Source: Abditibacterium sp. (GTDB lineage: Bacteria; Armatimonadota; Abditibacteriia; Abditibacteriales; Abditibacteriaceae). From it: a DNA stretch of 64,000 nucleotides. The notes under the pieces were generated by a model that worked only from the letters and a program-made list of their open reading frames with translations, did no database searches and was not told the DNA's origin. Within the stretch, counting starts at the first letter, position 1, and each line of letters starts with the position of its first letter. The translations under genes were made by a program, and so were the position numbers. Below are positions 1-64,000 of this stretch, in pieces. Location of the stretch: assembly GCA_965199495.1 (NCBI GenBank), contig CBDASK010000003.1, positions 1,920,001 through 1,984,000 on the forward strand, in the 5' to 3' direction.

Positions 1-846
1 GCCAATGACCTTAGCCAGATCAGATAAACGCCTTGATTCTCCCACACGCGTCTTTCCTTCGGAGTTTCGCTCAAAAATCCAGCGCGTCAATTCTTCGAGC
101 CTATTCACGATAAGGCCTGACGTATCCATAGAACGCCCACTCTCCATTCCTAAAAAAGTCGAGATGTTTTTGTAACCCATCGCCGTCGTGAGAAGAGAAA
201 AGTCCAAAGTCTGCTCGTCAATACCGTTGATGTTGAAGTAGTCACGAGCCTCAATCGCCTCATAAACCTGTAAGCCCGTCATCAATCCTGCTACGTAATC
301 AGGGCGACTTCCAATGCTTTTTGCCATGATACGCGCCTGATCTTTTTCTGGCAAATTGCTTGGGAAAGAAGCACGAAGCTGTTTTAAGTAACGAGCCTTA
401 GCAAGAGTCGGCCAAGGTTTGATACCCGTGACGTGACGAAATCCTAAGTTATCGAGAATCTTGGCCCTATTCTCGAATATCATCGCTGGCAACTCTTTAG
501 GCCGCTCTTTGGCGCCTTCGCTTGCTTGAGCAATTTCGTTTTTCCTAAGCGTTGCCAAATGAGGATTGAGCAAGAGCTTGGCTGCAGCCAAACGTCTGTT
601 GCCCTCAATGACAAAGTAACCGCCTTCGGGACGCTTAACGACCATGAGTGGCTCGCCTGGAAAATAACCGTTGGCTGCAATAGAACCTATCAACTCAGTT
701 ACCGTTGCCTTGTCTATCATCCATGTCAAAACTTCTTGCTCATTTTGATTATGAATTGCAGTTGGTAACCGCGGGTTCAACGGGTCGAAGTGCAAATCAT
801 CGACTGCGATTAATGATACGACGTTCTCGTTTTTATTTTTGGTCAT
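1..846 (-). CDS. ParB/Srx-like N-terminal domain protein; 3' end runs off the window
   Basis: Not in the ORF track. Manual translation from ATG at 846 is open to position 1: MTKNKNENVVSLIAVDDLHFDPLNPRLP...GYFPGEPLMVV...YFVIEGNRRLAAAKLL...LGFRHVTGIKPW. DPxNPR and VIEGNRR are ParB-like motifs. Lower GC than neighbours. Confidence 0.75.
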   Translation of the reverse strand, partial: MTKNKNENVVSLIAVDDLHFDPLNPRLPTAIHNQNEQEVLTWMIDKATVTELIGSIAANGYFPGEPLMVVKRPEGGYFVIEGNRRLAAAKLLLNPHLATLRKNEIAQASEGAKERPKELPAMIFENRAKILDNLGFRHVTGIKPWPTLAKARYLKQLRASFPSNLPEKDQARIMAKSIGSRPDYVAGLMTGLQVYEAIEARDYFNINGIDEQTLDFSLLTTAMGYKNISTFLGMESGRSMDTSGLIVNRLEELTRWIFERNSEGKTRVGESRRLSDLAKVIG

Positions 847-978
847 TGTATCCACAAAGCACATTTTATCACCACCAAGAAGTTTGATTAAACCTCACAC
901 AAATTCTGAGCGGCAACTCTCCCAAAACACAAATTAGGCCATCAGATTTACTGGTGTAAAACTTTCAAATTTACAGAG

Positions 979-1008
979 AATCCGCGCGAGAAGTTTCTCG
1001 CGCGGATT
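979..1008 (-). terminator. Probable intrinsic terminator downstream of thiC
   Basis: Hairpin AATCCGCGCGAGAA-GT-TTCTCGCGCGGATT just past the thiC stop. Confidence 0.6.
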
Positions 1009-1022
1009 TTACTCGGAGCCAA

Positions 1023-2435
<1,413 letters not shown>

Positions 2436-2499
2436 TCAGTATAAGACGCCTTGACTGGTAAAATAGAATCAAAGGATTTGAAACGCGAACGGATCGGCC

Positions 2500-2910
2500 T
2501 TATCGCTGCGAATCGCGAAAAGGATGTTGGCGCAAAATCTGTTGATGGCGCTCGGATTCGCGCGCGGCCCAATTGGAATCGAGCATCGCCAACAACTCGA
2601 TTTGTTTTGCAAAAGCAATGCGCCGACCATCTTGCGACTCGATGCGATGCTCTAATTCGTAGGAAAACGCCATGCTAAACGTCACGTCGGCGAAAATCCA
2701 TTCGAGCAGTTGATCGAGAAACGGCGCCCATTTGCGATCCAATTCCTGCCCGCGTTCGACGACCACGTAGAAGTAGAATCGGGAATCTACTCCGATGTGC
2801 GGGCGCGCGAAATCTTCGCTGGTGCCATAAGTCGGCAGCAGGTTTTCGGGCGAATTGATTTTGGCAGCCAAATGGTCAACTTCGACTTTAATTTCGGGCA
2901 AAGTGAGCAT
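2500..2910 (-). CDS. Imm63-like immunity protein
   Basis: 136 aa with LPTYG..EDFARPHI, YVVVERGQE, ELEHRIESQDGRRIAFAKQIELL, resembling the Imm63 family. Confidence 0.65.
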   Translation of the reverse strand: MLTLPEIKVEVDHLAAKINSPENLLPTYGTSEDFARPHIGVDSRFYFYVVVERGQELDRKWAPFLDQLLEWIFADVTFSMAFSYELEHRIESQDGRRIAFAKQIELLAMLDSNWAARESERHQQILRQHPFRDSQR

Positions 2911-2913
2911 GAT

Positions 2914-3876
2914 TTACGGTTTCCAAACCAACGATTTCGCTTCGTCGGGCGTAATCAGCGCGACGTGTCCATCGGCGAAACCAATCGCGGCTTTGCCATC
3001 GTAGCGGAAAACCGGCGTTTCGTTCTGGCCTTCGTAGAATAAAATGGTTTGCGCGGGCTTTTTAATTTCATCCGTTTTGAGGCCGCTGAGATTGCCGTTA
3101 AAGCTATAGATTTCGTTAGTGTTGGGCACCAGAAACAATTCGGGCGCCACAAACACCGTAGAGTTCCTCATGTAAGGGGCGAGAGCTTCCCTGTAATAAG
3201 GCGCGCCAAAAACGTAAGCATCGTCGTAATCCTGTGCGAACGCTGCCGCGCACAAACCTAATTTACGGAGATTCTCCATCGAACGCTCGGCGGGAGTGGC
3301 TTTGATTTTTGGCATCTGCGTTTGCGCGAAACCATAAGCGATGTTGGCCAGCAACACATCGTGTTTGGCGATGAACTCGGAACTGGTCATTTCAGCTGGC
3401 GCGGTTGGCGGCGGCACGATTCTCCAGACGGCGTGGCTTCCCCCAGAAGGGTTAGCTCCGAATTTGAGATCGACAGTTTCTTGATGCACACCGCTCCAAA
3501 ACTTGCGTTGTTCGTCATCGTCAATTTTCGGGGGAATAATTTTATATTCGACAACGGCGCGCGCGTCCGTTTGGCTGCTGCCCTGAACGCGAACGGATTC
3601 GATTTGAATCGCGCTCTCTTGCAAAAGTCGATTTAATTGTTTTGCCCAGTCGAAGGCTCCGAAATAGCCATAACGCGCGCCATAAATGTAGGGATAAACG
3701 GAGAAATAGCCGTCTTCCTGAGTCGCGGCCCGCGTCAACGCGCTCAAATCTTGCTTGATTTGTCCGGCGACATCCGCCGGACGCGCTGCCATTGATTGCG
3801 GCGTGACATCGGTTTGTGCCAGCGCGGGCGCCACGCGTAATGTCGCGGCCAGTGCGGAATAGAGGAAAATTTTCAT
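2914..3876 (-). CDS. Secreted protein with C-terminal H-X9-DG-like module (paralog A)
   Basis: Signal peptide MKIFLYSALAATLRVAPALA; C-terminus RYDGKAAIGFADGHV. Start set at 3876 by homology with paralog B and a -10 box 7 nt upstream. Confidence 0.7.
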   Translation of the reverse strand: MKIFLYSALAATLRVAPALAQTDVTPQSMAARPADVAGQIKQDLSALTRAATQEDGYFSVYPYIYGARYGYFGAFDWAKQLNRLLQESAIQIESVRVQGSSQTDARAVVEYKIIPPKIDDDEQRKFWSGVHQETVDLKFGANPSGGSHAVWRIVPPPTAPAEMTSSEFIAKHDVLLANIAYGFAQTQMPKIKATPAERSMENLRKLGLCAAAFAQDYDDAYVFGAPYYREALAPYMRNSTVFVAPELFLVPNTNEIYSFNGNLSGLKTDEIKKPAQTILFYEGQNETPVFRYDGKAAIGFADGHVALITPDEAKSLVWKP

Positions 3877-3945
3877 TATCCAAATTATAATCGCCAATAA
3901 CAAAAAACGAGAGGCAATCGCCTCACGTTTTCACCAATTCGACGT

Positions 3946-4106
3946 TTAATCGTCGGCTTTTCTGTCAATTCGCGCGTGTCGTAATAACCGCGAAAGAACT
4001 CGATTTTGCCGTCGCCGTTGTGCAACCACGTCGAACCGTGAGGATGAACTTGGTCGTAGAGCGCGCGGCAAATGCAGCCACGGCGGCGTTGGTTCGAGCG
4101 CGTGCA
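3946..4106 (-). pseudogene. Decayed, internally deleted copy of the SnoaL-like gene at 8297-8701
   Basis: AATTCGCGCGTGTCGTAATAACCGCGAAAGAACTCGATTTTGCCGTCG is shared with ~8319-8366; 4055-4106 resembles ~8605-8660. Confidence 0.8.
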
Positions 4107-4121
4107 TCACGCGGCTTTCGC

Positions 4122-4161
4122 GAAAAACCCGCAGTCGAAATTGTTCGACTGCGGGTTTTTC
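4122..4161 (-). terminator. Intrinsic terminator of the M16 protease gene
   Basis: GAAAAACCCGCAGTCGAA-ATTG-TTCGACTGCGGGTTTTTC. Confidence 0.75.
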
Positions 4162-4172
4162 GTTCCCTTTCG

Positions 4173-7088
4173 TTAGCTTTTCTTCTCGGCCTGCGTGCCC
4201 GAAATCACTAATGTGCCCAGCGAAGGATCGAGATATTTCTTGGCCGCTTCGTTGACCTGCGCGGGCGTGACGGCGCGATAATAACCGTTGCGTTTCTGGA
4301 TGTAATCGTTGCCCAAACCGTAAATTTCGCCGACCAACAGTTGACCCGCGACGTTGGAATTTGTGGCCAGCGTCACGGCGTAGGAACCCGTGATATAATC
4401 GACGGCTTTGCTGACTTCATCGGGCGTGAAACCCTGCGTTTGGGCCAGCGTGATCTGGTGACGCGTTTCGGCGATGGCTTTGTCCACGTTCGCCGGATTG
4501 CTACCGAAACCAACTGTGAACGGCCCGGCGCCCATCGAAGCCGCCGTGCCCGCGTAAATGCCGTAAACCAAACCCATTTTGTCGCGGACATTCACCGCCA
4601 GTCGCGACGACAAGCCGCCGCCGCCACCCAAAATCGTGTTCATCACGATAACGCGATAAAAATCGGGATCAGAGCGCTTGAGGTGCGACGGATAACCGTA
4701 AATCACATCGGTCTGCGCCTTGTCGGGCACGTTGATAATTAACGGTTTGGCCAGCGTCGCCGAGGCCGCTTTGCCCGCTTTCATATCTACGTCGGCGATG
4801 TTAATGGCGGGCAAGTTGCCTTTTTTGGGCCAATCGCCGAACGCCTTGGTGATAGCAGCCACGGCGGCTGCGGTGTCAACGTCGCCCACGACCGTCAGCA
4901 CCATTTTGTCGGGCGCGTAGTGATCGGCGTGAAACTTCACCAAATCTTCGCGCTTGAGGTTTTTGATGATGTCGGTCTGCTCGTCCAGCGTCGGCATATG
5001 ATACGGATGACCGACCGGATAAAGCGCGTTCATAAAGGCGATGCGCCCCAGAGTTCCCGTATCCTGACGCTCTTCTGCGAGCGCGGCCAGCGTTTGCTGG
5101 CGCGCCTTTTCCAGTTCGTCGGCGGGAAAGCTGGGGTTGCGCATTTCGTCGGACAAAACGCTCAGCATGGTGCCGAAATCGCGCGACAGCGAGCGCCCGT
5201 TAATCGAAGCGTATTCGTCGCCGCCGCTCACGCCAACACTCGCGCCGACGCCTTCGAGCGTGCGCGCGATGTCCAAAAGCGAGCGCGTCGTGGTGCCGCG
5301 CGACAGTTGCGACGCGGTAAAATCAGCCAGCCCGGATTTGCCAGCCGGGTCGAAAACGCCGCCCGCCGACAGCAACGCGCCGCTCAGGGCGACGGTGGGA
5401 TTGGCGTGATTTTCCTCGACGATGACGGTCAAGCCGTTGGGCAAAACCACGCGCGTCGGCGCGGTTTTCGCTTTTGTTGCTGCGTTTGGCGTCGGCGCTG
5501 TCGGCGCTTTCATCTGCGCGTTGGCGCGCACGAGCGGCTTCAACTGCGCGAGTTGTTTAATCCCAACTGCCGAAGCCGAGGGATTGCGTCCCCAACTCGC
5601 CAGAGACTTCGGCGGCGCGGGCTTCACTGCCGCCGGTGCCATCGGCCCCGCCGCCGTGGCTGCTTGCGCGGCGCCAGCGCCAGTCGTTATCGGATCGAAG
5701 TAGCCGACGGTGCGATTATTGGGCGTCAGATACTTTTTGGCGACGCGCTGCACATCGGCGGGCGTGACTTTACGCAAATTGTCGAGATAGGTTTCGCCAT
5801 ATTTCCAGTTGCCGCGCACGGCGTATTCGCCCAACTGCGCGCCCTGCGACTGCACCGAATCGCGCCCATAAATGTAAGCGGCTTCGGACTGATTCACCAC
5901 GCGCTTCAATTCGTCGGCGGCAATCGGTGTGGTCTGCAACTTCTCGACTTGATCGAGCAGCGCCTTTTCGAGCTTCTCGTTGGAAACGCCAGGTTGCGCC
6001 GTCGCATCGAGCGTCAGCAAATCGGGATCGCGCAAGCCGTAATCGTAGGCGTCCGCCGACGAAGCGAGGCCGGTTTGCACCAGAGCGCCGAAAAAGCGCG
6101 CGGTGCGCCCGCCCGATAGCGTGCCCTCCAAAACATCGAGCGCGTAGCGGTCGGGCGTGTCAAAGGCCGGGATGTGATAGGCGATTTGCACCTGCCCCAC
6201 GGTTCCGGCGCGGCGCACGATGACGCGGCGCTCTCCCTCCTGCGCGGGTTCGGGCGTGATGAAGTGCGGCGCAATCGGCTTGCGCGGCGTCGCGCCGAAA
6301 TACTGCTTTACCATCTTCAGCGCCGCGTTGGTATCGAAGTCGCCGACCATCACGACGACAGCGTTGTTGGGCACGTAATACTTCTGGTAATACGCATACA
6401 TTTCGTCGCGGTTAATGTTCTCGATGTCGGAGCGAAAACCGATGGTCATCCAGCGATAGGGATGCACCTGATAGGCCGCCAATCGCACGGCTTTGGTAAG
6501 CGCGGTGCTGGGATTGTTTTCGCCGCTTTCGTATTCCGAGCGCACGACGGTCATCTCTTTTTGATGTTCGCCCTCGTTAAAGAGCGAGTTCGACATCCGA
6601 TCCGATTCGAGTTTCATCGCCATTTCCAAACGGTCGGAAGCCAGCGTCTCGAAATAGCAGGTGCGGTCGAACGAAGTCGTGGCGTTGAAATCGGCGCCGT
6701 TTTGCTGCAACAGCGCGCTGATTTCGCCCGGTTTGCGCGTCGTCGTGCCCTTGAACATCATGTGTTCGAGCAGGTGGCTCATGCCCGACTGGCCCAACTG
6801 TTCATCCACGGAACCGGCCTTATACCAGACCGAAAAGTAAGCCACGGGCGCGCTATGCACCTCTTTGGTCAAAATCGTCAGGCCGTTGGGGAGCTTGTGC
6901 TCCTCGATTCCGTTGAGCGAACCAACCGACAGGATGCCCGCCATCGGATTCGCCATTGCCTTCGGCAACGGTGCGACTTGCGCGACCGGAACTCCGGGCG
7001 CAGTCGCATTTTGAGCGTAAGTCGGAGCGCCAGCGATGGCCAGAGCAAGCAGCAGAGAAATCGGCGAAAAACGCCCGAAATGTTTCAT
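4173..7088 (-). CDS. Secreted M16 (pitrilysin-family) zinc protease
   Basis: 971 aa; signal peptide; inverted zincin motif HLLEH, NATTSFDRT; second, inactive M16 half after an Ala/Pro linker. Confidence 0.93.
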   Translation of the reverse strand: MKHFGRFSPISLLLALAIAGAPTYAQNATAPGVPVAQVAPLPKAMANPMAGILSVGSLNGIEEHKLPNGLTILTKEVHSAPVAYFSVWYKAGSVDEQLGQSGMSHLLEHMMFKGTTTRKPGEISALLQQNGADFNATTSFDRTCYFETLASDRLEMAMKLESDRMSNSLFNEGEHQKEMTVVRSEYESGENNPSTALTKAVRLAAYQVHPYRWMTIGFRSDIENINRDEMYAYYQKYYVPNNAVVVMVGDFDTNAALKMVKQYFGATPRKPIAPHFITPEPAQEGERRVIVRRAGTVGQVQIAYHIPAFDTPDRYALDVLEGTLSGGRTARFFGALVQTGLASSADAYDYGLRDPDLLTLDATAQPGVSNEKLEKALLDQVEKLQTTPIAADELKRVVNQSEAAYIYGRDSVQSQGAQLGEYAVRGNWKYGETYLDNLRKVTPADVQRVAKKYLTPNNRTVGYFDPITTGAGAAQAATAAGPMAPAAVKPAPPKSLASWGRNPSASAVGIKQLAQLKPLVRANAQMKAPTAPTPNAATKAKTAPTRVVLPNGLTVIVEENHANPTVALSGALLSAGGVFDPAGKSGLADFTASQLSRGTTTRSLLDIARTLEGVGASVGVSGGDEYASINGRSLSRDFGTMLSVLSDEMRNPSFPADELEKARQQTLAALAEERQDTGTLGRIAFMNALYPVGHPYHMPTLDEQTDIIKNLKREDLVKFHADHYAPDKMVLTVVGDVDTAAAVAAITKAFGDWPKKGNLPAINIADVDMKAGKAASATLAKPLIINVPDKAQTDVIYGYPSHLKRSDPDFYRVIVMNTILGGGGGLSSRLAVNVRDKMGLVYGIYAGTAASMGAGPFTVGFGSNPANVDKAIAETRHQITLAQTQGFTPDEVSKAVDYITGSYAVTLATNSNVAGQLLVGEIYGLGNDYIQKRNGYYRAVTPAQVNEAAKKYLDPSLGTLVISGTQAEKKS

Positions 7089-7234
7089 AATTAAGACGAG
7101 AAAGCGCGTCGCAAAAACAGCCGCGCTGGCTCGTGTTGGAGCCTTTAATCCGACGTATTAAAGACTAAACTAACCCCAAAGAATTGTGCCCGCCAACTGG
7201 GTTTCTTCTCAGACGAACGCGGTTTATACTAAAT

Positions 7235-8224
7235 TCACGGTTTCCAAATTAAATTTTTCGCTTCATCAGGCGTAACCAGCGCGACGTGCCCATCGGCGAA
7301 ACAAATCGCGGCTTTGCCATCGTAGCGGAAAATCGGCGTTTCGTTCTGGCCTTCGTATAACATTACGGTTTGTGTCACTTTGTTCGTGTAATCGGCTTTA
7401 GTCGCGCTGAGATTACCGTTGAAGGTGTAAATTTCGTTGGTATCAGGCACTTGAAAAACGAGGGGATCGGAGATGTAAGGTGAGAGGGCTTGCGTAAAAT
7501 AGCGCGGCTCGAACGCGTAAATCTCGTTGTAATCCTGCACCGATTGTAAAACGCACAGTCCCAGCAATCTGAGATTATCTATGGAACGCGCGGCGGGCGT
7601 CCGGGTAGTTTCGAGCGTTTGCTTCTGCGCGAGATGATAAGCCACGTTAGCAAACAGATTATCTTTCGTCTCGGCGTCCGGGAGATTGAAGGCGGGCGGC
7701 GGCGTTTCGGGTGGCACAATTTGCCAGACCTTGCGTATAGGAGCAGAGAGCGTGGAGCCAAGCTTGAAATCTAAAATTTCTTGGCGCGCTCCCTTCCAAA
7801 ATTCGGTTTGTTCTTGGCCGTCGCGCGCTGGTTTGAAAGAGTAGGCGACCGCCGCTTTAACTGCGTCGCCGTCGCGCGCGAGAATCTTTATATCATCAAT
7901 TTGCACGTTATTGGCGTAGAGCAACATTGCCAAATCGCGCTTCCACTCGCTGGAGCCAAAAAAGCCAATGCGAGCGCCAAAGATATAGCTCTCGCCCGCG
8001 AAAACTTCGCTCTGCTTGAGGCGATTCGCCAGTGGTTGACCCCGCCTGAGAGAATCTGCCAGAGCTTGCATATCTTCTTTGATTTGTAGATTCACTTCTG
8101 CCGGACGTAGCTGTTGGCCATTGGCGAGTTGAACCGAAAACATCCGTGCGCCTTCCTGCGGTTGCGCCATCGCAGGCGCAACGCATAATGTCGCGGCCAG
8201 TGCAGAGTAGATGAAAATTTTCAT
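7235..8224 (-). CDS. Secreted protein with C-terminal H-X9-DG-like module (paralog B)
   Basis: MKIFIYSALAATLCVAPAMA...RYDGKAAICFADGHVALVTPDEAKNLIWKP; colinear with paralog A. Confidence 0.7.
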   Translation of the reverse strand: MKIFIYSALAATLCVAPAMAQPQEGARMFSVQLANGQQLRPAEVNLQIKEDMQALADSLRRGQPLANRLKQSEVFAGESYIFGARIGFFGSSEWKRDLAMLLYANNVQIDDIKILARDGDAVKAAVAYSFKPARDGQEQTEFWKGARQEILDFKLGSTLSAPIRKVWQIVPPETPPPAFNLPDAETKDNLFANVAYHLAQKQTLETTRTPAARSIDNLRLLGLCVLQSVQDYNEIYAFEPRYFTQALSPYISDPLVFQVPDTNEIYTFNGNLSATKADYTNKVTQTVMLYEGQNETPIFRYDGKAAICFADGHVALVTPDEAKNLIWKP

Positions 8225-8296
8225 TAGAGAAATTATACTGCCAATCGCAACAAAAAACGCGCGACCAATTGACCGCGCGTTTTTGAAATTCGATAT

Positions 8297-8701
8297 TTAA
8301 TCTTCGCCTTTTACCGTTAATTCGCGCGTGTCGTAATAACCGCGAAAGAACTCGATTTTGCCGTCGGCGCCGAATTGCAACAACGTCGCGCCGTGATAAT
8401 GCACTTCGTCGCCCGCCGGGTTTGTGCCTTCGGTCGTCCAGAATAAGCCCGCCGCGTTGTCGCTGGTCGTGACGTGATGAAACTTGGAAAAAACTTCGCC
8501 CAGCGTTTCTTTGTATTCCGTCCAGAATTTAGTGATTTGGTCGGTGCCTTTCATCTCGGCGTTTTTGCTGTCGAGGGCTGAATTGCTCAGCGTGGCGTCG
8601 TCGGCGTAGAGCGCGACAAGTGCAGCCACGTCGGAGGCGTCGCCCTGTTCGAGCGCGTGTAGCGCGTCAATGAATGTTTGTGCTTGTGTTTTGATGTCCA
8701 T
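8297..8701 (-). CDS. SnoaL/NTF2-like protein
   Basis: 134 aa from MDIKTQ; LVALYADDA, DGKIEFFRGYYDT pattern. Confidence 0.8.
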   Translation of the reverse strand: MDIKTQAQTFIDALHALEQGDASDVAALVALYADDATLSNSALDSKNAEMKGTDQITKFWTEYKETLGEVFSKFHHVTTSDNAAGLFWTTEGTNPAGDEVHYHGATLLQFGADGKIEFFRGYYDTRELTVKGED

Positions 8702-8876
8702 GATTTTGGTTTTGGCTTGGTTTGCGAAATCAATGCCGCGATGTAGAACAAAGAGGGAAATTGGCACTAGAAATCCCCTTTTTATTGCCGCGATACGGAC
8801 TGATAAAAATGACGGGAAAAAGGTAAGTGTCAATTTGTTGCAACTGAAAAATCGTTCTGGAGGAACACGAAAAACT

Positions 8877-9560
8877 ATGGATACATTACGCAACGACAAT
8901 TTGGACAACACGCGGGCCAACACGATTCCCGCCGAGAATGTGGCGGGACTTCACGATAGCGAGGGCGACATGGGCGAAGTCGCCGGAACTGGCGCGGGCG
9001 CGATTTCGGGTGGCGTCGTCGGCGCCGCCGTCGGCGGGCCAATTGGCGCGGTTATCGGCGCGGTCGCGGGCGGCGTTTTGGGCGCCAAGGGCGGCGAAGT
9101 CGCGCACAAAGTCGGCGACGATCACGACGACGTGAACCTTTCGACGGGCAGCGAAGGCGAAGTCGGTCGCGACGTAGGCGCCGGAGCGGGCGCGGTTTCG
9201 GGCGCCGTTATCGGCACGGCGGGCGGCCCGGTCGGCTCGGTTGTGGGCGCCGTGGCTGGTGGAATGCTCGGCGCGGCGGCGGGCGATGCCGCCAAGCATT
9301 TGGGCGAAAACGACATTAACCGCGCAAGTTCGGGCGTTGTCGCCAATCCCGTGGCCACATCGGTTGTTGAACCGGTCGTGGTGCCGACGCATGGTCACAC
9401 TTCGGTTTTGGCCGACGATACGCTCGGCAACGGCGTGCCCGGCGTGCAGACCGGCGGCCACGCCATTGACGGCACGCCCGACACGCGAGGCATCATGGAA
9501 AAAACGGCGGACGCCGTGACCGGCGATCATCTGGATGATAAAACCGGCAAAGTCGTTTAA
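8877..9560 (+). CDS. Glycine-zipper repeat protein
   Basis: 227 aa from MDTLRND after GGAGG; two GAGA(I/V)SG..G...GGP(I/V)G.V(I/V)GAVAGG.LGA repeats; acidic linkers. Confidence 0.7.
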   Translation: MDTLRNDNLDNTRANTIPAENVAGLHDSEGDMGEVAGTGAGAISGGVVGAAVGGPIGAVIGAVAGGVLGAKGGEVAHKVGDDHDDVNLSTGSEGEVGRDVGAGAGAVSGAVIGTAGGPVGSVVGAVAGGMLGAAAGDAAKHLGENDINRASSGVVANPVATSVVEPVVVPTHGHTSVLADDTLGNGVPGVQTGGHAIDGTPDTRGIMEKTADAVTGDHLDDKTGKVV

Positions 9561-9575
9561 TGTCGCGATGGCAAA

Positions 9576-9615
9576 AAACAAAGCCCAATTCTCGCTTGAG
9601 AATTGGGCTTTGTTT
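9576..9615. terminator. Bidirectional terminator-like hairpin
   Basis: AAACAAAGCCCAATTCTC-GCTT-GAGAATTGGGCTTTGTTT between convergent genes. Confidence 0.7.
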
Positions 9616-9616
9616 A

Positions 9617-9799
9617 GTAGGAGTTATGCAGTTGCTTCAAACTGTCATTCTGAGCGCAGTGAGGCACGAACGAAGTCGAAGAATCCATCGGTTGCGCGTT
9701 GACTTCGCTTTTACTTCATCGAGAGTTGTGGATTCTTCGACTTCGTTCGTGCCTCACTGCGCTCAGAATGACAGTTTGAAGCAACTGCATAACTCCTAC
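9617..9799. repeat. Long palindromic MITE/REPIN-like element (GTCATTCTGAGCG...GAAGAATCC family)
   Basis: Perfect 71-bp arms 9617-9687 and 9729-9799, flanked by TTA on both sides; related copy at 51652-51786. Confidence 0.85.
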
Positions 9800-9819
9800 T
9801 TATTTTTGCGCTAACCCCA

Positions 9820-10170
9820 TTAAACCGTCATCGGATGCGTTTGCGCATTCAATTCGGCGGCGGCTTCTGCTGCCGCTTGCGCGTCTTTTTCTTCGATTTG
9901 CAAGGCGCGCCGAAACGCACGACGCAGTTTGTCCGGCGTGACCGGCATTTGCACGCGGTTGGCGCCGTTGAACGTCACGACCGGAATGTGATCGTTGAGC
10001 TTTTCGCGGATGGCCAAATCGCTGTCAATGTCCACTTTCTCGATGTAGAAATCGAAATCTTCGTGCATGGTCTCCAGCAGACGCCCGGCCTCGTTGCACT
10101 TCTCGCAACCGTGGCGGCCATACAGGCGCACATGAAGCGCCGGGGGAGAATCGAAATTAAAATCGCTCAT
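9820..10170 (-). CDS. Glutaredoxin-like (DUF836-type) protein
   Basis: LYGRHGCEKC, VDIDSD, HIPVV. Confidence 0.8.
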   Translation of the reverse strand: MSDFNFDSPPALHVRLYGRHGCEKCNEAGRLLETMHEDFDFYIEKVDIDSDLAIREKLNDHIPVVTFNGANRVQMPVTPDKLRRAFRRALQIEEKDAQAAAEAAAELNAQTHPMTV

Positions 10171-10204
10171 AAGGCTCCAGCAAAGTGAGAAACGTTGGGC
10201 CAAC

Positions 10205-11056
10205 TTATTTCTTGGGTTGCGCGCTGGGTATTTCTACGGGCGTTTCGACTTTGACGCTGCGAAGTATATCGCCCTGTGTCAATTTCATGGCCGCAGCGGC
10301 GCCGCCGACGACTTTGCCAAACACGGTGTAGCCGTCGCCCGTATCGAGGCGCGGCACCGCGCCTTGCGTGATATAAAACTGGCTGCCCGCCGAATTGGGG
10401 TCTTGCGTGCGCGCGGCGGCGATGATCAATTTTTGGTGCGTCAGCTTGTTATGTTCGCGCGGAATTTCGTAGCCGGGGCCGCCCATGCCCGCGAAGTTCA
10501 TGGTCGAAGCATTTTTGGTGAGCGGATCGCCGCCCTGAATAATGTAGCTTTTGCCGTCGCCTTCCAAATCGGCGTGACGCGGAAAAGTGGTATCGTCGAA
10601 GAAGCCCTTTTTGGCCAGATAAACAAAGCTCTTGACGTGGAGCGGCGCGGCTTTGGCATCGAGTTCGAGCGTAATCGGGCCTTTGCTGGTGTTCATTAAA
10701 ACTTTGACTTTGTCGGGCACTTTCATGTTGAGCGGTGGGCGCATTTGGTGCGCTTTGGCCATACCAGCTTTGTAGCTCGCGATCATTTCGGGCGTGGCTT
10801 TGGGGCCAAAGCCTTTTTCGTCCGCGACCGTTGCGCGATAACGCTCGTCTTCACCGGTCTTGGAAACGGCGGGCTTGGGCGTCGCGGCGGGCGGATCCGT
10901 CGGAACAGGGGCGCTGTTGCCCGCGAGCGAATTGGTGGAGGTCGGGGTTCCGACGGAATTGGTGGCGGCGGGCGAAAAGCAACCGGCGAGCGACGTAGCA
11001 GCCACCGGCAACGCGGCTATGAGCGCGAGCAGGGAAAATCGGGAAACATTTTTCAT
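10205..11056 (-). CDS. Cyclophilin-type peptidyl-prolyl isomerase, lipoprotein
   Basis: Lipobox LAGC; IIQGGDP, GGPGYEI, DPNSAGSQFYIT, YTVFGKV. Confidence 0.9.
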   Translation of the reverse strand: MKNVSRFSLLALIAALPVAATSLAGCFSPAATNSVGTPTSTNSLAGNSAPVPTDPPAATPKPAVSKTGEDERYRATVADEKGFGPKATPEMIASYKAGMAKAHQMRPPLNMKVPDKVKVLMNTSKGPITLELDAKAAPLHVKSFVYLAKKGFFDDTTFPRHADLEGDGKSYIIQGGDPLTKNASTMNFAGMGGPGYEIPREHNKLTHQKLIIAAARTQDPNSAGSQFYITQGAVPRLDTGDGYTVFGKVVGGAAAAMKLTQGDILRSVKVETPVEIPSAQPKK

Positions 11057-11161
11057 GGAATTTGAGTGGGGAAAAACCAGCCTTGAGACGAAAAAATGGC
11101 TCGCAAGTCGCGTTTCTGTGGAAAACGAAAGTTGCGAGCCGTCAAGAAAATGGAAGGGAAG

Positions 11162-11404
11162 TTAAGCGCGCTTCTCTTCGGCGGCCAAAGCGGCCATCGA
11201 GTTGGCGCCGATTGGCATACCAATGCCGCGCTGGTAACGCTGCAAACCATAACAATCGCGACAGGTAATCGAGTCAATGACAAACGGAAGATGGCGGATT
11301 TGTTTGCCGCACTGCGTGCATTTGGGCGTGGCGACAATGGGGGAACGGACGGCAATTGTTTCAGCGGGGGAATGCTTGTGAGCGGGTTTTGTGGGGGAGG
11401 CCAT
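11162..11404 (-). CDS. Small zinc-ribbon protein
   Basis: 80 aa; CTQC-x15-CRDC with LPF in the loop. Confidence 0.6.
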   Translation of the reverse strand: MASPTKPAHKHSPAETIAVRSPIVATPKCTQCGKQIRHLPFVIDSITCRDCYGLQRYQRGIGMPIGANSMAALAAEEKRA

Positions 11405-11615
11405 AAAAATGTTTTCCTTCTTCAAACCAAACAATTTCAGTATAACATAAATTCTTTTCACTTCGCGGGGAACCTTGTATGACATTAGCTTTTGCAGCCA
11501 AAATTTGTCGTGCGCGGAACCGAGACGAACGCCGGGACGCTAAACTTGCTCGTCGTCAAGGCCGTGCTTTGAGCGCGACATCCAAGACGTTAATTTCAAG
11601 GAGAAACCCACAAAA

Positions 11616-11939
11616 ATGCTTCCTAATATTCCCGGCCTGCAAAAGCAGGTTCAGAAAATGCAAGACGACATGGCGCGTCTGCAAACCGAACTCGACAACG
11701 CCCGCATCGAAGCCGCTTCGGGCGGCGGCATGGTCAAAGCCGTCGTCAACGGCAAAGGCGAAATGCTCGATTTGGTCATCGCGCCCGAAGTCGTTGACCC
11801 GCAAGATATCGGTATGTTGCAAGATTTGGTCATCGCCGCCGTGCGCGACGCCATGACCAAAGCCGAAGACGAGAAAACCGAAAAAATGAACGCCGCCATG
11901 CCGCCCGGTTTAATGGGCAACCTGAAAGGAATGTTTTAA
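11616..11939 (+). CDS. ybaB: YbaB/EbfC nucleoid-associated protein
   Basis: ASGGGMVKAVVNGKGE, LQDLVIAAV; directly upstream of recR. Confidence 0.92.
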   Translation: MLPNIPGLQKQVQKMQDDMARLQTELDNARIEAASGGGMVKAVVNGKGEMLDLVIAPEVVDPQDIGMLQDLVIAAVRDAMTKAEDEKTEKMNAAMPPGLMGNLKGMF

Positions 11940-11944
11940 TTTCG

Positions 11945-12040
11945 GTGATAAGTAACAAGTCGCAAGTGACAAGTGAAAATAGCGAGGACTTGAAGTGACG
12001 CGCTTTTTTACTTGTCACTTGCCACCTGTTACTTGTCACT
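11945..12040. repeat. Inverted arrays of short tandem heptamer repeats
   Basis: GTGATAA GTAACAA GTCGCAA GTGACAA facing TTGTCAC TTGCCAC CTGTTAC TTGTCAC. Confidence 0.7.
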
Positions 12041-12049
12041 GCGCAAGCA

Positions 12050-12652
12050 ATGCTCTATCCCCGCCCGCTTCAACGTCTGCTCGCCGAACTCGAACGCTTG
12101 CCCGGCATCGGGCCGAAATCGGCGCAGCGTTTGGCGTTTCATCTGTTGCGCTCGGCCCGCGACGACAACGCGGCTTTGGCCGACGCGATTAAAAGCGTGC
12201 GCGAACAGATTCATCCGTGCCAGAATTGCGGCAATTTCACCGACGAAGATTTGTGCGATATTTGCCGCGCGCCGCGCCGCGAAAACGGCCAGATGTGCAT
12301 CGTTTCCGAGGCGCGCGATGTGTTGTCCATCGAAAACTCCAACGAGTTTTATGGACGTTATCACGTTCTGGGCGGCGTGATTAATCCGCTCGATGGCATC
12401 GGGCCAGCCGATCTGCGCCTCGATAACCTGCTCGACCGCATCCGCGACGAAAACATCGAAGAAGTCATCGTGGCTTTGTCGCCGACAGTCGAAGGCGAAA
12501 CGACCGGCTCGTTTTTAGCGTCGCTTTTGCACGAACACGCGGACAAAGTGAAAGTCACACAGCTTGCGCGTGGCTTGCCTTTCGGCGGCGATTTGGATTA
12601 CGCCGATCAAGTCACCATTGCGGGCGCGCTGCGCGGACGGCGTGAGTTGTAG
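12050..12652 (+). CDS. recR: Recombination mediator RecR
   Basis: LPGIGPKSAQRLAFHLL, C4 zinc finger, YHVLGG, TVEGETT, GGDLDYAD. Confidence 0.97.
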   Translation: MLYPRPLQRLLAELERLPGIGPKSAQRLAFHLLRSARDDNAALADAIKSVREQIHPCQNCGNFTDEDLCDICRAPRRENGQMCIVSEARDVLSIENSNEFYGRYHVLGGVINPLDGIGPADLRLDNLLDRIRDENIEEVIVALSPTVEGETTGSFLASLLHEHADKVKVTQLARGLPFGGDLDYADQVTIAGALRGRREL

Positions 12653-12678
12653 GTTTGGAAAGTCGCCGAATTTTCCGC

Positions 12679-12784
12679 GCGCCAACGTAGGGGCGGGGTC
12701 TCCCCGCCCACAACGTGAGGCGACGATAACGGAAGATGATGCCGTAACGTTGTGAGCGGGGAGACCCCGCCCCTACGTTGGCGC
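12679..12784. repeat. REPIN: inverted pair of GTAG-type REPs (GTAGGGGCGGGGTCTCCCCGCCC)
   Basis: ~38-bp arms with one mismatch; same family at 20350-20462. Confidence 0.85.
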
Positions 12785-12830
12785 AATCATTTTCACTATC
12801 CCAACTGAAATCAAGTAAAATAACTTTATC

Positions 12831-15023
12831 GTGACCGTCGCACCTTCCACCGAAACCGTTAGTGAATCGCCCGAATTGCTCGCCGAATTGGAGCGCGTTT
12901 TCGGTTACACCGCGTTTCGCCCGCATCAGGAAGACGCGGTGCGCGCGGCGCTGGCGGGGCGCGATTGTCTGGTCGTGATGCCGACGGGCGCGGGCAAATC
13001 TTTAACGTTTCAGTTGCCCGCCGCGATCACGCCGGGCGTCACCATCGTGATTTCGCCGCTCATCGCTTTGATGCGCGACCAAATTATCGCGTTGCACGAG
13101 CGCACATCGTTTGTCGAAGAAGGCGCGTATTATCTCAATTCGTCGCAGTCGCAGGACGAACAACGCGACGTTTTAAGTTTGGTGCGCGCGGGCCGCGTGA
13201 AACTGCTTTACATCACGCCCGAACGATTGCGTTCGGGCGCGTTTTTGGATTTGCTGCAAAGCGTTAAAATCGCCAGATTAGTTGTGGACGAGGCGCATTG
13301 TATTTCGGAATGGGGCCACGATTTTCGGCCCGATTATCTGGCGATTAAAGATGTCGTCGCGACGTTGGGCGATGTGCCGCGTTTCGCAGTGACGGCAACA
13401 GCCACGCGGCGCGTGCAAGGCTCGATTGCCGAAAATCTGGGCATGCGCGAGCCGGAAATTATCGTCGGTGGATTTGACCGGCCCAACTTGCATTGGTCGG
13501 TCGTGCGCTGTAAAAACGACGCGGAGCGCGATAACAAATTATTCAAAGCTCTGCCGAAATTGATGTCGCGCGGCGGGAGCGGTTTGATTTATGTTTCGAC
13601 GCGCAAAGTCTGCGAAAAAATCGGCGAGTTGGCGCTCAACGCTTTGGCGCCGCTCGGCATTCGCGCGGGCTGTTACCACGCGGGCATGGAGAACGAATCG
13701 CGCTCGAAAATGCAGGAGGCGTGGTTGCGCGGCGACATTCCGGTTTTGGTGGCGACGAACGCGTTTGGCATGGGCATTGACAAGCCCGACGTGCGATTTG
13801 TCGTGCATTACGGCTATCCCGAATCGCCCGAATCGTATTATCAGGAAGCGGGCCGCGCCGGGCGCGACGGCAAAAAGGCGCGCGTTTTCGTGTTGAGCGT
13901 GCCCGCCGCCGACCGCAAACTGCGCGAATGGTTCATCACCAACGAAGCCATCGAAGCCGACGATTTTCAGAAAGTCGTGCAGAAATTGGGACGATTGGCG
14001 GGCGGCGAAGCGGTGCGCGTGCCGAGTTATTGGTGGGATCAGGAATTGGCGTGGCGCGAACCCAAACCGCGCGTGGTTTTGTCGCGCCTCGAACGCGCCG
14101 GTTTGCTCGAACGCTTGAGCGAAACGCCCGAAGGCATCGAACTGCGGCCAACCGTGAAATCCATTCCCGCCAATCAGATGGGCGAACTGCGGCGCGGATT
14201 GGAGCGCGATCTCAACGAACGATTCGAGCGCCTCAACGAAATGGCGGGTTACGTCAAAACCATCGAATGTCGGCGCGCGGCGCTGATCAATTATTTCGGC
14301 GACGCCGACGAATTTATCGGCGGCGGCGAAGGTTGCTGCGACAACTGCGACGCGCGCGCCAAAGGCATTGACCTGAGCGCGCGAAGTCCCAAAATGGCCC
14401 AGGGCCGAGTCGAGGCGCCCTCGCAAATCGGCGATATTTACGAACTGTTGCAGGCGCTCGATGCTTTATGGCCGAGCGTGGGCAAAACGCGACTGGCAAA
14501 AATTCTGCGCGGCTCCAACGCCGCCGATATGCAGCGCTATCTGGACGCGCCGGTTTATGGCGCTTTGCGCGGTGTTTCGGTCGCCAAAACCAACACGTTT
14601 TTGGAAGAATTACTCGACCGCGCGCTCTTGCATCAGGGCGACGAAGACGAATATTATGTCGTCAACGTGACGCGCGCCGGACGCGAGGCGTGGGAAGCGC
14701 GCGCCGGTGTGGACGATTTGGAATTGCCCGGACAAACCCGGCGTGGCTCCAGTTCGGCGCGGCGCGCCAGTTCGTTCGCGAATGATGACGACGACACCCT
14801 CGATGGCGTGGGCGGCGCGCTCTTCGAGAAGCTGCGCAACTGGCGCAGCGCGCGCGCGCGCGAAGAAAGCGTGCCGCCTTATATCGTGTTCGGCGACAAA
14901 GTTCTGCGCGAAATCGCGCGCCAACGCCCGTCGGATTTAGACGAATTGGGCGAAATTAGCGGTATCGGCCCGGCGAAATTAGATAAATACGGCGAGTTAG
15001 TTTTGGAATTATTGAGTGAATAA
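12831..15023 (+). CDS. recQ: RecQ-family DNA helicase with RQC and HRDC domains
   Basis: MPTGAGKSL, VDEAHCISEWGHDFRP, ATNAFGMGIDKPDVR, QEAGRAGRDG, CCDNC, VPPYIVFGD. Confidence 0.92.
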   Translation: MTVAPSTETVSESPELLAELERVFGYTAFRPHQEDAVRAALAGRDCLVVMPTGAGKSLTFQLPAAITPGVTIVISPLIALMRDQIIALHERTSFVEEGAYYLNSSQSQDEQRDVLSLVRAGRVKLLYITPERLRSGAFLDLLQSVKIARLVVDEAHCISEWGHDFRPDYLAIKDVVATLGDVPRFAVTATATRRVQGSIAENLGMREPEIIVGGFDRPNLHWSVVRCKNDAERDNKLFKALPKLMSRGGSGLIYVSTRKVCEKIGELALNALAPLGIRAGCYHAGMENESRSKMQEAWLRGDIPVLVATNAFGMGIDKPDVRFVVHYGYPESPESYYQEAGRAGRDGKKARVFVLSVPAADRKLREWFITNEAIEADDFQKVVQKLGRLAGGEAVRVPSYWWDQELAWREPKPRVVLSRLERAGLLERLSETPEGIELRPTVKSIPANQMGELRRGLERDLNERFERLNEMAGYVKTIECRRAALINYFGDADEFIGGGEGCCDNCDARAKGIDLSARSPKMAQGRVEAPSQIGDIYELLQALDALWPSVGKTRLAKILRGSNAADMQRYLDAPVYGALRGVSVAKTNTFLEELLDRALLHQGDEDEYYVVNVTRAGREAWEARAGVDDLELPGQTRRGSSSARRASSFANDDDDTLDGVGGALFEKLRNWRSARAREESVPPYIVFGDKVLREIARQRPSDLDELGEISGIGPAKLDKYGELVLELLSE

Positions 15024-15067
15024 ACTGGACGCTTGGAACACGGTTAAGAGCCTTGTATGTTAATAGT

Positions 15068-15246
15068 AGGGGCAAGAGTGACGCCGATAAGAGCCTGAGC
15101 TGCTTGCAAGCTGTTGGATAGAATTGCGCCTCTTGTCCCTGTTCTTTTTTGTCTTTTCAAGCCGGACAGTATCTTGAGCCGTTGCGAGTTGTGACTTGCA
15201 ACAGAGTTCGCATTGACAAGGCTGGCTGCAAGATAAAAACAAGAAC
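15068..15246 (+). ncRNA. IS110 bridge RNA (predicted; ends approximate)
   Basis: Stem AGGGGCAAGAG/CTCTTGTCCCT encloses TAAGAGCCT (15088-15096) and TTGGATAG (15114-15121), matching the flanks; second loop has ACAGTATCT (15166-15174) and ACAAG (15216-15220), matching the donor junction. Confidence 0.88.
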
Positions 15247-15278
15247 CCCTCGGTTTCCCTTTGTTTGAGGAGAATCTC

Positions 15279-16283
15279 ATGTTTTTAGGAATAGACGTTT
15301 CCAAAGCGACTCTCGATGCCGCGTTTCTGTCCACCCCAGACGCCGCCAAAACGCGCCACAAAGTCTTCGCCAACACAGAGCAAGGCCATCAACTTCTGCT
15401 CGACTGGTTGCAAGAGCTGCCTTCTACCAGTGCAGAAGCGCCCACATCCGCGCCCACGCTTCACGCGTGTTTAGAAGCCACCGGCATCTACGGCGATGCC
15501 CTTGCGCGCGCGCTCCACCAAGCCGGGCATCTTGTCTCGGTTGTGAACCCCGCTGCCGTGCGTGCCTTTGCCAAAAGCCAGCTCAAGCGCACCAAAACCG
15601 ACAAAGCCGATGCGCAACTCATCGCCCGCTTTTGCGCTTTGCACCGGCCCGCGCCCTGGAAGGCGCCCGCGCCGGAGATCGAGCATCTGCAAGCTCTGGT
15701 GCGCCGCATCGAGACGCTCCAGGAGATGAAGCAGATGGAAGCCAACCGCCTGGAAGTGACCTCCTGTGAGGTCGTTCAACACTCGTTGCGCTCTCACATC
15801 GACTATCTCGAACGGGAGATCGGGGCGACCAAAGACCAGATCAAAGAGCACATCCAGGCGCATCCTGAGTTGAACGAATCCGTGCGTTTGCTCTGCTCGA
15901 TTCCTGGCATCGCTGCGGCCACAGCCGCATTGATCCTGGCCGAGTTGGGCGAGATCGCGCAGTTCGAGAACGCGCGCCAGGTCGCGGCGTTTGCCGGATT
16001 AGCGCCGTGTTTGCGCGAATCGGGTTCGAGCGTGCGCGGCAAGCCGCGCCTGTCTAAGGTCGGTTCGCCGCGTCTGCGCAAAGCGCTCTTTTATCCGGCG
16101 ATGACGGCACTGCGCTGCAATCCCGTGATTAGCGAGTTGAAGCAACGTTTGACCCAGGCTGGCAAGTGTAAAATGCTGATCTTGGGTGCTGCGATGCGCA
16201 AGTTGCTGGTGTTGGCCTATGGCGTGCTCAAGTCCGGTCAGCCCTTCGATGCCGAGTTTTGTGCGCAGGGGCTGAAAAATTAA
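15279..16283 (+). CDS. IS110-family recombinase/transposase
   Basis: 334 aa after SD GAGGAG; LGIDVSK, LEATG, KTDKADA (DEDD), SIPGI, ESGSS serine motif, AAMRKLL. Confidence 0.96.
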   Translation: MFLGIDVSKATLDAAFLSTPDAAKTRHKVFANTEQGHQLLLDWLQELPSTSAEAPTSAPTLHACLEATGIYGDALARALHQAGHLVSVVNPAAVRAFAKSQLKRTKTDKADAQLIARFCALHRPAPWKAPAPEIEHLQALVRRIETLQEMKQMEANRLEVTSCEVVQHSLRSHIDYLEREIGATKDQIKEHIQAHPELNESVRLLCSIPGIAAATAALILAELGEIAQFENARQVAAFAGLAPCLRESGSSVRGKPRLSKVGSPRLRKALFYPAMTALRCNPVISELKQRLTQAGKCKMLILGAAMRKLLVLAYGVLKSGQPFDAEFCAQGLKN

Positions 16284-16294
16284 CGCCAAAACTC

Positions 16295-16315
16295 TTGACG
16301 GCCAACACAGTATCT
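16295..16315 (+). promoter_or_regulatory. -35 half of the IS110 circle-junction promoter
   Basis: TTGACG (16295-16300) lies exactly 17 nt from TATGTT (15056-15061) once the ends are joined at the CT core. Confidence 0.8.
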
Positions 16316-16352
16316 ATCCAAATAGGAAAACCAGAATGCGACTGAGCGATGG

Positions 16353-16430
16353 GAGCGGGGCTGGCGCACCCTTCCAATCTGGCGTAAGTCCGAGGAAAGT
16401 CCGCCGATTGGAAGAGTGCGTCAGCCCCGC
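16353..16430. repeat. REP-like palindrome inside the MITE
   Basis: GCGGGGCTGGCGCACCCTTCCAATC...GATTGGAAGAGTGCGTCAGCCCCGC; perfect version at 61188-61276. Confidence 0.8.
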
Positions 16431-16505
16431 ATCTTCAATACTTCGCGTCCTATTCGGATAGGTTCTAAATCGCGCGCTGTCAGACGTTGGTAAAGGAGAA
16501 TCCAA

Positions 16506-17381
16506 ATGCGACATTTTTTCACTTGTTGTGCCGTTACGCTGCTGACCACTCTGGCGGCTCATGCAGCCACGCCGACGGCGGCGTTACAATTAATGCCCGC
16601 CAAAGCCATTAGTTTGCGCTGGCAGAAACTGCCAACCGACACTGATAACGCGGTTTGGCTACATATCTATTGCGTGCCCAAAAGCCGCGACCCCGAATTG
16701 AAAAACATGGGCGTGGACGAAACTGGCCCGATTACACGCGCAAATATTACAAATGGCCCGTCGTTGGCGTCGTCGCCGTTCTGGCTCGATGTTTTCGCCG
16801 ATGCCAACGCCAAGCGGCGCTTGAATTCGGTCAAATTCGAGGAAGGTCACGATGTGCAAGACATCACATTGCGCTGGCTCGAACCCAAATCGCGGCGCGG
16901 CCCCGTCGTGCTGATGAAGTTTGGTTACACGCATTGGTATGAATGGCAAACCTTTACTTTCGCGCAGGGCTGGACGAAACCAGCGCACGCGCAAACCTTT
17001 TTCTATGGCGGCGAAGGCGAAATTTATAACGATCTCCGTTTCGACCGCACCGACGCGCAGGGCCATTTAATCGTCGTCGAAGATGAAGGTCTGGAAAACA
17101 ACAAAGAGCGCACCAATATCTATCGCTGGAATGGGCGCGAGTGGGACGATAAAACATTGAAATATTTCGTGGTCGGCGCTTCGGTCAAAACCAAAAGCGC
17201 CGCCGACGAGATATTGCGCAAGCGTGGTTACGGCGAAGTTTTGCGCTCGAACGATTATCCTAAATTAAGTCCGGGCTATTGGATTTGGATTACAGGACGG
17301 TTTCGCACCAAAGCCGAAGCCGACGAGATCGTCGCGCATCTGGATAAAAATACGCCCGCCGTCGTGCGGCTGGCGCGCTGA
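16506..17381 (+). CDS. Secreted hypothetical protein with possible C-terminal SPOR-like region
   Basis: SD AAGGAG; signal peptide ending AAHA; C-terminal YPKLSPGYWIWITGRFRTKAEA. Confidence 0.6.
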   Translation: MRHFFTCCAVTLLTTLAAHAATPTAALQLMPAKAISLRWQKLPTDTDNAVWLHIYCVPKSRDPELKNMGVDETGPITRANITNGPSLASSPFWLDVFADANAKRRLNSVKFEEGHDVQDITLRWLEPKSRRGPVVLMKFGYTHWYEWQTFTFAQGWTKPAHAQTFFYGGEGEIYNDLRFDRTDAQGHLIVVEDEGLENNKERTNIYRWNGREWDDKTLKYFVVGASVKTKSAADEILRKRGYGEVLRSNDYPKLSPGYWIWITGRFRTKAEADEIVAHLDKNTPAVVRLAR

Positions 17382-17404
17382 ATCGGCGCATCCTCTTTAT
17401 TTTT

Positions 17405-17944
17405 ATGCCCGAATTTCCCATTGTTTATCGCCACGATTGCCAAATTACGCCCGCGCAAGACGAAGCGCTGCGCGCGCTTTTTCGTGTTTGTTTCAAACGT
17501 GAACTGGCTTATTTGGAACATCAACGGTTTTTTCGCGAACTGCCGCCGCATCGCTGGATGATTTTCGACGAAAACGAAAACGTCGTGGCGCATATCGCGG
17601 GTTACGACAAAATTTTGGGCACCGACGACGGATTATTACCCGTCATCGGCATCGCCGAAGTTTGCGTCGCGCCCAATTATCGCGGGCGTGGATTTGTGCG
17701 GGCGCTACTCGCGCAGATTCACGATTGGGCGCGCGCACAAAGATTTTCGCACTCGTTACTTTTCGGTTCACACGGCATTTACGGCAGTAGCGGCTACGAG
17801 AAAATTGATAATCCGATTCGCGCGCTCGATTATCGAACCAGCGAATGGGAAACGCAACCGCTCGAATACGCCCTCGTGCGCGCGCTAAACGACGACGCAG
17901 TTTGGCCGAGCGGAACGATTGATTTGCGCGGGCCACATTTTTGA
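17405..17944 (+). CDS. GNAT-family N-acetyltransferase
   Basis: IAEVCVAPNYRGRGFVRALL acetyl-CoA motif A. Confidence 0.85.
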   Translation: MPEFPIVYRHDCQITPAQDEALRALFRVCFKRELAYLEHQRFFRELPPHRWMIFDENENVVAHIAGYDKILGTDDGLLPVIGIAEVCVAPNYRGRGFVRALLAQIHDWARAQRFSHSLLFGSHGIYGSSGYEKIDNPIRALDYRTSEWETQPLEYALVRALNDDAVWPSGTIDLRGPHF

Positions 17945-17952
17945 AAACGATA

Positions 17953-18723
17953 ATGTCTCAACAAAAACCAACGCTAATTTTGCCGCCGCGTTACACCGAC
18001 GATTCCAACGCGTTGTGGCGCGCGGCGGTGCGGCTCAATTGGGAAATCGAGCGTCTGCAAAGCTGGCGCGTGCCCGACGAATTCAAGCCGTCGCTTCCGC
18101 TCGCGATTTACGGCGAATCGCTGTGGGCGAACTTCGTCGCTCATCAATTGGCTGGCGAACTCTACGAGCCGCCGCTCGATTGGCTCGCGAAATTGCCGCC
18201 ACAATTTTTGGGGCGTCGCGTCGAGTTTTGCACGCTGTTGGAGGCGCGCGAAAAGTCGTTTCCTCTCTTTGTCAAACCAGCGGGCGAAAAAGAATTCGAG
18301 GCGCGCGTTTACCAATCCGCCGCCGATTTGCCGCCCGACGAAGATCGCCAAGAATCGCAGTGGGTTTTGGTGTCCGCGATTGTCGAATGGGAGGTCGAAT
18401 ATCGCTGTTTTCTGCTCGAAGGCCGCGTTTTGGCCGCGTCATCTTACTGGCGCGGCGAAGTCTCGACGCGGAATGAAACCGGCGCTTATCCGTCGCCGCC
18501 CGATGAGTTGCAGGCAGCCATCGCACTCGCCGAAAAAGTCGCGCGCTGCAAACCCAATTTTGGCGCTCACGGAGTTGTCGTTGATGTCGGCATAATTCAC
18601 GATTTCGGTTGGGCCGTTGTCGAGGCGAATCCGGCGTTTGGTTCGGGCATTTACGGATGCGACGCCGAAAAAGTTTTGGAAGTCGTTTCGCATTGCTTTT
18701 ACCAATCTCATTGCTTTTACTAA
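17953..18723 (+). CDS. ATP-grasp protein (R2K/DUF4343-like)
   Basis: LFVKPA..KEF, EYRCFLL, VVDVG...WAVVEANPAFGSGIYG. Confidence 0.78.
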   Translation: MSQQKPTLILPPRYTDDSNALWRAAVRLNWEIERLQSWRVPDEFKPSLPLAIYGESLWANFVAHQLAGELYEPPLDWLAKLPPQFLGRRVEFCTLLEAREKSFPLFVKPAGEKEFEARVYQSAADLPPDEDRQESQWVLVSAIVEWEVEYRCFLLEGRVLAASSYWRGEVSTRNETGAYPSPPDELQAAIALAEKVARCKPNFGAHGVVVDVGIIHDFGWAVVEANPAFGSGIYGCDAEKVLEVVSHCFYQSHCFY

Positions 18724-18754
18724 CATTAAGAAAGTTGAAGTGAGCGAAAAAACT

Positions 18755-19468
18755 TCAGTCGCTCCAACCAGCCACGTCGCCGCGCGTGACGATGCCGATG
18801 AGTTCGCCACGGTCGTTGCCGCCGCTCGAAATCAATACGGTTTCCAAAAATGTGTCTTCGTGAAACCAATAGGCGATTTGAGTCACCGATAAATTGGGCG
18901 CGGCGAAGCGATAGTTTTTGCGTTTGGTTTCGCGCTCCAACACGTTTTTTACTGGCACATTCGCGTCGAAATTTTTGCCGTTCGATGTGAGTTCGGCGAG
19001 ATAACGCGCGATGCCGCGTTCGGTCAAAAGTCCGATGCAACGAGCGTCTTGGTAAATCGGAAAACGCCGGAATCCGCGCTTGACCATCGCGTTTAACGCG
19101 TCGCGCAAAGCGTCATCGGGCGCGAGGGTTAGAACTTCGCGCGTGAACTCGTCGCCCAATAATTTCGGCTGGATTAAACGGTTGCGAATTGCCTCGATTT
19201 CGCGGACGGCGCCTTCGCCGGGCACGGCGGGATAATCGAACGGACGAACTTTTTCGTGAATCAGAAAATTGCGCAACGACGCAAAAACGCGCAGCGTTTC
19301 GGCGTCGTGCCAATACGGATGGCGTTTGGCGAACAGATCAACCGCCGAACGAAAACTCTGCTCGGTGTTCAGTTGGCGCTGAATCCAATCGTCAATGGTA
19401 TTGTAGGCGGCGATGAAACGCTCGATGCGTTGAAGTTCGTCGGGCGAAGTCAAATCGGTTTCGGGCAT
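18755..19468 (-). CDS. CBS-domain protein
   Basis: FRRFPIY, IGLLTERGI, LIGIVTRGD; N-terminal LRNFLIHE helical region. Confidence 0.8.
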   Translation of the reverse strand: MPETDLTSPDELQRIERFIAAYNTIDDWIQRQLNTEQSFRSAVDLFAKRHPYWHDAETLRVFASLRNFLIHEKVRPFDYPAVPGEGAVREIEAIRNRLIQPKLLGDEFTREVLTLAPDDALRDALNAMVKRGFRRFPIYQDARCIGLLTERGIARYLAELTSNGKNFDANVPVKNVLERETKRKNYRFAAPNLSVTQIAYWFHEDTFLETVLISSGGNDRGELIGIVTRGDVAGWSD

Positions 19469-19489
19469 TAGTTTTAGTTTCGCCGATTG

Positions 19490-20314
19490 TTAGATCACGG
19501 CGCGCCAACCGCACAACCGATAAATTATCGCGCGTTGCGGGCGGCGCGCGTCGAACAAAACGGTGACGATTTGTTCGGGTTGCAAATTCCAGACTTGGCC
19601 GCCGACGGTTTGCGAGGCTTCGATTGTCCGTGTTTCGCCGCGCGCGTTATGAACGCGAAACCAGAATATCACGCGCCCGTTTTTGACTTCGACGACGAGG
19701 CCCGCCGTGGCTGCTCCGCGCTGCACCAACCGTTTGCCCGCGCGCGATTGCGGCAAAAAACCGGTCAACGCCAGCCCGCCGACGACCAGTAAAATCAAAC
19801 CGATTGGCCCCATAAACAAAATATGCAGCCACGGCGAGATGCCGTCTTCGAGAATTGGACGCAAACCGGGCGCAAAGGGAAAATAGCGCACTTTCGTTTC
19901 GCTTCCGTCGCGCAAACGCGTAAATGTCGCGCCGTTGACGGGCCATTCGCCGCTATATTTGGCCGCGCCGCCGACGGGCACGAACTCGAATTGCAACATA
20001 TACGATTGCGAATCACCATAGCGCGGGCTGCGACTGTTGGTAAGTTCGTGGTGCGTAATGGTGCCCGGCGTCGTGTTACCAAACGGCAAAATGAGCACGG
20101 CCAACCCGGCCCATAAACTCAGGAAAAATCCCAGCAGGAACATTCCCAGCAACGCGCAACCCAAAAATGGCGCGCCGATGCGCGCGCCACAACCCATTTT
20201 AGGCGCGCGCGAAACCGCGCGACGCGGCGGCGCTGAACGCAACTCGGCTTCGAGTTGCCAACGCGCCTCGACGGCGGCCCAATCGGTTTCTTCGGCGTTA
20301 AAGTCGGAGTTCAT
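19490..20314 (-). CDS. DUF3592-like membrane protein
   Basis: Two TM segments each followed by a beta domain ending in VRY.P or VTVLFDARRP. Confidence 0.6.
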   Translation of the reverse strand: MNSDFNAEETDWAAVEARWQLEAELRSAPPRRAVSRAPKMGCGARIGAPFLGCALLGMFLLGFFLSLWAGLAVLILPFGNTTPGTITHHELTNSRSPRYGDSQSYMLQFEFVPVGGAAKYSGEWPVNGATFTRLRDGSETKVRYFPFAPGLRPILEDGISPWLHILFMGPIGLILLVVGGLALTGFLPQSRAGKRLVQRGAATAGLVVEVKNGRVIFWFRVHNARGETRTIEASQTVGGQVWNLQPEQIVTVLFDARRPQRAIIYRLCGWRAVI

Positions 20315-20349
20315 GGAAGTCAAAAATTCTCTTTGCTGCGAACCGCGAG

Positions 20350-20462
20350 GAGGCTACACGTAGGGGCGGGGTTCTCCCGCCCAGAATATAACGCGTCTTC
20401 GCATGAATCGGGTTGGTGCATCCACAAAAGGGTGGGAGAACCCCGCCCCTACGTGTAGCCTC
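20350..20462. repeat. REPIN (GTAGGGGCGGGGTTCTCCCGCCC family)
   Basis: GAGGCTACACGTAGGGGCGGGGTTCTCCCGCCC and its near-perfect inverse. Confidence 0.85.
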
Positions 20463-20523
20463 TACGCTATGACGCGCCATAACGTGTTGTAATTGTGGCG
20501 CGCCGTTTGCCAAATGCGCGATT

Positions 20524-21231
20524 ATGTCGCTTTTCGAGGTGCCGACCGATGTCGAAACCAAATTACTGGAAGTTCACGCGCGATTGTGCGAAGTTTACGG
20601 TTGCCCGATTCCGCACTTTCACAATCTCGATCCGCTCGACGAATTGGTTTCGGCGCTATTGTCGCATCGCACCAAAAACGCCGATTCGGGCCGCGCGTTC
20701 AAACAGTTGCGCGAGCGGTTCGCGACGTGGCAAGACGTTTTAGACGCCGACGTGGCTGGTGTCGAAGCCGCGATTGCGCCCTGCACCTGGCCCGAGCAAA
20801 AAGCGCCGCGCCTTCAGGCGGTCTTGGCGCAGATCAAACGCGAGCGCGGCGAATTATCGTTGGACTTCATCGAGTCTCTCGATGTAGCCACGGCGCGGGC
20901 GTGGATGGAACAATTGCCCGGCGTCGGCCCCAAAACCAGCGCGGCGGTCTTGTGTTTTTCGCGGTTGCACCGGCGCGCCCTGCCGGTTGATTCGCACCAT
21001 CATCGCGTGGCGATTCGGTTGGGGATTATTCCGGCAAAGCTGGCCGTTGGCCCGTCGCACGCGGTTTTGGAAGCGATGCTGCCCGCCGAATGGGACGCGC
21101 AGCAGGTTTATGATAATCACGAAATTTTGATGTTGCACGGCCAAAAGATTTGCCATCATTTCAATCCACAGTGCGGCAAATGCGTGCTGCTGGATTTGTG
21201 TCCGACGGGACAAGCGGGACAACAACCGTAG
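20524..21231 (+). CDS. Endonuclease III-like HhH-GPD DNA glycosylase with 4Fe-4S motif
   Basis: LPGVGPKTS, PVDSHHHR, C-x6-C-x2-C-x5-C. Confidence 0.88.
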   Translation: MSLFEVPTDVETKLLEVHARLCEVYGCPIPHFHNLDPLDELVSALLSHRTKNADSGRAFKQLRERFATWQDVLDADVAGVEAAIAPCTWPEQKAPRLQAVLAQIKRERGELSLDFIESLDVATARAWMEQLPGVGPKTSAAVLCFSRLHRRALPVDSHHHRVAIRLGIIPAKLAVGPSHAVLEAMLPAEWDAQQVYDNHEILMLHGQKICHHFNPQCGKCVLLDLCPTGQAGQQP

Positions 21232-21329
21232 AGACGCCGATTTATCGCGTCTAAAAAGTCAAAATTCCCGCGCTACTTCGTCAGTTCATTCACGTTTTAG
21301 ACGCGATAAATCGGCGTCTCTACGGTTGT
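21222..21329. repeat. REPIN (GTAGAGACGCCGATTTATCGCGTCT family)
   Basis: Perfect ~35-bp inverted arms overlapping both flanking stop codons. Confidence 0.88.
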
Positions 21330-22189
21330 CTTTCCCCAAACGCTCGCATCGCTTCGGCGCGCATAACTTGCGCTGAAATTTCGCGCCCAGCGCACACGCG
21401 GGCGGCATAGACGTTGGTGTAAATCAGCATTCCCAAACCGTCCACGCCGCGCGCGCCGATGGCACGGGTTTCGCGCAAAAGTCGGGTTTCGAGCGGGTTG
21501 TAAACGATGTCGTAAACCGCGCAATCGGGGCGTAGCAGGTTTTGGCCCAGCGGCGTCGAATCTACGTTGGGCATCATGCCCAACGATGTCGTGTTAATCA
21601 ATAAATCGGCGCGCTCGCTGAATATTTTAATTTCATCGCGTTCGAGCGAACCAGCGCACGTTTTTACGCCGTGTTTTTCGACTTCGGCGGCGATAATTTG
21701 CGCGCGTTCGAGCGTGCGATTAAGAATCGTGATGCCGCTCACGCCCGCGTCCGCCAGAGTTAAGGCCAGCGAACGCGCCGCGCCGCCGCCGCCCAGAATC
21801 AACACGTTTCTACCGGCGACCTCGACGTTTTCTTCGCGCAAACTTTCCAGCATCGCCCAACCGTCGCTCGAATGGCCGACGATTGCGCCATCGTCGCGAA
21901 ATTCGAGCAAGTTCGCCGCGCCCATCAGTTGCGCCGACGAATGCAGTTCGTCGCACAACGACAAAACCGCTTCTTTATGCGGAATTGTCACCATCAAGCC
22001 CAAAAAACCCAACGCGCGCGCGCCGAAAACGGCGGTCGCGAGTTGCGAGGGCACAACCCGAAACGCGACGTTGACGAAATTGGAATCTTCGCCGAGGGCG
22101 CGCCAAGCCGCGTTTTGAATGCGCGGCGTCAGCGAATGCTCAATCGGATCGCCCAGAATAGCTAACGTGCGGGTGTGCGCAGAAATCAT
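21320..22189 (-). CDS. aroE: Shikimate dehydrogenase
   Basis: GDPIEHSLTP, VTIPHK, LGGGGAAR, NRTLERA, DIVYNP, DGLGML. Confidence 0.88.
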   Translation of the reverse strand: MISAHTRTLAILGDPIEHSLTPRIQNAAWRALGEDSNFVNVAFRVVPSQLATAVFGARALGFLGLMVTIPHKEAVLSLCDELHSSAQLMGAANLLEFRDDGAIVGHSSDGWAMLESLREENVEVAGRNVLILGGGGAARSLALTLADAGVSGITILNRTLERAQIIAAEVEKHGVKTCAGSLERDEIKIFSERADLLINTTSLGMMPNVDSTPLGQNLLRPDCAVYDIVYNPLETRLLRETRAIGARGVDGLGMLIYTNVYAARVCAGREISAQVMRAEAMRAFGERQP

Positions 22190-22226
22190 CGCGCCTTAGT
22201 TTAATATCGGATGTCAGAATTCGATA

Positions 22227-23393
22227 TTAAAACTTTCCATTCAACTGTTCGCGCCAGAACAAACGTTGATAATTGGCCAGCCAATTACCCGCGATTTGGT
22301 CGGCGCTCAATTTAAACAATTTCGCATCGGCGCCCGAAACCGTCGCCAACGTTTGGCCGCGCGCGACTAAAGCGCCGTTTTTGGCGCTCATTTCCCACGC
22401 TTTCAAACCGTCGCGTAGCAGCGCGTTAGTGCGCGTGGCTGCTTGATCGGCGCGGGCTTTGGCGTCGGGCGCGTTCGCCAATTCGAGCAGCGTCACTTCG
22501 CCCAGCGTCACGTTCCATTGGCCATCTTTCTGAGCAGCCACGGCCTGCAAAGCGCCCGCGACTTCGCGGGGCGCGAAATCAATGCCTTCGGCTTTCATTT
22601 CGGCGAGCGCGGCCTGAGCGCGCTCTTCCGAGGGCGGGTGCGTCTGAAAAATGCCCAGCATGACTTGGGGCGCACGCTGTTCTTGCAATTCTAAACGCTC
22701 CATGAAAGTCACCATCGCCGACGGGTTATATCCGGCTTTTTCCATCATCGGAATCGCGGCTTTGTCGGCCTCTTTCTCGAAACCGACGCCGTAACCGTTC
22801 ATAATTCCGACCAACAAATACTGCGAAAACTGCGCGATATTGGCGCCGTTGCTGGCCTCGCCCGTATTGCGATTGCTGCCGCCGCCCACCATCATTCCGG
22901 CCAACGCCAATAAATTCACCCAACCGAATTTTTTGTTGAGTTTGGCGCCGCGCAACGCGTGCATACGCACGTTATGCCCGATTTCGTGGGCCAAAACTCC
23001 GGCGATTTCGTCGTCGGATGAAGTCATGTCGAGCAGACCGCGATACACGTAAATTCTGCCGCCGGGCAAAGTGAACGCGTTAACATCTTTGTCTTCGATG
23101 ACTTTGACCGTGTAGGGAACATCGGGCCGGGGCGAAACGGCGCCCAATTTCTTCGCCATTCCATTGAGTTTGTCGAGCGTAATTTTCGCGGCGAGCGACG
23201 ATTTGGCGTCGAGCAACTTAACTTTCGGGTTCTTTTCCAGGTCGGCGGCGGCTTCGTCGCCCTGCTTGATTTCGGTCGGCGTAGCTCCGCGCGGCGGATT
23301 GTCGGCGTCAATTTCATCGGCGCGCGCCGCAGAAGCCGCGATTGTCAGAGAAAGCGCGAGGGCGAGCAGAGCGCGAGAAAGAGGGCGTTTCAT
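22227..23393 (-). CDS. Secreted M48-family metalloprotease
   Basis: Signal peptide from MKRPLSR; NAFTLPGG, HEIGH, EKEAD, THPPSEER. Confidence 0.9.
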   Translation of the reverse strand: MKRPLSRALLALALSLTIAASAARADEIDADNPPRGATPTEIKQGDEAAADLEKNPKVKLLDAKSSLAAKITLDKLNGMAKKLGAVSPRPDVPYTVKVIEDKDVNAFTLPGGRIYVYRGLLDMTSSDDEIAGVLAHEIGHNVRMHALRGAKLNKKFGWVNLLALAGMMVGGGSNRNTGEASNGANIAQFSQYLLVGIMNGYGVGFEKEADKAAIPMMEKAGYNPSAMVTFMERLELQEQRAPQVMLGIFQTHPPSEERAQAALAEMKAEGIDFAPREVAGALQAVAAQKDGQWNVTLGEVTLLELANAPDAKARADQAATRTNALLRDGLKAWEMSAKNGALVARGQTLATVSGADAKLFKLSADQIAGNWLANYQRLFWREQLNGKF

Positions 23394-23480
23394 GGGCGAG
23401 AGTAAGGATTGGACGCTTTTGCCCGCGATTCGATGCCCTTTGTGTCGCGAATGAACGCGAATTTGCGTCGGAGCGCCCAA

Positions 23481-23708
23481 TTAACGCTCGGATTTCCATG
23501 CAGCCACGGCCACTCGATTGTGGTTTAAATCTTGGACAATTATAGGTGCCGGTGTTTCAATCAACGTCTGCGAAACGGTAGTAGGATAGCGTTGCGTGAC
23601 CCGGTGCGCCGAGATTGTCACCGCCGCCGACGTGAAGGCGACCAACGCCAGACTGAGGCCCAGCATCGGCCAAACCGGCAGAGGAAGTGGAGAAACGGAA
23701 GTGTTCAT
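23481..23708 (-). CDS. Small hypothetical membrane protein
   Basis: 75 aa with one hydrophobic segment; fills the gap between same-strand genes. Confidence 0.45.
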   Translation of the reverse strand: MNTSVSPLPLPVWPMLGLSLALVAFTSAAVTISAHRVTQRYPTTVSQTLIETPAPIIVQDLNHNRVAVAAWKSER

Positions 23709-23867
23709 AACGACAGCTTCAAACTTGGCTTTGAAGCTACCGCGCAGTATTTAACACAAATTTTGCCGAATTGTTACCGCTCTTTTGTGCGCAAGTTAAA
23801 TTTCGCGCGCCATTGTTTGTTGAAGTAATGAGCGCAAATCTTTTTTATCGGCGCACGGATTCGCCGC

Positions 23868-25337
23868 TCAAACCGCGCCGCTCCGCCGGTTGCGAATCGC
23901 GTGCTGATAGACGTTTTCATATTCGCGCGCCGAATCGCTCCACAAAAACTCCTGCGCCATCGCGTTGCGGCGCATTTGCGTGATATGCGCGGGCCGGTCA
24001 TACCACGTCGAAACCGCCCAGCCCATGCAATAATAGAGCGCCGCCGCGCTCGAATCCCAGAATTTAAAGCCCGTGCCCGCCCCGGTGGCTTCATCGTAGT
24101 TGTGAACCGTATCGTCCAAACCGCCCGTCGCGCGCACGATGGGGAGCGTGCCGTAACGCATTGAATAGGATTGGTTCAATCCACACGGTTCATACAAAGA
24201 AGGCATCAAGAAAAAGTCGCTGCCCGCCTCGATTAAATGGGATTCTTCAACCGAAAAACCGATATAGCTGCCGACGCGGCCCGGATAACGCCGCGTCAAA
24301 TCGTGAAATAAATCTTCGATTTCGCTTTCGCCCGTGCCCAGAACGACGAGTTGCATCGCCATGTTTTCGATGGCACCGGGCAACGCATCGCGCAGCAAAT
24401 CGAAGCCTTTTTGCGCCGCGAAACGGCTGACGATGCCAAACAACGGCACGCGCGGCGCGAAATCTAAACCGAATTTTTCCTGTAACGCTGCCTTGCAAAT
24501 CGCCTTACCGCCCATGTCGTCGGCGCTGTAATTGGCCGGAATGAAACGGTCGGTTTCGGGGTTCCAATCGTCGTAATCCACGCCGTTGAGAATGCCCGAC
24601 AGATCGCCGCGCCGATTGTTCAAATAAGGCGCCAGACCCATGCCGCCACTTGGATCCAAAAGTTCGCGCGCGTGCGTCGGACTCACCGTTGTAATCCCGT
24701 CGGCGAAGTGAATGCCGCCTTTGAGCATATTGATTTGGCCGTGCGCCTCGAAAATATCGGGCTGATACAGTTCGCCGCTCAAGCCCCAATACTTCATGGC
24801 ATCGGCGCCGAAAACGCCGGGATAACCGATGTTGTGAATTGTCAAAACCGACGCCGTTTGCGAGAGGGGCGAAAAAGTCCGATCCCACGTTTTCAAGAAA
24901 GCCGCGCCCAACGCGCTCGACCAATCGTGCAGGTGCATCACGTCGGGAATCCAATTCTCGTCTTTGCAAATTTGCATCGCCGCCTTGGGCAACAGCGCGA
25001 AACGATAAGCGTTGTCGGCGAATTCTTTCGGGTCGCCGTAAATGCCGCCGCGCCCGTAAAATCGGTCGAATTCGATGAAAATCACCGGCACATCTTCGTT
25101 CAACTGACCGCGCCAGATGCCGACCCAATTTTCTTCGCCGTCGCCCATGTGAACACACGCTTGCCCGACCGGCGTAATATCGAATTTGGCGCGGTTAATC
25201 GAGCTATAAAGCGGCAAAAAGACGCGCACGTCATGGCCCATCTGGGCCAGAGCTTTGGGCAGGGCGCCCACAACATCGCCCAATCCGCCAGTTTTGGCGA
25301 ACGGCGCGCACTCGGCGGAAACAAACGCAATTTTCAT
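23868..25337 (-). CDS. glgA: Glycogen synthase (GT5)
   Basis: KTGGLGDV, HLHDW, TIHNIGY, MPSLYEPCGL, ATGGLDDTV. Confidence 0.95.
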   Translation of the reverse strand: MKIAFVSAECAPFAKTGGLGDVVGALPKALAQMGHDVRVFLPLYSSINRAKFDITPVGQACVHMGDGEENWVGIWRGQLNEDVPVIFIEFDRFYGRGGIYGDPKEFADNAYRFALLPKAAMQICKDENWIPDVMHLHDWSSALGAAFLKTWDRTFSPLSQTASVLTIHNIGYPGVFGADAMKYWGLSGELYQPDIFEAHGQINMLKGGIHFADGITTVSPTHARELLDPSGGMGLAPYLNNRRGDLSGILNGVDYDDWNPETDRFIPANYSADDMGGKAICKAALQEKFGLDFAPRVPLFGIVSRFAAQKGFDLLRDALPGAIENMAMQLVVLGTGESEIEDLFHDLTRRYPGRVGSYIGFSVEESHLIEAGSDFFLMPSLYEPCGLNQSYSMRYGTLPIVRATGGLDDTVHNYDEATGAGTGFKFWDSSAAALYYCMGWAVSTWYDRPAHITQMRRNAMAQEFLWSDSAREYENVYQHAIRNRRSGAV

Positions 25338-25814
25338 GTGTAGAGAAATTTATCACATCAGCCAATTTTGCACGCACTGTAAGAGAATCCTCTTTGTTGG
25401 CCAAATTCTTCTTCGTGCCGAGTGCCCCAAAATTTATCGTGTTCAACATACCGCAATTTATCAGGTATTTAGAAGCCGTTGAAATTTATCGCAGGCGACG
25501 TTCCGACCTGAAAAAGAGCGACCGACTTGACTTACAGGTTACTCCACCAACGCGACATGGCACCAAATCCCGCGATTCCGTGCATCAGCGAACACTGAGG
25601 CGCGCCCTGGCGATACTGATGCAAGACGCCATTGGTGCCGCTTGGATGTTAGAACTGTTGAACCTTGACCGCTTCCGCATATCGTCATATTTTCAGCACA
25701 CGTTGCGCCCGCAAATCCTCGCCAGAATGACTCCATTCCCCATCCGTCACTGCTGCTTTGATGAATTGAGTTTCACGAAATTTATTCCGCCTGACTGCTT
25801 ATTTTTTTAGCTTT

Positions 25815-27503
25815 ATGACTTCAAATCTCGCCTCTTCTACACCTTCGCCGGTTCGATTTTCGTCGCGTGATGGGGCGGTGTTTGGGCTGTTGCTGCTGGT
25901 CGTTCTGGCGTTGGCCTGGAACTTTCTGGGCGCAAAGAGACTGCCTTTTGAAGATGCGGCGATGCTGATGCGCTACGCCGAAAACTTGGCGCAGGGGCAT
26001 GGCATTGTGTGGAACGTCGGGGAAAAACCGGTGGACGGCGCGACCGACTTTTTGTTTTTGTTGGCGCTGGCGGGTGTTCGCAAAATTGGTTTTTCATTGG
26101 AAAGCGCGGTGATTTTTATCGGTGTGGCGTCGCATTTAATAACGACATTTTTGGTTTATTGCGGCGCGCGCTTCACCGGCAAAACCAATCGCGTTGTGGC
26201 GTGTGTTGCGGCTTTGAGTTTCGCCTTCGGATCGGGTTTATTCTTGGTCAAAATGTTTTTTGGCACGCCGTTTTTCGCGCTATTTTGCTCGTTGTCGTGG
26301 GCGATTGCGTTGGTTTTATATGGGCGGCGCGACGATAGTAAGCGCGATGGCGCGTGGAACTTCGCGTTCGCGACATCTTGTTTATTAATGGCGCTGACGC
26401 GACCCGAAGGCGTGCTCATGGCGGTTTTTATGTTGGCGTCGTTGCTGATATTGCGCCCGCGAAAACAGAACTGGGCGCTGATTGGCGTTTTTACCGCGTT
26501 GTTTGTGGTGGCGGGTGGCGCCTACTTCGCATGGCACTGGCAGGTTTTTGAACATCCGCTCCCCAACCCTTATTACAAAAAAGGCGGCGGGCGGTTTTAT
26601 CCCTTTTCTTTGCTCGCCAGTTGGCAAAATAGTTTCGCGTTCGGGCAGATTTTCGCGCCGATTTTCGTGCTGGGGTTACTCGTGCCTTCGGCGCGTCGTT
26701 TCACGGTGTTTTGCTGTGTTCCGCTGATTTTTTTCGCGTCCGTATGGGTTTTGCTCTCGAACGAAATGAACAGTTTGGCCCGCTTTCAATACGCGCAATT
26801 TCCGATCTTCTGTTTGTCTTGGCCGCTCATTTTGCAAAAAATCGCGGTGTTTCCGGCCATCGAGAAAATCGCGCGGCGCAAGCGATTGATGTGGCCCTTG
26901 GGTTTGATGAGCTTGTGTCTTTTGGGCGTGAGTGCGTGGCAGCGAATTCTCATTTTTGAGTCCCGAACGGATGGGATGCTGTCTCAATATCCAAATTACG
27001 AAGCGGCACGCATTCTGGCTCCTTTCGCGGGGCGCGGCTACACATTGGCGACAACCGAAGCGGGTATTATTCCGCTTTACAGTGGCTGGCGTAGCGTGGA
27101 TTTATGGGGCCTCAATGACGCGTGGATCGCGCACAACGGCGGCGTGACGGAGTCCTATTTGGCGCAAGTCCATCCGCAAGTCATCCTCATACACGCGCCC
27201 TACGACGCGCGCCAGGCGCCCCATGCGCCGCCCAAATTAACGTGGAATCCAGCGCGCTATCCATTGGGATATGGCTGGTTTGCAATGTGCCGCACGACGA
27301 CTGAATTCGCACAGAAAAACGGATTTCGTTTGGCCGCTCTCTACAACAGCGCCGGAGATGATTATGGATTTTATTTGTGGGTCGCACCGAATTTTCGGGA
27401 TAGCCTCGCCATCGAAAGGGAATTGCATCAATACCTCAATAATTCGATGAATCGCAACGTACTGGCAAAAACAACCCGCGTTTCGGCAACTTCGGGAAAA
27501 TAG
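25815..27503 (+). CDS. Polytopic membrane glycosyltransferase-like (GT-C-type) protein
   Basis: EDAAMLMRYAENLAQGHGIVWN.GE.PVDG, LTRPEG, PLPNPYYKK, DLWGLND. Confidence 0.7.
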   Translation: MTSNLASSTPSPVRFSSRDGAVFGLLLLVVLALAWNFLGAKRLPFEDAAMLMRYAENLAQGHGIVWNVGEKPVDGATDFLFLLALAGVRKIGFSLESAVIFIGVASHLITTFLVYCGARFTGKTNRVVACVAALSFAFGSGLFLVKMFFGTPFFALFCSLSWAIALVLYGRRDDSKRDGAWNFAFATSCLLMALTRPEGVLMAVFMLASLLILRPRKQNWALIGVFTALFVVAGGAYFAWHWQVFEHPLPNPYYKKGGGRFYPFSLLASWQNSFAFGQIFAPIFVLGLLVPSARRFTVFCCVPLIFFASVWVLLSNEMNSLARFQYAQFPIFCLSWPLILQKIAVFPAIEKIARRKRLMWPLGLMSLCLLGVSAWQRILIFESRTDGMLSQYPNYEAARILAPFAGRGYTLATTEAGIIPLYSGWRSVDLWGLNDAWIAHNGGVTESYLAQVHPQVILIHAPYDARQAPHAPPKLTWNPARYPLGYGWFAMCRTTTEFAQKNGFRLAALYNSAGDDYGFYLWVAPNFRDSLAIERELHQYLNNSMNRNVLAKTTRVSATSGK

Positions 27504-27559
27504 ATGCGAGCGCGTGGTGTCACGCCGCTCCAATAGATTTCTGGCATAAATCATCTCGC

Positions 27560-27728
27560 ATAATTTTGCTGTGCGCCAACAAAAATGAGGCCATCGTGCG
27601 CTATATTTTAGGAACAAATTTTAGCCTCGCGCTACGCGCTGCAACTGCCCACCGAATCCGAATCCGAGGCGGCTTGGAGCGAAAAGTTGCGCCGCGAAAA
27701 CGCGTTGTGGGCGCTCGACGAAAAATAA
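27560..27728 (+). pseudogene. Frameshifted C-terminal remnant of a YhcG/DUF1016 (PDDEXK) gene
   Basis: ILLCANKNEAIVRYIL, then in another frame EQILASRYALQLPTE...DEK*. Confidence 0.6.
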
Positions 27729-27774
27729 AACGCCCGTTGCAAAAGCAACGAGCGTTTTAATCGAAATCCGAAAC

Positions 27775-28482
27775 CTAATTGCGTCCACCTAAAATGCGCA
27801 GCAACGACAAAAAGATATTATAGAACGAGATGAACAATCCGAGCGCCGCTCCGGCGGGGCGGTCGAGCGGGTAACGCTGCATGATGTTCGAGGTGTCGTA
27901 AAGCACGAAACCCGCCGAAAACATCAAAACGCCCCACGAAATCCAATACGAGAAATCGGAGTTCTTGAACAAAAACAGATTCAGCAAACCGGCGCCGATC
28001 AGTGAAACGAAACCGACGACCAAAATGCCGCCCATGAAGCTGAAATCTTTGCGCGTCAGAAAAACATAAGCCGTCAGCACGCTAAAAATTAGCACCGTGA
28101 GCGCGGCGGCTTGCTGCACGATGGCGGGCGCGTAGGCAGCCACGACGGGCGCGATGATAATGCCCATGATTATTGTGAAGCCAAAAAGTGCGGCGTAGCT
28201 GACCGATTTGTTGGGGCTGTGCGACAAAACGCCCGCGCCAATCGAGAGCGGCAAAAGCGCCAGCATTGACCACGGGAAAAGTCCGACGACGACATTTTGA
28301 ATCGGCGAATTGAGGCATAGAATGCCGCCGAAAATCGAGGTGACGATACCCGCTAAAAACAGCACGTAAGTCAATCGCACGAAATCCAAACGCGCTTCGG
28401 TCGAGGCTTCGGACGCCATTTTGATGTGCGTCGAAGACTGAAAGGCGCCGGGGTTTTGATTGTTACCGTAAGGTGAATTCAT
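27775..28482 (-). CDS. Bax inhibitor-1/YccA-family membrane protein
   Basis: TRKDFSFMGG, FVLYDTSNI, LFISFYNIFLSLLRILG. Confidence 0.9.
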   Translation of the reverse strand: MNSPYGNNQNPGAFQSSTHIKMASEASTEARLDFVRLTYVLFLAGIVTSIFGGILCLNSPIQNVVVGLFPWSMLALLPLSIGAGVLSHSPNKSVSYAALFGFTIIMGIIIAPVVAAYAPAIVQQAAALTVLIFSVLTAYVFLTRKDFSFMGGILVVGFVSLIGAGLLNLFLFKNSDFSYWISWGVLMFSAGFVLYDTSNIMQRYPLDRPAGAALGLFISFYNIFLSLLRILGGRN

Positions 28483-28624
28483 TTTGTTCCTTTGTTTTAT
28501 ATCCGAAGGCACCTCCAAAGGGGCGCCCTTCGATAATTCTACTTAATTTCAAACGAATGTTAGCCGCCCACGCGCCACAAAAAGCGTGAGCGCGGCGGCG
28601 TGGCTGGAGTTGGCGGCGACTTAC

Positions 28625-29692
28625 TCAACTCCAGATTTGCGATTGTGATTGCACCGTTTGTCCGCTTTCGACGGCTTGATTCATCAACAGCGAAAGATAG
28701 TGATCTTGCGACGCTTCGGCGAGCGAATAAAAATCCGGCCCGCCTTCGACGTATTCGCTCATTTTCTGCAAACAAGTCGCGACCGCGATTTCGTCGTCGC
28801 TCAGGCGGCCCGGCGCGAAGGGATTGCGATAAATCCATTCGTTGCCCAGAGTGATGCCTTCGTGGTGCAACGCGCGCAGATCGTCGTTGTGTCCGGCGTC
28901 GCGCCGCACCAACTCCATTTCGACGGGCGTGCGAAAATCCAGCAAAGTGCGCACTTTATCATCGGTAATTTCGCCACGTTCGCCGCGAACGAGCGTGCGC
29001 GACGCGCGAATCGAAGCGAAATACTGCGAACCGGTAAAATCGAAAATGCCCAGCCGGTCGCTCCAATCGAACTGCGCCAATGTCTGCGTCGAAGTGACGA
29101 TTTTTTCTTCGTCGGGCCAACCGTCGCGCCCCGCGCCCTGCACGATGGGCGACTCGAAATTGCGCGCGTTGATGGTGACGTTTTCAAAGTCAATGTCTAA
29201 ATAACGGCGCAGTAAATTGATGCCGTGGTAGCCGTGCGCGACCGAAACCTGCGCCTGCGAAACGCGGCCCAGCCGCCCGCTACGCGCGATGGCGATGCGC
29301 GCGGCGTGCAACGGGCGAAATTGAAGTTGTTCGGCGACCTGAATGCGCGTGCCTTTAGTCTGTTCAAAAAGCGCGCTCAATCCGGCCAAATCGGGCGCAG
29401 GCGGCGTTTCGGCCAAAACGGGCATTTTGCGCTCGCTCAGTTCGCGCAACAGCGGGGGCGAAGCCTTCCACGGCACCGACACCACGACGAACTGCGGGCG
29501 CTCCGTCAAAAGTTCGTCCAAATCGCAACAGGCGGGCAAATCCCACTGGCGCCGCAAGTTTTCGGCGGTGGAAGCGTCGCGCGACATCAATCCGGTCACG
29601 CGGAAAAATTCGGGCAACTCGCGCGCGATGCGCAAGAAAAATTCGGCGCGCCAGCCACTGGCGCCGACAATTGCAAATGTAATGGGTTTCAT
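28625..29692 (-). CDS. Gfo/Idh/MocA oxidoreductase
   Basis: FAIVGASGWRA, VLAETPPA, IQVAEQ. Confidence 0.82.
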   Translation of the reverse strand: MKPITFAIVGASGWRAEFFLRIARELPEFFRVTGLMSRDASTAENLRRQWDLPACCDLDELLTERPQFVVVSVPWKASPPLLRELSERKMPVLAETPPAPDLAGLSALFEQTKGTRIQVAEQLQFRPLHAARIAIARSGRLGRVSQAQVSVAHGYHGINLLRRYLDIDFENVTINARNFESPIVQGAGRDGWPDEEKIVTSTQTLAQFDWSDRLGIFDFTGSQYFASIRASRTLVRGERGEITDDKVRTLLDFRTPVEMELVRRDAGHNDDLRALHHEGITLGNEWIYRNPFAPGRLSDDEIAVATCLQKMSEYVEGGPDFYSLAEASQDHYLSLLMNQAVESGQTVQSQSQIWS

Positions 29693-29824
29693 CGCGCGTG
29701 CAGTTTACGCTTGCGACGCTCGCCGGTTGGTGGCGCAACGATTTCGGCGATTGGCTTCGCGCATTTTGCTATTTTTGAGGCCACCCATGACGCGACAAGG
29801 CGGTTTGCGCCAAACTTGCGATTA

Positions 29825-32800
29825 ATGGCTTCCCGTTTTCCGCTCCGCCGCGACGCGCGCACGCGCTACACGTTTGACGCACCGACCTTTTCCGAATTTG
29901 CCCACGCCCGCGAACTCTCCGCGAAAGTCAACGCGACGCGCGATTTGGAATCGCAACCGCACCGCGCCGTAAGGTCGGGCCGTCTGGCCGCCGCCGCGCT
30001 TTTAGACGAAATTTTCGCGCATGCCATCGCGCTCTATTGCGAAGAAATCGAGGGCGACGCGCTCGAAGAGGCGCCTTCGTTTCTCGAAGAAAACATCGGC
30101 GCGCGCGAAATCGCCGAATTATTGAGCGAATTGCACGCGCAATTCGATTTTTCCAAAGCGCGGCCCGACGCCATCGAATCGGGCGTGCGCTTGCGTTTGG
30201 CCAACCTCAATCCGGCGCTTTCGACGTTTGGCGAATTGTTCGACGACGCCGAATTGCCCGCGCCGTGGCTGTCCGCATGGACGGCCCTCGATTCTTATTT
30301 CGCCGCCCTGCCCGGCTTTGGGCCGGATGATTTGCCGCTATTGCAATTTTTGCTGGCACCGATTCTGGCGCATCCCGATTCGATTGATGAACAATTGAAG
30401 TTCATGTTAAAGCGTTGGGGCCGCATTGTCGAACCGTTCGCGGCGCGTTTGCTGACGCATTTGGACGTGATTCGCGAAGAAGAAAAGCCGACGTTTTTCG
30501 GCCCCGGCCCGGCGCATGTCGCCGATTATTCGCGCGGCGGCGGCAGCAATGTCGTTGGCATGGACGAACACGAAGCGTTTTCGCCCGATAGAGAATGGAT
30601 GCCGCGCGTGGTTTTGTTGGCGAAAAGCACTTACGTCTGGCTCGATCAACTCTCGAAAAAATACGAGCGCCACATTTACCGATTGGATCAAGTGCCCGAC
30701 GAAGAATTGGATGACTTGGCGAGTTATGGCATTACCGGTTTGTGGCTGATTGGTTTGTGGCAACGCTCCAAAGCCAGCCAAAACATCAAGCAAATCACCG
30801 GCAATCCCGACGCTTTGGCTTCAGCGTATTCGCTGTTTTCTTACGATGTCGCGTGGGAAATCGGCGGGCAAGAGGCGCTCGATAACCTCAGCGCGCGCGC
30901 CGGACAACGCGGCATTCGCATGGCTTCGGACATGGTGCCCAACCACATGGCGATTGATTCGCGCTGGGTCATCGAGCATCCCGATTGGTTTTTGAGTTTG
31001 CCGCACCAACCGTTTCCCAACGGCGATTTCGCCACGCCCGATTTGTGCGATGACGAGCGCGTCAGCGTTTATCTCGAAGCCGGATATTATTCTAAAACTG
31101 ATGCTTCGGTAGTTTTTAAACGCGTTGACAATTGGTCGGGCGATACACGTTTCATCTATCACGGCAACGACGGAACAGCTATTCCGTGGAACGATACGGC
31201 GCAACTCAATTATTTGATGCCCGAAGTGCGTGAAGCGGCGATTCAAACGATTATGCACGTCGCTCGGCAGTTCCCGATCATCCGTTTCGACGCGGCGATG
31301 ACGCTGGCGAAACGACATTTTCATCGGTTGTGGTTTCCCGCGCCCGGCGAGGGCGGCGATATTCCCTCGCGCGCCGGACGCGGTTTGAGCGGCGCGCAGT
31401 TCGACGCCGCGATGCCGGTCGAGTTTTGGCGCGAAGTCGTGGATTTGGTCGCGCGCGAATTGCCCGACACGCTGCTTTTGGCCGAAGCGTTTTGGATGAT
31501 GGAATCGTATTTCGTGCGCACGCTGGGCATGCACCGCGTTTATAATTCGGCGTTTATGCACATGCTGCGCGACGAAGATAATCAAGAGTATCGCCTGACT
31601 TTAAAGAATACTTTGGAGTTCGATCCCGATATTCTGGGGCGCTTCGTTAATTTCATGAACAACCCCGACGAAGAAACCGCCGTCGAGCAGTTCGGCAAAA
31701 GCGACAAATATTTCGGCGTCTGCACGTTGCTCGCGACTTTGCCGGGCTTGCCGATGTTTGGGCACGGCCAACTCGAAGGTTACGCCGAGAAATATGGCAT
31801 GGAATATCCGCGCGCTTATTGGGACGAAAAAGTGGACAAACCGTTTTTGGCGCATCACAAAACGGCGATTTTCCCCCTACTCAAAAGGCGCGCGTTGTTC
31901 GCGGGCAGCGCCAATTTCACGTTGTATGATTTTTGGGTGGACAATCACGTCAACGAGAACGTGTTCGCCTATTCCAACCGCGTCGGCGACGACCGGGCGC
32001 TGGTGATTTACAACAACAAATACGAGAAAACCAGCGGTTGGATCAAATCTTCGGTCGGGTTCGCCGAGAAATCGTCCGACGGCGACAAGACGATAAAACA
32101 GCGCACGCTGGGCGAGTCGTTGAGCCTGACGCCGACCAATCAACATTGGACGATTTTTCGCGATAACACGAGCAAAATGGAGTTCATTCGCTCGTCGAAA
32201 GAGCTGGTCGAAAAAGGCATGTTCGTCGAATTGAACGAATACGGTTGCCAAGTTTTTCTGGATTTTCGCGAAGTCAAAGACGAAAGCGGATTATATGCGC
32301 GCTTGGCCAATTTGCTGGCGGGCGAGGGCACGCCAAGCGTAAATCGCGCGCTCAAAGAGATGTTGCTCGAATCGGTTTTGGTGCCATTTCGCAAACTCTG
32401 CGACGCCGATTTGTGGGCGCAAGTGTTGGGAATCGCACCCAAAACGGCGGAAGTTGAAGCGCCCAAACTTGTGGCGAATTCGGCCAAGACGCCCGCCGTG
32501 GCTGCTGTTGTCGAAGTGCCAAAAGTTGTAGCCGTTAAACCCGATGCGGCGGCGCTCGAAACGCTCGAAGAACGCTGGCTCAAAGCCGCGCGCGCCATCA
32601 AACGCTTCGTGAAATCGGACGTGGACGAAGCGCAGTTACTCATTCAATTGCGCTCGCGTTTGGAACGCGCCATCGCGTCAAAAGCGCCCGATGCAACGCG
32701 CGCACAGTTGTTGTCTTATGCTCTGGTCGCCGATTTGGGCGCGTTAAACGCGGGTGAAGGCGCGAAGACGCAAAGCCGCCAATGGTTCGACGATTGGCTC

Positions 32801-33199
32801 TTGGGCGAATCGCTTGCCGTGCCATTGGAACAATTGGGCGCCGAAGCGGAGGCCGTTGTCGAAATCGGTTGGTGGCTGGCGCATCTACACAAAGCCGAGC
32901 CGTTCGCACTGTTGTTGCAGTTATTGGCGGACGAAAGCGCCAAAGCGCAATTGGGCGTCAACCGCTTCGAGGGCACGTTGTGGTTTAATGCCGAAGGCTG
33001 GCAAACATTGCGCGAGGCGTTGCAACGCGGTGCCGAATTCGAGAGCATTAAGTTGCCGTTGAAGGAGTTGGACGATGCAGCCACGGCGAGTGGCTATCGC
33101 GTCGTCGCGTGGATGGAAGCGGCGCGTGGAACCGAGGAAGTCGCGGAAGTTGTGGCGCCGAAGCCGCAATCGGCGCGCAAAAAGGCACCGCAAAAGTAA
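29825..33199 (+). CDS. Large GH13 alpha-amylase-family protein
   Basis: ~1124 aa from MASRFP; DMVPNH, IRFDAAM, LAEAFW, NNPDE catalytic regions. Confidence 0.88.
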   Translation: MASRFPLRRDARTRYTFDAPTFSEFAHARELSAKVNATRDLESQPHRAVRSGRLAAAALLDEIFAHAIALYCEEIEGDALEEAPSFLEENIGAREIAELLSELHAQFDFSKARPDAIESGVRLRLANLNPALSTFGELFDDAELPAPWLSAWTALDSYFAALPGFGPDDLPLLQFLLAPILAHPDSIDEQLKFMLKRWGRIVEPFAARLLTHLDVIREEEKPTFFGPGPAHVADYSRGGGSNVVGMDEHEAFSPDREWMPRVVLLAKSTYVWLDQLSKKYERHIYRLDQVPDEELDDLASYGITGLWLIGLWQRSKASQNIKQITGNPDALASAYSLFSYDVAWEIGGQEALDNLSARAGQRGIRMASDMVPNHMAIDSRWVIEHPDWFLSLPHQPFPNGDFATPDLCDDERVSVYLEAGYYSKTDASVVFKRVDNWSGDTRFIYHGNDGTAIPWNDTAQLNYLMPEVREAAIQTIMHVARQFPIIRFDAAMTLAKRHFHRLWFPAPGEGGDIPSRAGRGLSGAQFDAAMPVEFWREVVDLVARELPDTLLLAEAFWMMESYFVRTLGMHRVYNSAFMHMLRDEDNQEYRLTLKNTLEFDPDILGRFVNFMNNPDEETAVEQFGKSDKYFGVCTLLATLPGLPMFGHGQLEGYAEKYGMEYPRAYWDEKVDKPFLAHHKTAIFPLLKRRALFAGSANFTLYDFWVDNHVNENVFAYSNRVGDDRALVIYNNKYEKTSGWIKSSVGFAEKSSDGDKTIKQRTLGESLSLTPTNQHWTIFRDNTSKMEFIRSSKELVEKGMFVELNEYGCQVFLDFREVKDESGLYARLANLLAGEGTPSVNRALKEMLLESVLVPFRKLCDADLWAQVLGIAPKTAEVEAPKLVANSAKTPAVAAVVEVPKVVAVKPDAAALETLEERWLKAARAIKRFVKSDVDEAQLLIQLRSRLERAIASKAPDATRAQLLSYALVADLGALNAGEGAKTQSRQWFDDWLLGESLAVPLEQLGAEAEAVVEIGWWLAHLHKAEPFALLLQLLADESAKAQLGVNRFEGTLWFNAEGWQTLREALQRGAEFESIKLPLKELDDAATASGYRVVAWMEAARGTEEVAEVVAPKPQSARKKAPQK

Positions 33200-33229
33200 G
33201 CGCGCAAAGTACGGATGGGAGTGTCAACT

Positions 33230-34150
33230 ATGTTTTTCACTGGATTCGCTGACGAAGCGGGCGCGGATTTGTCGGTTCAAATCGCTGCCACGAAAGCTCT
33301 GGGCTGGCGCCACATCGAAATGCGCAACGTTCGCGTTGAAGGCGCGACCAACGCGAATTTCGTGGAAGGCGCACGAAGTGCCGTTGCGGGCGGCAATGTT
33401 TGCGATATTCCCGACGCGGCCTTCGAGCTTTTGGTCGCCGCGTTGGACGAAGCGGAGGTGCGAATCAATTGTTTCGGCTCGGCGCTGGCCAATGGCAGCA
33501 AAAGCGTCGAGGCGCCCTTTGACGACGAATGGCAAGAAGCCAAACGCGCCGCGCGCCGCATGGAGCGTTTGGGCACTCGATTAATTCGCGTGATGAGTTA
33601 TCGCGCCCTGCCCGGCGCCGACCAAATGGCCGACGAGCGGTTTCGGCGTCTACGCGAGATGAACCAATTGTTCGCGGATGCGGGCGCGCAAATGGTTCAC
33701 GAAAATTGCGCGGGATATGGTGGCAACAGCGCGCAGCATACGCTCGAAATGCTGGATGCGGTGCCGGGATTAAAACTCGTTTTCGATACCGGCAATCCCA
33801 CGCGCGAAGCCGATCTGTCAAAACCGCCCGACGAAACGGGCGCTCGCCCGCGCCAATCGTCGTGGGATTTTTATGCGCAGGTCAAAGCGCACATCGCCTA
33901 CGTTCACCTCAAAGACGGCATTTACGACGAAACCACCAAAACGCATCGCTGGGTCATGGCGGGCGACGGGCAAGGCGATGTGCGCCGCATTTTGGCCGAC
34001 TTGCTGGCCAACGGCTACGACGGCGGTTTGTCTATCGAGCCGCATTTACCCGCCGAACGGTTGCCCGAATTGGAACCGTCGAAAGCGCGCGTGCAGAACT
34101 ATTTGGATTTCGGGCGGCGCGCGATGCAGTTGGTTGACGAACTCAATTGA
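33230..34150 (+). CDS. Sugar phosphate isomerase/epimerase (TIM barrel)
   Basis: TGFADE, VHEN, FDTGN, YVHLKD, GGLSIEPH; alternative start at 33215. Confidence 0.85.
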   Translation: MFFTGFADEAGADLSVQIAATKALGWRHIEMRNVRVEGATNANFVEGARSAVAGGNVCDIPDAAFELLVAALDEAEVRINCFGSALANGSKSVEAPFDDEWQEAKRAARRMERLGTRLIRVMSYRALPGADQMADERFRRLREMNQLFADAGAQMVHENCAGYGGNSAQHTLEMLDAVPGLKLVFDTGNPTREADLSKPPDETGARPRQSSWDFYAQVKAHIAYVHLKDGIYDETTKTHRWVMAGDGQGDVRRILADLLANGYDGGLSIEPHLPAERLPELEPSKARVQNYLDFGRRAMQLVDELN

Positions 34151-34229
34151 CAGAACTGCCAACGTGCCGCAATTTTTTGACGGCAATTCATAGCATTGTT
34201 CGAAGTCCTGTTGGCCTTTTGAAACGTAG

Positions 34230-35867
34230 ATGTTACACTGGGCGCCCTTGAATCGCGCCCGCGCTTTTGCGCCGAAATTCGCGGTTCGGAGTTTCCCCCT
34301 TTTGAAGTCAAAAACCCCTGTTTCCGCGCGTCTCAAAACCGAATGGTTGGCCAATCCCGGCGTCAATCTCATCTCCGGTTTGCTGGTCGCGCTCGCGCTC
34401 ATTCCCGAAGCCATCGGCTTCTCGATTGTGTGCGGGCTTGATCCCAAATACGGTTTATACGCCTCGTTCATTATCGCCGTCACGATTTCGATTGCTGGCG
34501 GGCGCATGGGCATGATCTCGGCAGCCACGGGCGCCGTGGCTCTGGCCCTCGTGCCGTTGTTGCGCCCGGATTTGGGCGCGCCCTCGCCCGAAAACATCAA
34601 TTTGATGTTCGCCGCCGCGATTATCGCGGGCCTGTTTCAGATTTTGTTCGGCTGGCGCAAGCTGGGACGCTATATGAAATACGTGCCCAAACCGGTCATG
34701 GTCGGCTTTGTCAACGCGCTCGCGATTTTGATTTTCATGGCGCAGTGGCCACAATTTCATGGCGCCAACTGGACGATGTATGCCTTCATTGCCGCCGGAC
34801 TCGCGATTATTTATGGTTTGCCCGCCTTGTTGAATCTGCTGCCCGAAGGGCCGGGCCAAAGTTTGGGCCTCATTCCCTCGCCCTTAATTGCTATTATCGT
34901 ATTGACGATGTCGGCGCATTATTCGGGCATCATCGGCATCAAAACGGTCGGCGATATGGGCGAATTTCCCTCCTCGCTGCCCCATTTGAACTTTTTCACG
35001 ATTCCGATTAACACGACGACGCTCGCGATCATTATTCCGCTTGGTCTAACAATCGCGATGATCGGCCTTATTGAATCGCTTTTAACCGCGCAATTGTTGG
35101 ACGAAAAAACCGACACGCCGAGCGACAAAAGTCGCGAATCGAAAGGTCAGGGCATCGCCAATATCCTATCGAGCCTATTTGGCGGAATGCCCGGTTGCGC
35201 GATGATCGGCCAATCCATGATCAACTTCGCGGGCGGCGGGCGCACGCGACTTTCCACGTTTTCGGCGGGCGTTTTTCTGCTGATTTTGATTGTCGCGCTG
35301 GGGCCATACGTCAAAATGATGCCGATGGGCGCTCTGGTTGCCGTGATGATTATGGTCTCGGTTTCGACGTTCGATTGGAAATCGTTGTCCAGTCTCAAAG
35401 AGCAGCCACGCGGCGAAGCCATCGTGATGTTGGCGACTGTTGGCACCACAGTTTTGACCCACGATTTATCGCGCGGCGTCCTCGTCGGCGTGGTTTTGTC
35501 GGCTTTATTTTTCCTGCGCCGCATCTCTAAGATGATGGACATCGAGAGTTTTTGGGACGGCGAAACGCGCACGATTACGCACGCGATTCACGGCCAAATG
35601 TTCTTCGCTTCGACGACGGCGTTTTTGGAACTGATTGACGATACCAACGCCGATTACGAAGCCGCCGAGCGTTTCGTGTTAGATTTTCGCGGCTCGCACG
35701 TTTGGGACGGCTCCGCCGTGGCTGCTGTTGATAAAGTTGTCTTGCGCGAACGCAATCGCGGTTTGGAAGTCGAAGTCATCGGTTTGAACGAAGCGAGCGA
35801 AGGTATTGTGGATAAGTTGGCCGTGCATCGCAGCGATGACGCGCCGCAAAGCCTAAGCGCGCATTGA
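34230..35867 (+). CDS. SulP-family anion transporter with STAS domain
   Basis: ALIPEAIGF, GGRMGMISAATGA, GGMPGCAMIGQS, GQMFFAS; true start may be the TTG at 34302. Confidence 0.92.
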   Translation: MLHWAPLNRARAFAPKFAVRSFPLLKSKTPVSARLKTEWLANPGVNLISGLLVALALIPEAIGFSIVCGLDPKYGLYASFIIAVTISIAGGRMGMISAATGAVALALVPLLRPDLGAPSPENINLMFAAAIIAGLFQILFGWRKLGRYMKYVPKPVMVGFVNALAILIFMAQWPQFHGANWTMYAFIAAGLAIIYGLPALLNLLPEGPGQSLGLIPSPLIAIIVLTMSAHYSGIIGIKTVGDMGEFPSSLPHLNFFTIPINTTTLAIIIPLGLTIAMIGLIESLLTAQLLDEKTDTPSDKSRESKGQGIANILSSLFGGMPGCAMIGQSMINFAGGGRTRLSTFSAGVFLLILIVALGPYVKMMPMGALVAVMIMVSVSTFDWKSLSSLKEQPRGEAIVMLATVGTTVLTHDLSRGVLVGVVLSALFFLRRISKMMDIESFWDGETRTITHAIHGQMFFASTTAFLELIDDTNADYEAAERFVLDFRGSHVWDGSAVAAVDKVVLRERNRGLEVEVIGLNEASEGIVDKLAVHRSDDAPQSLSAH

Positions 35868-35875
35868 TGTTTTAA

Positions 35876-36010
35876 GCCACAAAGTTCACGGAGAACGCAC
35901 AAAGGACACGAAGACAAGAAACTAATTTATAAAATCGAGAATATGAAATAGAGTTCTTTTATTTGATAATTTCTATTGCTTTCTTTGTGTTCCTTTGTGT
36001 TCTTTGTGGC
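35876..36010. repeat. Imperfect palindrome of CACAAAG-type repeats with an AT-rich spacer
   Basis: GCCACAAAGTTCACGGAGAACGCACAAAG...CTTTGTGTTCCTTTGTGTTCTTTGTGGC; related element at 62428-62555. Confidence 0.7.
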
Positions 36011-36084
36011 CAATTTGAACCTTGATTTGCAGCAACAAGCCGACGGGTGAAAGCGAATCGAAACTTCTGCGTCCACCGGACGCG

Positions 36085-36456
36085 ATGACAAAAACTTCTC
36101 TGAAACTGACGGCGATTTTCGCATTAAGCGGCGCCCTTGCCGTCGCGCCTCATAGCGAGGCCAAACCGAAAAAGCATCAAAAAGCCAAGCATTCCTCGAA
36201 GCGCACCGTGCGCGGGCGCGCTTCTTACCACCAACATACATCGAGCATGGTGACGGCGGCGCGCGTGCCGCGTGGCTCGAAATTGTGGGTCTGGCACGCC
36301 AGCAAACCCGAAGCGAGCGGTTTCGCTGTCACCGTCAACGATGCTGGCCCTTACACGCCCGGTCGCGTTTTGGATTTATCAACCGGCGCGTTCAAACGTC
36401 TCTACGGCGGCCTCAATCGCGGCGTCGGCCCGGTCTGCTACCGCGTCCTCAGCTAA
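36085..36456 (+). CDS. RlpA-like double-psi beta-barrel protein
   Basis: Signal peptide; GRASYH, VTVNDAGPY..GRVLDLSTGAF. Confidence 0.8.
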   Translation: MTKTSLKLTAIFALSGALAVAPHSEAKPKKHQKAKHSSKRTVRGRASYHQHTSSMVTAARVPRGSKLWVWHASKPEASGFAVTVNDAGPYTPGRVLDLSTGAFKRLYGGLNRGVGPVCYRVLS

Positions 36457-36458
36457 TT

Positions 36459-37403
36459 TTAATAGCCCGCGTCGGCATCCACCAAGTTATGCAGAGGTTT
36501 GTCGGCAATGAACCGCTGCAAATTATCCAGAAATATTTCATTCGCGCGCGCCGTATAATCGGGATGATTGCCGCTGAAATGCGGCGTAATCACGACATTC
36601 TCCATTGTCCACAACGGATGATCGGCGGGCAATGGTTCGGGATCGGTCACATCCAACAGCGCCGCGCGGGCTTTGCCGCTTTGCAACCACGCCATCAACG
36701 CGCCGGTATCAATGGTTTCGCCGCGTCCGGTGTTAATCACAATCGCGCCATCGGGCAAAGCCTCGAACTCGGCGTGGCTCATAAAACCGCGTGTATCGTC
36801 GGTGAGCGGCAAAGTATTCATCACGACATCGCACTGCGCGAAAAACTCGATTTTCTGGTCGGGCGTCCACATTTGCTCGACATCATCAACCGGTTCGCCG
36901 CCCTTGCGCAAACCGATGACGCGCATATCAAACGCCTTTCCAACGTGCGCCGCGTGCGCGCCGATGGCGCCGACGCCCAAAACGCCCAGCGTTTTGTCGG
37001 CGATGCGCTGCACGCGCGGGCCATAATCGAAGCCACGCCAATCGCGTTTGGGTTGCTCGCGTAGAGCCACGTCGAGGGCGCGCGTGTTCATTAGCAGCAT
37101 ACCAAACATCTGCTCGGTAATCGGCTGCGCGTGAATGCCGCTGGTCGTGGTGACTTGAACGCCACGTTTTGCGAGTTCTTGAATGGGCCAACGATTGACG
37201 CCCGCGCTGAACAATTGCAGCCAGCGCAAATTTTCAGCGCGCCCAATTTCGTCGGGCTTGACGCTTTCGTAAATGATGTGAGCGCGCTTCAACGCGCTTT
37301 CGTCGTCGGGCGAAACGATTTCGCAATCGGGCGCGATTTCGCCGATGCGAGCGTGCAAATTTTCGTCTTTGTTGCCAACGAGCAACACTAAATTTTCGTT
37401 CAT
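36459..37403 (-). CDS. D-2-hydroxyacid dehydrogenase
   Basis: GVGAIG, LPLTDDT, INTGRG, DVTDPEPLP, ITPH. Confidence 0.92.
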   Translation of the reverse strand: MNENLVLLVGNKDENLHARIGEIAPDCEIVSPDDESALKRAHIIYESVKPDEIGRAENLRWLQLFSAGVNRWPIQELAKRGVQVTTTSGIHAQPITEQMFGMLLMNTRALDVALREQPKRDWRGFDYGPRVQRIADKTLGVLGVGAIGAHAAHVGKAFDMRVIGLRKGGEPVDDVEQMWTPDQKIEFFAQCDVVMNTLPLTDDTRGFMSHAEFEALPDGAIVINTGRGETIDTGALMAWLQSGKARAALLDVTDPEPLPADHPLWTMENVVITPHFSGNHPDYTARANEIFLDNLQRFIADKPLHNLVDADAGY

Positions 37404-37436
37404 CGCGCGCATTGGAGCGGATAGCACGCCAAACGC

Positions 37437-37473
37437 AAAAAACCGGATTCATCGTAAGAATGAATCCGGTTTT
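37437..37473 (-). terminator. Terminator downstream of tRNA-Ala
   Basis: AAAACCGGATTCAT...ATGAATCCGGTTTT. Confidence 0.7.
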
Positions 37474-37479
37474 AAATTA

Positions 37480-37552
37480 TGGAGCTTAGCGGAATCGAAC
37501 CGCTGACCTCCTGCTTGCAAAGCAGGCGCTCTCCCAATTGAGCTAAAGCCCC
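37480..37552 (-). tRNA. tRNA-Ala (anticodon TGC), CCA not encoded
   Basis: GGGGCTTTAGCTCAATTGGGAGAGCGCCTGCTTTGCAAGCAGGAGGTCAGCGGTTCGATTCCGCTAAGCTCCA folds as a cloverleaf with G3:U70. Confidence 0.97.
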
Positions 37553-37565
37553 AAAAGACGCTAAC

Positions 37566-37595
37566 ATTATACCGCAAAACGCCCAGTCGCGACAA
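37566..37595 (-). promoter_or_regulatory. Sigma70-type promoter of tRNA-Ala
   Basis: TTGTCG-N18-TATAAT on the minus strand, 13 nt upstream of the tRNA. Confidence 0.65.
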
Positions 37596-37624
37596 CTCGC
37601 CAAACTGTATCTCAAATAAATTTT

Positions 37625-39415
37625 ATGGCCCTGCTTAGTCTTCAGAACATCTCCTATCGCGTCGCCGACGCGCCGCTACTCGAAAACGCCGATTTACAAA
37701 TCGAGCGCGGCGAACGCGTCTGTATCGTCGGGCGCAACGGCGCCGGGAAATCGACATTACTGCGCATTATTTCGGGCGAAATCGCGCCCGACGACGGAAT
37801 TGTTGTGATTGACAAAGGCGTCAAAGTCGCGCGTTTGCCCCAGGAAGTGCCCGAAGGTTTCGTTGGAACGGTCGCGCAAATCGTCGCGGGCGATTCGGGC
37901 GCGCAACCGCACGAAATTGAGGCGACGATTTCGCGCTTGGGATTGGAAGGCGACGCGCAATTTCAAACGTTGTCGGGCGGCATGAAGCGGCGGGCGTGGC
38001 TGGGTCGCACGCTGGTTTCGCAGCCCGACGTTTTGTTATTGGACGAGCCGACCAACCATCTGGATATTGATTCGATTCAATGGCTCGAAGAGTTTTTGCT
38101 GCGCTATGTGCGCACGATTTTGTTCGTCAGCCACGACCGCGCCTTCACGCGCAATCTGGCGACGCGCATCGTCGAAATCGACCGCGCGACTTTGTATGCG
38201 TGGAACTGCAACTACGACGAATATCTGGAGCGCAAAGCCTCGGCGCTGGCCAACGAAGAACGCGAGCGCGCGTTGTTCGATAAAAAATTGGCGCAGGAAG
38301 AAGTCTGGATTCGCAAAGGCGTCGAGGCGCGGCGCACCAAAAGCAACAGCCGCATTCGTGAACTGATCAAAATGCGCGAAGAACGCTCGCAACGCCGCGA
38401 ACGTTTGGGAAATGTCGGAATGGAATTGCAAAGCGCGCAACGTTCGGGCGCTTTGGTCGCGCAGGCGAAAAATATCGCGTTTGCGTATAACGGCGAAAAA
38501 CCGATTGTCGAAGATTTCACGACGACAATTATGCGCGGCGATAAAGTCGGCATCATCGGGCCAAACGGCGCGGGAAAAACCACGCTTTTGCGTTTATTAC
38601 TGGGCCAACTCGAACCGCAATCGGGCGAAGTGAAGCTGGGAACGAACCTGCAAATCGCTTATTTCGATCAGTTGCGCGCGCAACTCGATCCCGAATTAAC
38701 GGTGCAACAGAACGTCGCGGGCGAGAATTCGACCGTGCAATTCAACGGCGAACACGTTCACGTCGTCGGATATTTGAACCAATTTTTGTTTTCGTCGCCG
38801 CGCATTCGCACCAAAGTCAAGTTTTTATCGGGCGGCGAACGCAATCGCTTATTGCTGGCCAAATTGTTTACGCAACCGGCGAATTTGTTGGTGATGGACG
38901 AGCCGACCAACGATTTGGACGCCGAAACGCTCGACTTATTGGAAGAATTGTTGATGAATTTCAAAGGCACGCTGTTGATGGTGAGCCACGACCGCGCGTT
39001 TTTGAATAACGTCGTGACGGGAACTTTGGTTTTCGAGCCAAACGCGGATGGCGATTTAGAATTGCAAGAATACGTCGGCGGCTACGACGATTGGTTGCGC
39101 CAACGCCCGCAAATAGCAGCCACGCCGGAAGTGAAAGTCGCGTCCAAAGTTGTTAAGGCGCCAAAAGCACGCAAATTGAGCTTCAAAGAAACGCGCGAAT
39201 TGGAAAGTTTGCCCGCGCAAATCGAGCAGTTGGAAACCGAACAAGCCGAATTAGTCGAGAAGTTGGCCGACCCAGATTTATACAGCGACGGAGCCAAAGT
39301 GAGTGCGACAACGGCGCGCATGAAAGCGGTCGAAAACGCATTGGAAACCGCGTTCGAGCGTTGGGAAGAATTACTCGAAATGGAGAAAAAATCGGCGGCG
39401 GGCGAACTGTTTTGA
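37625..39415 (+). CDS. uup: ABC-F ATPase, Uup-like
   Basis: Two NBDs (GRNGAGKST, GPNGAGKTT, LSGG, DEPTN), EEVWIRKGVEARRT linker, KLSFKETRELE C-terminal coiled coil. Confidence 0.88.
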   Translation: MALLSLQNISYRVADAPLLENADLQIERGERVCIVGRNGAGKSTLLRIISGEIAPDDGIVVIDKGVKVARLPQEVPEGFVGTVAQIVAGDSGAQPHEIEATISRLGLEGDAQFQTLSGGMKRRAWLGRTLVSQPDVLLLDEPTNHLDIDSIQWLEEFLLRYVRTILFVSHDRAFTRNLATRIVEIDRATLYAWNCNYDEYLERKASALANEERERALFDKKLAQEEVWIRKGVEARRTKSNSRIRELIKMREERSQRRERLGNVGMELQSAQRSGALVAQAKNIAFAYNGEKPIVEDFTTTIMRGDKVGIIGPNGAGKTTLLRLLLGQLEPQSGEVKLGTNLQIAYFDQLRAQLDPELTVQQNVAGENSTVQFNGEHVHVVGYLNQFLFSSPRIRTKVKFLSGGERNRLLLAKLFTQPANLLVMDEPTNDLDAETLDLLEELLMNFKGTLLMVSHDRAFLNNVVTGTLVFEPNADGDLELQEYVGGYDDWLRQRPQIAATPEVKVASKVVKAPKARKLSFKETRELESLPAQIEQLETEQAELVEKLADPDLYSDGAKVSATTARMKAVENALETAFERWEELLEMEKKSAAGELF

Positions 39416-39456
39416 GGGCGCAACTTGCGCGTTGAACGGCGCGTCAAATGACGTAA

Positions 39457-40881
39457 ATGATATTACGTATTTTGCAGGTCGTGTTGAAGTTCACAACGGT
39501 GGGAATGACTTTGGTCGCGCTGATTCATTCTCTTGAGGCCGCGCCCAAATCGGCGATTGTGGCGCCCAATCCGTTACCTTTGGGGCAACGATTGCCGATG
39601 CCGCCCGAAGGAATTGACGGGATCGAAGGCCAGTTTCGCAATTATCAATGGGAAAAGATGGCGCGCGATTTACGTGTGCGCGACTTGCGCGTTTACGACT
39701 GGCCGCAGGCTTACAACAAAGTGGGCGAGGCCGGAAAGCAGCAAAGCTTGGTTATCGAACGTTTGCGTCGCGCCGGATATAAAGTGCAAAAATTCGAGTG
39801 GACGGGCTATAATCCCGCCGACACCGAAGGTTTTGAAGCGTATCGCGTGGGCGAAACTTTGGCGGCGATGTGGCGCAATAACGGCTCGCATTTGCTGCTT
39901 TACTGGGGTCATCAGGCGCCCGCGACGCCCGCGCAAAAGCGCGATGATGAACTGTTGCAAGCCGCCGCCGCCGAAGATGTCGCTCGCGCGAAAACGGCAT
40001 TGTTAAGGGGCGCCAATCCCAACGCCCTCGATTACAGCGGCGAATCGGTGCTAAGTTTGGCGGCGAACACGGGCAATATCCCAATTGTTAAAGCTCTATT
40101 GCGCGCGCAGCAAACGGCGCCCGGCGCGGCGGGCACGAAATTGAACATCGGCGATTGGCTGAAATTTGCCGTTGCGCGCGACGATACCGATTTGCTGCGA
40201 CTGTTTTTGGCTAAAGGCGCCACGCCCAACCAGATTGGCGCGGCGTTGCAAGAGGCCGCCGCGCGTGGCGCGCGCAAATGCGCGCCCTTGCTCATCGAAC
40301 ACGCGCCGCGCGCTTGGATCAACTCGGCGTTGTGGCAAGCGGCATTTGTCGAAGAGTGGCGCGGATCGGCCATTCAATATCCCGACATCGTGAAACTTTT
40401 GCTGACGCGAAAACCCGATAAAAGCGCGCTCGACGTGGCGCTCTTGCGTGTTGCGGGATTTGACGATCAAGGCATTGTTGTTCCGCTCTTGTTGGAGGCG
40501 GGCGCCGATCCCAATGCCAGCGACGAACAAGGAGAAACCGCCTTGATTCACGCGCTCAAAGATTATGATCCCAATTCGGTGCGCAATCTCTTAAAAGCGG
40601 GCGCCGATCCCAACGCTAAAAGCGCGCGAGGCACTCCAGCTTTGGTTATGGCGCTGGGCACACCGTTCGACTTGGACGAATTACTGAAGTATTCCCCTGA
40701 CCTGAGCGCGCGCACTAAATCGGGTGCGACGGCTTTAGATTTTGCGCGCAACACGTTGGAATCGCTCACCAAAAAAGCGGCTCAAAAAGAGAATCCTAAT
40801 TATAAAGATGATCAAGCGTATCGTAACGATTGGCGGAAAATCGTCGCTCGTTTGGAAGCACTCACTCAATCTCAACATTAG
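39457..40881 (+). CDS. Secreted ankyrin-repeat protein
   Basis: Signal-like N-terminus; repeated LL.AGADPNA..G.TAL motifs. Confidence 0.8.
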   Translation: MILRILQVVLKFTTVGMTLVALIHSLEAAPKSAIVAPNPLPLGQRLPMPPEGIDGIEGQFRNYQWEKMARDLRVRDLRVYDWPQAYNKVGEAGKQQSLVIERLRRAGYKVQKFEWTGYNPADTEGFEAYRVGETLAAMWRNNGSHLLLYWGHQAPATPAQKRDDELLQAAAAEDVARAKTALLRGANPNALDYSGESVLSLAANTGNIPIVKALLRAQQTAPGAAGTKLNIGDWLKFAVARDDTDLLRLFLAKGATPNQIGAALQEAAARGARKCAPLLIEHAPRAWINSALWQAAFVEEWRGSAIQYPDIVKLLLTRKPDKSALDVALLRVAGFDDQGIVVPLLLEAGADPNASDEQGETALIHALKDYDPNSVRNLLKAGADPNAKSARGTPALVMALGTPFDLDELLKYSPDLSARTKSGATALDFARNTLESLTKKAAQKENPNYKDDQAYRNDWRKIVARLEALTQSQH

Positions 40882-40891
40882 GAGGTGAATT

Positions 40892-41242
40892 ATGCCAAAA
40901 AAGAAAAAACCGAAACGCGATCCGAATCAGCCGCTTTTGCAGGGGCGCGACGCTTACATTGCGCGCCTGAAAGCGGGCGAAACCGTGAGTTTTCGCGAGG
41001 GCGGCAACTCGATGACGCCGCGCATTAAATCGCGCGAGAAATGCACGTATGAACCCGTGACTTCCATTGATGAACTCAAAGTTGGCGACGCCGTTTTCTG
41101 TAAAGTTGGCGGCAACTTTTTTACGCATTTGATTACCGCGATTCGTGATGAACAAGTGCAAATCTCGAACAATCACGGGCACGTCAACGGTTGGACGCAT
41201 ATCTCGAACGTGTTCGGGCGCGTGATTGCTATCGAGAAATAA
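40892..41242 (+). CDS. Small S24/S26 peptidase-fold protein
   Basis: SD AGGAGGTG; GNSMTP, LKVGDAVF, THLI, VFGRV. Confidence 0.6.
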   Translation: MPKKKKPKRDPNQPLLQGRDAYIARLKAGETVSFREGGNSMTPRIKSREKCTYEPVTSIDELKVGDAVFCKVGGNFFTHLITAIRDEQVQISNNHGHVNGWTHISNVFGRVIAIEK

Positions 41243-42209
41243 ACCGCGTTTCGATTTCGGCAATCGCTCGCTTCAAGCGCGTTGGATGATCGCCCAAAAC
41301 CAACAGCCATGGCGTCGCTTGCGCGTTCAATTCTTCGACGAACTGCGCGTGCATCCCAGCGCGAATCGCTTCGCCGTCGCGGATGCCGTCTTGCACGAAC
41401 GGAATATTGGCGTCGGTTAATAGATACAAATCGGCGTGGCCCGCGTTGGCAATCGCTTCGACATCGGGCGAAAATTCGCTCATGTAGCGATGATGCCACA
41501 AGCGTGTCGTCCACGCGTTGGTATCGCAAATTAAAATGCGATTGGCGTCGCGCGCCGTCGCGTTTTCGCGCTTTTGTTGTTCGGCTGCAATTTGCGCAAA
41601 TTCTTCGCTGCGCCAGACGTAATCCAAGCCGCTCCAATATTTTTCGCAGTATTCGCGGCCATATTCTTCGACCCACGCGGTTTGGAAATGCGCTGCCAAA
41701 GCGCGCGCCAAGGTCGTGGTGCCGCTCGATTCGGCGCCCACGACGACGACGCGCGGCACAAAATGGGCGCGCACATGGGGGCGCAACCAATCGAAGTGGG
41801 CGCACGGATTGTCGCGAATCCACGTCGCGCGCATTGGGATTTTCGCGCGCTTTAAATCGACGCAAACGTGCGCACAATCCATGCAATGCGCCCAGCGCGC
41901 GCCGTATTCTTCGCTGGTGAAGGCGGCGTCGGGCTTTTCGCCGAGCCATCCGATGGTTAAATTCGCCCACAACTGCGAATCGTTATCGTCGAGTTCGGGC
42001 TTGTCGTCAATGACAATCACGTTGGCCGTCGGATGCGCCTCGCGCAGCCACGCCGCGCGCGTCGGGCCGGGAATAAAATCATCGGCGCGCCAGCAGACGA
42101 TAACCGTCAAACGTTCGCACTGCGCCAAAGCGGTTTCGATGAGAAAATGATGGCCCAGATGCGGCGGCAAAAACTTGCCGATGGTGACGCCTAAATCAAA
42201 TCGTTTCAT
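41229..42209 (-). CDS. NadR-like NMN adenylyltransferase/ribosylnicotinamide kinase without an HTH domain
   Basis: GKFLPPHLGH, GAESSGTTTL, EEYGREY, ICDTN, FVQDGIR. Confidence 0.88.
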   Translation of the reverse strand: MKRFDLGVTIGKFLPPHLGHHFLIETALAQCERLTVIVCWRADDFIPGPTRAAWLREAHPTANVIVIDDKPELDDNDSQLWANLTIGWLGEKPDAAFTSEEYGARWAHCMDCAHVCVDLKRAKIPMRATWIRDNPCAHFDWLRPHVRAHFVPRVVVVGAESSGTTTLARALAAHFQTAWVEEYGREYCEKYWSGLDYVWRSEEFAQIAAEQQKRENATARDANRILICDTNAWTTRLWHHRYMSEFSPDVEAIANAGHADLYLLTDANIPFVQDGIRDGEAIRAGMHAQFVEELNAQATPWLLVLGDHPTRLKRAIAEIETRFISR

Positions 42210-42811
42210 GGATGAGCAATGGGCGCATCAGGCGCCGTGGCTGCTGCTGCGGACGACATGGATTTGCGCCAATCGCGCAGGCCGATGAGGCAGAGTATCA
42301 AAAAGAATCCGTAGAGCGCCGAAGTCAGATAAAGCCCGCGATGAAGGTAAAGCGGCACATAAATCAGGTCGGCGAGAATCCAAATCCACCAGTTTTCCAA
42401 GCGTTTGCGCGAGAGCAAATACTGCGCGGCCAGCGAAAGCGCGGTCGTCATGGCGTCCCAAAGCGGCACCGCGCCGCCCGCCAGATGCAAAAATCGCATC
42501 ATGAGCGGCACGGAAAATAATAAGAATAGCGCGCAAACCGTAACATCGAATCGGCTGGCGCGCGTGACGGGGAGGGCCGCTTCGCCGCGCTTGCCGCCAA
42601 CCCACAGCGCCCAGCCGAACACGCCTAAAACCAGATAAACGACTTGCAAACCCGTGTCGCCGTAAAGCCGCGATTGGAAAAATAGGACGCCGAAGAGAAC
42701 GTTGTTGACGATGCCAATCGGGAAGTTCCATAGACTCTGGCGCGCCGTCAGCCAGACGCACCAGGCGCCCGTAATAACGCCCCAGATTTCGGGCCAGGTA
42801 AATCCAAACAC
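42206..42811 (-). CDS. pnuC: Nicotinamide riboside transporter PnuC
   Basis: WNFPIGI, DAMTTALS..AQYL..RKRLENWWIWI..D; overlaps the NadR-like gene. Confidence 0.9.
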   Translation of the reverse strand: MFGFTWPEIWGVITGAWCVWLTARQSLWNFPIGIVNNVLFGVLFFQSRLYGDTGLQVVYLVLGVFGWALWVGGKRGEAALPVTRASRFDVTVCALFLLFSVPLMMRFLHLAGGAVPLWDAMTTALSLAAQYLLSRKRLENWWIWILADLIYVPLYLHRGLYLTSALYGFFLILCLIGLRDWRKSMSSAAAATAPDAPIAHP

Positions 42812-42827
42812 TCAGACATTTTATCAA

Positions 42828-42875
42828 TTGCGCGAGGTTGTGCAGCCCAACTTTGGGTTGCACAACCTCGCGCAA
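42828..42875. repeat. Near-perfect hairpin between the SDR gene and pnuC
   Basis: TTGCGCGAGGTTGTGCAGCCCAA-CT-TTGGGTTGCACAACCTCGCGCAA. Confidence 0.7.
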
Positions 42876-42879
42876 ATTT

Positions 42880-43587
42880 TTACCAATTCATCTGTTTGCC
42901 CATGTGCAAAAATTGGCCGCTCGGCCCATCAGCACCCAATGTCGCCAACCCAACGATGGTTTTGACGCCCTGCGCCGCCGTCATCGGCGCTTTATCGCCG
43001 CCCATATCGGTCTTGGCCCAACCCGGATGCGCGGCGTTGATTTTATAATTCGTGCCCGCTTTTTCCTGCGCCAATTCGACGGTGTAGGCGTTGAGCGCGG
43101 CTTTGGAAGCCGAGTAACTGGCGCGAATCCAGGTTTTCATTTGCGGCTTGGAAATCTCGTTGATGCTGCCCAGGATCGCGCTCAAATTGACGATGCGCGG
43201 CGCATCCGATTGGTCTAACAATGGCAAAAACGCGTTGGTCACGTCCACAACGCCGAAGAAATTGACATCGAACGTGCGCTTCCAATTTTCCGAAGGCACG
43301 CCGCCGACTTTGAAATCGTGTTCGAGCATAATTCCGGCGTTGTTGACCAAAACATCGAGCGATTCGAGTTGCGCGGCGGCGCTGGCAATTGAATCTGAAT
43401 CGGTGACATCGAGTTGCACGAAACGCGCGTCCAAACCTTCGCTTTGCAGCAAAGTTTCGGCGTCTTGTCCGCGATTTTCGTCGCGACAGGCGAGATAAAC
43501 AGTGAAACCATAATCGCGCGCGAGTTGGCGGGCGGTTTCGAGGCCCAGACCTTTATTGGCGCCGGTGATGAGAGCGGTTTTTGACAT
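42880..43587 (-). CDS. Short-chain dehydrogenase/reductase
   Basis: ITGANKGLG, VNNAGI, YSASK, HPGWAKTDMGG. Confidence 0.92.
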   Translation of the reverse strand: MSKTALITGANKGLGLETARQLARDYGFTVYLACRDENRGQDAETLLQSEGLDARFVQLDVTDSDSIASAAAQLESLDVLVNNAGIMLEHDFKVGGVPSENWKRTFDVNFFGVVDVTNAFLPLLDQSDAPRIVNLSAILGSINEISKPQMKTWIRASYSASKAALNAYTVELAQEKAGTNYKINAAHPGWAKTDMGGDKAPMTAAQGVKTIVGLATLGADGPSGQFLHMGKQMNW

Positions 43588-43715
43588 AATGATTTGGAGA
43601 GAGCAAATCGGGCGACGAAAACCGCGAGACCATGCGCGTAATTCGGCAAAAGTGCCATTGAGAGAGCGCATCAACCCAACAGCGAGTTTTGTGATTCTGC
43701 CAAACTTGGGTTTCG

Positions 43716-45053
43716 ATGAATCGAAATCCAAGTTATCAATTCCCGCCCGACTTTATCTGGGGCGTGGCGGCTGCCAGCGCGCAAATCGAAGGCGCCGCGT
43801 TTGAAGGCGGCAAAGGCGCCTCGATCTGGGACACGTTTTGCCGCCAACCCGGCGCGGTCTTAAACGGTGATACGCTCGATATGGCGTGCGATCACTTTCA
43901 TCTTTACGAGCAGGACGCCGATTTGATGAAAGAATTGGGCTGGCGCAACTACCGCCTGAGCATCGCGTGGCCGCGCGTTTTCCCCGAAGGCACCGGCGAA
44001 ATCAACGAAGCCGGATTGGAGTTTTACGACCGTTTGATTGACGCGTTTTTGGCGCGCGACATCACGCCGTGGGTCACGCTGTTTCACTGGGATTTGCCGC
44101 AACCCTTGGAAGACGAAAACGGCTGGCTCAACCGTGCCACGGTTGACGCGTTCGCGGTTTATGCCGATGTCGTCACCAAGCGTTTGGGCGACCGGGTGAA
44201 AAATTGGCTCACGCTCAACGAAATGCCGTGTTTTATCGGTTTGGGCTACGAAACCGGCATTCACGCGCCGGGGCGCAAAGAGCAGAAACAACTCGTGAAT
44301 CAGGGTTATCATCACGCGCTTTTGGCGCACGGGCGCGCCGTGGCTGCTGTGCGCGCCAACGTGCCCGGCGCGAGCGTTGGTCTGGTGCATAATCCGCCGA
44401 CGCCGATTCCGGTTATCGAAACCGACGAACATATCGAGGCGGCGAAAGGTAATTACGAGCGCGCTAACGGCGCGCTCATGATGCCGGTTTTCGCGGGCAA
44501 ATATCCCGATTGGTTTATGGATTCGCCCGACGCGCCCAAAGTGGAAGACGGCGATATGGAGATTATCGCGCAACCGGGCGATTTTCTGGGCTTGAATCTC
44601 TACGCCGGATATTTCGTGAGCGCCGACAACCCGGCGCAACAACTGCCGTTTCCCAACCAATTTCCGCGCGGCGATTTGCCGTGGATTCACGTCACGCCGC
44701 AAACGCTCTACTGGCAAATCCGCTTGGCGCGCGAAGTTTTCGGCGTCGAATCGTTTTACGTCACCGAAAACGGCGCGGCGTTCGATGACCAATTGACCGA
44801 CGCAGGCGAAGTCATTGATTTAGATCGGCGCGAATATCTGCGCAATTATCTCATCGGCTTGCAGCGCGCCAGCGCCGAGGGTTTCGATGTGAAGGGCTAT
44901 TTCGCGTGGAGCGTGATGGACAACTACGAATGGGCCGAGGGTTACGCCAAACGATTCGGTTTGATTCACGTTGATTTCGCGACGCAAAAGCGGGTGCCGA
45001 AATTATCGGCCCAATGGTATAGCACGGTCTGCCGCGAAAATCGTGTGGTTTAA
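43716..45053 (+). CDS. GH1 beta-glucosidase
   Basis: FIWGVAAASAQIEG, TLNEM, YVTENG, DNYEWAEG. Confidence 0.95.
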   Translation: MNRNPSYQFPPDFIWGVAAASAQIEGAAFEGGKGASIWDTFCRQPGAVLNGDTLDMACDHFHLYEQDADLMKELGWRNYRLSIAWPRVFPEGTGEINEAGLEFYDRLIDAFLARDITPWVTLFHWDLPQPLEDENGWLNRATVDAFAVYADVVTKRLGDRVKNWLTLNEMPCFIGLGYETGIHAPGRKEQKQLVNQGYHHALLAHGRAVAAVRANVPGASVGLVHNPPTPIPVIETDEHIEAAKGNYERANGALMMPVFAGKYPDWFMDSPDAPKVEDGDMEIIAQPGDFLGLNLYAGYFVSADNPAQQLPFPNQFPRGDLPWIHVTPQTLYWQIRLAREVFGVESFYVTENGAAFDDQLTDAGEVIDLDRREYLRNYLIGLQRASAEGFDVKGYFAWSVMDNYEWAEGYAKRFGLIHVDFATQKRVPKLSAQWYSTVCRENRVV

Positions 45054-45058
45054 AGTTT

Positions 45059-45157
45059 CCGTAGAGACGCCGATTTATCGCGCCTAACACTGTCAGAGTT
45101 GCTTTGTCGTAACGGAATTTACGACGTTTTAGACGCGATAAATCGGCGTCTCTACGG
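45059..45157. repeat. REPIN (GTAGAGACGCCGATTTATCGCG family)
   Basis: Inverted pair nearly identical to 21222-21329. Confidence 0.85.
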
Positions 45158-45222
45158 GACAAGCGAAATTTACAAACATCGGGAACTTAAAAGCCGCGCC
45201 GCGCAGTCACCCATTTCAGCTC

Positions 45223-47082
45223 ATGAAAAAATCTCTTTTGCTCGCGGGTTTGTGTCTGCTTGGTTTATCGCACGTTCCGGCCCAAGCCGCGCCGGTTTTC
45301 GAGAGTGCGCCGTTTGGCGGCAAGGCGCAACCGGTGCCCGCCGGGGCGAAGTTGACGTTGCAGCCACGGCGGGCGAGTTACTTCTTGGGCGAGAACGTTA
45401 TCGCCGATTTTCAGGTCGAAAACGTGGCCCAAACGCCGTTTGCGATTTCTGTCGGCGGCGATTATCGCGGCGGCACGCGCGCCGACCGTTTCAAAATCAG
45501 CGCGCTTGATGCGGCGGGACAGCCCGTGGCTGATCCGTCGCCGACCGAAAATAATTTCGGCGGTTTGGGCGGCGCCGTTCTGGTTAAGCCGGGCCAGATT
45601 TGGACGCGGACGCTTTCGCTTTTGCCCTATTTGCGCTTGGAAGCGCCGGGCGAATATCAACTTTCGGCGACGCACGATTTGGGTTGGAAAGCCACGAAAG
45701 AGCGCTCGTTGCCCATCGCTCACGCGACGATTCAGTTGCAGATGCCGACACCGGAACAAGCGCGAGAAATCGTGGCGAAAATCGAAGCGTTGCCAAAAGC
45801 TGACGGCGTATCAATGGGCGAGCGCAATCCCAACGAATGGGCCGATTTTTCGGCGCTGCATTATCCGGTTTATCTGCCGATCATCGCTCCTCAAATTCGC
45901 GCGGGCGACGCGCGCTTTTTACCGTCAGTTGCCAAACTCGAAACGCCCGAAGCCACGCGTTTGCTCATCGAATTGTTGGATGCCAAACCCGAAATCGCGC
46001 GTCAAGCCGCCGCGTATTTGACCGAGCGCTTGCCCGTCAACGACGCCGATCCGATGATTCCTGCCGCGCTCGCCGACCGGCCCGAATTGCGCGCGTTTCG
46101 GGCGCAACGCCTTGAGCGCGTCGAGCGCTCGTGGCGCCCGGAGTTCGCCGCGCCGACATTGGATTACGCGCGCCGCGCGCTGCAAAGCGACGAACGTGAA
46201 ACGCTGCGATTGGGCGCGCATTTGATGATGAATCTGGGCGCGGCGCCGGATTATTCGCGGGTTATCGCGGCGCTCAACCGGCGTTTGCCCTTGACGGCCA
46301 AAAAACCGCGTTGGCAATACGTTGGCAACGACCAAGATAACACGATGGAAGGTTGGCAGTTGCAGGACGATTGTCTCGGACTGGCGCGCGCCGCGCTACA
46401 AATCCGGCGGCGCGATGCAGCCACGCCGCCCGGTGACAACACAGCGGCAGACGCCGTCGTTGAAATCGTGGGCATGAAAACCGACCCCGCGCGCTTGGAA
46501 AACGCGTGGGCCGCGCGCGTCACGCCGTATTTGCGCGCGAAGTTGCCGTTTATCCGGCAATTGGCGTTGGAAAGTTTGGTGCCGCCGTACAATTTCAAAA
46601 GTCGGCCTGTCGCCGTAACGCCGACCCGATTAACGCCCGATGTGCGCGCGCTTTTGCCCGCGTTGTTGGCCGATTCCGACATCAGCGTGCGCGTGGCGGC
46701 GGTGACGTTGGCGGGCGCTTCGCGCGACAAAAGTTTGGCTTCGGATGTCTTGAAGAATCTGGCGCAAACGCGCAACAGTTGGGACATCGGCCCCGCCAAT
46801 GAAGCCACGCGCAATCTGGGGGTTTCGCTGCGCGCCGCGCAAATTTGGGCCAATCGGTTGGAACAACCCAAAATGTTCCGGCTGGCGATTGATTCGCTTT
46901 TGCAAATGACGACCGGTAGAGGTTTGAGCGGTTCAAGTCTCGACAGCCCGGAACAGGGCGCGCTTTATCTGCCGCGCTGGCGCCAGTTTTTGCATCGCAA
47001 CTCGGCGGTTTTGGCGGCGAACCAAACGATTGCGCGCGAGAAAATCCCGCGCGATTTGTATCCGGCGGATTGGAGTTTGTGA
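45223..47082 (+). CDS. Secreted hypothetical protein: N-terminal beta-sandwich-like region plus HEAT-like helical repeats
   Basis: Signal peptide ending AQA; PGEYQLSATH; LLADSDISVRVAAV-type repeats. Confidence 0.6.
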   Translation: MKKSLLLAGLCLLGLSHVPAQAAPVFESAPFGGKAQPVPAGAKLTLQPRRASYFLGENVIADFQVENVAQTPFAISVGGDYRGGTRADRFKISALDAAGQPVADPSPTENNFGGLGGAVLVKPGQIWTRTLSLLPYLRLEAPGEYQLSATHDLGWKATKERSLPIAHATIQLQMPTPEQAREIVAKIEALPKADGVSMGERNPNEWADFSALHYPVYLPIIAPQIRAGDARFLPSVAKLETPEATRLLIELLDAKPEIARQAAAYLTERLPVNDADPMIPAALADRPELRAFRAQRLERVERSWRPEFAAPTLDYARRALQSDERETLRLGAHLMMNLGAAPDYSRVIAALNRRLPLTAKKPRWQYVGNDQDNTMEGWQLQDDCLGLARAALQIRRRDAATPPGDNTAADAVVEIVGMKTDPARLENAWAARVTPYLRAKLPFIRQLALESLVPPYNFKSRPVAVTPTRLTPDVRALLPALLADSDISVRVAAVTLAGASRDKSLASDVLKNLAQTRNSWDIGPANEATRNLGVSLRAAQIWANRLEQPKMFRLAIDSLLQMTTGRGLSGSSLDSPEQGALYLPRWRQFLHRNSAVLAANQTIAREKIPRDLYPADWSL

Positions 47083-47083
47083 T

Positions 47084-48883
47084 TTATTTCCACGTCACGC
47101 CGACGCGCCATTGATCGTTGTCGGTGCCTTGGTGTTCCTGGCGCGCGTATTCCACGGCCAAACCCAAGCCGTTGCCGCCTGCCGCGCTGCCCGCGTTGAT
47201 GCGCGCGCCGAACTCTTTGTCGCCGGTGTTCCACGCGCCGCCTATCGGGCGAAACGGCGCTGACATCGGGTCGGCGAGCCATTGGCCGGGCAACGCCGCG
47301 CCGTCGCGAAAATTGAGATCGAGGCGCGCGGCGCGCGTGAACTGCAATTGCGCCTCGACATGGCGCGCGACGCTGCCCTGATCGGCCCACGAAGCGTCGT
47401 TGCCGTGCGCCAAATCCACGATGGTGTTGACCTTCATACCAAAAAACAGCGGGCGTTGCGCCTGCAAACGCAGCGTTTGCAGACTTTGCCAGTTCGCCAG
47501 ACTTTCGTCGTCGCTGGAGCGCGTCGCGTATTTGGCGAGTAAGGTTCCGGCTTTGTCTTTGTGGCTCAACTGAAAGCCGATGCGGTTTTCTTCGCTCTGG
47601 TTGAACGGTGTCCAAGGCGCCGTGGCTGCTGTTGTATCCGCCGTCGCATCGTCGCGCCAGCCCAAGGTTTGCGAGGTGCCAACCGTGGCCGAAAACGCCA
47701 ACTCTTTGTTCAAATTCCATTCGACGCCGACATCGCCGCCCTGATTTTGCGTTTCTTCGGTGCGCATTGCGTTCTCGGCGGCGCCCGCCTGTAAAGATGC
47801 GGCGAAATCGTCGCCCGCGCGCACGATTTGCGCGGCACCGACCGCTCCGTTGGCTTTGAACGACAGATTGGGCGTGACCTTCAATTTCAAATCGGCGACG
47901 GCGTTGGCGTCGCGATTTTCCAAGGTGTCGCCGGTTTTGGCGGCGCCCAGATTGCGCCGTTCGCGTTGAGTCGCCGCCAGTTTGATGTTTCCCGTCAGCG
48001 CGTCGGTTTTGATTTCCTGCGTCAGGCGAGCGTTGCCCGCCGTGCCACCGTTAGCATCGGAACTGCCCAGCGTGCTATAACCGGCGGCGGTGTCGCTCCA
48101 CTCGACCGCAACGTCGGCTTTGCCAAGGGGATGTTTAATCGGGCCACCTAATTTGGCGCTCCAACTCGATTTGTCGTCTTTGGCGTCTTGCAGCGAAGCG
48201 AGCGCATAATTGCCGTTGAATTTCCACTTCATCGGCAAGTTCAGCCCGCCGCCCGCGCCCATGAAGGTGCCTTCGCGCATTTTAACGGCGTCGCCCGCAG
48301 CCACGTCGCGCTGCGCCCGCGAAACGTTGAGTTCCAAATTGCCGTCTTTGCCCGCAAACGGTTTGGCGCGCAGCCACGTCACGTTTTGCGCATCGGCGAC
48401 GCCCGATTTTTTGCCGGTCAGCGCGCGATCAAAGTCAGCCAGCGATTCGTCCAACTGGCGCGGGCGCAATGTCGAACCGATTTCGAGCATGCCCAACTGC
48501 GCGCTCACGCCCGCGTTGGCATTAATGCCCGCCAGAGTCGGCGGCGCGACGCGGCCCAGACTGAACTTGGCTTTGCTGCCCAGAACTTCGCCGCTCATCA
48601 AATCGCGGCTGGCGAATTTGCCGCGCCCATCGAAGGTGTCGCGCCATTCGCGCAGTCCGGCGACGAGCGAAAACTGCTGCGTCGCGGCGTCGGTGAACTG
48701 GCTTTGTTGCGCGGGCTGCAACTCTTTTTTGACCGCGCCCAGTTGCGCGTTTTGCCACAATTCGCCCTGCGCTTCGGGCGCCGACGGCAACAGATTATCG
48801 GCTTTGGGCGCATCGGCGGCGCGCGCAACGCCACAGAATAAGGGCGCTAAAGCGATGGCGGCGGTGAATGAGTTGAATCGCAT
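47084..48883 (-). CDS. Secreted hypothetical protein, possible outer-membrane beta-barrel
   Basis: Signal peptide; many alternating amphipathic strands; C-terminus WRVGVTWK. Confidence 0.55.
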   Translation of the reverse strand: MRFNSFTAAIALAPLFCGVARAADAPKADNLLPSAPEAQGELWQNAQLGAVKKELQPAQQSQFTDAATQQFSLVAGLREWRDTFDGRGKFASRDLMSGEVLGSKAKFSLGRVAPPTLAGINANAGVSAQLGMLEIGSTLRPRQLDESLADFDRALTGKKSGVADAQNVTWLRAKPFAGKDGNLELNVSRAQRDVAAGDAVKMREGTFMGAGGGLNLPMKWKFNGNYALASLQDAKDDKSSWSAKLGGPIKHPLGKADVAVEWSDTAAGYSTLGSSDANGGTAGNARLTQEIKTDALTGNIKLAATQRERRNLGAAKTGDTLENRDANAVADLKLKVTPNLSFKANGAVGAAQIVRAGDDFAASLQAGAAENAMRTEETQNQGGDVGVEWNLNKELAFSATVGTSQTLGWRDDATADTTAATAPWTPFNQSEENRIGFQLSHKDKAGTLLAKYATRSSDDESLANWQSLQTLRLQAQRPLFFGMKVNTIVDLAHGNDASWADQGSVARHVEAQLQFTRAARLDLNFRDGAALPGQWLADPMSAPFRPIGGAWNTGDKEFGARINAGSAAGGNGLGLAVEYARQEHQGTDNDQWRVGVTWK

Positions 48884-48931
48884 GATATAAGAGGCGGCCA
48901 GAAGCGCGGTTTCGGGTCTAAGATGCTTTTT

Positions 48932-49026
48932 GTAGAGACACCGACTTGTCGTGTCTAAAACGTTAGATCTGCCGCGAATTTAGTGGGTTCATTGACGTTT
49001 TAGACACGACAAGTCGGTGTCTCTAC
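48932..49026. repeat. REPIN variant (GTAGAGACACCGACTTGTCGTGTCT)
   Basis: Perfect 32-bp arms; compensatory variant of the 21222/45059 family. Confidence 0.85.
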
Positions 49027-49125
49027 GAAAGGCATCGCGAAATATTCCCCAGTATTTTGCCCTCTTAGAGACACCATCTTAACCAAAGTCGCGCTCCGTC
49101 CCATTAGACTTGCTTGGAACAGCAA

Positions 49126-51615
49126 ATGCCCACTCCCGCCAAACCTTCGTCCAAACCACGCGCTCCGCGCTCCACAACTCGCGCGCGCGCCGCCGCAAAA
49201 ACGCCACGCGCGGTTAAACCAATCGCTGATCTCGACCAGCCGCAATGGTATTTTAACCGCGAATTGTCGTGGCTCGAATTCAATCATCGCGTTTTGGAAG
49301 AGGCGATTGACCCAACTAATCCCGCGCTCGAACGCCTCAAGTTTCTGGCGATTTTCAGCTCGAATTTGGACGAATTTTTCGAGATTCGCGTCGCCGGTTT
49401 GCAGCAACAAGCCGAATCGCGCCCTTACGATGCTGGGCCGGACGGCTTGACGGCGGCGCAAACCATCGAGGGCATCGCCGCGCGCGTGCGCCGTTTGGTT
49501 TCGGATCAATACAAATGCTACAACGACGGCGTCGTGCCCGCGCTGGCCGCCGCCGGTTTGGATTTGTCTACCGTTGACGATTTGGACGCGCGCGGGCGCA
49601 AATGGGCGTTGGAATATTTCGAGCGCGAAGTCTTTCCGGTTCTCACGCCGCTCGCGGTTGACCCGGCGCATCCGTTTCCACAACTCGCCAATAAGTCGCT
49701 GAATTTGGTGGTCGAACTGCGCGTGGCTGACCGGCCCGGCCAGATTGACGGACTTTTGCGCGACGAACATCATAGCGAATTTCGGCTGGGCGTCGTGCAA
49801 GTCCCGCGCATTTTGCCGCGCCTCATCGAAGTGCCCGCGACTCACGCGCCGCCGGGTCGCAAGATTTATCTGTTTCTGTCGAGTTTGATTTCGGCGTATA
49901 TCGGCAATTTGTTTCCCGGCCTCGAAGTGCGCGGCTGCTACGCGTTTCGCGTGACGCGCAACTCCGAGTTGTATCTGGACGAGGACGAAGCCGACAATTT
50001 GCTCGAAGCGATGCAGGAACAGTTGGCGCGCCGTCGCAAGGGCGACGCCGTGAGATTGGAAGTGCAGCGCGGCGCCAACCCCGCCGTTGTCGAGCATTTA
50101 TTGGATACGTTTCATCTCGACCGCGACGATTTATATGAAGTGGACGGCCCAATCAATCTGACGCGCTTGATGGCGATTTACGGAAGCGAAAACCGGCCCG
50201 ATTTGAAAGACCCGTCGTTTGCCCCAGCCACGCCGTCCGTGTTGCGCGGCGCCGATACGCCCGACGCTTATTTCGGCGTCATCGCGCGCGACGATATTTT
50301 GCTGCATCATCCCTACGATTCGTTTCGGCCCGTGACGCGATTCATCGAATACGCCGCGCGCGATCCGCACACTTTGGCGATAAAAGTCACGCTCTATCGC
50401 ACCTCGAAAGATTCGCCGATTGTGCGCGCGCTGATGCAGGCCGCGCAAAGCGGCAAGCAGGTCACGGCCTTGGTCGAACTCAAAGCGCGCTTCGATGAAG
50501 AGAACAACATTCACTGGGCGCAGGCGATGGAAGACGCGGGCGTTCACGTCGTTTACGGTTTGGTCGGCCTGAAAACGCACTCCAAACTGGCTTTGGTGGT
50601 GCGGCGCGAAAACGATCAGATTCGACGCTATGTGCATCTGGGAACCGGCAATTATAACGAAGTGACGGCGCGCATTTATACCGATATTGGAATGCTGACC
50701 GCCGATGCGCAAATCGGCGAAGACGCCGCCAAAATCTTCAATTTGCTGACCGGCATGAGCCAGTTTCCCGGCCTCGACAAACTGATGATGGCGCCGTTCG
50801 ATTTGGACAAAGAGTTCATCGCGCGCATCGAACGCGAGGCGAATAACGCGCGCAAATCGGTGCGCTCGAAGACGCAAAAAATTCCGTCGCGCATCATCAT
50901 CAAGATGAACTCGTTAGTTGATCCGGGCGCGATTAAAGCGTTGTATCGCGCCAGTCAGGCGGGCGTGCAGATTGATCTAATTATTCGCGGCATTTGCTGT
51001 TTGCGCCCCGGCGTGGCTGGTCTGAGCGAGAACATTCGCGTGCGCTCGATTATTGGCAGATTCTTGGAACATTCTCGGATATTTTATTTCGAGAACGGCG
51101 GGCAACCGGAGATTTTCTGTGGCAGCGCCGACTGGATGCCGCGCAATTTTTTCCGGCGCATCGAAGTGATTTATCCCGTCAATAGCGCCGCGCCGCGCGC
51201 GCGCATTCAGATGATCTTGGCCGAGGCGCTGGCGGATAACGTCAAGGCGCGCGAAGTGCTGCCCGATGGTTCGAGCCGCCATATCGTGCGCGAGGCGGAC
51301 ACCGAGAAACACGATTTTCAAGGCGATTCGCTCAAACGGGCGAGCGAGCGGCGCGCCCAATCGGATGCGCAGGACGCGCGCGCGTCCGTGCAGCCACCGG
51401 GGCTGGCTCCGCTCAAACTGCAAACCAAACCGTGGGGCAATCGCGCGGTTCCGGTCGGCATTTCGCCCGTTGACGGCTTGCCGGGCACGGGCGACGATCC
51501 GGTTTTGCAGTCGCTGCAACAATCGCTGCGCGAAAGCAGCACGGCGCGCAAGGAAGAAAAAAATGCCGAAGAGTTCGCCGATGCGATTGAGGCGAGCGAA
51601 AGCGAAACGAGCTAA
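49126..51615 (+). CDS. ppk1: Polyphosphate kinase 1
   Basis: FNRELSWLEFN, SNLDEFFEIRVAGL, LHHPYDSF, ELKARFDEENN, KTHSK, GRFLEHSR, SADWMPRN. Confidence 0.97.
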   Translation: MPTPAKPSSKPRAPRSTTRARAAAKTPRAVKPIADLDQPQWYFNRELSWLEFNHRVLEEAIDPTNPALERLKFLAIFSSNLDEFFEIRVAGLQQQAESRPYDAGPDGLTAAQTIEGIAARVRRLVSDQYKCYNDGVVPALAAAGLDLSTVDDLDARGRKWALEYFEREVFPVLTPLAVDPAHPFPQLANKSLNLVVELRVADRPGQIDGLLRDEHHSEFRLGVVQVPRILPRLIEVPATHAPPGRKIYLFLSSLISAYIGNLFPGLEVRGCYAFRVTRNSELYLDEDEADNLLEAMQEQLARRRKGDAVRLEVQRGANPAVVEHLLDTFHLDRDDLYEVDGPINLTRLMAIYGSENRPDLKDPSFAPATPSVLRGADTPDAYFGVIARDDILLHHPYDSFRPVTRFIEYAARDPHTLAIKVTLYRTSKDSPIVRALMQAAQSGKQVTALVELKARFDEENNIHWAQAMEDAGVHVVYGLVGLKTHSKLALVVRRENDQIRRYVHLGTGNYNEVTARIYTDIGMLTADAQIGEDAAKIFNLLTGMSQFPGLDKLMMAPFDLDKEFIARIEREANNARKSVRSKTQKIPSRIIIKMNSLVDPGAIKALYRASQAGVQIDLIIRGICCLRPGVAGLSENIRVRSIIGRFLEHSRIFYFENGGQPEIFCGSADWMPRNFFRRIEVIYPVNSAAPRARIQMILAEALADNVKAREVLPDGSSRHIVREADTEKHDFQGDSLKRASERRAQSDAQDARASVQPPGLAPLKLQTKPWGNRAVPVGISPVDGLPGTGDDPVLQSLQQSLRESSTARKEEKNAEEFADAIEASESETS

Positions 51616-51651
51616 TTTCGTGTGCAAGTTCCTTTCGCGCGTAATATCGCC

Positions 51652-51786
51652 CACATTGTCATTCTGAGCGTAGAGAGGAACGAAGTCGAAGAATCCATGA
51701 CGTAACGGATTCGACAAAAGTTGAATTCACGCGTAACCGATGGATTCTTCGACTTCGTTCCTCTCTACGCTCAGAATGACAATGTG
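51652..51786. repeat. Long palindrome of the GTCATTCTGAGCG...GAAGAATCC family
   Basis: Perfect 47-bp arms; related to 9617-9799. Confidence 0.85.
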
Positions 51787-51912
51787 AAAGCTAAAACAAC
51801 TCGCACACCGCGTTAGTTAATTTCGCTTTAATGCGATAGAAAATCACCACGATTCACCGCGCGCAAAACGGGTAAAATCTTTCTCGAATCCCAACAAATT
51901 CCAACCAATATA

Positions 51913-52947
51913 ATGAACAAACGTTATTTGATCGTAGATGTCGGCGGCACCAAAATTTTGGCGGCAATTTTAAACGGCGAGGGCGAAATTCTCGCGCGCC
52001 GCAAGCTCAAAACCGACCGCGCCGACAAAGCAACTCTGCTCGCCCAGATTGATGAAGCGATGAACGGCGCGCTCGACGACGCTGGACTCGCGCGCACCGA
52101 CATCGGCGGCGTGGCTCTGGGCGTGCCCGGCGTCGTCAACAGCAAAACCGGTTATGTCGTTGTCACACCCAACACGCCGCTCACCCAAACGCCTTTGGGC
52201 GAGCAGTTGCGCAAAAAATGGGATTGCCCGGTTATCGTGGGCAACGATGTCCGGCTCGGCATGGCGGGCGAGTTTTGGCGCGGCGCCGCGCGCGAGGCCA
52301 GTAGCGCGTTCGGCATTTTCGTCGGGACGGGCATTGGCGGCGGATTGATTCTGGACGGCAAAATCATCGAGGGTTTTCGCAGTTTGTGCGGCGAAATCGG
52401 CCACCTGATGATTCCGCTCGATGCCGACGAACAGTTGGGCATGACGACCAAAAAGCATCTGTTTCTGGAAGATTTGTGTTCGCGCACCGCCATCGAAAAC
52501 CAGTTGCGTCACGCGATTAACGAAGAAGGCAAAAAATCGATTTTAACTCAAATTGTCAGCGACAAAAAACTGACGCGCATCCGTTCGGGCGCGCTCAAAG
52601 AGGCGCTCAAAAAAGAAGACGAATTGGTCACCGACGTGGTGAAGCGCGCCAGTTACTTGCTGGGGTTTGCCAGCGCCAGCGTGTTGCACGTCGTTGACCC
52701 CGAAGTCATCGTTTTTGGCGGCGGCGTCATCGAGGCGTGCGGCAAATGGATGATGCCGTGGATTTCTAAAACCGTCGAACGCGTCGCGATGCAGGGCACG
52801 GGCGAACCGCCCAAAATCGTGCAATCCAAATTGGGCGACGACGCGATTCTCATCGGCGGTTTGGCGTTGCTGAAAGATCGGGAAGCTGCTGGAACGGCGA
52901 GCCGTGACGAGATTTTCGCGTCGGTGGATAAGCCAGTGCGCGGTTGA
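51913..52947 (+). CDS. ROK-family sugar kinase
   Basis: VDVGGTK, GVPG, GNDV, GTGIGGG, GEIGH. Confidence 0.9.
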   Translation: MNKRYLIVDVGGTKILAAILNGEGEILARRKLKTDRADKATLLAQIDEAMNGALDDAGLARTDIGGVALGVPGVVNSKTGYVVVTPNTPLTQTPLGEQLRKKWDCPVIVGNDVRLGMAGEFWRGAAREASSAFGIFVGTGIGGGLILDGKIIEGFRSLCGEIGHLMIPLDADEQLGMTTKKHLFLEDLCSRTAIENQLRHAINEEGKKSILTQIVSDKKLTRIRSGALKEALKKEDELVTDVVKRASYLLGFASASVLHVVDPEVIVFGGGVIEACGKWMMPWISKTVERVAMQGTGEPPKIVQSKLGDDAILIGGLALLKDREAAGTASRDEIFASVDKPVRG

Positions 52948-52951
52948 AAGC

Positions 52952-53311
52952 ATGCTGTATCTGGACTTAAAAGACGTTATTTACCAATCGAAAGGAGCTT
53001 TGATGTGGAACGTTCCTGTGTGGTGGCTTCCTTTCATGATACCGAAAAGTGCGTCTTACGGTGCCGCTGAAATTTTATTTAATTCGGAGGCCATTCGTCT
53101 GCAAGTCATGGGAATCAACAAGTTTGAATTCGAGCGATCTGAAATAGAAATTCAAACGGACATTTTTCGTCTGACAGTCGGATATGGATTCCAAATTCTA
53201 CATCAACAAGAGAATATTCCTCTGGGAATAACTTTTGGTTTCGCGCTGAGCCAAGAACGCCGCGATGCTTGTGCAGCCAAGCTCAAAGAAACCGGTTTTG
53301 TCGTCTCGTAA
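52952..53311 (+). CDS. Hypothetical protein
   Basis: 119 aa ORF starting 5 nt after the ROK stop; lower GC. Confidence 0.55.
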   Translation: MLYLDLKDVIYQSKGALMWNVPVWWLPFMIPKSASYGAAEILFNSEAIRLQVMGINKFEFERSEIEIQTDIFRLTVGYGFQILHQQENIPLGITFGFALSQERRDACAAKLKETGFVVS

Positions 53312-53359
53312 CGAAGATTTCGAGTTGGCCGATATAGCCTCTCACCTGTTAAAACAGCC

Positions 53360-53437
53360 AGCGCGCAAAAGAAAAGCGCCAATGCGACGTGGCTGCACTC
53401 GAACGTTGCGCCACTCGGCCAAGTTTTGTCGTTGAAA
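53360..53437 (-). pseudogene. Diverged copy of the 3' end of the gene at 53930-55319
   Basis: Gap-free alignment with 53976-54053: FNDKTWPSGATFECSHVALALFFCAL vs FGDEDWPRGAWFEIGHVALTLLFCAL. Confidence 0.75.
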
Positions 53438-53510
53438 GGACACCGTAAAACTTTAGAATTCGCCAGCCTCCCCAATTTTCGCAGGCGCGTTGATATGGTA
53501 AAATAATTTC

Positions 53511-53927
53511 ATGTCGAGTTCGCTCATTTGGTTTTTAGTCATCGCCATCTGTTTGGTTACCGGCGCTCTGGCCGCTCGTAAAGGCTACAGTTTTTGGCTA
53601 TGGCTTTTCGCGGGCGGCATTATTGGGCTGGTCATTCTGGCATTTTTGCCGTTCGTCAACAAGGGCGACTTTTCGGAAATCGAACGCAGAGAGCGCACCA
53701 AAACCGGCAATATCGTCGGCGGCGTTTTTACCGCGATTGCTCTGGTGCAACTGGTGCCACGTTTGTTGGCGTTAGTTATTGTTGCCTCGACGCCAAAGAT
53801 GTCGGGCGTTTCCATTGACGGACGCCAACTCACGCAGACCGAGTGGGACGCTTGCGGGCACGATATGGTGAAATGTCTGCAAATTGAAACCAATACGCAT
53901 CCCGAACGCTTTCGTTCTTCGCGCTAA
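53511..53927 (+). CDS. Hypothetical membrane protein
   Basis: 138 aa; LAARKGYSFWLWLFAG..GLVILAFLP; extended -10 TGGTAAAAT 6 nt upstream of ATG. Confidence 0.65.
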   Translation: MSSSLIWFLVIAICLVTGALAARKGYSFWLWLFAGGIIGLVILAFLPFVNKGDFSEIERRERTKTGNIVGGVFTAIALVQLVPRLLALVIVASTPKMSGVSIDGRQLTQTEWDACGHDMVKCLQIETNTHPERFRSSR

Positions 53928-53929
53928 AT

Positions 53930-55319
53930 TCACAGCCACGCCCTAAGCGGCACGACGCCGCCGAACAAAATTGCGAGCGCGCAAAACAAAAGCGTCAGCG
54001 CGACGTGGCCGATCTCGAACCACGCGCCGCGCGGCCAATCTTCGTCGCCGAAATAGAAGAAATCTGTGAGCAGACGCGCCGTCCAAAACGCGCCGTTAAA
54101 CAGCGAAACCGCGACGGAGGCGCGGTCGCCGCGCAGATATTCGTCGTGCAAAACCAGAGCGATGATGCCAAATGAAATGATCGTGCCGACGATAAAGCCG
54201 CCATAAGTCCAGAATACTTTGCGATTGAAACGACTAAGCGTTTTGAAGTCTTCACGCCAGTTCAACTGTTTGGGCACCTGAAACGACGCACACAAAATCA
54301 AGAAATGCCCCGCCGCGCCCAACCACAACGCGAGCGAAAAATACCAATCGAAGGTTTGACGATGTAGAATTTCGTCCAGAAATTCGACGAGCGGCCAAAT
54401 TAATGGCGCGCGAAATGGCGCGTGAAACAAAAGCGGCAACGGCAAAAATATCGCCAGCCACGCGCCGATGCGTTTGAGTGCAACGGGTAAATGCGGCTCA
54501 ATGAACGCGACGAGAACGCCCTGAATTAGAAAATACAATACGGCCCACCCCAAACCGACAACGCCGGATAGGAAATGCCCAATTCGTGCAAAATTCCCGA
54601 CACGACGAACACGCTGAGCAAAGCGCCGCGCGCGCCCAATCGTTTGCGGAGCGGGCGCAGAAACAGCAGCCGATCCATTTCGACAAACGGCAAATTCCAG
54701 CGCCGCGACCAAAAGTCGGCGAGCGATTCGGCGCGTTCGGGCGCGCGAAATAGCGGCCCGACGGCGAAACCGAGTTGACGAATCGCCCAAGGCAACATCG
54801 CGCCCAAACCAAAATGAACGATGAAGAGCAACGCCGCCAACGTCAGCCACGTCGCGGCGTCGAAAGTTAATTTGGGCAGATTCCACGCGACGGCGACCAG
54901 TAACGCCGCACCCGCCACAAAACATCCGGCGCCGCGAAACAGGCCGTGTTGCTTTGCGCGGTCGTCTTCGTTGTAGCCGATGCGCGGCGTTCGTTTGGCG
55001 AAACGCGCGCAGTTCGACGCCGGGCCAAATCGTGAAGTAAAGCAGCAAACCCAAACGTGAAAACGCGCGAATGGCGTCGCGCGAACGCTTGAGCGCGACC
55101 GCGCACTTGATGAGACCGAGTAAAACCGCCGTGGAAAATATCAGGCGCGCGAGCGGCGAAAATTGCGCGCCGATGATTAAAACAAACGCGACCCAACCGA
55201 GCCGGTAGCGCCCAAACCGCGATTTGGCGCGCGCGAGTTTGCAAGCGCCACACGGCCCAAAATGCGAGCGAGTAGATGATGACAATGAAAGCGAGACAAG
55301 TTAAAATTGACGTTGGCAC
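53930..55319 (-). pseudogene. MBOAT-like (wax synthase-type) acyltransferase fused to a second membrane domain, with about 3 frameshifts
   Basis: Coding signal switches frame near 55205, 54930-54980 and 54545; SLADFWSRRWNLPF and SGILHE motifs lie in the 54526-54918 frame. Confidence 0.75.
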
Positions 55320-55372
55320 AGTAGAAATTTCAGAGGATTCTGCAAATTGTTGATGCTATTTTTCTTATTTTT

Positions 55373-55672
55373 ATGCATATTTCAGATTGGACGTGGGTTG
55401 GTTTTAGCGCAATATATTTTGCCCTTAATCTGGCCGCATGGCGCATTTTCGATCCTAAATCTTCATTCTATGCGGCAAGCAAGAATACAACTATTTCAAT
55501 TGCTACCTCACTGCTTCAAATTGCAATGTTTTTGATCTTCTTCTTAAATTTGATGGATGTGGTAATCATTCCTACCATGCCAGCAATGGGGCTGACCGTC
55601 TTCATTATGTATACGTCTTCTGCGTGGAGACACTATTTAAACCGCATTAAAACTCCTGAGTCAAATTCGTGA
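55373..55672 (+). CDS. Small AT-rich hypothetical membrane protein
   Basis: 99 aa, three hydrophobic segments, much lower GC than neighbours. Confidence 0.5.
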   Translation: MHISDWTWVGFSAIYFALNLAAWRIFDPKSSFYAASKNTTISIATSLLQIAMFLIFFLNLMDVVIIPTMPAMGLTVFIMYTSSAWRHYLNRIKTPESNS

Positions 55673-55753
55673 ATCCCAATTTTTCAATCCACCAAATCAT
55701 CCGGCGCGAGCGGCACAGCTGTTGGCGGACGCAGAATTAATCTCTCTAAAAAC

Positions 55754-55787
55754 GAAAAACCCGCCTCGTTTTTGGGGCGGGTTTTTC
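55754..55787. terminator. Terminator-like hairpin
   Basis: GAAAAACCCGCCTC-GTTTT-GGGGCGGGTTTTTC. Confidence 0.65.
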
Positions 55788-55909
55788 TGGCATCGAGAGG
55801 GGCGATCAACTCCACGCGGTAAAGCGCATATTCACAACACGATGTTGAGGGATAGTTTACCGGCAATCGCCGCAGACGCAACGCTTTATACTCTGCGCAA
55901 CATCTACTT

Positions 55910-56905
55910 ATGCCCGAACTTTATATCCGTCAGGAAGTTTTGCCCAACCTCGCCAAAATTGACGCCATTCTCTTCGATATTGACGGCGTTTTACTGGACG
56001 TTTCCGCCTCGTTTCGCGCGGCGACGATTGAAACGATTCAATATTTCGCCGTTCACGAACTGGGCTTGGAAGATACCGGCAAAATTTTGGAAGTCGAAGA
56101 TGTCGAAGCGTTTAAGTTCGCCGGTGGCTTCAACGACGACTGGGATTTGACCTGCGCCGCCGCCGCTCTGGTTGTCGGCAAATGGGCGCAATCGAACGCT
56201 AAGGATACCGCCAGTTTGCGCAGCGTTGGCACGACGTGGAAAGAATTCACCGACGCGCTCAAACGTAAAGGCGGCGGCATTGTTGAGGCCGAGAATTTCG
56301 TGTTGGAAATGCTCAACCCGACGCAACGCCGCGAATTCGCGCGCAATTGGAACACGCGTTTGCTGACGCGTTTATTCCAAGAATTTTACGCGGGCGACGA
56401 CGCTTGCAAAAAGCTCTACGGCTTCGAGCCGGAGACTATCCACGGCCACGGTTATTACACGCGCGAAACGCCGTTGATTGACCCGGTTTTGACGCCGCCC
56501 AATCTGAAGTTGGGGGTCGTGACCGGGCGCCATCCCGCCGAAGCCGAGTTGGGTTTGCGGCACGCCAAAATGTTCAATCGGATTAAACCGGCGGGTTGGA
56601 TTACGCCCGAAAGCGGCGCCAAAAAACCCGATGGCCGCACGCTAATGATGGCGCGCGATGCTTTGGATTTCGGTTTCGGTTTGTTCATCGGCGACATTAT
56701 GGACGATTTGAACACGGTGCATAATTATCGCAAACTCAAGGGCGCGGGCAAGGCGCGCATTCTGTCGGCGATTTGTTTGACCGGGCCGGGCGGCGAAACC
56801 AAACGCCGCGAGTTTTTGGAAGCGGGCGCCGATATTGTCGCGCCCGACGTGAATATGTTGCTGGAATTTTTGGGCAACGTAAAGAAAGAAAGTAAAAGTA
56901 AATGA
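55910..56905 (+). CDS. HAD-superfamily hydrolase (TIGR01548-like)
   Basis: FDIDGVLLDV, GGFNDDWD, VVTGR, KKPD, IGDIMDD. Confidence 0.82.
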   Translation: MPELYIRQEVLPNLAKIDAILFDIDGVLLDVSASFRAATIETIQYFAVHELGLEDTGKILEVEDVEAFKFAGGFNDDWDLTCAAAALVVGKWAQSNAKDTASLRSVGTTWKEFTDALKRKGGGIVEAENFVLEMLNPTQRREFARNWNTRLLTRLFQEFYAGDDACKKLYGFEPETIHGHGYYTRETPLIDPVLTPPNLKLGVVTGRHPAEAELGLRHAKMFNRIKPAGWITPESGAKKPDGRTLMMARDALDFGFGLFIGDIMDDLNTVHNYRKLKGAGKARILSAICLTGPGGETKRREFLEAGADIVAPDVNMLLEFLGNVKKESKSK

Positions 56906-56931
56906 AAACTTGATACGTTTTTATTTTTGAA

Positions 56932-57044
56932 CACAAAGAGGGAACGAAGTGAGCGAAGTAGAGGCGTAGTTTATAAAATTAAAACCAATAATTTAAAAGT
57001 CTTAAATCACGCCTCTACTTCGCTCACTTCGTTCCCTCTTTGTG
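56932..57044. repeat. Long palindrome with an AT-rich spacer
   Basis: Perfect 36-bp arms CACAAAGAGGGAACGAAGTGAGCGAAGTAGAGGCGT. Confidence 0.8.
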
Positions 57045-57081
57045 GTTTTTAAAAACATTGGTTAAATCTCTTCCCAACATC

Positions 57082-57561
57082 ATGTCCGCGAAAATCGTTC
57101 AAATCAATGTCAACGCCAAAGGCGGCGTGCCCAAATTGCCCGTCGAACAAACGCGTCTGGGTTTCGAGCGCGTCGAAGGCGATAAACAGCGCAACCTGCG
57201 CGTTCACGGCGGGCCAAAGCGCGCGGTGTGTTTGTATTCGCTCGAAATCATCGAGAAACTGCGCGATGAAGGCCATCCGATTGAAAGCGGTTGGGCGGGC
57301 GAAAACTTGCTCGTTTCCGGTTTAAAATGGGACGAAATGGTGCCCGGCGTGCGCTTGCAAATTGGCGAGGCACAAATCGAGATTACGTCTTATGCCAATC
57401 CATGCAAGTTCATCGGCTACGCGTTTACAGACGACGATTTCAATCGCATTGGCCAGAAGCAGCATCCGGGTTGGAGCCGCATTTACGGACGCGTGACAAC
57501 CGAAGCGCAAGTCAAGGTGGGCGATGAAGTGCGCGTTTTGATTGATGAATCGGATGCCTAA
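57082..57561 (+). CDS. MOSC-domain protein
   Basis: GGVPKLP, HGGPKRAV, GENL, NPCK, GRV....VKVGD. Confidence 0.88.
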   Translation: MSAKIVQINVNAKGGVPKLPVEQTRLGFERVEGDKQRNLRVHGGPKRAVCLYSLEIIEKLRDEGHPIESGWAGENLLVSGLKWDEMVPGVRLQIGEAQIEITSYANPCKFIGYAFTDDDFNRIGQKQHPGWSRIYGRVTTEAQVKVGDEVRVLIDESDA

Positions 57562-57615
57562 ATTTGCGCACTCAAGTGCGCGCGATGCGCCCTATGATTC
57601 GTCAGACTTGGCGCC

Positions 57616-58131
57616 ATGTCAATTTCTCAAAATTGGATCGCAAAATTCGCCGGACGCGTTTTGGCGAGCGCGTTTATCGGTGGATTTTTCACCGCAATTA
57701 CCGGCGCGCTGTGTGTAGCCACGGCGGGCGCGTTGTTCGGTTGGATGCTCGATATTCGCAGCACGCCGCCCAGTTGGGACGGCGGATTTCTGTTTCCCGG
57801 CGCGTGGCTGGGCGCCACTTTAGGCAGTTATAGCGGATTCGTTGGCCTCTTCGCGGGCGGCGTGGCGGCATTAGGCGGCGGGCCGAAAGGCTCGATTGTG
57901 CCGTCGCGCGCTTTACTTCGTAACATCGCGTTGGGCCAGATATTAGGCACGGTGAGCGCGGTTTCCTCTTATTTGTTGTTCGCCCTGTGCGTTGCGCAAT
58001 TCAACGGCAACTCGTTTATCGGCACCGTCGAAGACAATCTCGAACTGGCGATTTATGGCGTGCCAGTTTCGATGGTTTGCGGTGCGATTATGGGCGCAAT
58101 TTCGGGACGCGCCAACGGGGCAACGCGATGA
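57616..58131 (+). CDS. Gly-rich membrane protein (paralog 1)
   Basis: GRVLASAFIGG, GQILGT, SMVCGAIMG. Confidence 0.65.
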   Translation: MSISQNWIAKFAGRVLASAFIGGFFTAITGALCVATAGALFGWMLDIRSTPPSWDGGFLFPGAWLGATLGSYSGFVGLFAGGVAALGGGPKGSIVPSRALLRNIALGQILGTVSAVSSYLLFALCVAQFNGNSFIGTVEDNLELAIYGVPVSMVCGAIMGAISGRANGATR

Positions 58132-58625
58132 ACAACGCGCGATTATTTGCGCTTTGGCTGATTCGCGTTTTAGTCAATGCGCTGGCGGGCGGTTTGGCGT
58201 TCGCGGTTGTCGGCGCGTTTTGCGGCGGCGGTGCGGTCTTATTTCCCGCCCTGATTATTTGCTTGCTCGAACATATTGGAATGGGTGAAGGCTCCATATT
58301 AGGAGTTATCATCGGCGCAAGTCTCGGAACAATATGCGGAATCGCGGGCATTTTTATTCATCTTTTTTTTGCATTAGGCGCGGAACCGGGCAAGTTCTGG
58401 CAACCATTCGTTGGCCTAACGGCGCGTATATCATGGGGGCAGATAGGAGGCACAATCGCCGCCTCTGCCGCGTTTATCGCATTTGAGTTAGTTCGGTCAC
58501 AATTCAATAGGGTCGAATTTTCTAACAATATTGGCAAAGACTGTATCCCGATTCTTTCCACTTTTTTCGTTCCCATTTCGATGATCCTCGGCGCCATCGC
58601 CGCCGCGATTTTGGGGCGCGATTAA
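58128..58625 (+). CDS. Gly-rich membrane protein (paralog 2)
   Basis: ATGA overlap with paralog 1; RVLVNALAGG, GQIGGT, SMILGAIA. Confidence 0.65.
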   Translation: MNNARLFALWLIRVLVNALAGGLAFAVVGAFCGGGAVLFPALIICLLEHIGMGEGSILGVIIGASLGTICGIAGIFIHLFFALGAEPGKFWQPFVGLTARISWGQIGGTIAASAAFIAFELVRSQFNRVEFSNNIGKDCIPILSTFFVPISMILGAIAAAILGRD

Positions 58626-58794
58626 ACCGCAAAACCGTCGCGTCCGATTATACTAAATCGTGATATTTCACTTATGGCCGATTCGCCTTGCGGAGCGCCG
58701 CGAAAGTCGTAAAATCATCATTGGTTATCCCTTCTGAGGATTTATCTCCCCACCAGGGTTTGTGCTAAAACCGCGCACTTCGAGGCGCACCGGC

Positions 58795-59541
58795 ATGAAC
58801 CTCTATCTCTTATTTTTCGCAACGGGCGCACTGGGAATGGTCGCTATGGCCATTCTCGGAGTCGCCGGAAGTCACGGCGGTGGGCACGCGCATAGCAGCC
58901 ACGGCGCCACTTCTCATTCTCACGCGGGCGCGGCTCATGCCGCCACGCACATCGCTGTCGTCGGACGCGGCGCGGCGGGCGCGCGCATCGCGGGCGCCAA
59001 AGTTGGTGGCGCGCGCGTGACCGGTGCGAAAACTTCCGGCGCGCGCGCGAGCGGCGCGCGTGGCAATCGTGGCGCGCGGGCCAATGCTGGCGGGCGCGGC
59101 AGTTTCAAAGACGCGCTCGCAAGTTGGCTTTCGCCGCGCGTTTTGTTCACCGTTGCGCTGGGCATCGGCGCGACGGGCTTGTTGTTAGAGCCAGTTCTCT
59201 CCAACGAAATCGCGCGCGCGGCGTTGTCCGTCGCGGGCGGATTATTGCTGGAAAAAGCGATTGTGGCGCCGTTATGGGAACTGCTGATGCGGTTCGGTTC
59301 GTCGCCCGCGCGCACGCTCGAAAGCGCTGTTTTGGAAGAAGCCGTCGCGCTCACGGCGTTCGATTCCAGCGGTTGCGGCCTGGTTGCAATTACGCTCGAC
59401 GGCCACGAAATGCGCGCTCTGGCGCGCCTCAAACCCGGCGAAGGTTTGCCGCCGCCGCGCGTGCGGACGGGCGATGTTCTCATCGTCGAAAGCGTTGATG
59501 CCACGCGCGGTCAATGCGTTGTTTCAGCTCTGGGCGAATAA
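58795..59541 (+). CDS. NfeD/YqiJ-like membrane protein with C-terminal OB fold
   Basis: N-terminal TM, His-rich then Gly/Arg-rich loop, two TMs, C-terminal GLVAITLDG...VRTGDVLIVESVD; directly upstream of the SPFH gene. Confidence 0.7.
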   Translation: MNLYLLFFATGALGMVAMAILGVAGSHGGGHAHSSHGATSHSHAGAAHAATHIAVVGRGAAGARIAGAKVGGARVTGAKTSGARASGARGNRGARANAGGRGSFKDALASWLSPRVLFTVALGIGATGLLLEPVLSNEIARAALSVAGGLLLEKAIVAPLWELLMRFGSSPARTLESAVLEEAVALTAFDSSGCGLVAITLDGHEMRALARLKPGEGLPPPRVRTGDVLIVESVDATRGQCVVSALGE

Positions 59542-59667
59542 ATTCGCAGCCAGAAAAAATCGTCGGCCTGCGCCGACGGGTCGCAACTGCTATTGCGACG
59601 AACTGTTCTTCGGACAAGTAATTTCTTCGCGTCGGCGTAGGCCGACGCTTATGCTGGCTGCGAATTT
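59540..59667. repeat. Nested palindromic element between the NfeD-like and flotillin genes
   Basis: AAATTCGCAGCCAG..CGTCGGCCTGCGCCGACG...CGTCGGCGTAGGCCGACG..CTGGCTGCGAATTT. Confidence 0.7.
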
Positions 59668-59700
59668 ATTCGCTCCACAACCCAATTTCCAAAAACCAAA

Positions 59701-61185
59701 ATGTCTCCACTCATCATTATCGGCGCCGTATTGCTGATCCTTCTGTTCATTGTTCCGCTCACCGTCACCTCGTTTTTGCGCAACGTCGAGGCCGGAACCA
59801 TCCGCCTCGTCACGCGCTGGGGCGGCACCACAACGATTTATCGCGGGCCGGGCAAATCGTTTGAAATTCCGCTTTTCACGACCGGAACCACGATTTCGTC
59901 CAAAGCCATCAACGTTGACCTCGACATCACCGACCAAACCGCCGACCTCGACCGCAACGGCATTCCCGCGCCCATTAAAGTGCGCGTTTTGGCTTCGGCC
60001 ATCGTTTCGGTTGGCGATACCGACAGCCTGATTCAGACCGGCGCCAACCGCTTTTTCTCCAAGCCGCAAAACGAACAAATCAACATTTTGATTGATTTGT
60101 TGTCATCGTCGGGCCGCCGCGCGGTCAACTTGCTGACGCACGACCAACTGTTTTCGGCGAAAAGTTCGACGCCTCAGGCTGCCATCGAACCGGCTTCGAC
60201 GGCGATTCAGGCGCACGCCGCCGAAGACGACGACGATCCGTTGGCAATTATCATTCGCAAAGCCTGTTCGCGCGAGCTGACCGATTTGGGCTTGATTTTC
60301 AATTCGCTCAACATCAAAGTCGTGCAATCGGAAGTCGCCGAAGCGCGCCGCCGCATGAGCGCCGTCGAAGCCCAAGCCAACGCCGACATCGTCGCCGCCA
60401 ACCAAGCGCGCCGCTCGCAGGAAGCCAAAATCGAAGCCGAACGCGCCATCTCCGACGCGCAACGCGGTCTGGAAGAAAACAAAGCCGCCAACGCCGCTTT
60501 GGTTCAAGAAGCCGAAATCAAGAAAGTTCAGGCGCTCGAAATCGCCGAAGCCAAACGCAAAGAGGCCGCTTCGACGGCTCAGGCCAGCGCCGACATCATC
60601 GCCGCGCAACAGGCGTTGCGCGCGCGCGAAGCCCAATTGGAAGCCGACAGCAAAGTCTCGAACGCGCAGCGCGAACTCGAAACCACGCGCGCTGGCAACC
60701 TGGCTTTGGTCGCCGCCGCCGAAGCCAAACGTCAAGACGCTTTGGCGATTCAGCGCACCGCCGAACTTAAAGCCACGCAAATCGCGCAAGCCACCGCCGA
60801 CGCCGAGCGCGTAAAAATTGACGCGATGGCGGGCGCCGAAGCCGAAGCCGTGCGCATCGAACGCGTCGCCACGGCGCAGGCGCAAAGCATCCGCGAAGTC
60901 AACAAAGCGATCAGCGAAGGCGGCGAAGCGTATTTGCGCTTGCGCCAACTCGAACTGATGCCCGAAATCGCGCCCGAAATCGCGAGGGCGTTGGCGCAGG
61001 CCAAAATGATCACGATTAGCGGAAGCGGCGACGCGGCCAATCAGACGACCGGCCAGATTTCGCAGGTGATTCAAACGATGCTCGCCGCGCAATTGGTGGG
61101 CAAAGGTGGCGCGCTCGATATGAATAACACGCCCGCATTGAACGGCAACGGCAACGGCGTGGCTGCTAACGGCGCGGAGAAATAA
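59701..61185 (+). CDS. SPFH/flotillin-family protein
   Basis: N-terminal TM, band-7-like domain, long AEA-rich coiled coil, C-terminal QLELMPEIA. Confidence 0.82.
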   Translation: MSPLIIIGAVLLILLFIVPLTVTSFLRNVEAGTIRLVTRWGGTTTIYRGPGKSFEIPLFTTGTTISSKAINVDLDITDQTADLDRNGIPAPIKVRVLASAIVSVGDTDSLIQTGANRFFSKPQNEQINILIDLLSSSGRRAVNLLTHDQLFSAKSSTPQAAIEPASTAIQAHAAEDDDDPLAIIIRKACSRELTDLGLIFNSLNIKVVQSEVAEARRRMSAVEAQANADIVAANQARRSQEAKIEAERAISDAQRGLEENKAANAALVQEAEIKKVQALEIAEAKRKEAASTAQASADIIAAQQALRAREAQLEADSKVSNAQRELETTRAGNLALVAAAEAKRQDALAIQRTAELKATQIAQATADAERVKIDAMAGAEAEAVRIERVATAQAQSIREVNKAISEGGEAYLRLRQLELMPEIAPEIARALAQAKMITISGSGDAANQTTGQISQVIQTMLAAQLVGKGGALDMNNTPALNGNGNGVAANGAEK

Positions 61186-61187
61186 AT

Positions 61188-61276
61188 GCAAAGAGCGGGG
61201 CTGACGCACCCTTCCAATCTGTATGCTTTCGATGAAAGCATACAGATTGGAAGGGTGCGTCAGCCCCGCTCTTTGC
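61188..61276. repeat. Perfect 43-bp-arm hairpin (same family as 16353-16430)
   Basis: GCAAAGAGCGGGGCTGACGCACCCTTCCAATCTGTATGCTTTC-GAT-inverse. Confidence 0.85.
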
Positions 61277-61291
61277 GTCACACTTGCAATT

Positions 61292-61822
61292 ATGAAATCT
61301 GACGCGCGCTGGATGACGATATTGGCGGGCCGCGTTCTGGCGAATGCGCTTGTTGGCGGCATAACTTTCGCATTCGTTGGTGCGTTATGTGTCGGCTTAG
61401 CGGGTGGAATTATTGGCATAGCTTTGGATGGGTGGTCGCGCACCTTCAGTCCTGCAGCAGGTTATGGATTTTTTGGTGCATTTATTGGCGCCAAAGTGGG
61501 AGCATTCGACGGAATTGTGGGCGTCTTTCTCTTCGCGATTGCGACGATTCGAGCAAAACCGGGACGTTTATTAAAGCCGTTTAGTGCGCTTATCGGACGC
61601 GTAATTACAGGACAAATTACAGGCACAATGGGCGCGCTCACTTCTTTCATGATATTCGAGTTTGTTAAAACCCTGATAATAAGCCGAGGTTTTTCCCAAA
61701 ACGTTTTTGATGATTTACTCTGGATATTGTTCGGCACGCCCATCCTGATGATTTGCGGCGCCATCGCTGGAGCGTTAACCAAACGCGATTTGCCCAAAGT
61801 CGCCACACTTAATGCGGAATGA
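61292..61822 (+). CDS. Gly-rich membrane protein (paralog 3)
   Basis: GRVLANALVGG, GQITGT, LMICGAIAG; stop overlaps the hisB start. Confidence 0.65.
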   Translation: MKSDARWMTILAGRVLANALVGGITFAFVGALCVGLAGGIIGIALDGWSRTFSPAAGYGFFGAFIGAKVGAFDGIVGVFLFAIATIRAKPGRLLKPFSALIGRVITGQITGTMGALTSFMIFEFVKTLIISRGFSQNVFDDLLWILFGTPILMICGAIAGALTKRDLPKVATLNAE

Positions 61823-62415
61823 GAACTTCGCACATCACGCGCAACACCAACGAAACGCAAATCGAACTCGAACTCAACCTCGACGGTTCGGGAAAATTCG
61901 ACATCAATTTGCCCGACGCGGCGGGTCTGCCGTTTCTGGCGCATATGCTCGAACAATGGACGCGGCACGGGCGTTTCGATTTGACGATTCGCGCGACCGG
62001 CGACACCGAAATTGACGGGCATCATCTGGTGGAAGATTTGGGCATCGCCTTAGGTTTGGCCTTAAACGAAGCGGTCGGCGATAAACGCGGCATCGCGCGT
62101 TACGGGTTTTTCATCGCGCCGATGGACGAAGTGTTGATGCTGTGCGCCGTTGATTTTTGCGGGCGCGCTTATTTGCAGCTCGATTGGGAATTGAAGCAAG
62201 ATCGGTTGGGCGATTTCGACGTGCATCTGTTGCGCGAATTTTGGCTCGGACTGGCCAACAACGCGCGTATCAATTTGCATATTCGGCAGCAAACTGGTGG
62301 CAACGCGCATCATGTTATCGAAGCGAGTTTCAAAGCATTGGCGCGCGCGATGCGCGCGGCGCTTGCGGTTGATGGCGACGAATTGCCGACGACGAAAGGC
62401 AAATTGGGCGAGTAG
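61819..62415 (+). CDS. hisB: Imidazoleglycerol-phosphate dehydratase (monofunctional)
   Basis: RNTNET, FLAHML, IDGHHLVED, PMDE, NAHHVIEASFKA, PTTKG. Confidence 0.96.
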   Translation: MRTSHITRNTNETQIELELNLDGSGKFDINLPDAAGLPFLAHMLEQWTRHGRFDLTIRATGDTEIDGHHLVEDLGIALGLALNEAVGDKRGIARYGFFIAPMDEVLMLCAVDFCGRAYLQLDWELKQDRLGDFDVHLLREFWLGLANNARINLHIRQQTGGNAHHVIEASFKALARAMRAALAVDGDELPTTKGKLGE

Positions 62416-62427
62416 CAACTTTCAGTT

Positions 62428-62555
62428 TTTATTTCACACAAAGAACACGAAGTTTACACAAAGTTCACACAAAAAAATTTTATTTCAATGCTCCAAGTTT
62501 GCTTCAAACTCTTTGTGTTCTTTGTGTGAGCTTCGTGTTCTTTGTGTGAAATAAA
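62428..62555. repeat. Palindrome of CACAAAG-type repeats
   Basis: TTTATTTCACACAAAGAACACGAAG...CTTCGTGTTCTTTGTGTGAAATAAA. Confidence 0.78.
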
Positions 62556-62560
62556 CGTTT

Positions 62561-63013
62561 ATGATTCAAGACCACTGGACGACCGTCGCGCACGCGCAAT
62601 TGGAAGCGATTGCCGAAATGATGCGCGGTCGCTTGGAAGCTGAGGGCATCGAAGCGGTTTTGCGCGGCAACCGTGTCGCAGGCGCGGCGGGTGTCGTCAA
62701 TGAATTGAACATTTCGTGGAGTAATCCTCTGGGCGGCATCGAAGTGCGCGTGCGGCCCGAAGATGTCGAACGAGCGAAAGAAATTTTGGCGGTTGACGAG
62801 CGGGCCGCAGACGAGCCACGGCGCCGGTTGGAAACGCCGTGGTGGGCACAAGCCTTGGGCGCGTGGTATGGCGCCGTGGCTGGATTAATGGTGGCTGGCA
62901 TTTTCCAGCCACCAGGAATTTGGATTTCGGTCGTGGCGGCAATCGCAGGTTATGCGTTGGTTTTGTGGATTGGACGGCGGCGCGGGACACACAACGATTC
63001 CGAGCCAATTTAG
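62561..63013 (+). CDS. DUF2007-like putative signal-transducing membrane protein
   Basis: AEMMRGRLEAEGIEA, IEVRVRPEDVERAKEIL, two C-terminal TMs. Confidence 0.72.
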   Translation: MIQDHWTTVAHAQLEAIAEMMRGRLEAEGIEAVLRGNRVAGAAGVVNELNISWSNPLGGIEVRVRPEDVERAKEILAVDERAADEPRRRLETPWWAQALGAWYGAVAGLMVAGIFQPPGIWISVVAAIAGYALVLWIGRRRGTHNDSEPI

Positions 63014-63076
63014 CCCGCGCGCAACACAAACGCGGTAAACCTACTTTCACGTTTGGCCGTTGCAATGGCCCTTAGC

Positions 63077-63682
63077 ATGATTACGATTCTCGATTATTCG
63101 GTTAACAACCTGCGCTCGGTGCAAAAAGCCTTTGAGCATCTGGGCCACAAAACTCAAGTGACCGCCGATCCCGACATCGTCGCGCGCGCCGAAAAATTGG
63201 TTTTGCCCGGCGTCGGCGCCTTCGGGCACGCGATGAAAAACCTGCGCGAACGCGAGTTAATCGAACCGGTTTTAGAAGCCGTCACATCGGGCAAAACTAT
63301 CATGGGCGTTTGCCTGGGCATGCAACTGTTGTTCGATTGGAGCGAAGAACTGGGGTTGCATCAGGGTTTGGGAATAGTGGCGGGCAAAGTCGTTAAATTT
63401 CCCGATGTGCCCGATTTGAAAGTGCCACACATGGGCTGGAGTCGTTTGGATTTCCCGCGTCCCTCGCGCTTATTTTCCGGCTTGGAAAACGGCGATATGA
63501 CGTATTTCGTGCATTCCTATCATGTTTTGCCCGAAGACGAAAACGTAATCGTGGCGCGCGGGCATCACGGGACGCCGTTTGTCGCGGGTGTCGAGCGCGG
63601 GAATGTGATGGGCGCGCAGTTTCACCCGGAAAAATCGAGCGCGGTCGGGCTGAAAATTTTGGATAATTTTGGGAGACTTTAA
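63077..63682 (+). CDS. hisH: IGP synthase glutaminase subunit
   Basis: ILDY..NLRSV, LPGVGAFG, GVCLGMQ, VPHMGW, YFVHSY, QFHPEKS. Confidence 0.96.
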   Translation: MITILDYSVNNLRSVQKAFEHLGHKTQVTADPDIVARAEKLVLPGVGAFGHAMKNLRERELIEPVLEAVTSGKTIMGVCLGMQLLFDWSEELGLHQGLGIVAGKVVKFPDVPDLKVPHMGWSRLDFPRPSRLFSGLENGDMTYFVHSYHVLPEDENVIVARGHHGTPFVAGVERGNVMGAQFHPEKSSAVGLKILDNFGRL

Positions 63683-64000
63683 ATGGAAAAGCAAAAGGCG
63701 CAGGAGATTTTGAGCGCGGCGCGCGAGCATGGAAACCTCGTGTCGGTTTATCAGAGTTACTATTCGATCAATTTTTCGGCGGGTTTTGTCAGCGCCTTTT
63801 CCGACGATGAAGTCGTCATCGAAAGCCTGACGCCGCGCGGGCAATGTAGCGGTTGGCTGTCGCGCAAATTCGATAATATCGTGCGCATTGACACCGGCGG
63901 GCGCTACGAAGAAACGCTGCTTTCGTTGCACCGCGCGCGTGGCGGCGGGCATCGCGCCGATTTTTTGCCGACGCTCGATTTGACCAGCAACGTGCGCGTC
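63683..64000 (+). CDS. Hypothetical protein; 3' end runs off the window
   Basis: ATG immediately after the hisH stop; open to the window end (MEKQKAQEILSAAREHGNLVSVY...). Confidence 0.55.
   Translation, partial: MEKQKAQEILSAAREHGNLVSVYQSYYSINFSAGFVSAFSDDEVVIESLTPRGQCSGWLSRKFDNIVRIDTGGRYEETLLSLHRARGGGHRADFLPTLDLTSNVRV

What the first reader, a model, noticed from the sequence alone, without database searches (positions are those of the whole stretch)
4074..61166. Strongly over-represented non-palindromic 9-mer GCAGCCACG: candidate DNA-uptake, Chi-like or HIP-like signal
Seen (hand count, may miss some): GCAGCCACG on + at 4074, 4855, 8622, 16563, 19825, 22534, 23500, 28136, 33077, 34521, 35402, 39116, 42044, 45360, 46417, 48297, 48370, 58895. 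Its complement CGTGGCTGC is at 5655, 19706, 22434, 32497, 35717, 42236, 44339, 47621, 53388, 61158. That is 28 copies against about 1 expected from base composition; the core AGCCACG/CGTGGCT occurs roughly 65 times against about 12. It sits inside unrelated genes, on both strands and in different frames, often using GCA/GCT Ala codons that look uncommon here. I saw none in the IS110 or the low-GC ParB-like gene. It survives intact in the decayed remnant at 4074 and is present in the remnant at 53388 where the parent gene has CGTGGCCGA. Established: Neisseriaceae DUS and Pasteurellaceae USS are dispersed 9-10-mers, and Chi sites are usually strand-skewed. Inference: a genome-wide signal I do not recognise from any described system.
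Basis: partly seen in the sequence, partly recalled or inferred. Interest (0 to 1): 0.85.

Follow-up and report, generated by a model that had tools for sequence, protein, structure and literature searches.

The report
Per-strand self-tag word with family dialects
This bacterium has written one short DNA word thousands of times into its chromosome, spaced so that each strand carries its own evenly spread set, just as the DNA-uptake tags of Haemophilus are spaced; relatives use quite different words, so it is probably a self-recognition tag for natural transformation in a group where none was known.

Summary
Confirmed: 28 of 28 copies and 1,783 genome-wide, about 23-fold over Markov expectation. 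The excess survives codon shuffling in all six frames. The real word is (A/T)GC-AGCCACG-N-CG, with an all-or-none core and graded flanks. It is confined to a three-genome clade, conserved at silent sites, and scarce on the two small contigs and in foreign islands.

New observation: copies on the same strand exclude each other out to about 1 kb (66 seen, 227 expected at 35-300 bp), while opposite-strand copies are independent (215 of 240). Real Pasteurellaceae USS show the same pattern (20/48 versus 42/47); E. coli Chi does not. The genome lacks RecBCD and AddAB but has a full competence kit with a Thermus-type four-pilin plus ComZ-like operon. Eight more of 27 family genomes carry four other hyper-abundant words, some palindromic.

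Best reading (0.55): an uptake/transformation self-tag spread by molecular drive and read per strand. The scan noted similar words earlier on other DNA (e1-7736590, e1-7737451).

The parts
4074..4082 (+). word copy in a decayed gene remnant (copy of the 8297-8701 gene)
4855..4863 (+). word copy, antisense in peptidase gene, reads V-A-A
5655..5663 (-). word copy, sense, reads A-A-T
8622..8630 (+). word copy, antisense, V-A-A
16563..16571 (+). word copy upstream of my called gene start (inside the longer ORF 16506-17381)
19706..19714 (-). word copy, sense, A-A-T
19825..19833 (+). word copy, antisense, W-L frame
22434..22442 (-). word copy, sense, A-A-T
22534..22542 (+). word copy, antisense, V-A-A
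23500..23508 (+). word copy, intergenic
28136..28144 (+). word copy, antisense, V-A-A
32497..32505 (-). word copy, antisense, V-A-A
33077..33085 (+). word copy, sense, A-A-T
34521..34529 (+). word copy, sense, A-A-T (sulfate permease)
35402..35410 (+). word copy, sense, Q-P-R frame
35717..35725 (-). word copy, antisense, V-A-A
39116..39124 (+). word copy, sense, A-A-T (Uup-like ABC-F)
42044..42052 (+). word copy, antisense, W-L frame
42236..42244 (-). word copy, sense, A-A-T
44339..44347 (-). word copy, antisense, V-A-A (GH1 glucosidase)
45360..45368 (+). word copy, sense, Q-P-R frame
46417..46425 (+). word copy, sense, A-A-T
47621..47629 (-). word copy, sense, A-A-T
48297..48305 (+). word copy, antisense, V-A-A; one of the rare close same-strand pairs (with 48370)
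48370..48378 (+). word copy, antisense, W-L frame
53388..53396 (-). word copy in a gene remnant; the parent stretch at 53967-54053 lacks it
58895..58903 (+). word copy, sense, S-H-G frame
61158..61166 (-). word copy, antisense, V-A-A (flotillin-like)
15261..16283 (+). IS110 transposase, free of the core word (context, not part of the signal)

Best explanation
The word is a self-recognition tag for natural transformation, working like the USS and DUS of Pasteurellaceae and Neisseriaceae. SHOWN: it is written in by point substitution wherever protein sequence tolerates it, kept at silent sites, scarce in foreign DNA, and spaced so that a second copy on the same strand within about 0.5-1 kb is redundant while a copy on the other strand is not. 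INFERRED: a component of the competence machine prefers fragments that carry the word, so alleles that create it recombine in more often and spread by molecular drive. The preference acts on one strand or in one direction (for example it fixes which strand passes ComEC, or it is read on the incoming single strand), so each strand accumulates its own evenly spaced set; a palindromic word serves both strands at once. The fitted range of about 520 bp would reflect the length of the DNA pieces that recombine.
For: Same-strand versus opposite-strand pairs at 35-300 bp, close inverted pairs removed: this genome 66/227 versus 215/240; Pasteurellaceae USS 20/48 versus 42/47; Neisseria DUS 25/35 versus 49/35. 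E. coli Chi shows 10 pairs against 11.1 expected. Exclusion holds across gene borders, for sense and antisense copies and for variants sharing only 7 bases (19/53), but not for dead one-off variants (198/198). A toy model reproduces the pattern only when redundancy is strand-specific. The all-or-none core with graded flanks resembles the USS inner and outer core (PMC3458573 passages). Encoded tripeptides exceed their reversed controls: AAT 1406/766, VAA 1823/838, as reported for USS/DUS (PMC2817400 passages). Silent sites inside the word are 0.90 identical to the sister genome against 0.73 outside. The small contigs carry 2 in 24.7 kb and 6 in 64.6 kb against 0.65 per kb; two islands carry 10 against 26 and 10 against 39. 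Competence genes are present: ComEC, ComEA, DprA, a ComF-like protein, PilB/T/C/D and a four-pilin plus ComZ-like operon with the layout of the Thermus competence locus (PMC6561018 passages). Words of two relatives sit at gene ends like DUS/USS terminators.
Against: No uptake or binding experiment exists and no reader was identified. The pilus operon, ComEA and ComEC are also in genomes without a word. In H. influenzae, published uptake did not depend on site orientation (PMC1939737) and close pairs gave no extra uptake (PMC7811141), so the strand-specific step is unexplained even for USS. The DUS control is weak: 0.71 against a lowest control word of 0.75. The word is more degenerate than USS/DUS (1,780 perfect to 3,213 one-off, against 868 to 417 and 875 to 282) and has few terminator hairpins here. 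The family's words are unrelated in sequence, unlike DUS dialects. Per-strand spacing also fits an intracellular polar signal. The ComZ match is modest (Z 6.8, rmsd 3.8, 230 residues) and Foldseek found nothing clear.
Confidence: 0.55

Rival explanations
1. An intracellular polar repair signal that works like Chi but is read by an enzyme other than RecBCD or AddAB. With two-ended breaks and no fixed replication direction, each strand would need its own nearby stop or loading site.
For: Per-strand, even spacing is what a polar stop site would give. The chromosome has no GC skew. All three word-bearing genomes lack AddB while the other 10 of 13 in the genus have it, and all three carry a Dna2/Bad-like nuclease-helicase that the 10 lack.
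Against: The Bad-like gene is broken in G011, present in G029 with no word in a 106-kb sample, and not found in G001, G024-G027, G033 and G034, which have words. G001 has both AddB and its own word. E. coli Chi shows no same-strand exclusion in 100 of 499 forward sites. The small replicons, which would gain from a protective word, are near background.
Confidence: 0.17
2. A one-strand methylation site (HIP1-like logic with an asymmetric word) used for strand discrimination in repair or for methylation-dependent transformation; each orientation informs one daughter strand within about 1 kb.
For: It predicts independent strands. Sister words are HIP1-like palindromes at about 1 per kb. The genome has many methyltransferases. 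Methylated HIP1 raises transformation in Synechococcus (bioRxiv 2024.09.10.611283, abstract).
Against: The footprint is at least 11 bases with graded flanks, unlike a crisp methyltransferase site. Two methyltransferases shared by the three genomes also occur in word-less genomes. The large type ISP-like enzyme is remodelled in G004 and G011. Other restriction-type sites here are strongly avoided, not enriched. Not every methyltransferase family was searched.
Confidence: 0.13
3. A binding or loading site for a chromosome protein (priming, helicase reloading or nucleoid organisation) needed about once per kb on each template strand.
For: The exclusion range is near Okazaki-fragment length (recalled); there is no replichore polarity; the effect is at DNA level and independent of transcription direction.
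Against: Close relatives manage without any word, the word changes completely within one family, and the small replicons lack it. The same spacing appears for USS, for which no intracellular binder is reported (PMC1939737).
Confidence: 0.1
4. Remnants of a REP-like mobile repeat, or a by-product of codon and peptide usage.
For: In G004 a longer form lies in intergenic GTAG-ended hairpins not biased to gene ends; G001's word is often in inverted pairs.
Against: Here the flanks carry no conserved element. Sites align without gaps to word-less orthologues, mostly at 2-5 mismatches (125 sites). The excess survives codon shuffling in all frames and is 13-fold in intergenic DNA too (247 against 19). 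A hairpin repeat may be where the word first came from, but it cannot explain the upkeep.
Confidence: 0.05

Closest known systems
Pasteurellaceae USS (AAGTGCGGT)
   Same: Non-palindromic; about 0.6-0.8 per kb; both strands equally; critical core with graded flanks; shapes tripeptides; scarce in foreign DNA; same-strand-only exclusion, measured here in both.
   Different: Unrelated sequence and phylum; more degenerate; few terminator pairs in this genome; longer exclusion range; no AT-tract flanks seen; uptake untested.
Neisseriaceae DUS and its dialects (reader ComP)
   Same: Lineage-specific dialects; inverted pairs at gene ends in relatives G023 and G034; weak same-strand exclusion.
   Different: No ComP match in 5 of 5 genomes (no control rang, so inconclusive). 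The family's words share no common core, and several are palindromes.
Cyanobacterial HIP1 (GCGATCGC)
   Same: Abundant in coding DNA; quasi-periodic and proposed as an uptake signal (PMC13756078 abstract). Relatives' words GAGTACTC and AAGTACTT are 8-base palindromes at about 1 per kb.
   Different: This word is not palindromic; no cognate methyltransferase was identified; CGATCG is avoided here.
Chi (RecBCD/AddAB)
   Same: Short, non-palindromic, over-represented, with evidence of polarity.
   Different: No RecC, RecB or AddB found; no replication strand skew; E. coli Chi lacks same-strand exclusion.
Thermus pilA1-4 / comZ competence locus
   Same: Four pilin genes followed by a large PilX-type beta-solenoid protein; structural match to ComZ 6QVI (Z 6.8, the longest alignment in the list).
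   Different: The protein is 1,328 aa with extra barrel and sandwich domains and is tandemly duplicated in the word-bearing clade. Thermus ComZ is described as a DNA binder; sequence specificity here is conjecture.

Membership tests
DNA uptake sequences (USS/DUS) | Preferential uptake of DNA carrying the word | not testable with these tools
   Needs an uptake assay in a cultured strain.
DNA uptake sequences (USS/DUS) | Strong genome-wide over-representation, equal on both strands, more even than random | tested here: met
   917 + / 863 -; 23-fold; variance/mean 0.75 at 2 kb against a minimum of 0.98 in 60 of 137 control 7-mers.
DNA uptake sequences (USS/DUS) | Scarce in recently acquired DNA, conserved in core genes, enriches encoded tripeptides | tested here: met
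DNA uptake sequences (USS/DUS) | Competence machinery present | tested here: met
   ComEC, ComEA, DprA, ComF-like protein, PilB/T/C/D and minor pilins; also present in word-less relatives.
DNA uptake sequences (USS/DUS) | Frequent inverted pairs as terminators | tested here: inconclusive
   Few here (about 10 intergenic head-to-head hairpins). Gene-end bias in G023 (13 of 17 convergent gaps, 4 of 17 divergent) and G034 (6 of 6, 1 of 6); none in G004.
Neisseriaceae DUS | ComP receptor | tested here: inconclusive
   PF16732 found in 0 of 5 genomes, but no control genome rang.
Chi | RecBCD or AddAB helicase-nuclease in the genome | tested here: not met
   RecC 0 of 5 with the E. coli control positive; AddB not found in G000, G004 or G011; the only PD-(D/E)XK hits in G000 are a 299-aa ORF and the Bad-like protein. 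The genome is 95% complete.
Chi | Co-orientation with replication | tested here: not met
   The strand walk is flat (range -2 to 71 against sqrt(N) of 56), but the chromosome itself shows no skew, so the test is weak.
HIP1 | Palindromic octamer | tested here: not met
   Sequence; met by the words of G024-G027, G033 and G034.
HIP1 | Methylated by a cognate methyltransferase | not testable with these tools
   No methylome; no clade-specific enzyme found in three Pfam families.
REP/REPIN | Intergenic 20-40 base hairpin element with conserved flanks | tested here: not met
   2,821 of 3,083 copies are in genes and the flanks are unconserved. The genome's true REP-type repeats are other sequences.

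The most novel reading that the evidence does not exclude
This family is a third, independent home of sequence-specific DNA uptake, with a reader that has been re-tuned at least five times to unrelated words, both asymmetric and palindromic, possibly by adopting whichever hairpin repeat was abundant. Uptake tags in general, USS included, act per strand, which would join DUS/USS and HIP1-type palindromes in one mechanism and give a sequence-only test (same-strand-only exclusion) for finding such tags in any genome.
Probability: 0.35. Interest if true: 0.9.

Novelty: new variant of a known kind. Interest (0 to 1): 0.78.

Why it matters
Sequence-specific uptake tags are described for two families only, and why they are so rare and how they begin is an open question. 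Here one small family holds at least five different hyper-abundant words, in 11 of 27 genomes, beside close relatives with none, which gives repeated natural experiments on how such tags arise and switch. The same-strand-only exclusion, seen here and in true USS but not in Chi, points to an unrecognised strand-specific step in uptake-driven evolution. That step can be tested at once in Haemophilus or Neisseria laboratory strains. If the tag is real it is also the practical key to transforming these little-studied bacteria.

Tried and rejected
1. Dna2/Bad-like nuclease-helicase as reader. It matched perfectly inside the genus at first (3 of 3 against 0 of 10), but the G011 copy is broken, G029 has it without a word, and seven word-bearing genomes lack it.

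2. 'A word appears only where AddAB is missing'. Broken by G001, which has AddB and 2,478 copies of its own word.

3. Clade-specific methyltransferase. None found among PF00145, PF02384 and PF01555 hits; only two shared enzymes were checked, in five other genomes.

4. Replication strand skew and terminator function in this genome: not seen.

5. Purging of direct repeats as the cause of the exclusion. Unlikely: pairs sharing only 7 bases exclude each other, while dead variants and 137 control 7-mers do not.

6. A gene unique to word-bearing pilus operons: none in 18 loci compared. ComZ-like net charge is only loosely associated with having a word.

7. Foldseek on the ComZ-like model gave no clear match.

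8. Rfam found only a tRNA in the window.

10. No named record confirmed the taxon.

11. Maughan et al. 2010 was not held.
Full report
Observation. The window lies on a 4.72-Mb chromosome of 55.7% GC with two small contigs. The genome holds 1,783 copies against 78 expected at Markov order 2 or 3, with 917 on + and 863 on - of the chromosome. From its 16S gene I take the organism to be an Abditibacteriaceae-like bacterium. This is recall and no named record confirmed it. Genes were called with my own hexamer model (3,878 genes), so starts are approximate.

The word. Against codon-shuffled genes, substitutions in AGCCAC fall to background (0.2- to 2.1-fold), the next G and the C two bases on nearly so (up to 3.5-fold), while the other flanks are graded. 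The consensus is (A/T)GC-AGCCACG-N-CG. CAGCCACG has 3,083 chromosomal copies, 2,821 of them in genes. Enrichment is about 13-fold in intergenic DNA as well (247 against 19). Synonymous shuffling leaves 6- to 42-fold excess of the 9-mer in each of six frames, and a dicodon null trained on unmasked data leaves 2- to 9-fold. The favoured frames read Ala-Ala-Thr and Val-Ala-Ala using the two rarest Ala codons.

Evolution. In 34 genes shared with sister genome G011, 25 of 35 sites are intact, and fourfold-degenerate positions inside the word are 0.90 identical against 0.73 outside. Against the more distant G004, 45 of 193 sites are intact and silent identity inside is lower than outside (0.59 against 0.68), which indicates turnover and recent gain. 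Against word-less relatives, 125 sites align without gaps and amino-acid identity at those codons is 0.51 against 0.65. Sites therefore arise by substitution in tolerant protein regions. They are near background on the small contigs (2 and 6 copies) and low in two islands (10 against 26, and 10 against 39).

Spacing, the main new result. Copies are more even than random (variance/mean 0.75 at 2 kb; 60 control 7-mers at least 0.98). The whole effect lies in same-strand pairs: observed/expected is 0.12-0.14 under 100 bp, about 0.3 at 200-400 bp, 0.65 at 600-800 bp and 1 beyond 1.5 kb. Opposite-strand pairs stay near 1, apart from a 3.6- to 4.7-fold excess at 9-25 bp. For 137 control 7-mers the same-strand median is above 1. 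An exponential fit gives a range of 519 +/- 43 bp and a floor near one tenth, about the chance level of the word, so a close second copy is unselected rather than forbidden. Exclusion holds within genes, across co-oriented genes (41 against 63) and opposed genes (9 against 36), is roughly symmetric up- and downstream, applies to variants sharing only 7 bases (19/53), and is absent for dead one-off variants (198/198). In a toy drive model an orientation-blind rule depletes both pair types and a strand-specific rule only same-strand pairs. G004 shows the same tendency after masking its hairpins, on small numbers.

Controls. For USS I used 60 loci (1.02 Mb). Of the 79 listed I dropped 12 as non-Pasteurellaceae or overlapping, those under 6 kb, and 2 USS-poor ones. 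With close inverted pairs removed, same-strand pairs at 35-300 bp were 20 of 48 expected and opposite-strand 42 of 47; 40 control hexamers were never below 0.76. For DUS (47 loci, 0.75 Mb, after dropping 12 overlapping, the short and 3 DUS-poor loci) the figures were 25/35 and 49/35, or 83/130 and 116/136 with inverted pairs kept. This is weak, since the lowest control was 0.75. These loci were selected for containing an inverted pair. For E. coli Chi, the first 100 of 499 forward sites gave 10 pairs within 9-600 bp against 11.1 expected. The signature is thus shared with uptake sequences and not with Chi.

Relatives. The word is enriched in 3 of 27 family genomes and 3 of 251 sampled from the phylum. 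The three form one clade on a quick ComEC tree (support 100), so this is a single origin. G004 prefers a longer form that also builds intergenic hairpins (53 pairs in 400 kb). Other lineages have other words: GAGTACTC 4,077, 3,172, 2,650 and 3,681 times in G024-G027 (at most 31 in the other 23); AAGTACTT 2,965 and 2,725 times in G034 and G033; GTACGGTCGA 2,981 times in G023, mostly as a 24-base palindrome between genes; CACAAAAAATG 2,478 times in G001. That makes 11 of 27 genomes and five words. The other 16 showed none in samples of 4-106 kb, which is not proof of absence. The G023 word with its flank is one base from the Haemophilus USS core, and three of the words share a GTAC centre. Whether all five have one cause is not shown.

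RecC was not found in 5 of 5 genomes. AddB is in 10 of 13 genus members but in none of the three. A 1,421-aa Dna2/Bad-like nuclease-helicase (PMC7430649 passages) looked clade-specific but fails across the family. No clade-specific methyltransferase emerged. The genome has ComEC, ComEA, DprA, a ComF-like protein and a pilus operon at C3 861-881 kb: PilB, PilT, PilC, PilD, four pilins and two tandem 1,300-aa PilX-type proteins. One of these folds confidently (pLDDT 83.6). Foldseek found nothing clear. VIA-align listed Thermus ComZ (Z 6.8, rmsd 3.8, 230 residues) and an ice-binding solenoid among middling hits, and Atlas neighbours carry PilX_N (31%) and DUF4900 (20-58%). Homologues occur in 25 of 27 genomes. 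The tandem pair is seen in all three word-bearing genomes, but extra copies also occur in word-less ones. It is a candidate only.

Mechanism. The best reading is a transformation self-tag spread by molecular drive, with a strand-specific or directional step (0.55). The rivals are a polar intracellular repair signal (0.17), one-strand methylation (0.13), a replication or nucleoid site (0.10), and a repeat remnant or coding artefact (0.05). It works like USS/DUS; membership cannot be claimed without an uptake assay. Against the reading: published H. influenzae uptake ignored orientation (PMC1939737 passages) and close pairs did not add (PMC7811141 passages), so the polar step would have to lie after outer-membrane passage.

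Literature. No paper held the word with 'motif' and 'bacteria'. Searches listed nothing on uptake words in this group or on same-orientation exclusion of USS/DUS. I read passages of PMC7811141, PMC1939737, PMC7430649, PMC2817400, PMC6561018, PMC2397512 (DUS spacing matches conversion-fragment length), PMC3458573 and bioRxiv 2025.10.24.684340; the abstracts of PMC12616744, PMC13756078 and bioRxiv 2024.09.10.611283; and part 1 of 3 of PMC2346458. No supplements were read. Smith 1995/1999, Karlin 1996 and Maughan 2010 were not seen and may already report orientation-resolved spacing. A report of strand preference for single-stranded DUS is recalled only. Earlier notes of this scan describe a similar word in Gemmatimonadales; I did not test them.

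Verdict. The feature is real, selected and lineage-specific; a new variant of the uptake-sequence kind; interest 0.78.

Noticed in passing
L142-L219 (Pasteurellaceae loci) and L266-L342 (Neisseria-type loci): True USS, and more weakly DUS, exclude same-strand but not opposite-strand neighbours within about 300 bp; not found in the papers searched.
   Followed up: partly
G024-G027 (e.g. L116-L118), G033/G034 (L119-L121): HIP1-like palindromes centred on AGTACT at about 1 per kb outside cyanobacteria.
   Followed up: partly
G023, L102-L109: A 24-base palindrome about every 1.5 kb, mostly at gene ends; its half-site is one base from the Haemophilus USS core.
   Followed up: partly
G001, L135 and L012: A further word, CCACAAAAAATGA, with 2,478 copies of its core, often in inverted pairs; its nearest relative G008 has 33.
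   Followed up: partly
L085:7368-11630 (G000 C3 4111365-4115630, - strand): Dna2/Bad-like nuclease-helicase present where AddAB is missing in the genus; most other genera of the family appear to lack AddAB and RecBCD.
   Followed up: partly
G000 C3 whole chromosome: No GC skew or gene-strand bias, and extreme avoidance of many 4-6 base palindromes (CTAG, GTAC, TTCGAA, CCGCGG), with many methyltransferases.
   Followed up: no
G000 C3, e.g. 83229, 1108, 2766400-2775100: Two GTAG-type REP doublet families (about 125-160 copies), a TCATTCTGAG-type repeat (123 copies) and a 131-repeat CRISPR array.
   Followed up: no
L496:6044-9163, L500, L501: A type ISP-like restriction-modification gene that is whole in G000 has its middle occupied by a cytosine methyltransferase gene in G004 and G011.
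   Followed up: partly
G031, L518; G034, L508: The pilus operon is broken into many short ORFs in G031 and partly in G034; sequencing error or decay was not distinguished.
   Followed up: no
G002, L131-L132: A palindromic TGTCAACTCAAGTTGACA-type repeat, 6 in 40 kb.
   Followed up: no
window 25815-27503: A 560-aa ORF of 53% GC with no NCBIfam match and no copy of the word; probably acquired.
   Followed up: no

What the first reader, a model, noticed from the sequence alone, without database searches (positions are those of the whole stretch)
15045..16321. IS110 element with a fully readable bridge RNA: target guides, donor guides and junction promoter all match
Seen in sequence: the flanks rebuild the pre-insertion site TAAGAGC-CT-ATCCAA. 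The non-coding left end contains TAAGAGCCT (15088-15096), identical to the left target plus core, and TTGGATAG (15114-15121), the reverse complement of core plus right target. Both lie inside a stem closed by 15068-15078/15130-15140. A second loop has ACAGTATCT (15166-15174) and ACAAG (15216-15220), matching the end junction ACAGTAT-CT-TGTAT. Joining the ends creates TTGACG-N17-TATGTT firing into this RNA. Established: this is the architecture of IS621-type bridge recombinases, and the donor matches the IS621 donor as I recall it. Inference: an intact, probably active RNA-guided recombinase with its own natural target specificity.
Basis: partly seen in the sequence, partly recalled or inferred. 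Interest (0 to 1): 0.88.

Follow-up and report, generated by a model that had tools for sequence, protein, structure and literature searches.

The report
RNA-guided IS110 element targeting IS5 ends
This is an intact, probably active jumping gene of the known IS621 bridge-RNA type whose guide RNA spells the tip of another jumping gene (an IS5-type element), so it lands inside those tips; the mechanism is known, only this choice of target was not found in print.

Summary
Confirmed. Every motif lies where stated. The 1,262-bp element encodes an intact IS110 recombinase (best solved relative IS621, E 2e-72; all five catalytic residues). Its left end scores 72 bits against a bridge-RNA model built without it. 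Relatives keep the donor but change guides together with their targets (24 of 39 against 7 of 1396 cross-pairs). New here: the target is the 3-bp duplication TAA plus the first bases of an IS5-family terminal inverted repeat. The window copy sits 6 bp inside a 156-bp IS5-type MITE whose ends match those of full-length IS5 elements in related genomes. Sister elements target REP ends and attC-like sites. RNA, circles and activity were not shown. The mechanism is known, and this scan has already reported IS110 elements aimed at IS3, IS6 and MITE ends in other genomes. Verdict: new member of a known kind; interest 0.3.

The parts
15045..15047 (+). TAA, left target-site duplication of the host IS5-type MITE; positions 1-3 of the IS110 target
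   Evidence: matching TAA at 16466-16468; IS5 elements with this end carry identical TWA flanks in 6 of 6 full-length cases
15048..15053 (+). First 6 bp (GAGCCT) of the host MITE's left terminal inverted repeat, ending in the CT core (15052-15053)
15054..15278 (+). Non-coding left end, encoding the predicted bridge RNA (about 15068-15245; no 5' hairpin, unlike IS621)
15056..15061 (+). -10 hexamer TATGTT of the circle-junction promoter (4 of 6 consensus)
   Evidence: function inferred from IS621
15068..15140 (+). Target-binding loop with closing stem
   Evidence: helix 1: 8 of 13 pairs with changes on both sides among 7 sequences
15088..15096 (+). Left target guide TAAGAGCCT (9 of 9 with both genomic sites)
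15115..15121 (+). Right target guide, 7 nt: 7 Watson-Crick pairs with the window site; 5 Watson-Crick plus 2 G-T with the second site
15122..15123 (+). Target-loop handshake guide AA (first base pairs with donor T7; second is mismatched, IS621 has AU)
15141..15245 (+). Donor-binding loop with closing stem
15166..15174 (+). Left donor guide ACAGTATCT (9 of 9 with the right end plus core)
15212..15220 (+). Discontinuous right donor guide (15212-15213 and 15216-15220; two bases bulged)
15221..15222 (+). Donor-loop handshake guide GC, Watson-Crick complementary to target C7 and G6
15279..16283 (+). IS110 recombinase gene, 334 aa; D6/E66/D108/D111 and S248 correspond to IS621 D11/E60/D102/D105 and S241; GAGGAG ribosome site at 15267-15272
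16284..16315 (+). Short right end: -35 hexamer TTGACG (16295-16300), left donor ACAGTAT (16307-16313), CT core (16314-16315)
16316..16326 (+). Remainder of the host MITE's 17-bp left terminal inverted repeat (ATCCAAATAGG)
   Evidence: a strain variant shares exactly this stretch and then diverges
16355..16430 (.). REP-like palindromic doublet inside the MITE (family of about 102 clusters in the genome)
16449..16468 (-). Right terminal inverted repeat of the host MITE (16449-16465) and right duplication TAA (16466-16468)

Best explanation
An autonomous IS110-group insertion sequence of the IS621 type. It leaves its site as a circle by recombination between the two CT cores. Joining the ends builds a sigma-70-like promoter that drives a bridge RNA of about 175 nt from the left end. 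The recombinase tetramer uses the RNA's donor loop to hold the circle junction and its target loop to hold TAAGAGC-CT-AT(CCA), and swaps strands at the CT cores through serine-linked intermediates. The natural target is the junction between a TAA duplication and the terminal inverted repeat of IS5-family elements and their MITEs, so the element inserts 6 bp inside an IS5 end: a repeated, intergenic, harmless landing site. Shown in sequence: ends, guides, enzyme, two matching sites, identity of the target with IS5 ends. Inferred from IS621: transcription, circles, chemistry, present activity.
For: Enzyme: PF01548 + PF02371, NF033542 above its cut-off, IS621 and ISCro4 the only solved relatives found. 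RNA: 72 bits, E about 2e-20 (rough), with a model from 22 relatives that leaves out this element and its two closest relatives; next hit in the window 5.5 bits. Guides track targets: 24 of 39 distinct element-site pairs have LTG at least 8/9 and RTG at least 4, against 7 of 1396 cross-pairs. Second identical copy in the same 11-mer. A 98-99% identical variant in another study's metagenome shares TAA-GAGC on the left and runs to 16326 on the right, diverging outside. Target identity: TWA-GAGCCTATCCnAAT occurs in 13 of 27 genomes of the family, the reversed control once; it closes 882-921-bp elements with PF13340/PF01609/NF033580 transposases and identical TWA flanks. A 59% relative in G012 sits at the same register in the end of a different IS5-type MITE, its right guide changed to match.
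Against: No RNA, circle junction or empty site was observed; only assembled contigs were available. No full-length IS5 with this end was found in this genome; its two IS5 copies have other ends. The second copy's site matches the IS5 end over 11 bases only, has no matching TAA on the far side and may be a decayed MITE or an unrelated site. Three perfect 11-mer sites are unoccupied. The same trinucleotide flanks 4 of 5 two-armed MITEs in this genome, which is weak by itself. The elements counted are related and partly copies of one another, so the counts are not independent tests. One preprint abstract argues for single-strand, copy-and-paste excision of IS621, so the form of the circle is unsettled.
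Confidence: 0.88

Rival explanations
1. Same RNA-guided mechanism, but the target is chosen as a sequence at the foot of a long DNA palindrome (REP doublet or hairpin), with the structure as a second gate as in ISPpu10; the IS5 identity is incidental.
For: Both occupied sites and all three empty perfect 11-mers are at ends of inverted repeats; both copies lie within about 40 bp of a REP doublet; the sister element in G004 inserts at REP ends in 5 of 5 copies; a structural gate is reported for ISPpu10.
Against: The 11-mer is rare by chance (0.18 expected per genome), so its sites are in inverted repeats simply because they are MITE ends. The G012 relative and the X2 variant hit IS5 ends, and no REP doublet of the searched consensus was noted in the G012 MITE. 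This reading does not exclude the best explanation.
Confidence: 0.2
2. The element is a recently silenced relic: the guides are intact but it no longer moves.
For: Only two copies; three perfect sites empty; no junction seen in contigs; the target-loop handshake is AA where most relatives have AT.
Against: The two copies are 100% identical over 1,264 bp at sites 1.2 Mb apart; reading frame, catalytic residues, ribosome site and promoter halves are intact; a variant occupies a third site.
Confidence: 0.1
3. The guide-target matches are chance, or copies of flank picked up at insertion, and target choice is made by the protein.
For: 11 of 39 relatives show LTG matches under 8/9 by my simple rule.
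Against: Shuffle probability 0.005% for both target guides; identical guides in copies at different sites that each match; RNA guidance shown by experiment for IS621.
Confidence: 0.02

Closest known systems
IS621 of Escherichia coli and ISCro4/IS622 (IS110 group, bridge recombinases; PMC11208160, PMC11208158; PDB 8wt6, 9t56)
   Same: Domain order, DEDD + serine residues, CT core, left-end bridge RNA with two loops, donor ACAGTAT-CT-TGTAT, junction promoter, discontinuous right donor guide, handshake positions.
   Different: About 46% protein identity; no 5' hairpin before the target loop (LTG at base 34 of the left end against 63); different guides; target is an IS5 end, not a REP; donor-loop handshake GC is the fully paired form that was engineered into IS621; target-loop handshake AA instead of AU.
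[quoted passage not shown]
   Same: An IS110-family element that lands inside another mobile element's terminal repeat (seen as a reference title; the paper itself was not read).
   Different: Those are IS1111-group elements with subterminal repeats and a long right end; here an IS110-group element, an IS5 end as target, and the guide also reads the host's 3-bp duplication.
ISPpu10 of Pseudomonas putida (bioRxiv 10.64898/2026.03.19.712850)
   Same: IS110 element with CT core inserting in repeated palindromic DNA.
   Different: Its gate is a short stem-loop formed with the left target; here the palindromes are 130-160 bp long and a structural requirement is untested.
ISKpn4 / ISPst6 (IS1111-attC group)
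   Same: Relatives of the window element in the same bacterial family insert at one end of attC-like sites.
   Different: Those are IS1111-group; the relatives here are IS110-group with the IS621 donor. The window element itself does not target attC.

Membership tests
IS110 family | Recombinase with N-terminal DEDD RuvC-like domain (PF01548) and C-terminal serine domain (PF02371) | tested here: met
   D6, E66, D108, D111, S248
IS110 family | Short core repeated at both ends, no terminal inverted repeats | tested here: met
   CT at both ends of both copies; no inverted repeat joining the two element ends
IS110 group (not IS1111) | Long non-coding left end, short right end, no long subterminal inverted repeats | tested here: met
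   left end 225 nt, right end 30 nt
IS621-type bridge recombinase | Left end folds into target- and donor-binding loops with conserved scaffold | tested here: met
   no Rfam family matched, the model was built here
IS621-type bridge recombinase | Four guides complementary to target and donor, covarying across relatives | tested here: met
IS621-type bridge recombinase | Promoter rebuilt across the circle junction | tested here: met
   sequence only: TTGACG-17-TATGTT, 9 of 12 consensus; absent from the linear form
IS621-type bridge recombinase | Bridge RNA is transcribed and binds the recombinase; circle forms; recombination is guide-dependent | not testable with these tools
   no RNA run listed; contigs only
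IS5-family MITE (host site) | Terminal inverted repeats shared with an autonomous IS5 element | tested here: met
   GAGCCTATCCnAATAGG shared with elements of 882-886 bp in G014, G001 and G020 that encode IS5-type transposases; none in this genome
IS5-family MITE (host site) | 3-bp TWA duplication | tested here: met
   TAA on both sides of the window MITE; 4 of 5 in this genome; 6 of 6 full-length IS5 elements
IS5-family MITE (host site) | Mobilised in trans (polymorphic empty sites) | not tested
   no second genome of the species was compared
IS5-family MITE (site of the second copy) | Two IS5-type arms with duplication | tested here: inconclusive
   one 11-base match at the foot of a long palindrome; far arm shares GAGC only and lacks TAA

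The most novel reading that the evidence does not exclude
A lineage of IS621-type elements in this bacterial family lives on the ends of other mobile DNA and has been retargeted wholesale, with an unchanged donor, between attC-like sites, IS5 terminal repeats (reading across the host's TAA duplication, so breaking the IS5 end it lands in) and GTAG-type REP ends. The window element and its REP-targeting sister differ at 6 of 7 left-guide positions in a scaffold about 75% identical, which makes the series a natural test bed for how bridge RNAs acquire new guides, and the IS5-targeting members possible brakes on IS5 spread.
Probability: 0.5. Interest if true: 0.5.

Novelty: new member of a known kind. 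Interest (0 to 1): 0.3.

Why it matters
It adds an intact bridge recombinase at about 46% identity to IS621 that uses the same donor and already carries two features that were engineered into IS621 to raise efficiency: a 7-nt right target guide fully matched to its site and a fully paired donor-loop handshake. It is therefore a sensible candidate for ortholog screens. Its target shows one mobile element using RNA to aim at the ends of another, and its close relatives give a small natural series of guide replacement. None of this changes the known mechanism.

Tried and rejected
Rfam: no match at E up to 1 in 13000-18000. DNA search of E. coli genomes with the element and of plasmids with the host repeat: no match. 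Junction pattern in viral contigs: 4 matches, all unrelated sequence without a right end. G-T wobble at target positions 12-14 as a site filter: 4 of 5 G004 insertions fit, but 104 of 133 unoccupied G004 sites fit as well, so this is no evidence; in this genome the two occupied sites are the two of five that pair at all three positions, which is too few to count. A REP-associated transposase as the source of the outer repeat: 8 PF01797 matches, none closely flanked by the REP doublet; IS5 fits instead. The three-copy IS4/5-type element and the two IS5 copies of this genome have other ends. Sequencing runs: no RNA holder listed; contigs showed no joint, which says nothing on expression or circles. 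The RNAalifold structure of the 22-sequence alignment kept only 10 donor-loop pairs, so the model's score is mostly sequence. Not in print: searches listed no paper on an IS110 element targeting IS5 ends; the 11-mer target had 0 hits in the supplements of PMC11208160 (file 2 unreadable, file 4 cut when stored; the 9-mer does occur among targets of an unrelated element). ISfinder, subscription journals and bioRxiv supplements could not be searched and may list such an element. No fold prediction was run, since sequence matches to solved structures were decisive.

Full report
Observation. The stretch lies 28 bp behind a RecQ helicase gene (12831-15023) and holds one long reading frame, 15279-16283. 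In 20,000 dinucleotide shuffles of the left end both target guides occurred together in 0.005% and the left donor guide in 0.015%; the five-base ACAAG occurred in 17.6% and counts only in context. The left end folds into two stems with internal loops that hold the guides (z = -3.2).

The enzyme. The 334-aa protein has the two IS110 domains, passes the NCBIfam cut-off for IS110 RNA-guided transposases, and its only solved relatives found are IS621 and ISCro4. D6, E66, D108, D111 and S248 align with the five residues required in IS621.

The RNA. Rfam has no match, so I built a model from 22 relatives including IS621 and leaving out this element and the G004 and G012 elements. It finds 15057-15238 at 72 bits over its whole length; the next hit in 64 kb scores 5.5. 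That model kept only 10 base pairs, so the score is mostly sequence. In a seven-sequence alignment that includes the window, 21 of 34 predicted pairs show changes on both sides, above all 500 shuffles and all slid controls; the structure was derived from these same sequences, so this is supportive and not a clean test. By IS621 numbering the right target guide is seven bases (15115-15121), the right donor guide is discontinuous (15212-15213 and 15216-15220), and the handshake guides are AA and GC. The GC pair is complementary to target positions 7 and 6, the form that improved IS621 recombination in the structure paper. The 5' hairpin of IS621 is missing: the -10 box lies just before the target-loop stem. 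The donor is the same as in two annotated IS621 records.

Do guides predict sites? The genome holds a second copy, identical over 1,264 bp, at G000:C3:733563-732300. Its site reads TAAGAGC-CT-AT, the same 11 bases; positions 12-14 pair by two G-T wobbles and one A-U. In the likely source run the element is one contig at depth 50 against 28-37 for its flanks, as expected for two copies. In a metagenome of another study a 98-99% identical variant begins at the same TAA with 47 other letters before it and ends at 16326 with 17 other letters behind; the two contigs do not overlap and could come from different copies. Of 72 loci with a transposase hit, 51 had both ends by my pattern and 39 were distinct; 28 of 39 carry a left guide matching at least 8 of 9 bases of their own site, 24 of 39 also a right guide of at least 4, against 36 and 7 of 1396 cross-pairs. 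In 31 of the 39 with an anchored right guide, positions 12-14 were Watson-Crick in 63 of 93 against 735 of 2658 in cross-pairs; two rows were mis-anchored and left in. These rows include copies and kin and are not independent.

What the target is. The window site is the left end of a 156-bp element with 17-bp inverted repeats and TAA on both sides. Four more two-armed elements of 152-164 bp with such ends are in the genome; four of the five have the same trinucleotide on both sides, and all five wrap a REP-like doublet. The end motif occurs in 13 of 27 genomes of the family, its reversed control once. Among 11 loci examined, six showed full-length elements of 882-924 bp (four with this end, two with the related G012 end), each with two overlapping frames and identical TWA flanks. 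The three whose frames I scanned match PF13340, PF01609 and NF033580, that is IS5. Three-base duplications and this size fit the IS427/IS1031 groups (passages of PMC2516522); I did not place them further. So the guide reads the IS5 duplication (positions 1-3) and the first 8-11 bases of the inverted repeat, and the element lands 6 bp inside. A 59% relative in G012 sits at the same register in a MITE of about 200 bp of another IS5 element, with its right guide changed to match. Against this: no full-length IS5 with this end was found in the window's genome, and the second copy's site is at the foot of a long palindrome with only one IS5-like arm. The 11-mer is expected 0.18 times per genome by a third-order model, so a decayed MITE is more likely than chance. 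Three perfect 11-mers are empty, all in inverted-repeat ends.

Relatives. A tree of 24 transposases, chosen by hand from the fetched loci, puts 11 elements in one clade (100/99). It holds six elements at attC-like sites, the two IS5-end elements, two G004 variants at GTAG-type REP ends and one metagenomic element; the window element is sister to the G004 variants (100/99). The inner order is not well supported and the root is the midpoint, so no order of switches is claimed. The attC and GTAG-REP labels rest on recalled motifs and on the folds, not on a library match.

Mechanism. Shown in sequence: ends, cores, guides, enzyme, matching sites, IS5 identity of the target. Inferred from IS621: circle formation, the junction promoter, RNA binding and strand exchange through phosphoserine. 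Read-through from upstream can supply the RNA in the linear state for IS621 (section 5 of PMC13626964); the co-oriented recQ gene could do so here. Whether the circle is cut out or copied is disputed (abstract only).

Papers seen. PMC11208160: passages and a supplement search. PMC11208158: passages and section 7. PMC13626964: abstract and section 5. 10.64898/2026.03.19.712850: abstract, sections 7 and 11. 10.64898/2026.08.31.748434: abstract. 10.1101/2025.05.14.653916, PMC11187229 and PMC2516522: passages. IS4321/IS5075 and IS1111-attC: reference titles and mentions only.

Verdict. A real, intact member of the IS621-type bridge recombinases. The mechanism, readable guides, long right guides and repeat targeting are in print; targeting of another element's terminal repeat is known for IS4321/IS5075, and earlier notes of this scan report IS3, IS6 and MITE ends in other genomes (unchecked; seen after I had reached the MITE reading). 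An IS5 end as target was not found in the searches named. Interest 0.3.

Noticed in passing
L005, L006, L008, L009, L027, L007, L015 (family relatives): IS110-group relatives (55-62% identity, same donor) insert at the 5' end of attC-like sites, while a more distant IS110 clade (L011, L014, L028) inserts at the 3' end of the same kind of site; attC label from recalled motifs.
   Followed up: partly
G004, L004/L026/L045/L046/L047: The sister element (about 70% protein identity) has left guide GGTGTCTCT and sits at REP doublet ends in 5 of 5 copies; 133 further perfect sites are empty.
   Followed up: yes
G000:C3:62484-62635, 1876724-1876885, 3648917-3649080, 3811051-3811203 and window 15045-16468: IS5-type MITEs here each wrap a REP doublet in their middle, of two different REP families; related MITEs in other genomes hold other palindromes.
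   Followed up: partly
G000:C3:3233484-3233529: A 46-bp near-perfect palindrome with a perfect empty target on both strands; possibly a minimal MITE.
   Followed up: no
L079 (G012:C1:6183405-6183594): A decayed left end without transposase gene or right end; its left guide TAAGAGTCT matches its flank at 8 of 9 and resembles the other end of the G012 IS5 element.
   Followed up: partly
L007 (G020): The bridge-RNA region of a relative is interrupted by what looks like another insertion sequence.
   Followed up: no
G000:C3:3106505-3106741: Remnant of an unrelated IS110 transposase (51% over 78 aa, C-terminal part only).
   Followed up: no
window 16506-17381: A 291-aa protein with a signal-peptide-like start and no Pfam match, followed by a GNAT acetyltransferase and an R2K-clade ATP-grasp protein.
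   Followed up: no

Follow-up and report, generated by a model that had tools for sequence, protein, structure and literature searches.

An IS621-like IS110 element with predicted guides that spell the junction of an IS5-family inverted repeat, and its likely insertion there, in Abditibacterium sp.

Closest described systems

In work from 2003, Partridge and Hall are said to have found that IS4321 and IS5075, members of the IS1111 group, target the terminal inverted repeats (TIRs) of Tn21-family transposons. The target in Tn21 is a Tn3-family inverted repeat (IR) of 38 bp. The locus described here is alike in that an IS110-superfamily element sits inside the TIR of another transposon; however, IS4321 and IS5075 are IS1111-group elements with subterminal repeats and a Tn3-family IR as target, whereas our element belongs to the IS110 group and occupies an IS5-family end along with its duplication. 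IS621 of Escherichia coli, which targets REP sequences (PMC11208160, PMC3184786), shares with our element the PF01548 and PF02371 domains, the DEDD residues plus a Ser, a CT core, a 5' non-coding region, a 9-nt left guide with a right guide of at least 4 nt, and a repeat as target; the donor-loop guides are near-identical as well, with the IS621 RNA showing ACAGTATC and GCAAGG (PMC11208160, PMC11208158). Unlike that of IS621, the target here is the TWA/TIR junction of IS5-family elements and not a REP, and the right guide extends to 8 bp; longer natural right guides have been noted for bridge RNAs (PMC11208160).

Other described systems share single features with this locus. IS1111 of Coxiella burnetii has 20 of 21 copies in QMITE2, a REP-carrying MITE of 150-190 bp (PMC5896051), but its target is the internal REP of that MITE, in contrast to the TIR, external to the hairpin, targeted here. 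ISEc21, of the IS110 group, targets the DDE codons of IS3-family transposases, and ISMch6 represents a natural redirection (PMC11187229); our element resembles these in being aimed at another insertion sequence and in a guide change that tracks the target change, but ISEc21 has a coding-sequence target and lies in another branch of the family. As for the MITE, Nezha and ISNpu3 form a MITE-parent pair (PMC3184786), and the unit described here likewise shares its short TIRs with an autonomous IS seen in other species but not in its own, and has a short duplication and a hairpin core; unlike Nezha, its core belongs to a 95-copy hairpin family found mostly without these TIRs.

Both the mechanism and the targeting of transposon ends and MITEs by IS110/IS1111 elements are already known. 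There was no report of an IS110 element aimed at an IS5-family TIR in the literature searched, although ISfinder, most subscription papers and bioRxiv supplements, which lay outside its scope, may list one; the parts searched of the supplements of PMC11208160 and PMC11187229 held no statement on MITE or IS5-end targets. New here are a well-anchored natural target, namely the end of an identified IS5-family element, and a guide and TIR that change together between two genomes. The window element supplies a natural 8-bp right guide, and it is one of a series of recombinases, ~55-70% identical and with near-identical donor ends, that address three target kinds (attC-like, IS5 ends and REPs); the series is useful for learning how bridge RNAs are naturally reprogrammed and whether elements of this kind suppress their host transposons.

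The element, its predicted bridge RNA and its host MITE

The window, which denotes the whole 64,000-nt stretch of DNA analyzed, is G000:C3:1920001-1984000 of a genome assembled in 3 contigs and 95% complete; positions given without a contig are those of the window. The IS110 locus lies between a RecQ gene (end at 15023) and an ORF of 291 aa (16506-17381, +), the latter of which starts like a signal peptide and matches no Pfam family. Its features are listed below.

15045-15047, +: left TAA of the 3-bp duplication, also the first 3 target bases; duplicated at the far end of the unit
15048-15053, +: first 6 left-TIR bases, GAGCCT (GAGC at 15048-15051, then the CT recombination core at 15052-15053)
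15054-16315, +: IS621-like IS110 element, 1262 bp counting one CT core, intact
15060-15245 (approximate limits), +: predicted bridge RNA, two hairpins with internal loops
15088-15096, +: left target guide TAAGAGCCT, 9/9 to both target sites
15114-15121, +: right target guide TTGGATAG, reverse complement CTATCCAA; 8 bp at the window site, 4 bp at copy 2
15166-15174, +: left donor guide ACAGTATCT, identical to 16307-16315, the right end of the IS
15216-15220, +: right donor guide ACAAG, reverse complement CTTGT, i.e. the core plus the first 3 left-end bases
15279-16283, +: DEDD recombinase, 334 aa, PF01548 and PF02371 both over cut-off
16295-16300, +: predicted -35 box TTGACG, 17 nt from TATGTT (15056-15061) once the ends are joined
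16316-16326, +: remaining left TIR ATCCAAATAGG, resuming after the IS
16355-16430, +: REPIN-like hairpin, 25-nt arms, 92% complementary
16449-16465, -: right TIR, read inward GAACCTATCCGAATAGG, empty; by inspection 16/17 against an autonomous IS5-family end in relative G020
16466-16468, +: right TAA of the duplication; inward TTA, mismatching guide position 2
61188-61276, no strand assigned: hairpin copy without TIRs (core C3:1981195-1981269 plus a 7-nt extension)
within C3:733571-732298, -: copy 2 of the IS110 element, identical to the window copy

The genome harbors exactly two copies of the element, and comparison of both fixed its ends, placing CT cores at 15052-15053 and 16314-16315 and giving the donor junction as ACAGTAT-CT-TGTAT. 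As is typical of the IS110 group, the CT core is present at both junctions in both copies; no end-to-end inverted repeat of the element's own was seen among the listed repeats. The best solved relative of the recombinase is IS621 (8wt6, E 2e-72), and the catalytic residues D6, E66, D108, D111 and S248 are all in place. Another IS110-group trait, a junction promoter (TTGACG-17 nt-TATGTT), is predicted from sequence only in the computed end-to-end joint, and no sigma-70 match was found in the linear form. Contigs of 4 sequencing runs contained neither circle joints nor empty-site joints (0 of each), counts that are uninformative on absence. A 19-nt direct repeat (79%) between 16324-16342, in the inner left arm of the MITE, and 16494-16512, in the start region of the downstream ORF, is probably due to chance.

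The 5' non-coding region, again as in the IS110 group, is predicted to adopt a two-loop fold carrying four located guides; the fold of this region has an energy of -73 kcal/mol (z -3.14), with 0 of 200 shuffles as good, and the predicted RNA has no Rfam match. The RNA itself being predicted, its guide layout was assigned after IS621 (PMC11208160, PMC11208158). With this layout, the guides agree with the window target at 15/15 bases, i.e. the TAA plus 12 TIR bases (left 9/9, right 8), which is the coverage that had been proposed in a preliminary description of this DNA, made from its letters. We also considered co-variation of a donor-loop handshake and rejected it: its GC agrees with target positions 6-7 at this site but is also present, without fitting, in attC-type relatives.

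Removal of the IS in silico leaves exactly 156 bp between two TAAs, and the TIRs of this unit, GAGCCTATCCAAATAGG and GAACCTATCCGAATAGG, are alike at 15 of 17 positions. The coordinates, TAA duplication, unit length and imperfect 17-bp TIRs in the preliminary description all hold, as does its view of the right TIR as mismatched and unoccupied, given that this TIR, read inward, has 2 mismatches to the 11-nt core target and carries no insertion. The unit displays the features of a MITE, comprising TIRs with a duplication, ends shared with an autonomous partner, short length, absence of coding sequence and presence in multiple copies; it does not qualify as a currently active MITE, with its sisters diverged and no cognate transposase found in this 95% complete genome.

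IS5-family ends, target sites and relatives of the element

The pattern TWAGAGCCTRTCY matches in 17 of the 27 family genomes, with far fewer matches for a reversed control. Inward-facing pairs of these ends, 888-927 bp apart, enclose DUF4096 and DDE ORFs in four relatives (G020, G001, G010 and G014); the ORFs match PF13340 and, in three of the four elements, PF13586/PF01609, with the second ORF of the G001 element known by tblastn only and the Pfam scan covering the other three. The 8 ends of these 4 autonomous elements are identical to the window TIR at 13-16 of 17 positions, and TWA is duplicated at 17/21 TIR pairs in relatives and absent as a duplication from 4/21, several of these pairs being copies of the same elements. 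By these matches, the window end is a real IS5-family TIR, in keeping with its earlier assignment. A TWA duplication and a GAG start are traits of the IS1031 subgroup of the IS5 family, to which we presume the parent of these ends belongs, Pfam giving only DUF4096 and DDE_Tnp_1. The search that had been proposed for an autonomous IS5-family transposase with the same TIR succeeded in these four relatives but not in the present genome, where tblastn with the G020 protein yielded at best 32% over 53 aa and searches with PF13340, PF01609 and PF13586 returned only elements with other ends (GAGTCTGTGCTCGAA, AGGACTTACGCA and AACCAATGGTGCGG). For two resident DDE elements, one copy of each (C3:4412345-4413559 and 2527138-2528097) starts 20-30 nt from a hairpin copy.

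The TIR family in this genome is small and degenerate. It has several members, and each of the two IS insertions is in repeat DNA; a single-copy TIR, or another IS copy in non-repeat DNA, would have spoken against the preliminary description. The exact 17-nt query of that description has 0 exact matches in the assembled genome, 1 at up to 1 mismatch, 6 at up to 2 and 17 at up to 3. The 11-mer TAAGAGCCTAT occurs 5 times on C3, against an expected 0.09-0.18 (Markov models of order 2-5); all 5 sites lie in hairpin or palindromic repeats, 2 of them split by the IS and 3 empty (C3:1876885, 3233484 and 3233529). Of 14 empty ends that were scored, these 3 contain the perfect 11-mer, another differs from it at a single core position and the remaining 10 carry two or three mismatches. 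In total, we found 7 complete units and 1 half unit with these ends; the hairpin core is common to the half unit and 4 of the complete ones, and the other 3 have different cores. Three complete sisters are 70-80% identical to the window unit and the half copy 86%, with no two alike; a true duplication is missing in 3 of the 7 complete units. The closest sister, C3:1876724-1876885, has the same length, TAA on both sides and an empty perfect 11-nt site. Taken together, we infer that the target pool in this genome is small, worn and not being renewed.

Two further units merit description. C3:3233484-3233529 is a perfect palindrome of 46 bp plus that carries the 11-nt target, unoccupied, at each tip; its symmetry runs beyond the TAA, which suggests arm copying and not transposition. 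In C3:3648917-3649080, a doublet of GTAG REPs, of the REP family targeted by a sister IS110 element in relative G004, is bounded by IS5-type ends; both kinds of target are united in this one element, neither of them occupied.

Copy 2 of the IS lies at TTAAGAGC-CT-ATTT, where it directly adjoins the foot of a long, nearly perfect hairpin from the family present in the window unit, and has no far TIR. This site offers the full canonical target (9 + 4 bases) and an 11/11 match, but its TIR part amounts to just 8 bases and it falls short of a complete MITE; a longer TIR variant that it suggested, TWAGAGCSTRTTTAC, is present in 0 of the 27 family genomes. Since a chance 11-mer is unlikely beside this hairpin (the zones reaching 120 nt from its arms make up 0.64% of C3), the site of copy 2 is most likely a TIR stub. 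Both copies of the IS110 element (n = 2 in the genome) are at the base of the same hairpin family and, because they adjoin it, hairpin and TIR are inseparable at these sites.

This hairpin family comprises 95 paired copies of 65-84 nt, dispersed, each with two inverted repeats around a variable spacer. The preliminary description had pointed to the copy at 61188-61276; that copy is indeed present and without TIRs, but it is one among 95 and not a lone sister. Because no RAYT gene is flanked by the same repeat (0 of 6 Y1_Tnp loci have the hairpin repeat within 1.5 kb at up to 5 mismatches), we name the hairpin only REPIN-like. Our script pattern scored the TIR at only 5 of 95 hairpins. Other motifs border the hairpin as well: TAGACCTCTTGC on both sides in 2/95 and on one side in 1/95, and an ATAGC..TT motif on both sides in 12/95 and on one side in 10/95, compared with 0 and 3 of 190 ends in the control. 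One hairpin appears to be the cargo of at least three kinds of MITE-like shells; examples of hairpins with other transposon-like ends are given here.

C3 202903: hairpin with other transposon-like ends
C3 818807: hairpin with other transposon-like ends
C3 2066278: hairpin with other transposon-like ends
C3 2333070: hairpin with other transposon-like ends
C3 2581143: hairpin with other transposon-like ends

In a genome of the same genus (G006; loci L072, L083, L085 and L086), the same IS5-type TIRs enclose several REP-like hairpins, one of them related to that of the window.

IS110 homologues at E <= 1e-40 are found in 11 of 24 family genomes. In G012, of the same genus, a frameshifted IS110 element, 59% identical in amino acids, interrupts TTAGAGC-CT-GTCTTCAC, which forms the end of a ~206-bp MITE that has an empty sister unit 70% identical to it. 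Its right guide is CTGTCTTC, fitting the variant TIR; an autonomous DUF4096 and DDE element with the variant end also resides in G012, and a second, transposase-less remnant in that genome has a left guide, TAAGAGTCT, that fits the variant end GAGTCTGTCTTCAC. Since the guides of G012 fit the variant ends of G012, guide and TIR change together. The left guide of the window element includes a non-palindromic TAA, so an element with a TAA or TTA duplication, reading TAA|GAG at one end and TTA|GAG at the other, would offer it one perfect tip and one mismatched tip; end preference is not strict, given that in G012 the element occupies a TTA end and its guide has a G at position 2.

A metagenome scan using the left-end pattern with the guide left free (a pattern built from 7 loci and leaning to this clade) recovered 49 loci; with 13 genome loci, and with the duplicates L104, L127 and L142 left out, these formed a set of 61 rows, both ends being seen in 31. 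By left flank, 38 rows are attC-like, 5 REP, 3 IS5-TIR (2 of them from this genome), 9 other and 6 IS-to-IS junctions, and the left guide, scored over its 7 non-core bases, agrees with the flank at 6 or 7 of them in 46 of 53 rows. Most relatives found carry near-identical donor ends aimed at attC-like sites. These attC-like targeters (L020, L023, L024, L110, L111, L119, L120, L139 and others) are of the IS110 group with a 5' non-coding region and lie inside the L' box, attC targeting being named in the literature covered for IS1111-group elements; by a loose regular expression, 9 of 18 rebuilt non-duplicate sites fit the attC box layout (R''-spacer-L''...L'-spacer-R'), with several of the misses incomplete. 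A scan of GTDB added 12 distant loci, none over 51%, of which two were used in the tree only, and the left-end pattern had 0 matches in viral contigs.

In a tree of 31 rows, chosen by us from loci with long transposase matches, the window element is sister (99/97) to the element of G004, which has a GTAG REP as target in 5/5 copies; the G012 element belongs to the same wider clade (97/92) without being sister to that of the window, and attC-like targeters fall inside and around this clade. As a control, the 11-nt REP target of the G004 element occurs 157 times in this genome, with neither IS copy in one of them.

A lichen metagenome from another study (run X2) holds a contig, ~98% alike, that starts at 15045 after 47 other letters, and a second one that stops aligning at 16326, the last TIR base; the two contigs are unjoined and the places of their mismatches are not given. 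They hint at a further TIR insertion. In the recombinase gene, the X2 version of the IS carries additional stretches of 3 and 18 bases, both in frame (at window 15418 and 15646).

Proposed insertion and its alternatives

We think it likely that this IS621-like IS110 element, with a predicted guide that spells the junction of the TAA and an IS5-family TIR, inserted at the CT there and thereby split the left end of an old 156-bp miniature element. By analogy with IS621 (PMC11208160, PMC11208158), the IS ends would join and the -35/-10 promoter at the junction would drive the RNA; a preprint argues that the excised IS form is single-stranded and that the donor stays. The RNA would then pair the donor ACAGTAT-CT-TGT with the target TAAGAGC-CT-ATCCAA, again as in IS621, with recombination at the CT. 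With its non-palindromic TAA, the left guide may prefer one IS5 tip over the other, and it probably serves the ends of autonomous IS5 elements and of MITEs alike. The expected product is GAGCCT, the IS and then ATCCAAATAGG, neither half of which would be a full TIR. An IS5 transposase could probably make no use of such a split end, which would leave the unit immobile; immobilization of the MITE by the IS110 element is plausible, in line with the position of the cut behind the sixth TIR base, but the point may be moot in the absence of a transposase. We surmise that the benefit to the IS110 element would be a site that is non-essential by nature.

Recognizing that both copies sit beside a hairpin, we weighed whether insertion needs the adjoining REPIN-like stem-loop in addition to the guide, in which case the landing pad would be a TIR beside a hairpin and not IS5 ends generally. 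The position of 2/2 copies within ~40 nt of a hairpin core, compared with 0.64% of C3 at 120 nt or less from an arm, favors this, as do the two empty perfect sites without the window hairpin (C3:3233484 and 3233529) and a report that a target stem-loop gates ISPpu10 (10.64898/2026.03.19.712850). However, the perfect site beside a hairpin at C3:1876885 is also empty, the host MITE in G012 is, by inspection, without such a hairpin family, and TIR and hairpin co-occur anyway in 4 of 7 complete units, so that insertion beside a hairpin is to be expected; a requirement for the hairpin seems unlikely to us. In its strong form, the picture given in the preliminary description would have the MITE still spreading, with its end a renewable supply of fresh safe sites and the IS110 element freezing each copy that it enters. 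Autonomous partners and young MITEs in relatives, e.g. the near-identical 141-bp units in G010, show the kind of setting this would require, a partner could have been missed in a genome 95% complete, and resident IS5 elements with GAGTCTGTGC ends might act in trans; nonetheless, with sister units 70-86% identical and no two alike, just 3 perfect sites empty and no cognate transposase (tblastn at most 32% over 53 aa, and families with other ends only), the self-spreading, renewable part of that picture is not supported, and we regard ongoing spread in this genome as improbable.

In the remaining alternative, what look like TIRs would be the outermost parts of a long palindromic REP, and the IS an ordinary REP targeter of the IS621 type. 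The window unit does fold as one long hairpin, some units are palindromic to their tips (C3:62484 and 3233484), and the G004 sister element sits on GTAG REPs in 5/5 copies. This reading is largely refuted by the same 17 bp bounding DUF4096 and DDE genes in four relatives; in addition, the sequence from TIR to hairpin in the window unit is not palindromic (extension 0) and a mere 5/95 hairpins scored a TIR, and we find it scarcely credible. Keeping to an IS5-family TIR as the target, one may go further and postulate an RNA-guided anti-transposon parasite that tracks TIR variants across genomes, cripples IS5 ends including those of autonomous elements, arose by natural reprogramming in a lineage that retained one donor and switched among attC, IS5 ends and REPs, and may help to drive IS5 families extinct in its hosts. 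This extension, which we consider doubtful, needs an insertion in an autonomous IS5 element, for which the 3 TIR-type sites with both flanks known give no example (0/3). If true, such a guide-tracking suppressor of IS5 families would have a guide that reads the junction of duplication and TIR, which exists only where an IS5-family element has integrated.

Joints between IS ends were also observed in relatives: in the metagenome contigs L105 and L145 (also L128 and L134), the IS right end is joined to the IS left end, L105 and L145 being IS-length contigs with a 127-nt terminal overlap, i.e. circles or collapsed tandems of clade members. At locus L022 (G020:C1, just upstream of 2348954), an attC-type IS110 relative appears to be itself interrupted within the bridge-RNA region by TTA followed by GAGCGTGTTCTT; this would be a reciprocal nesting, in which the interrupting element has an IS5-like end.
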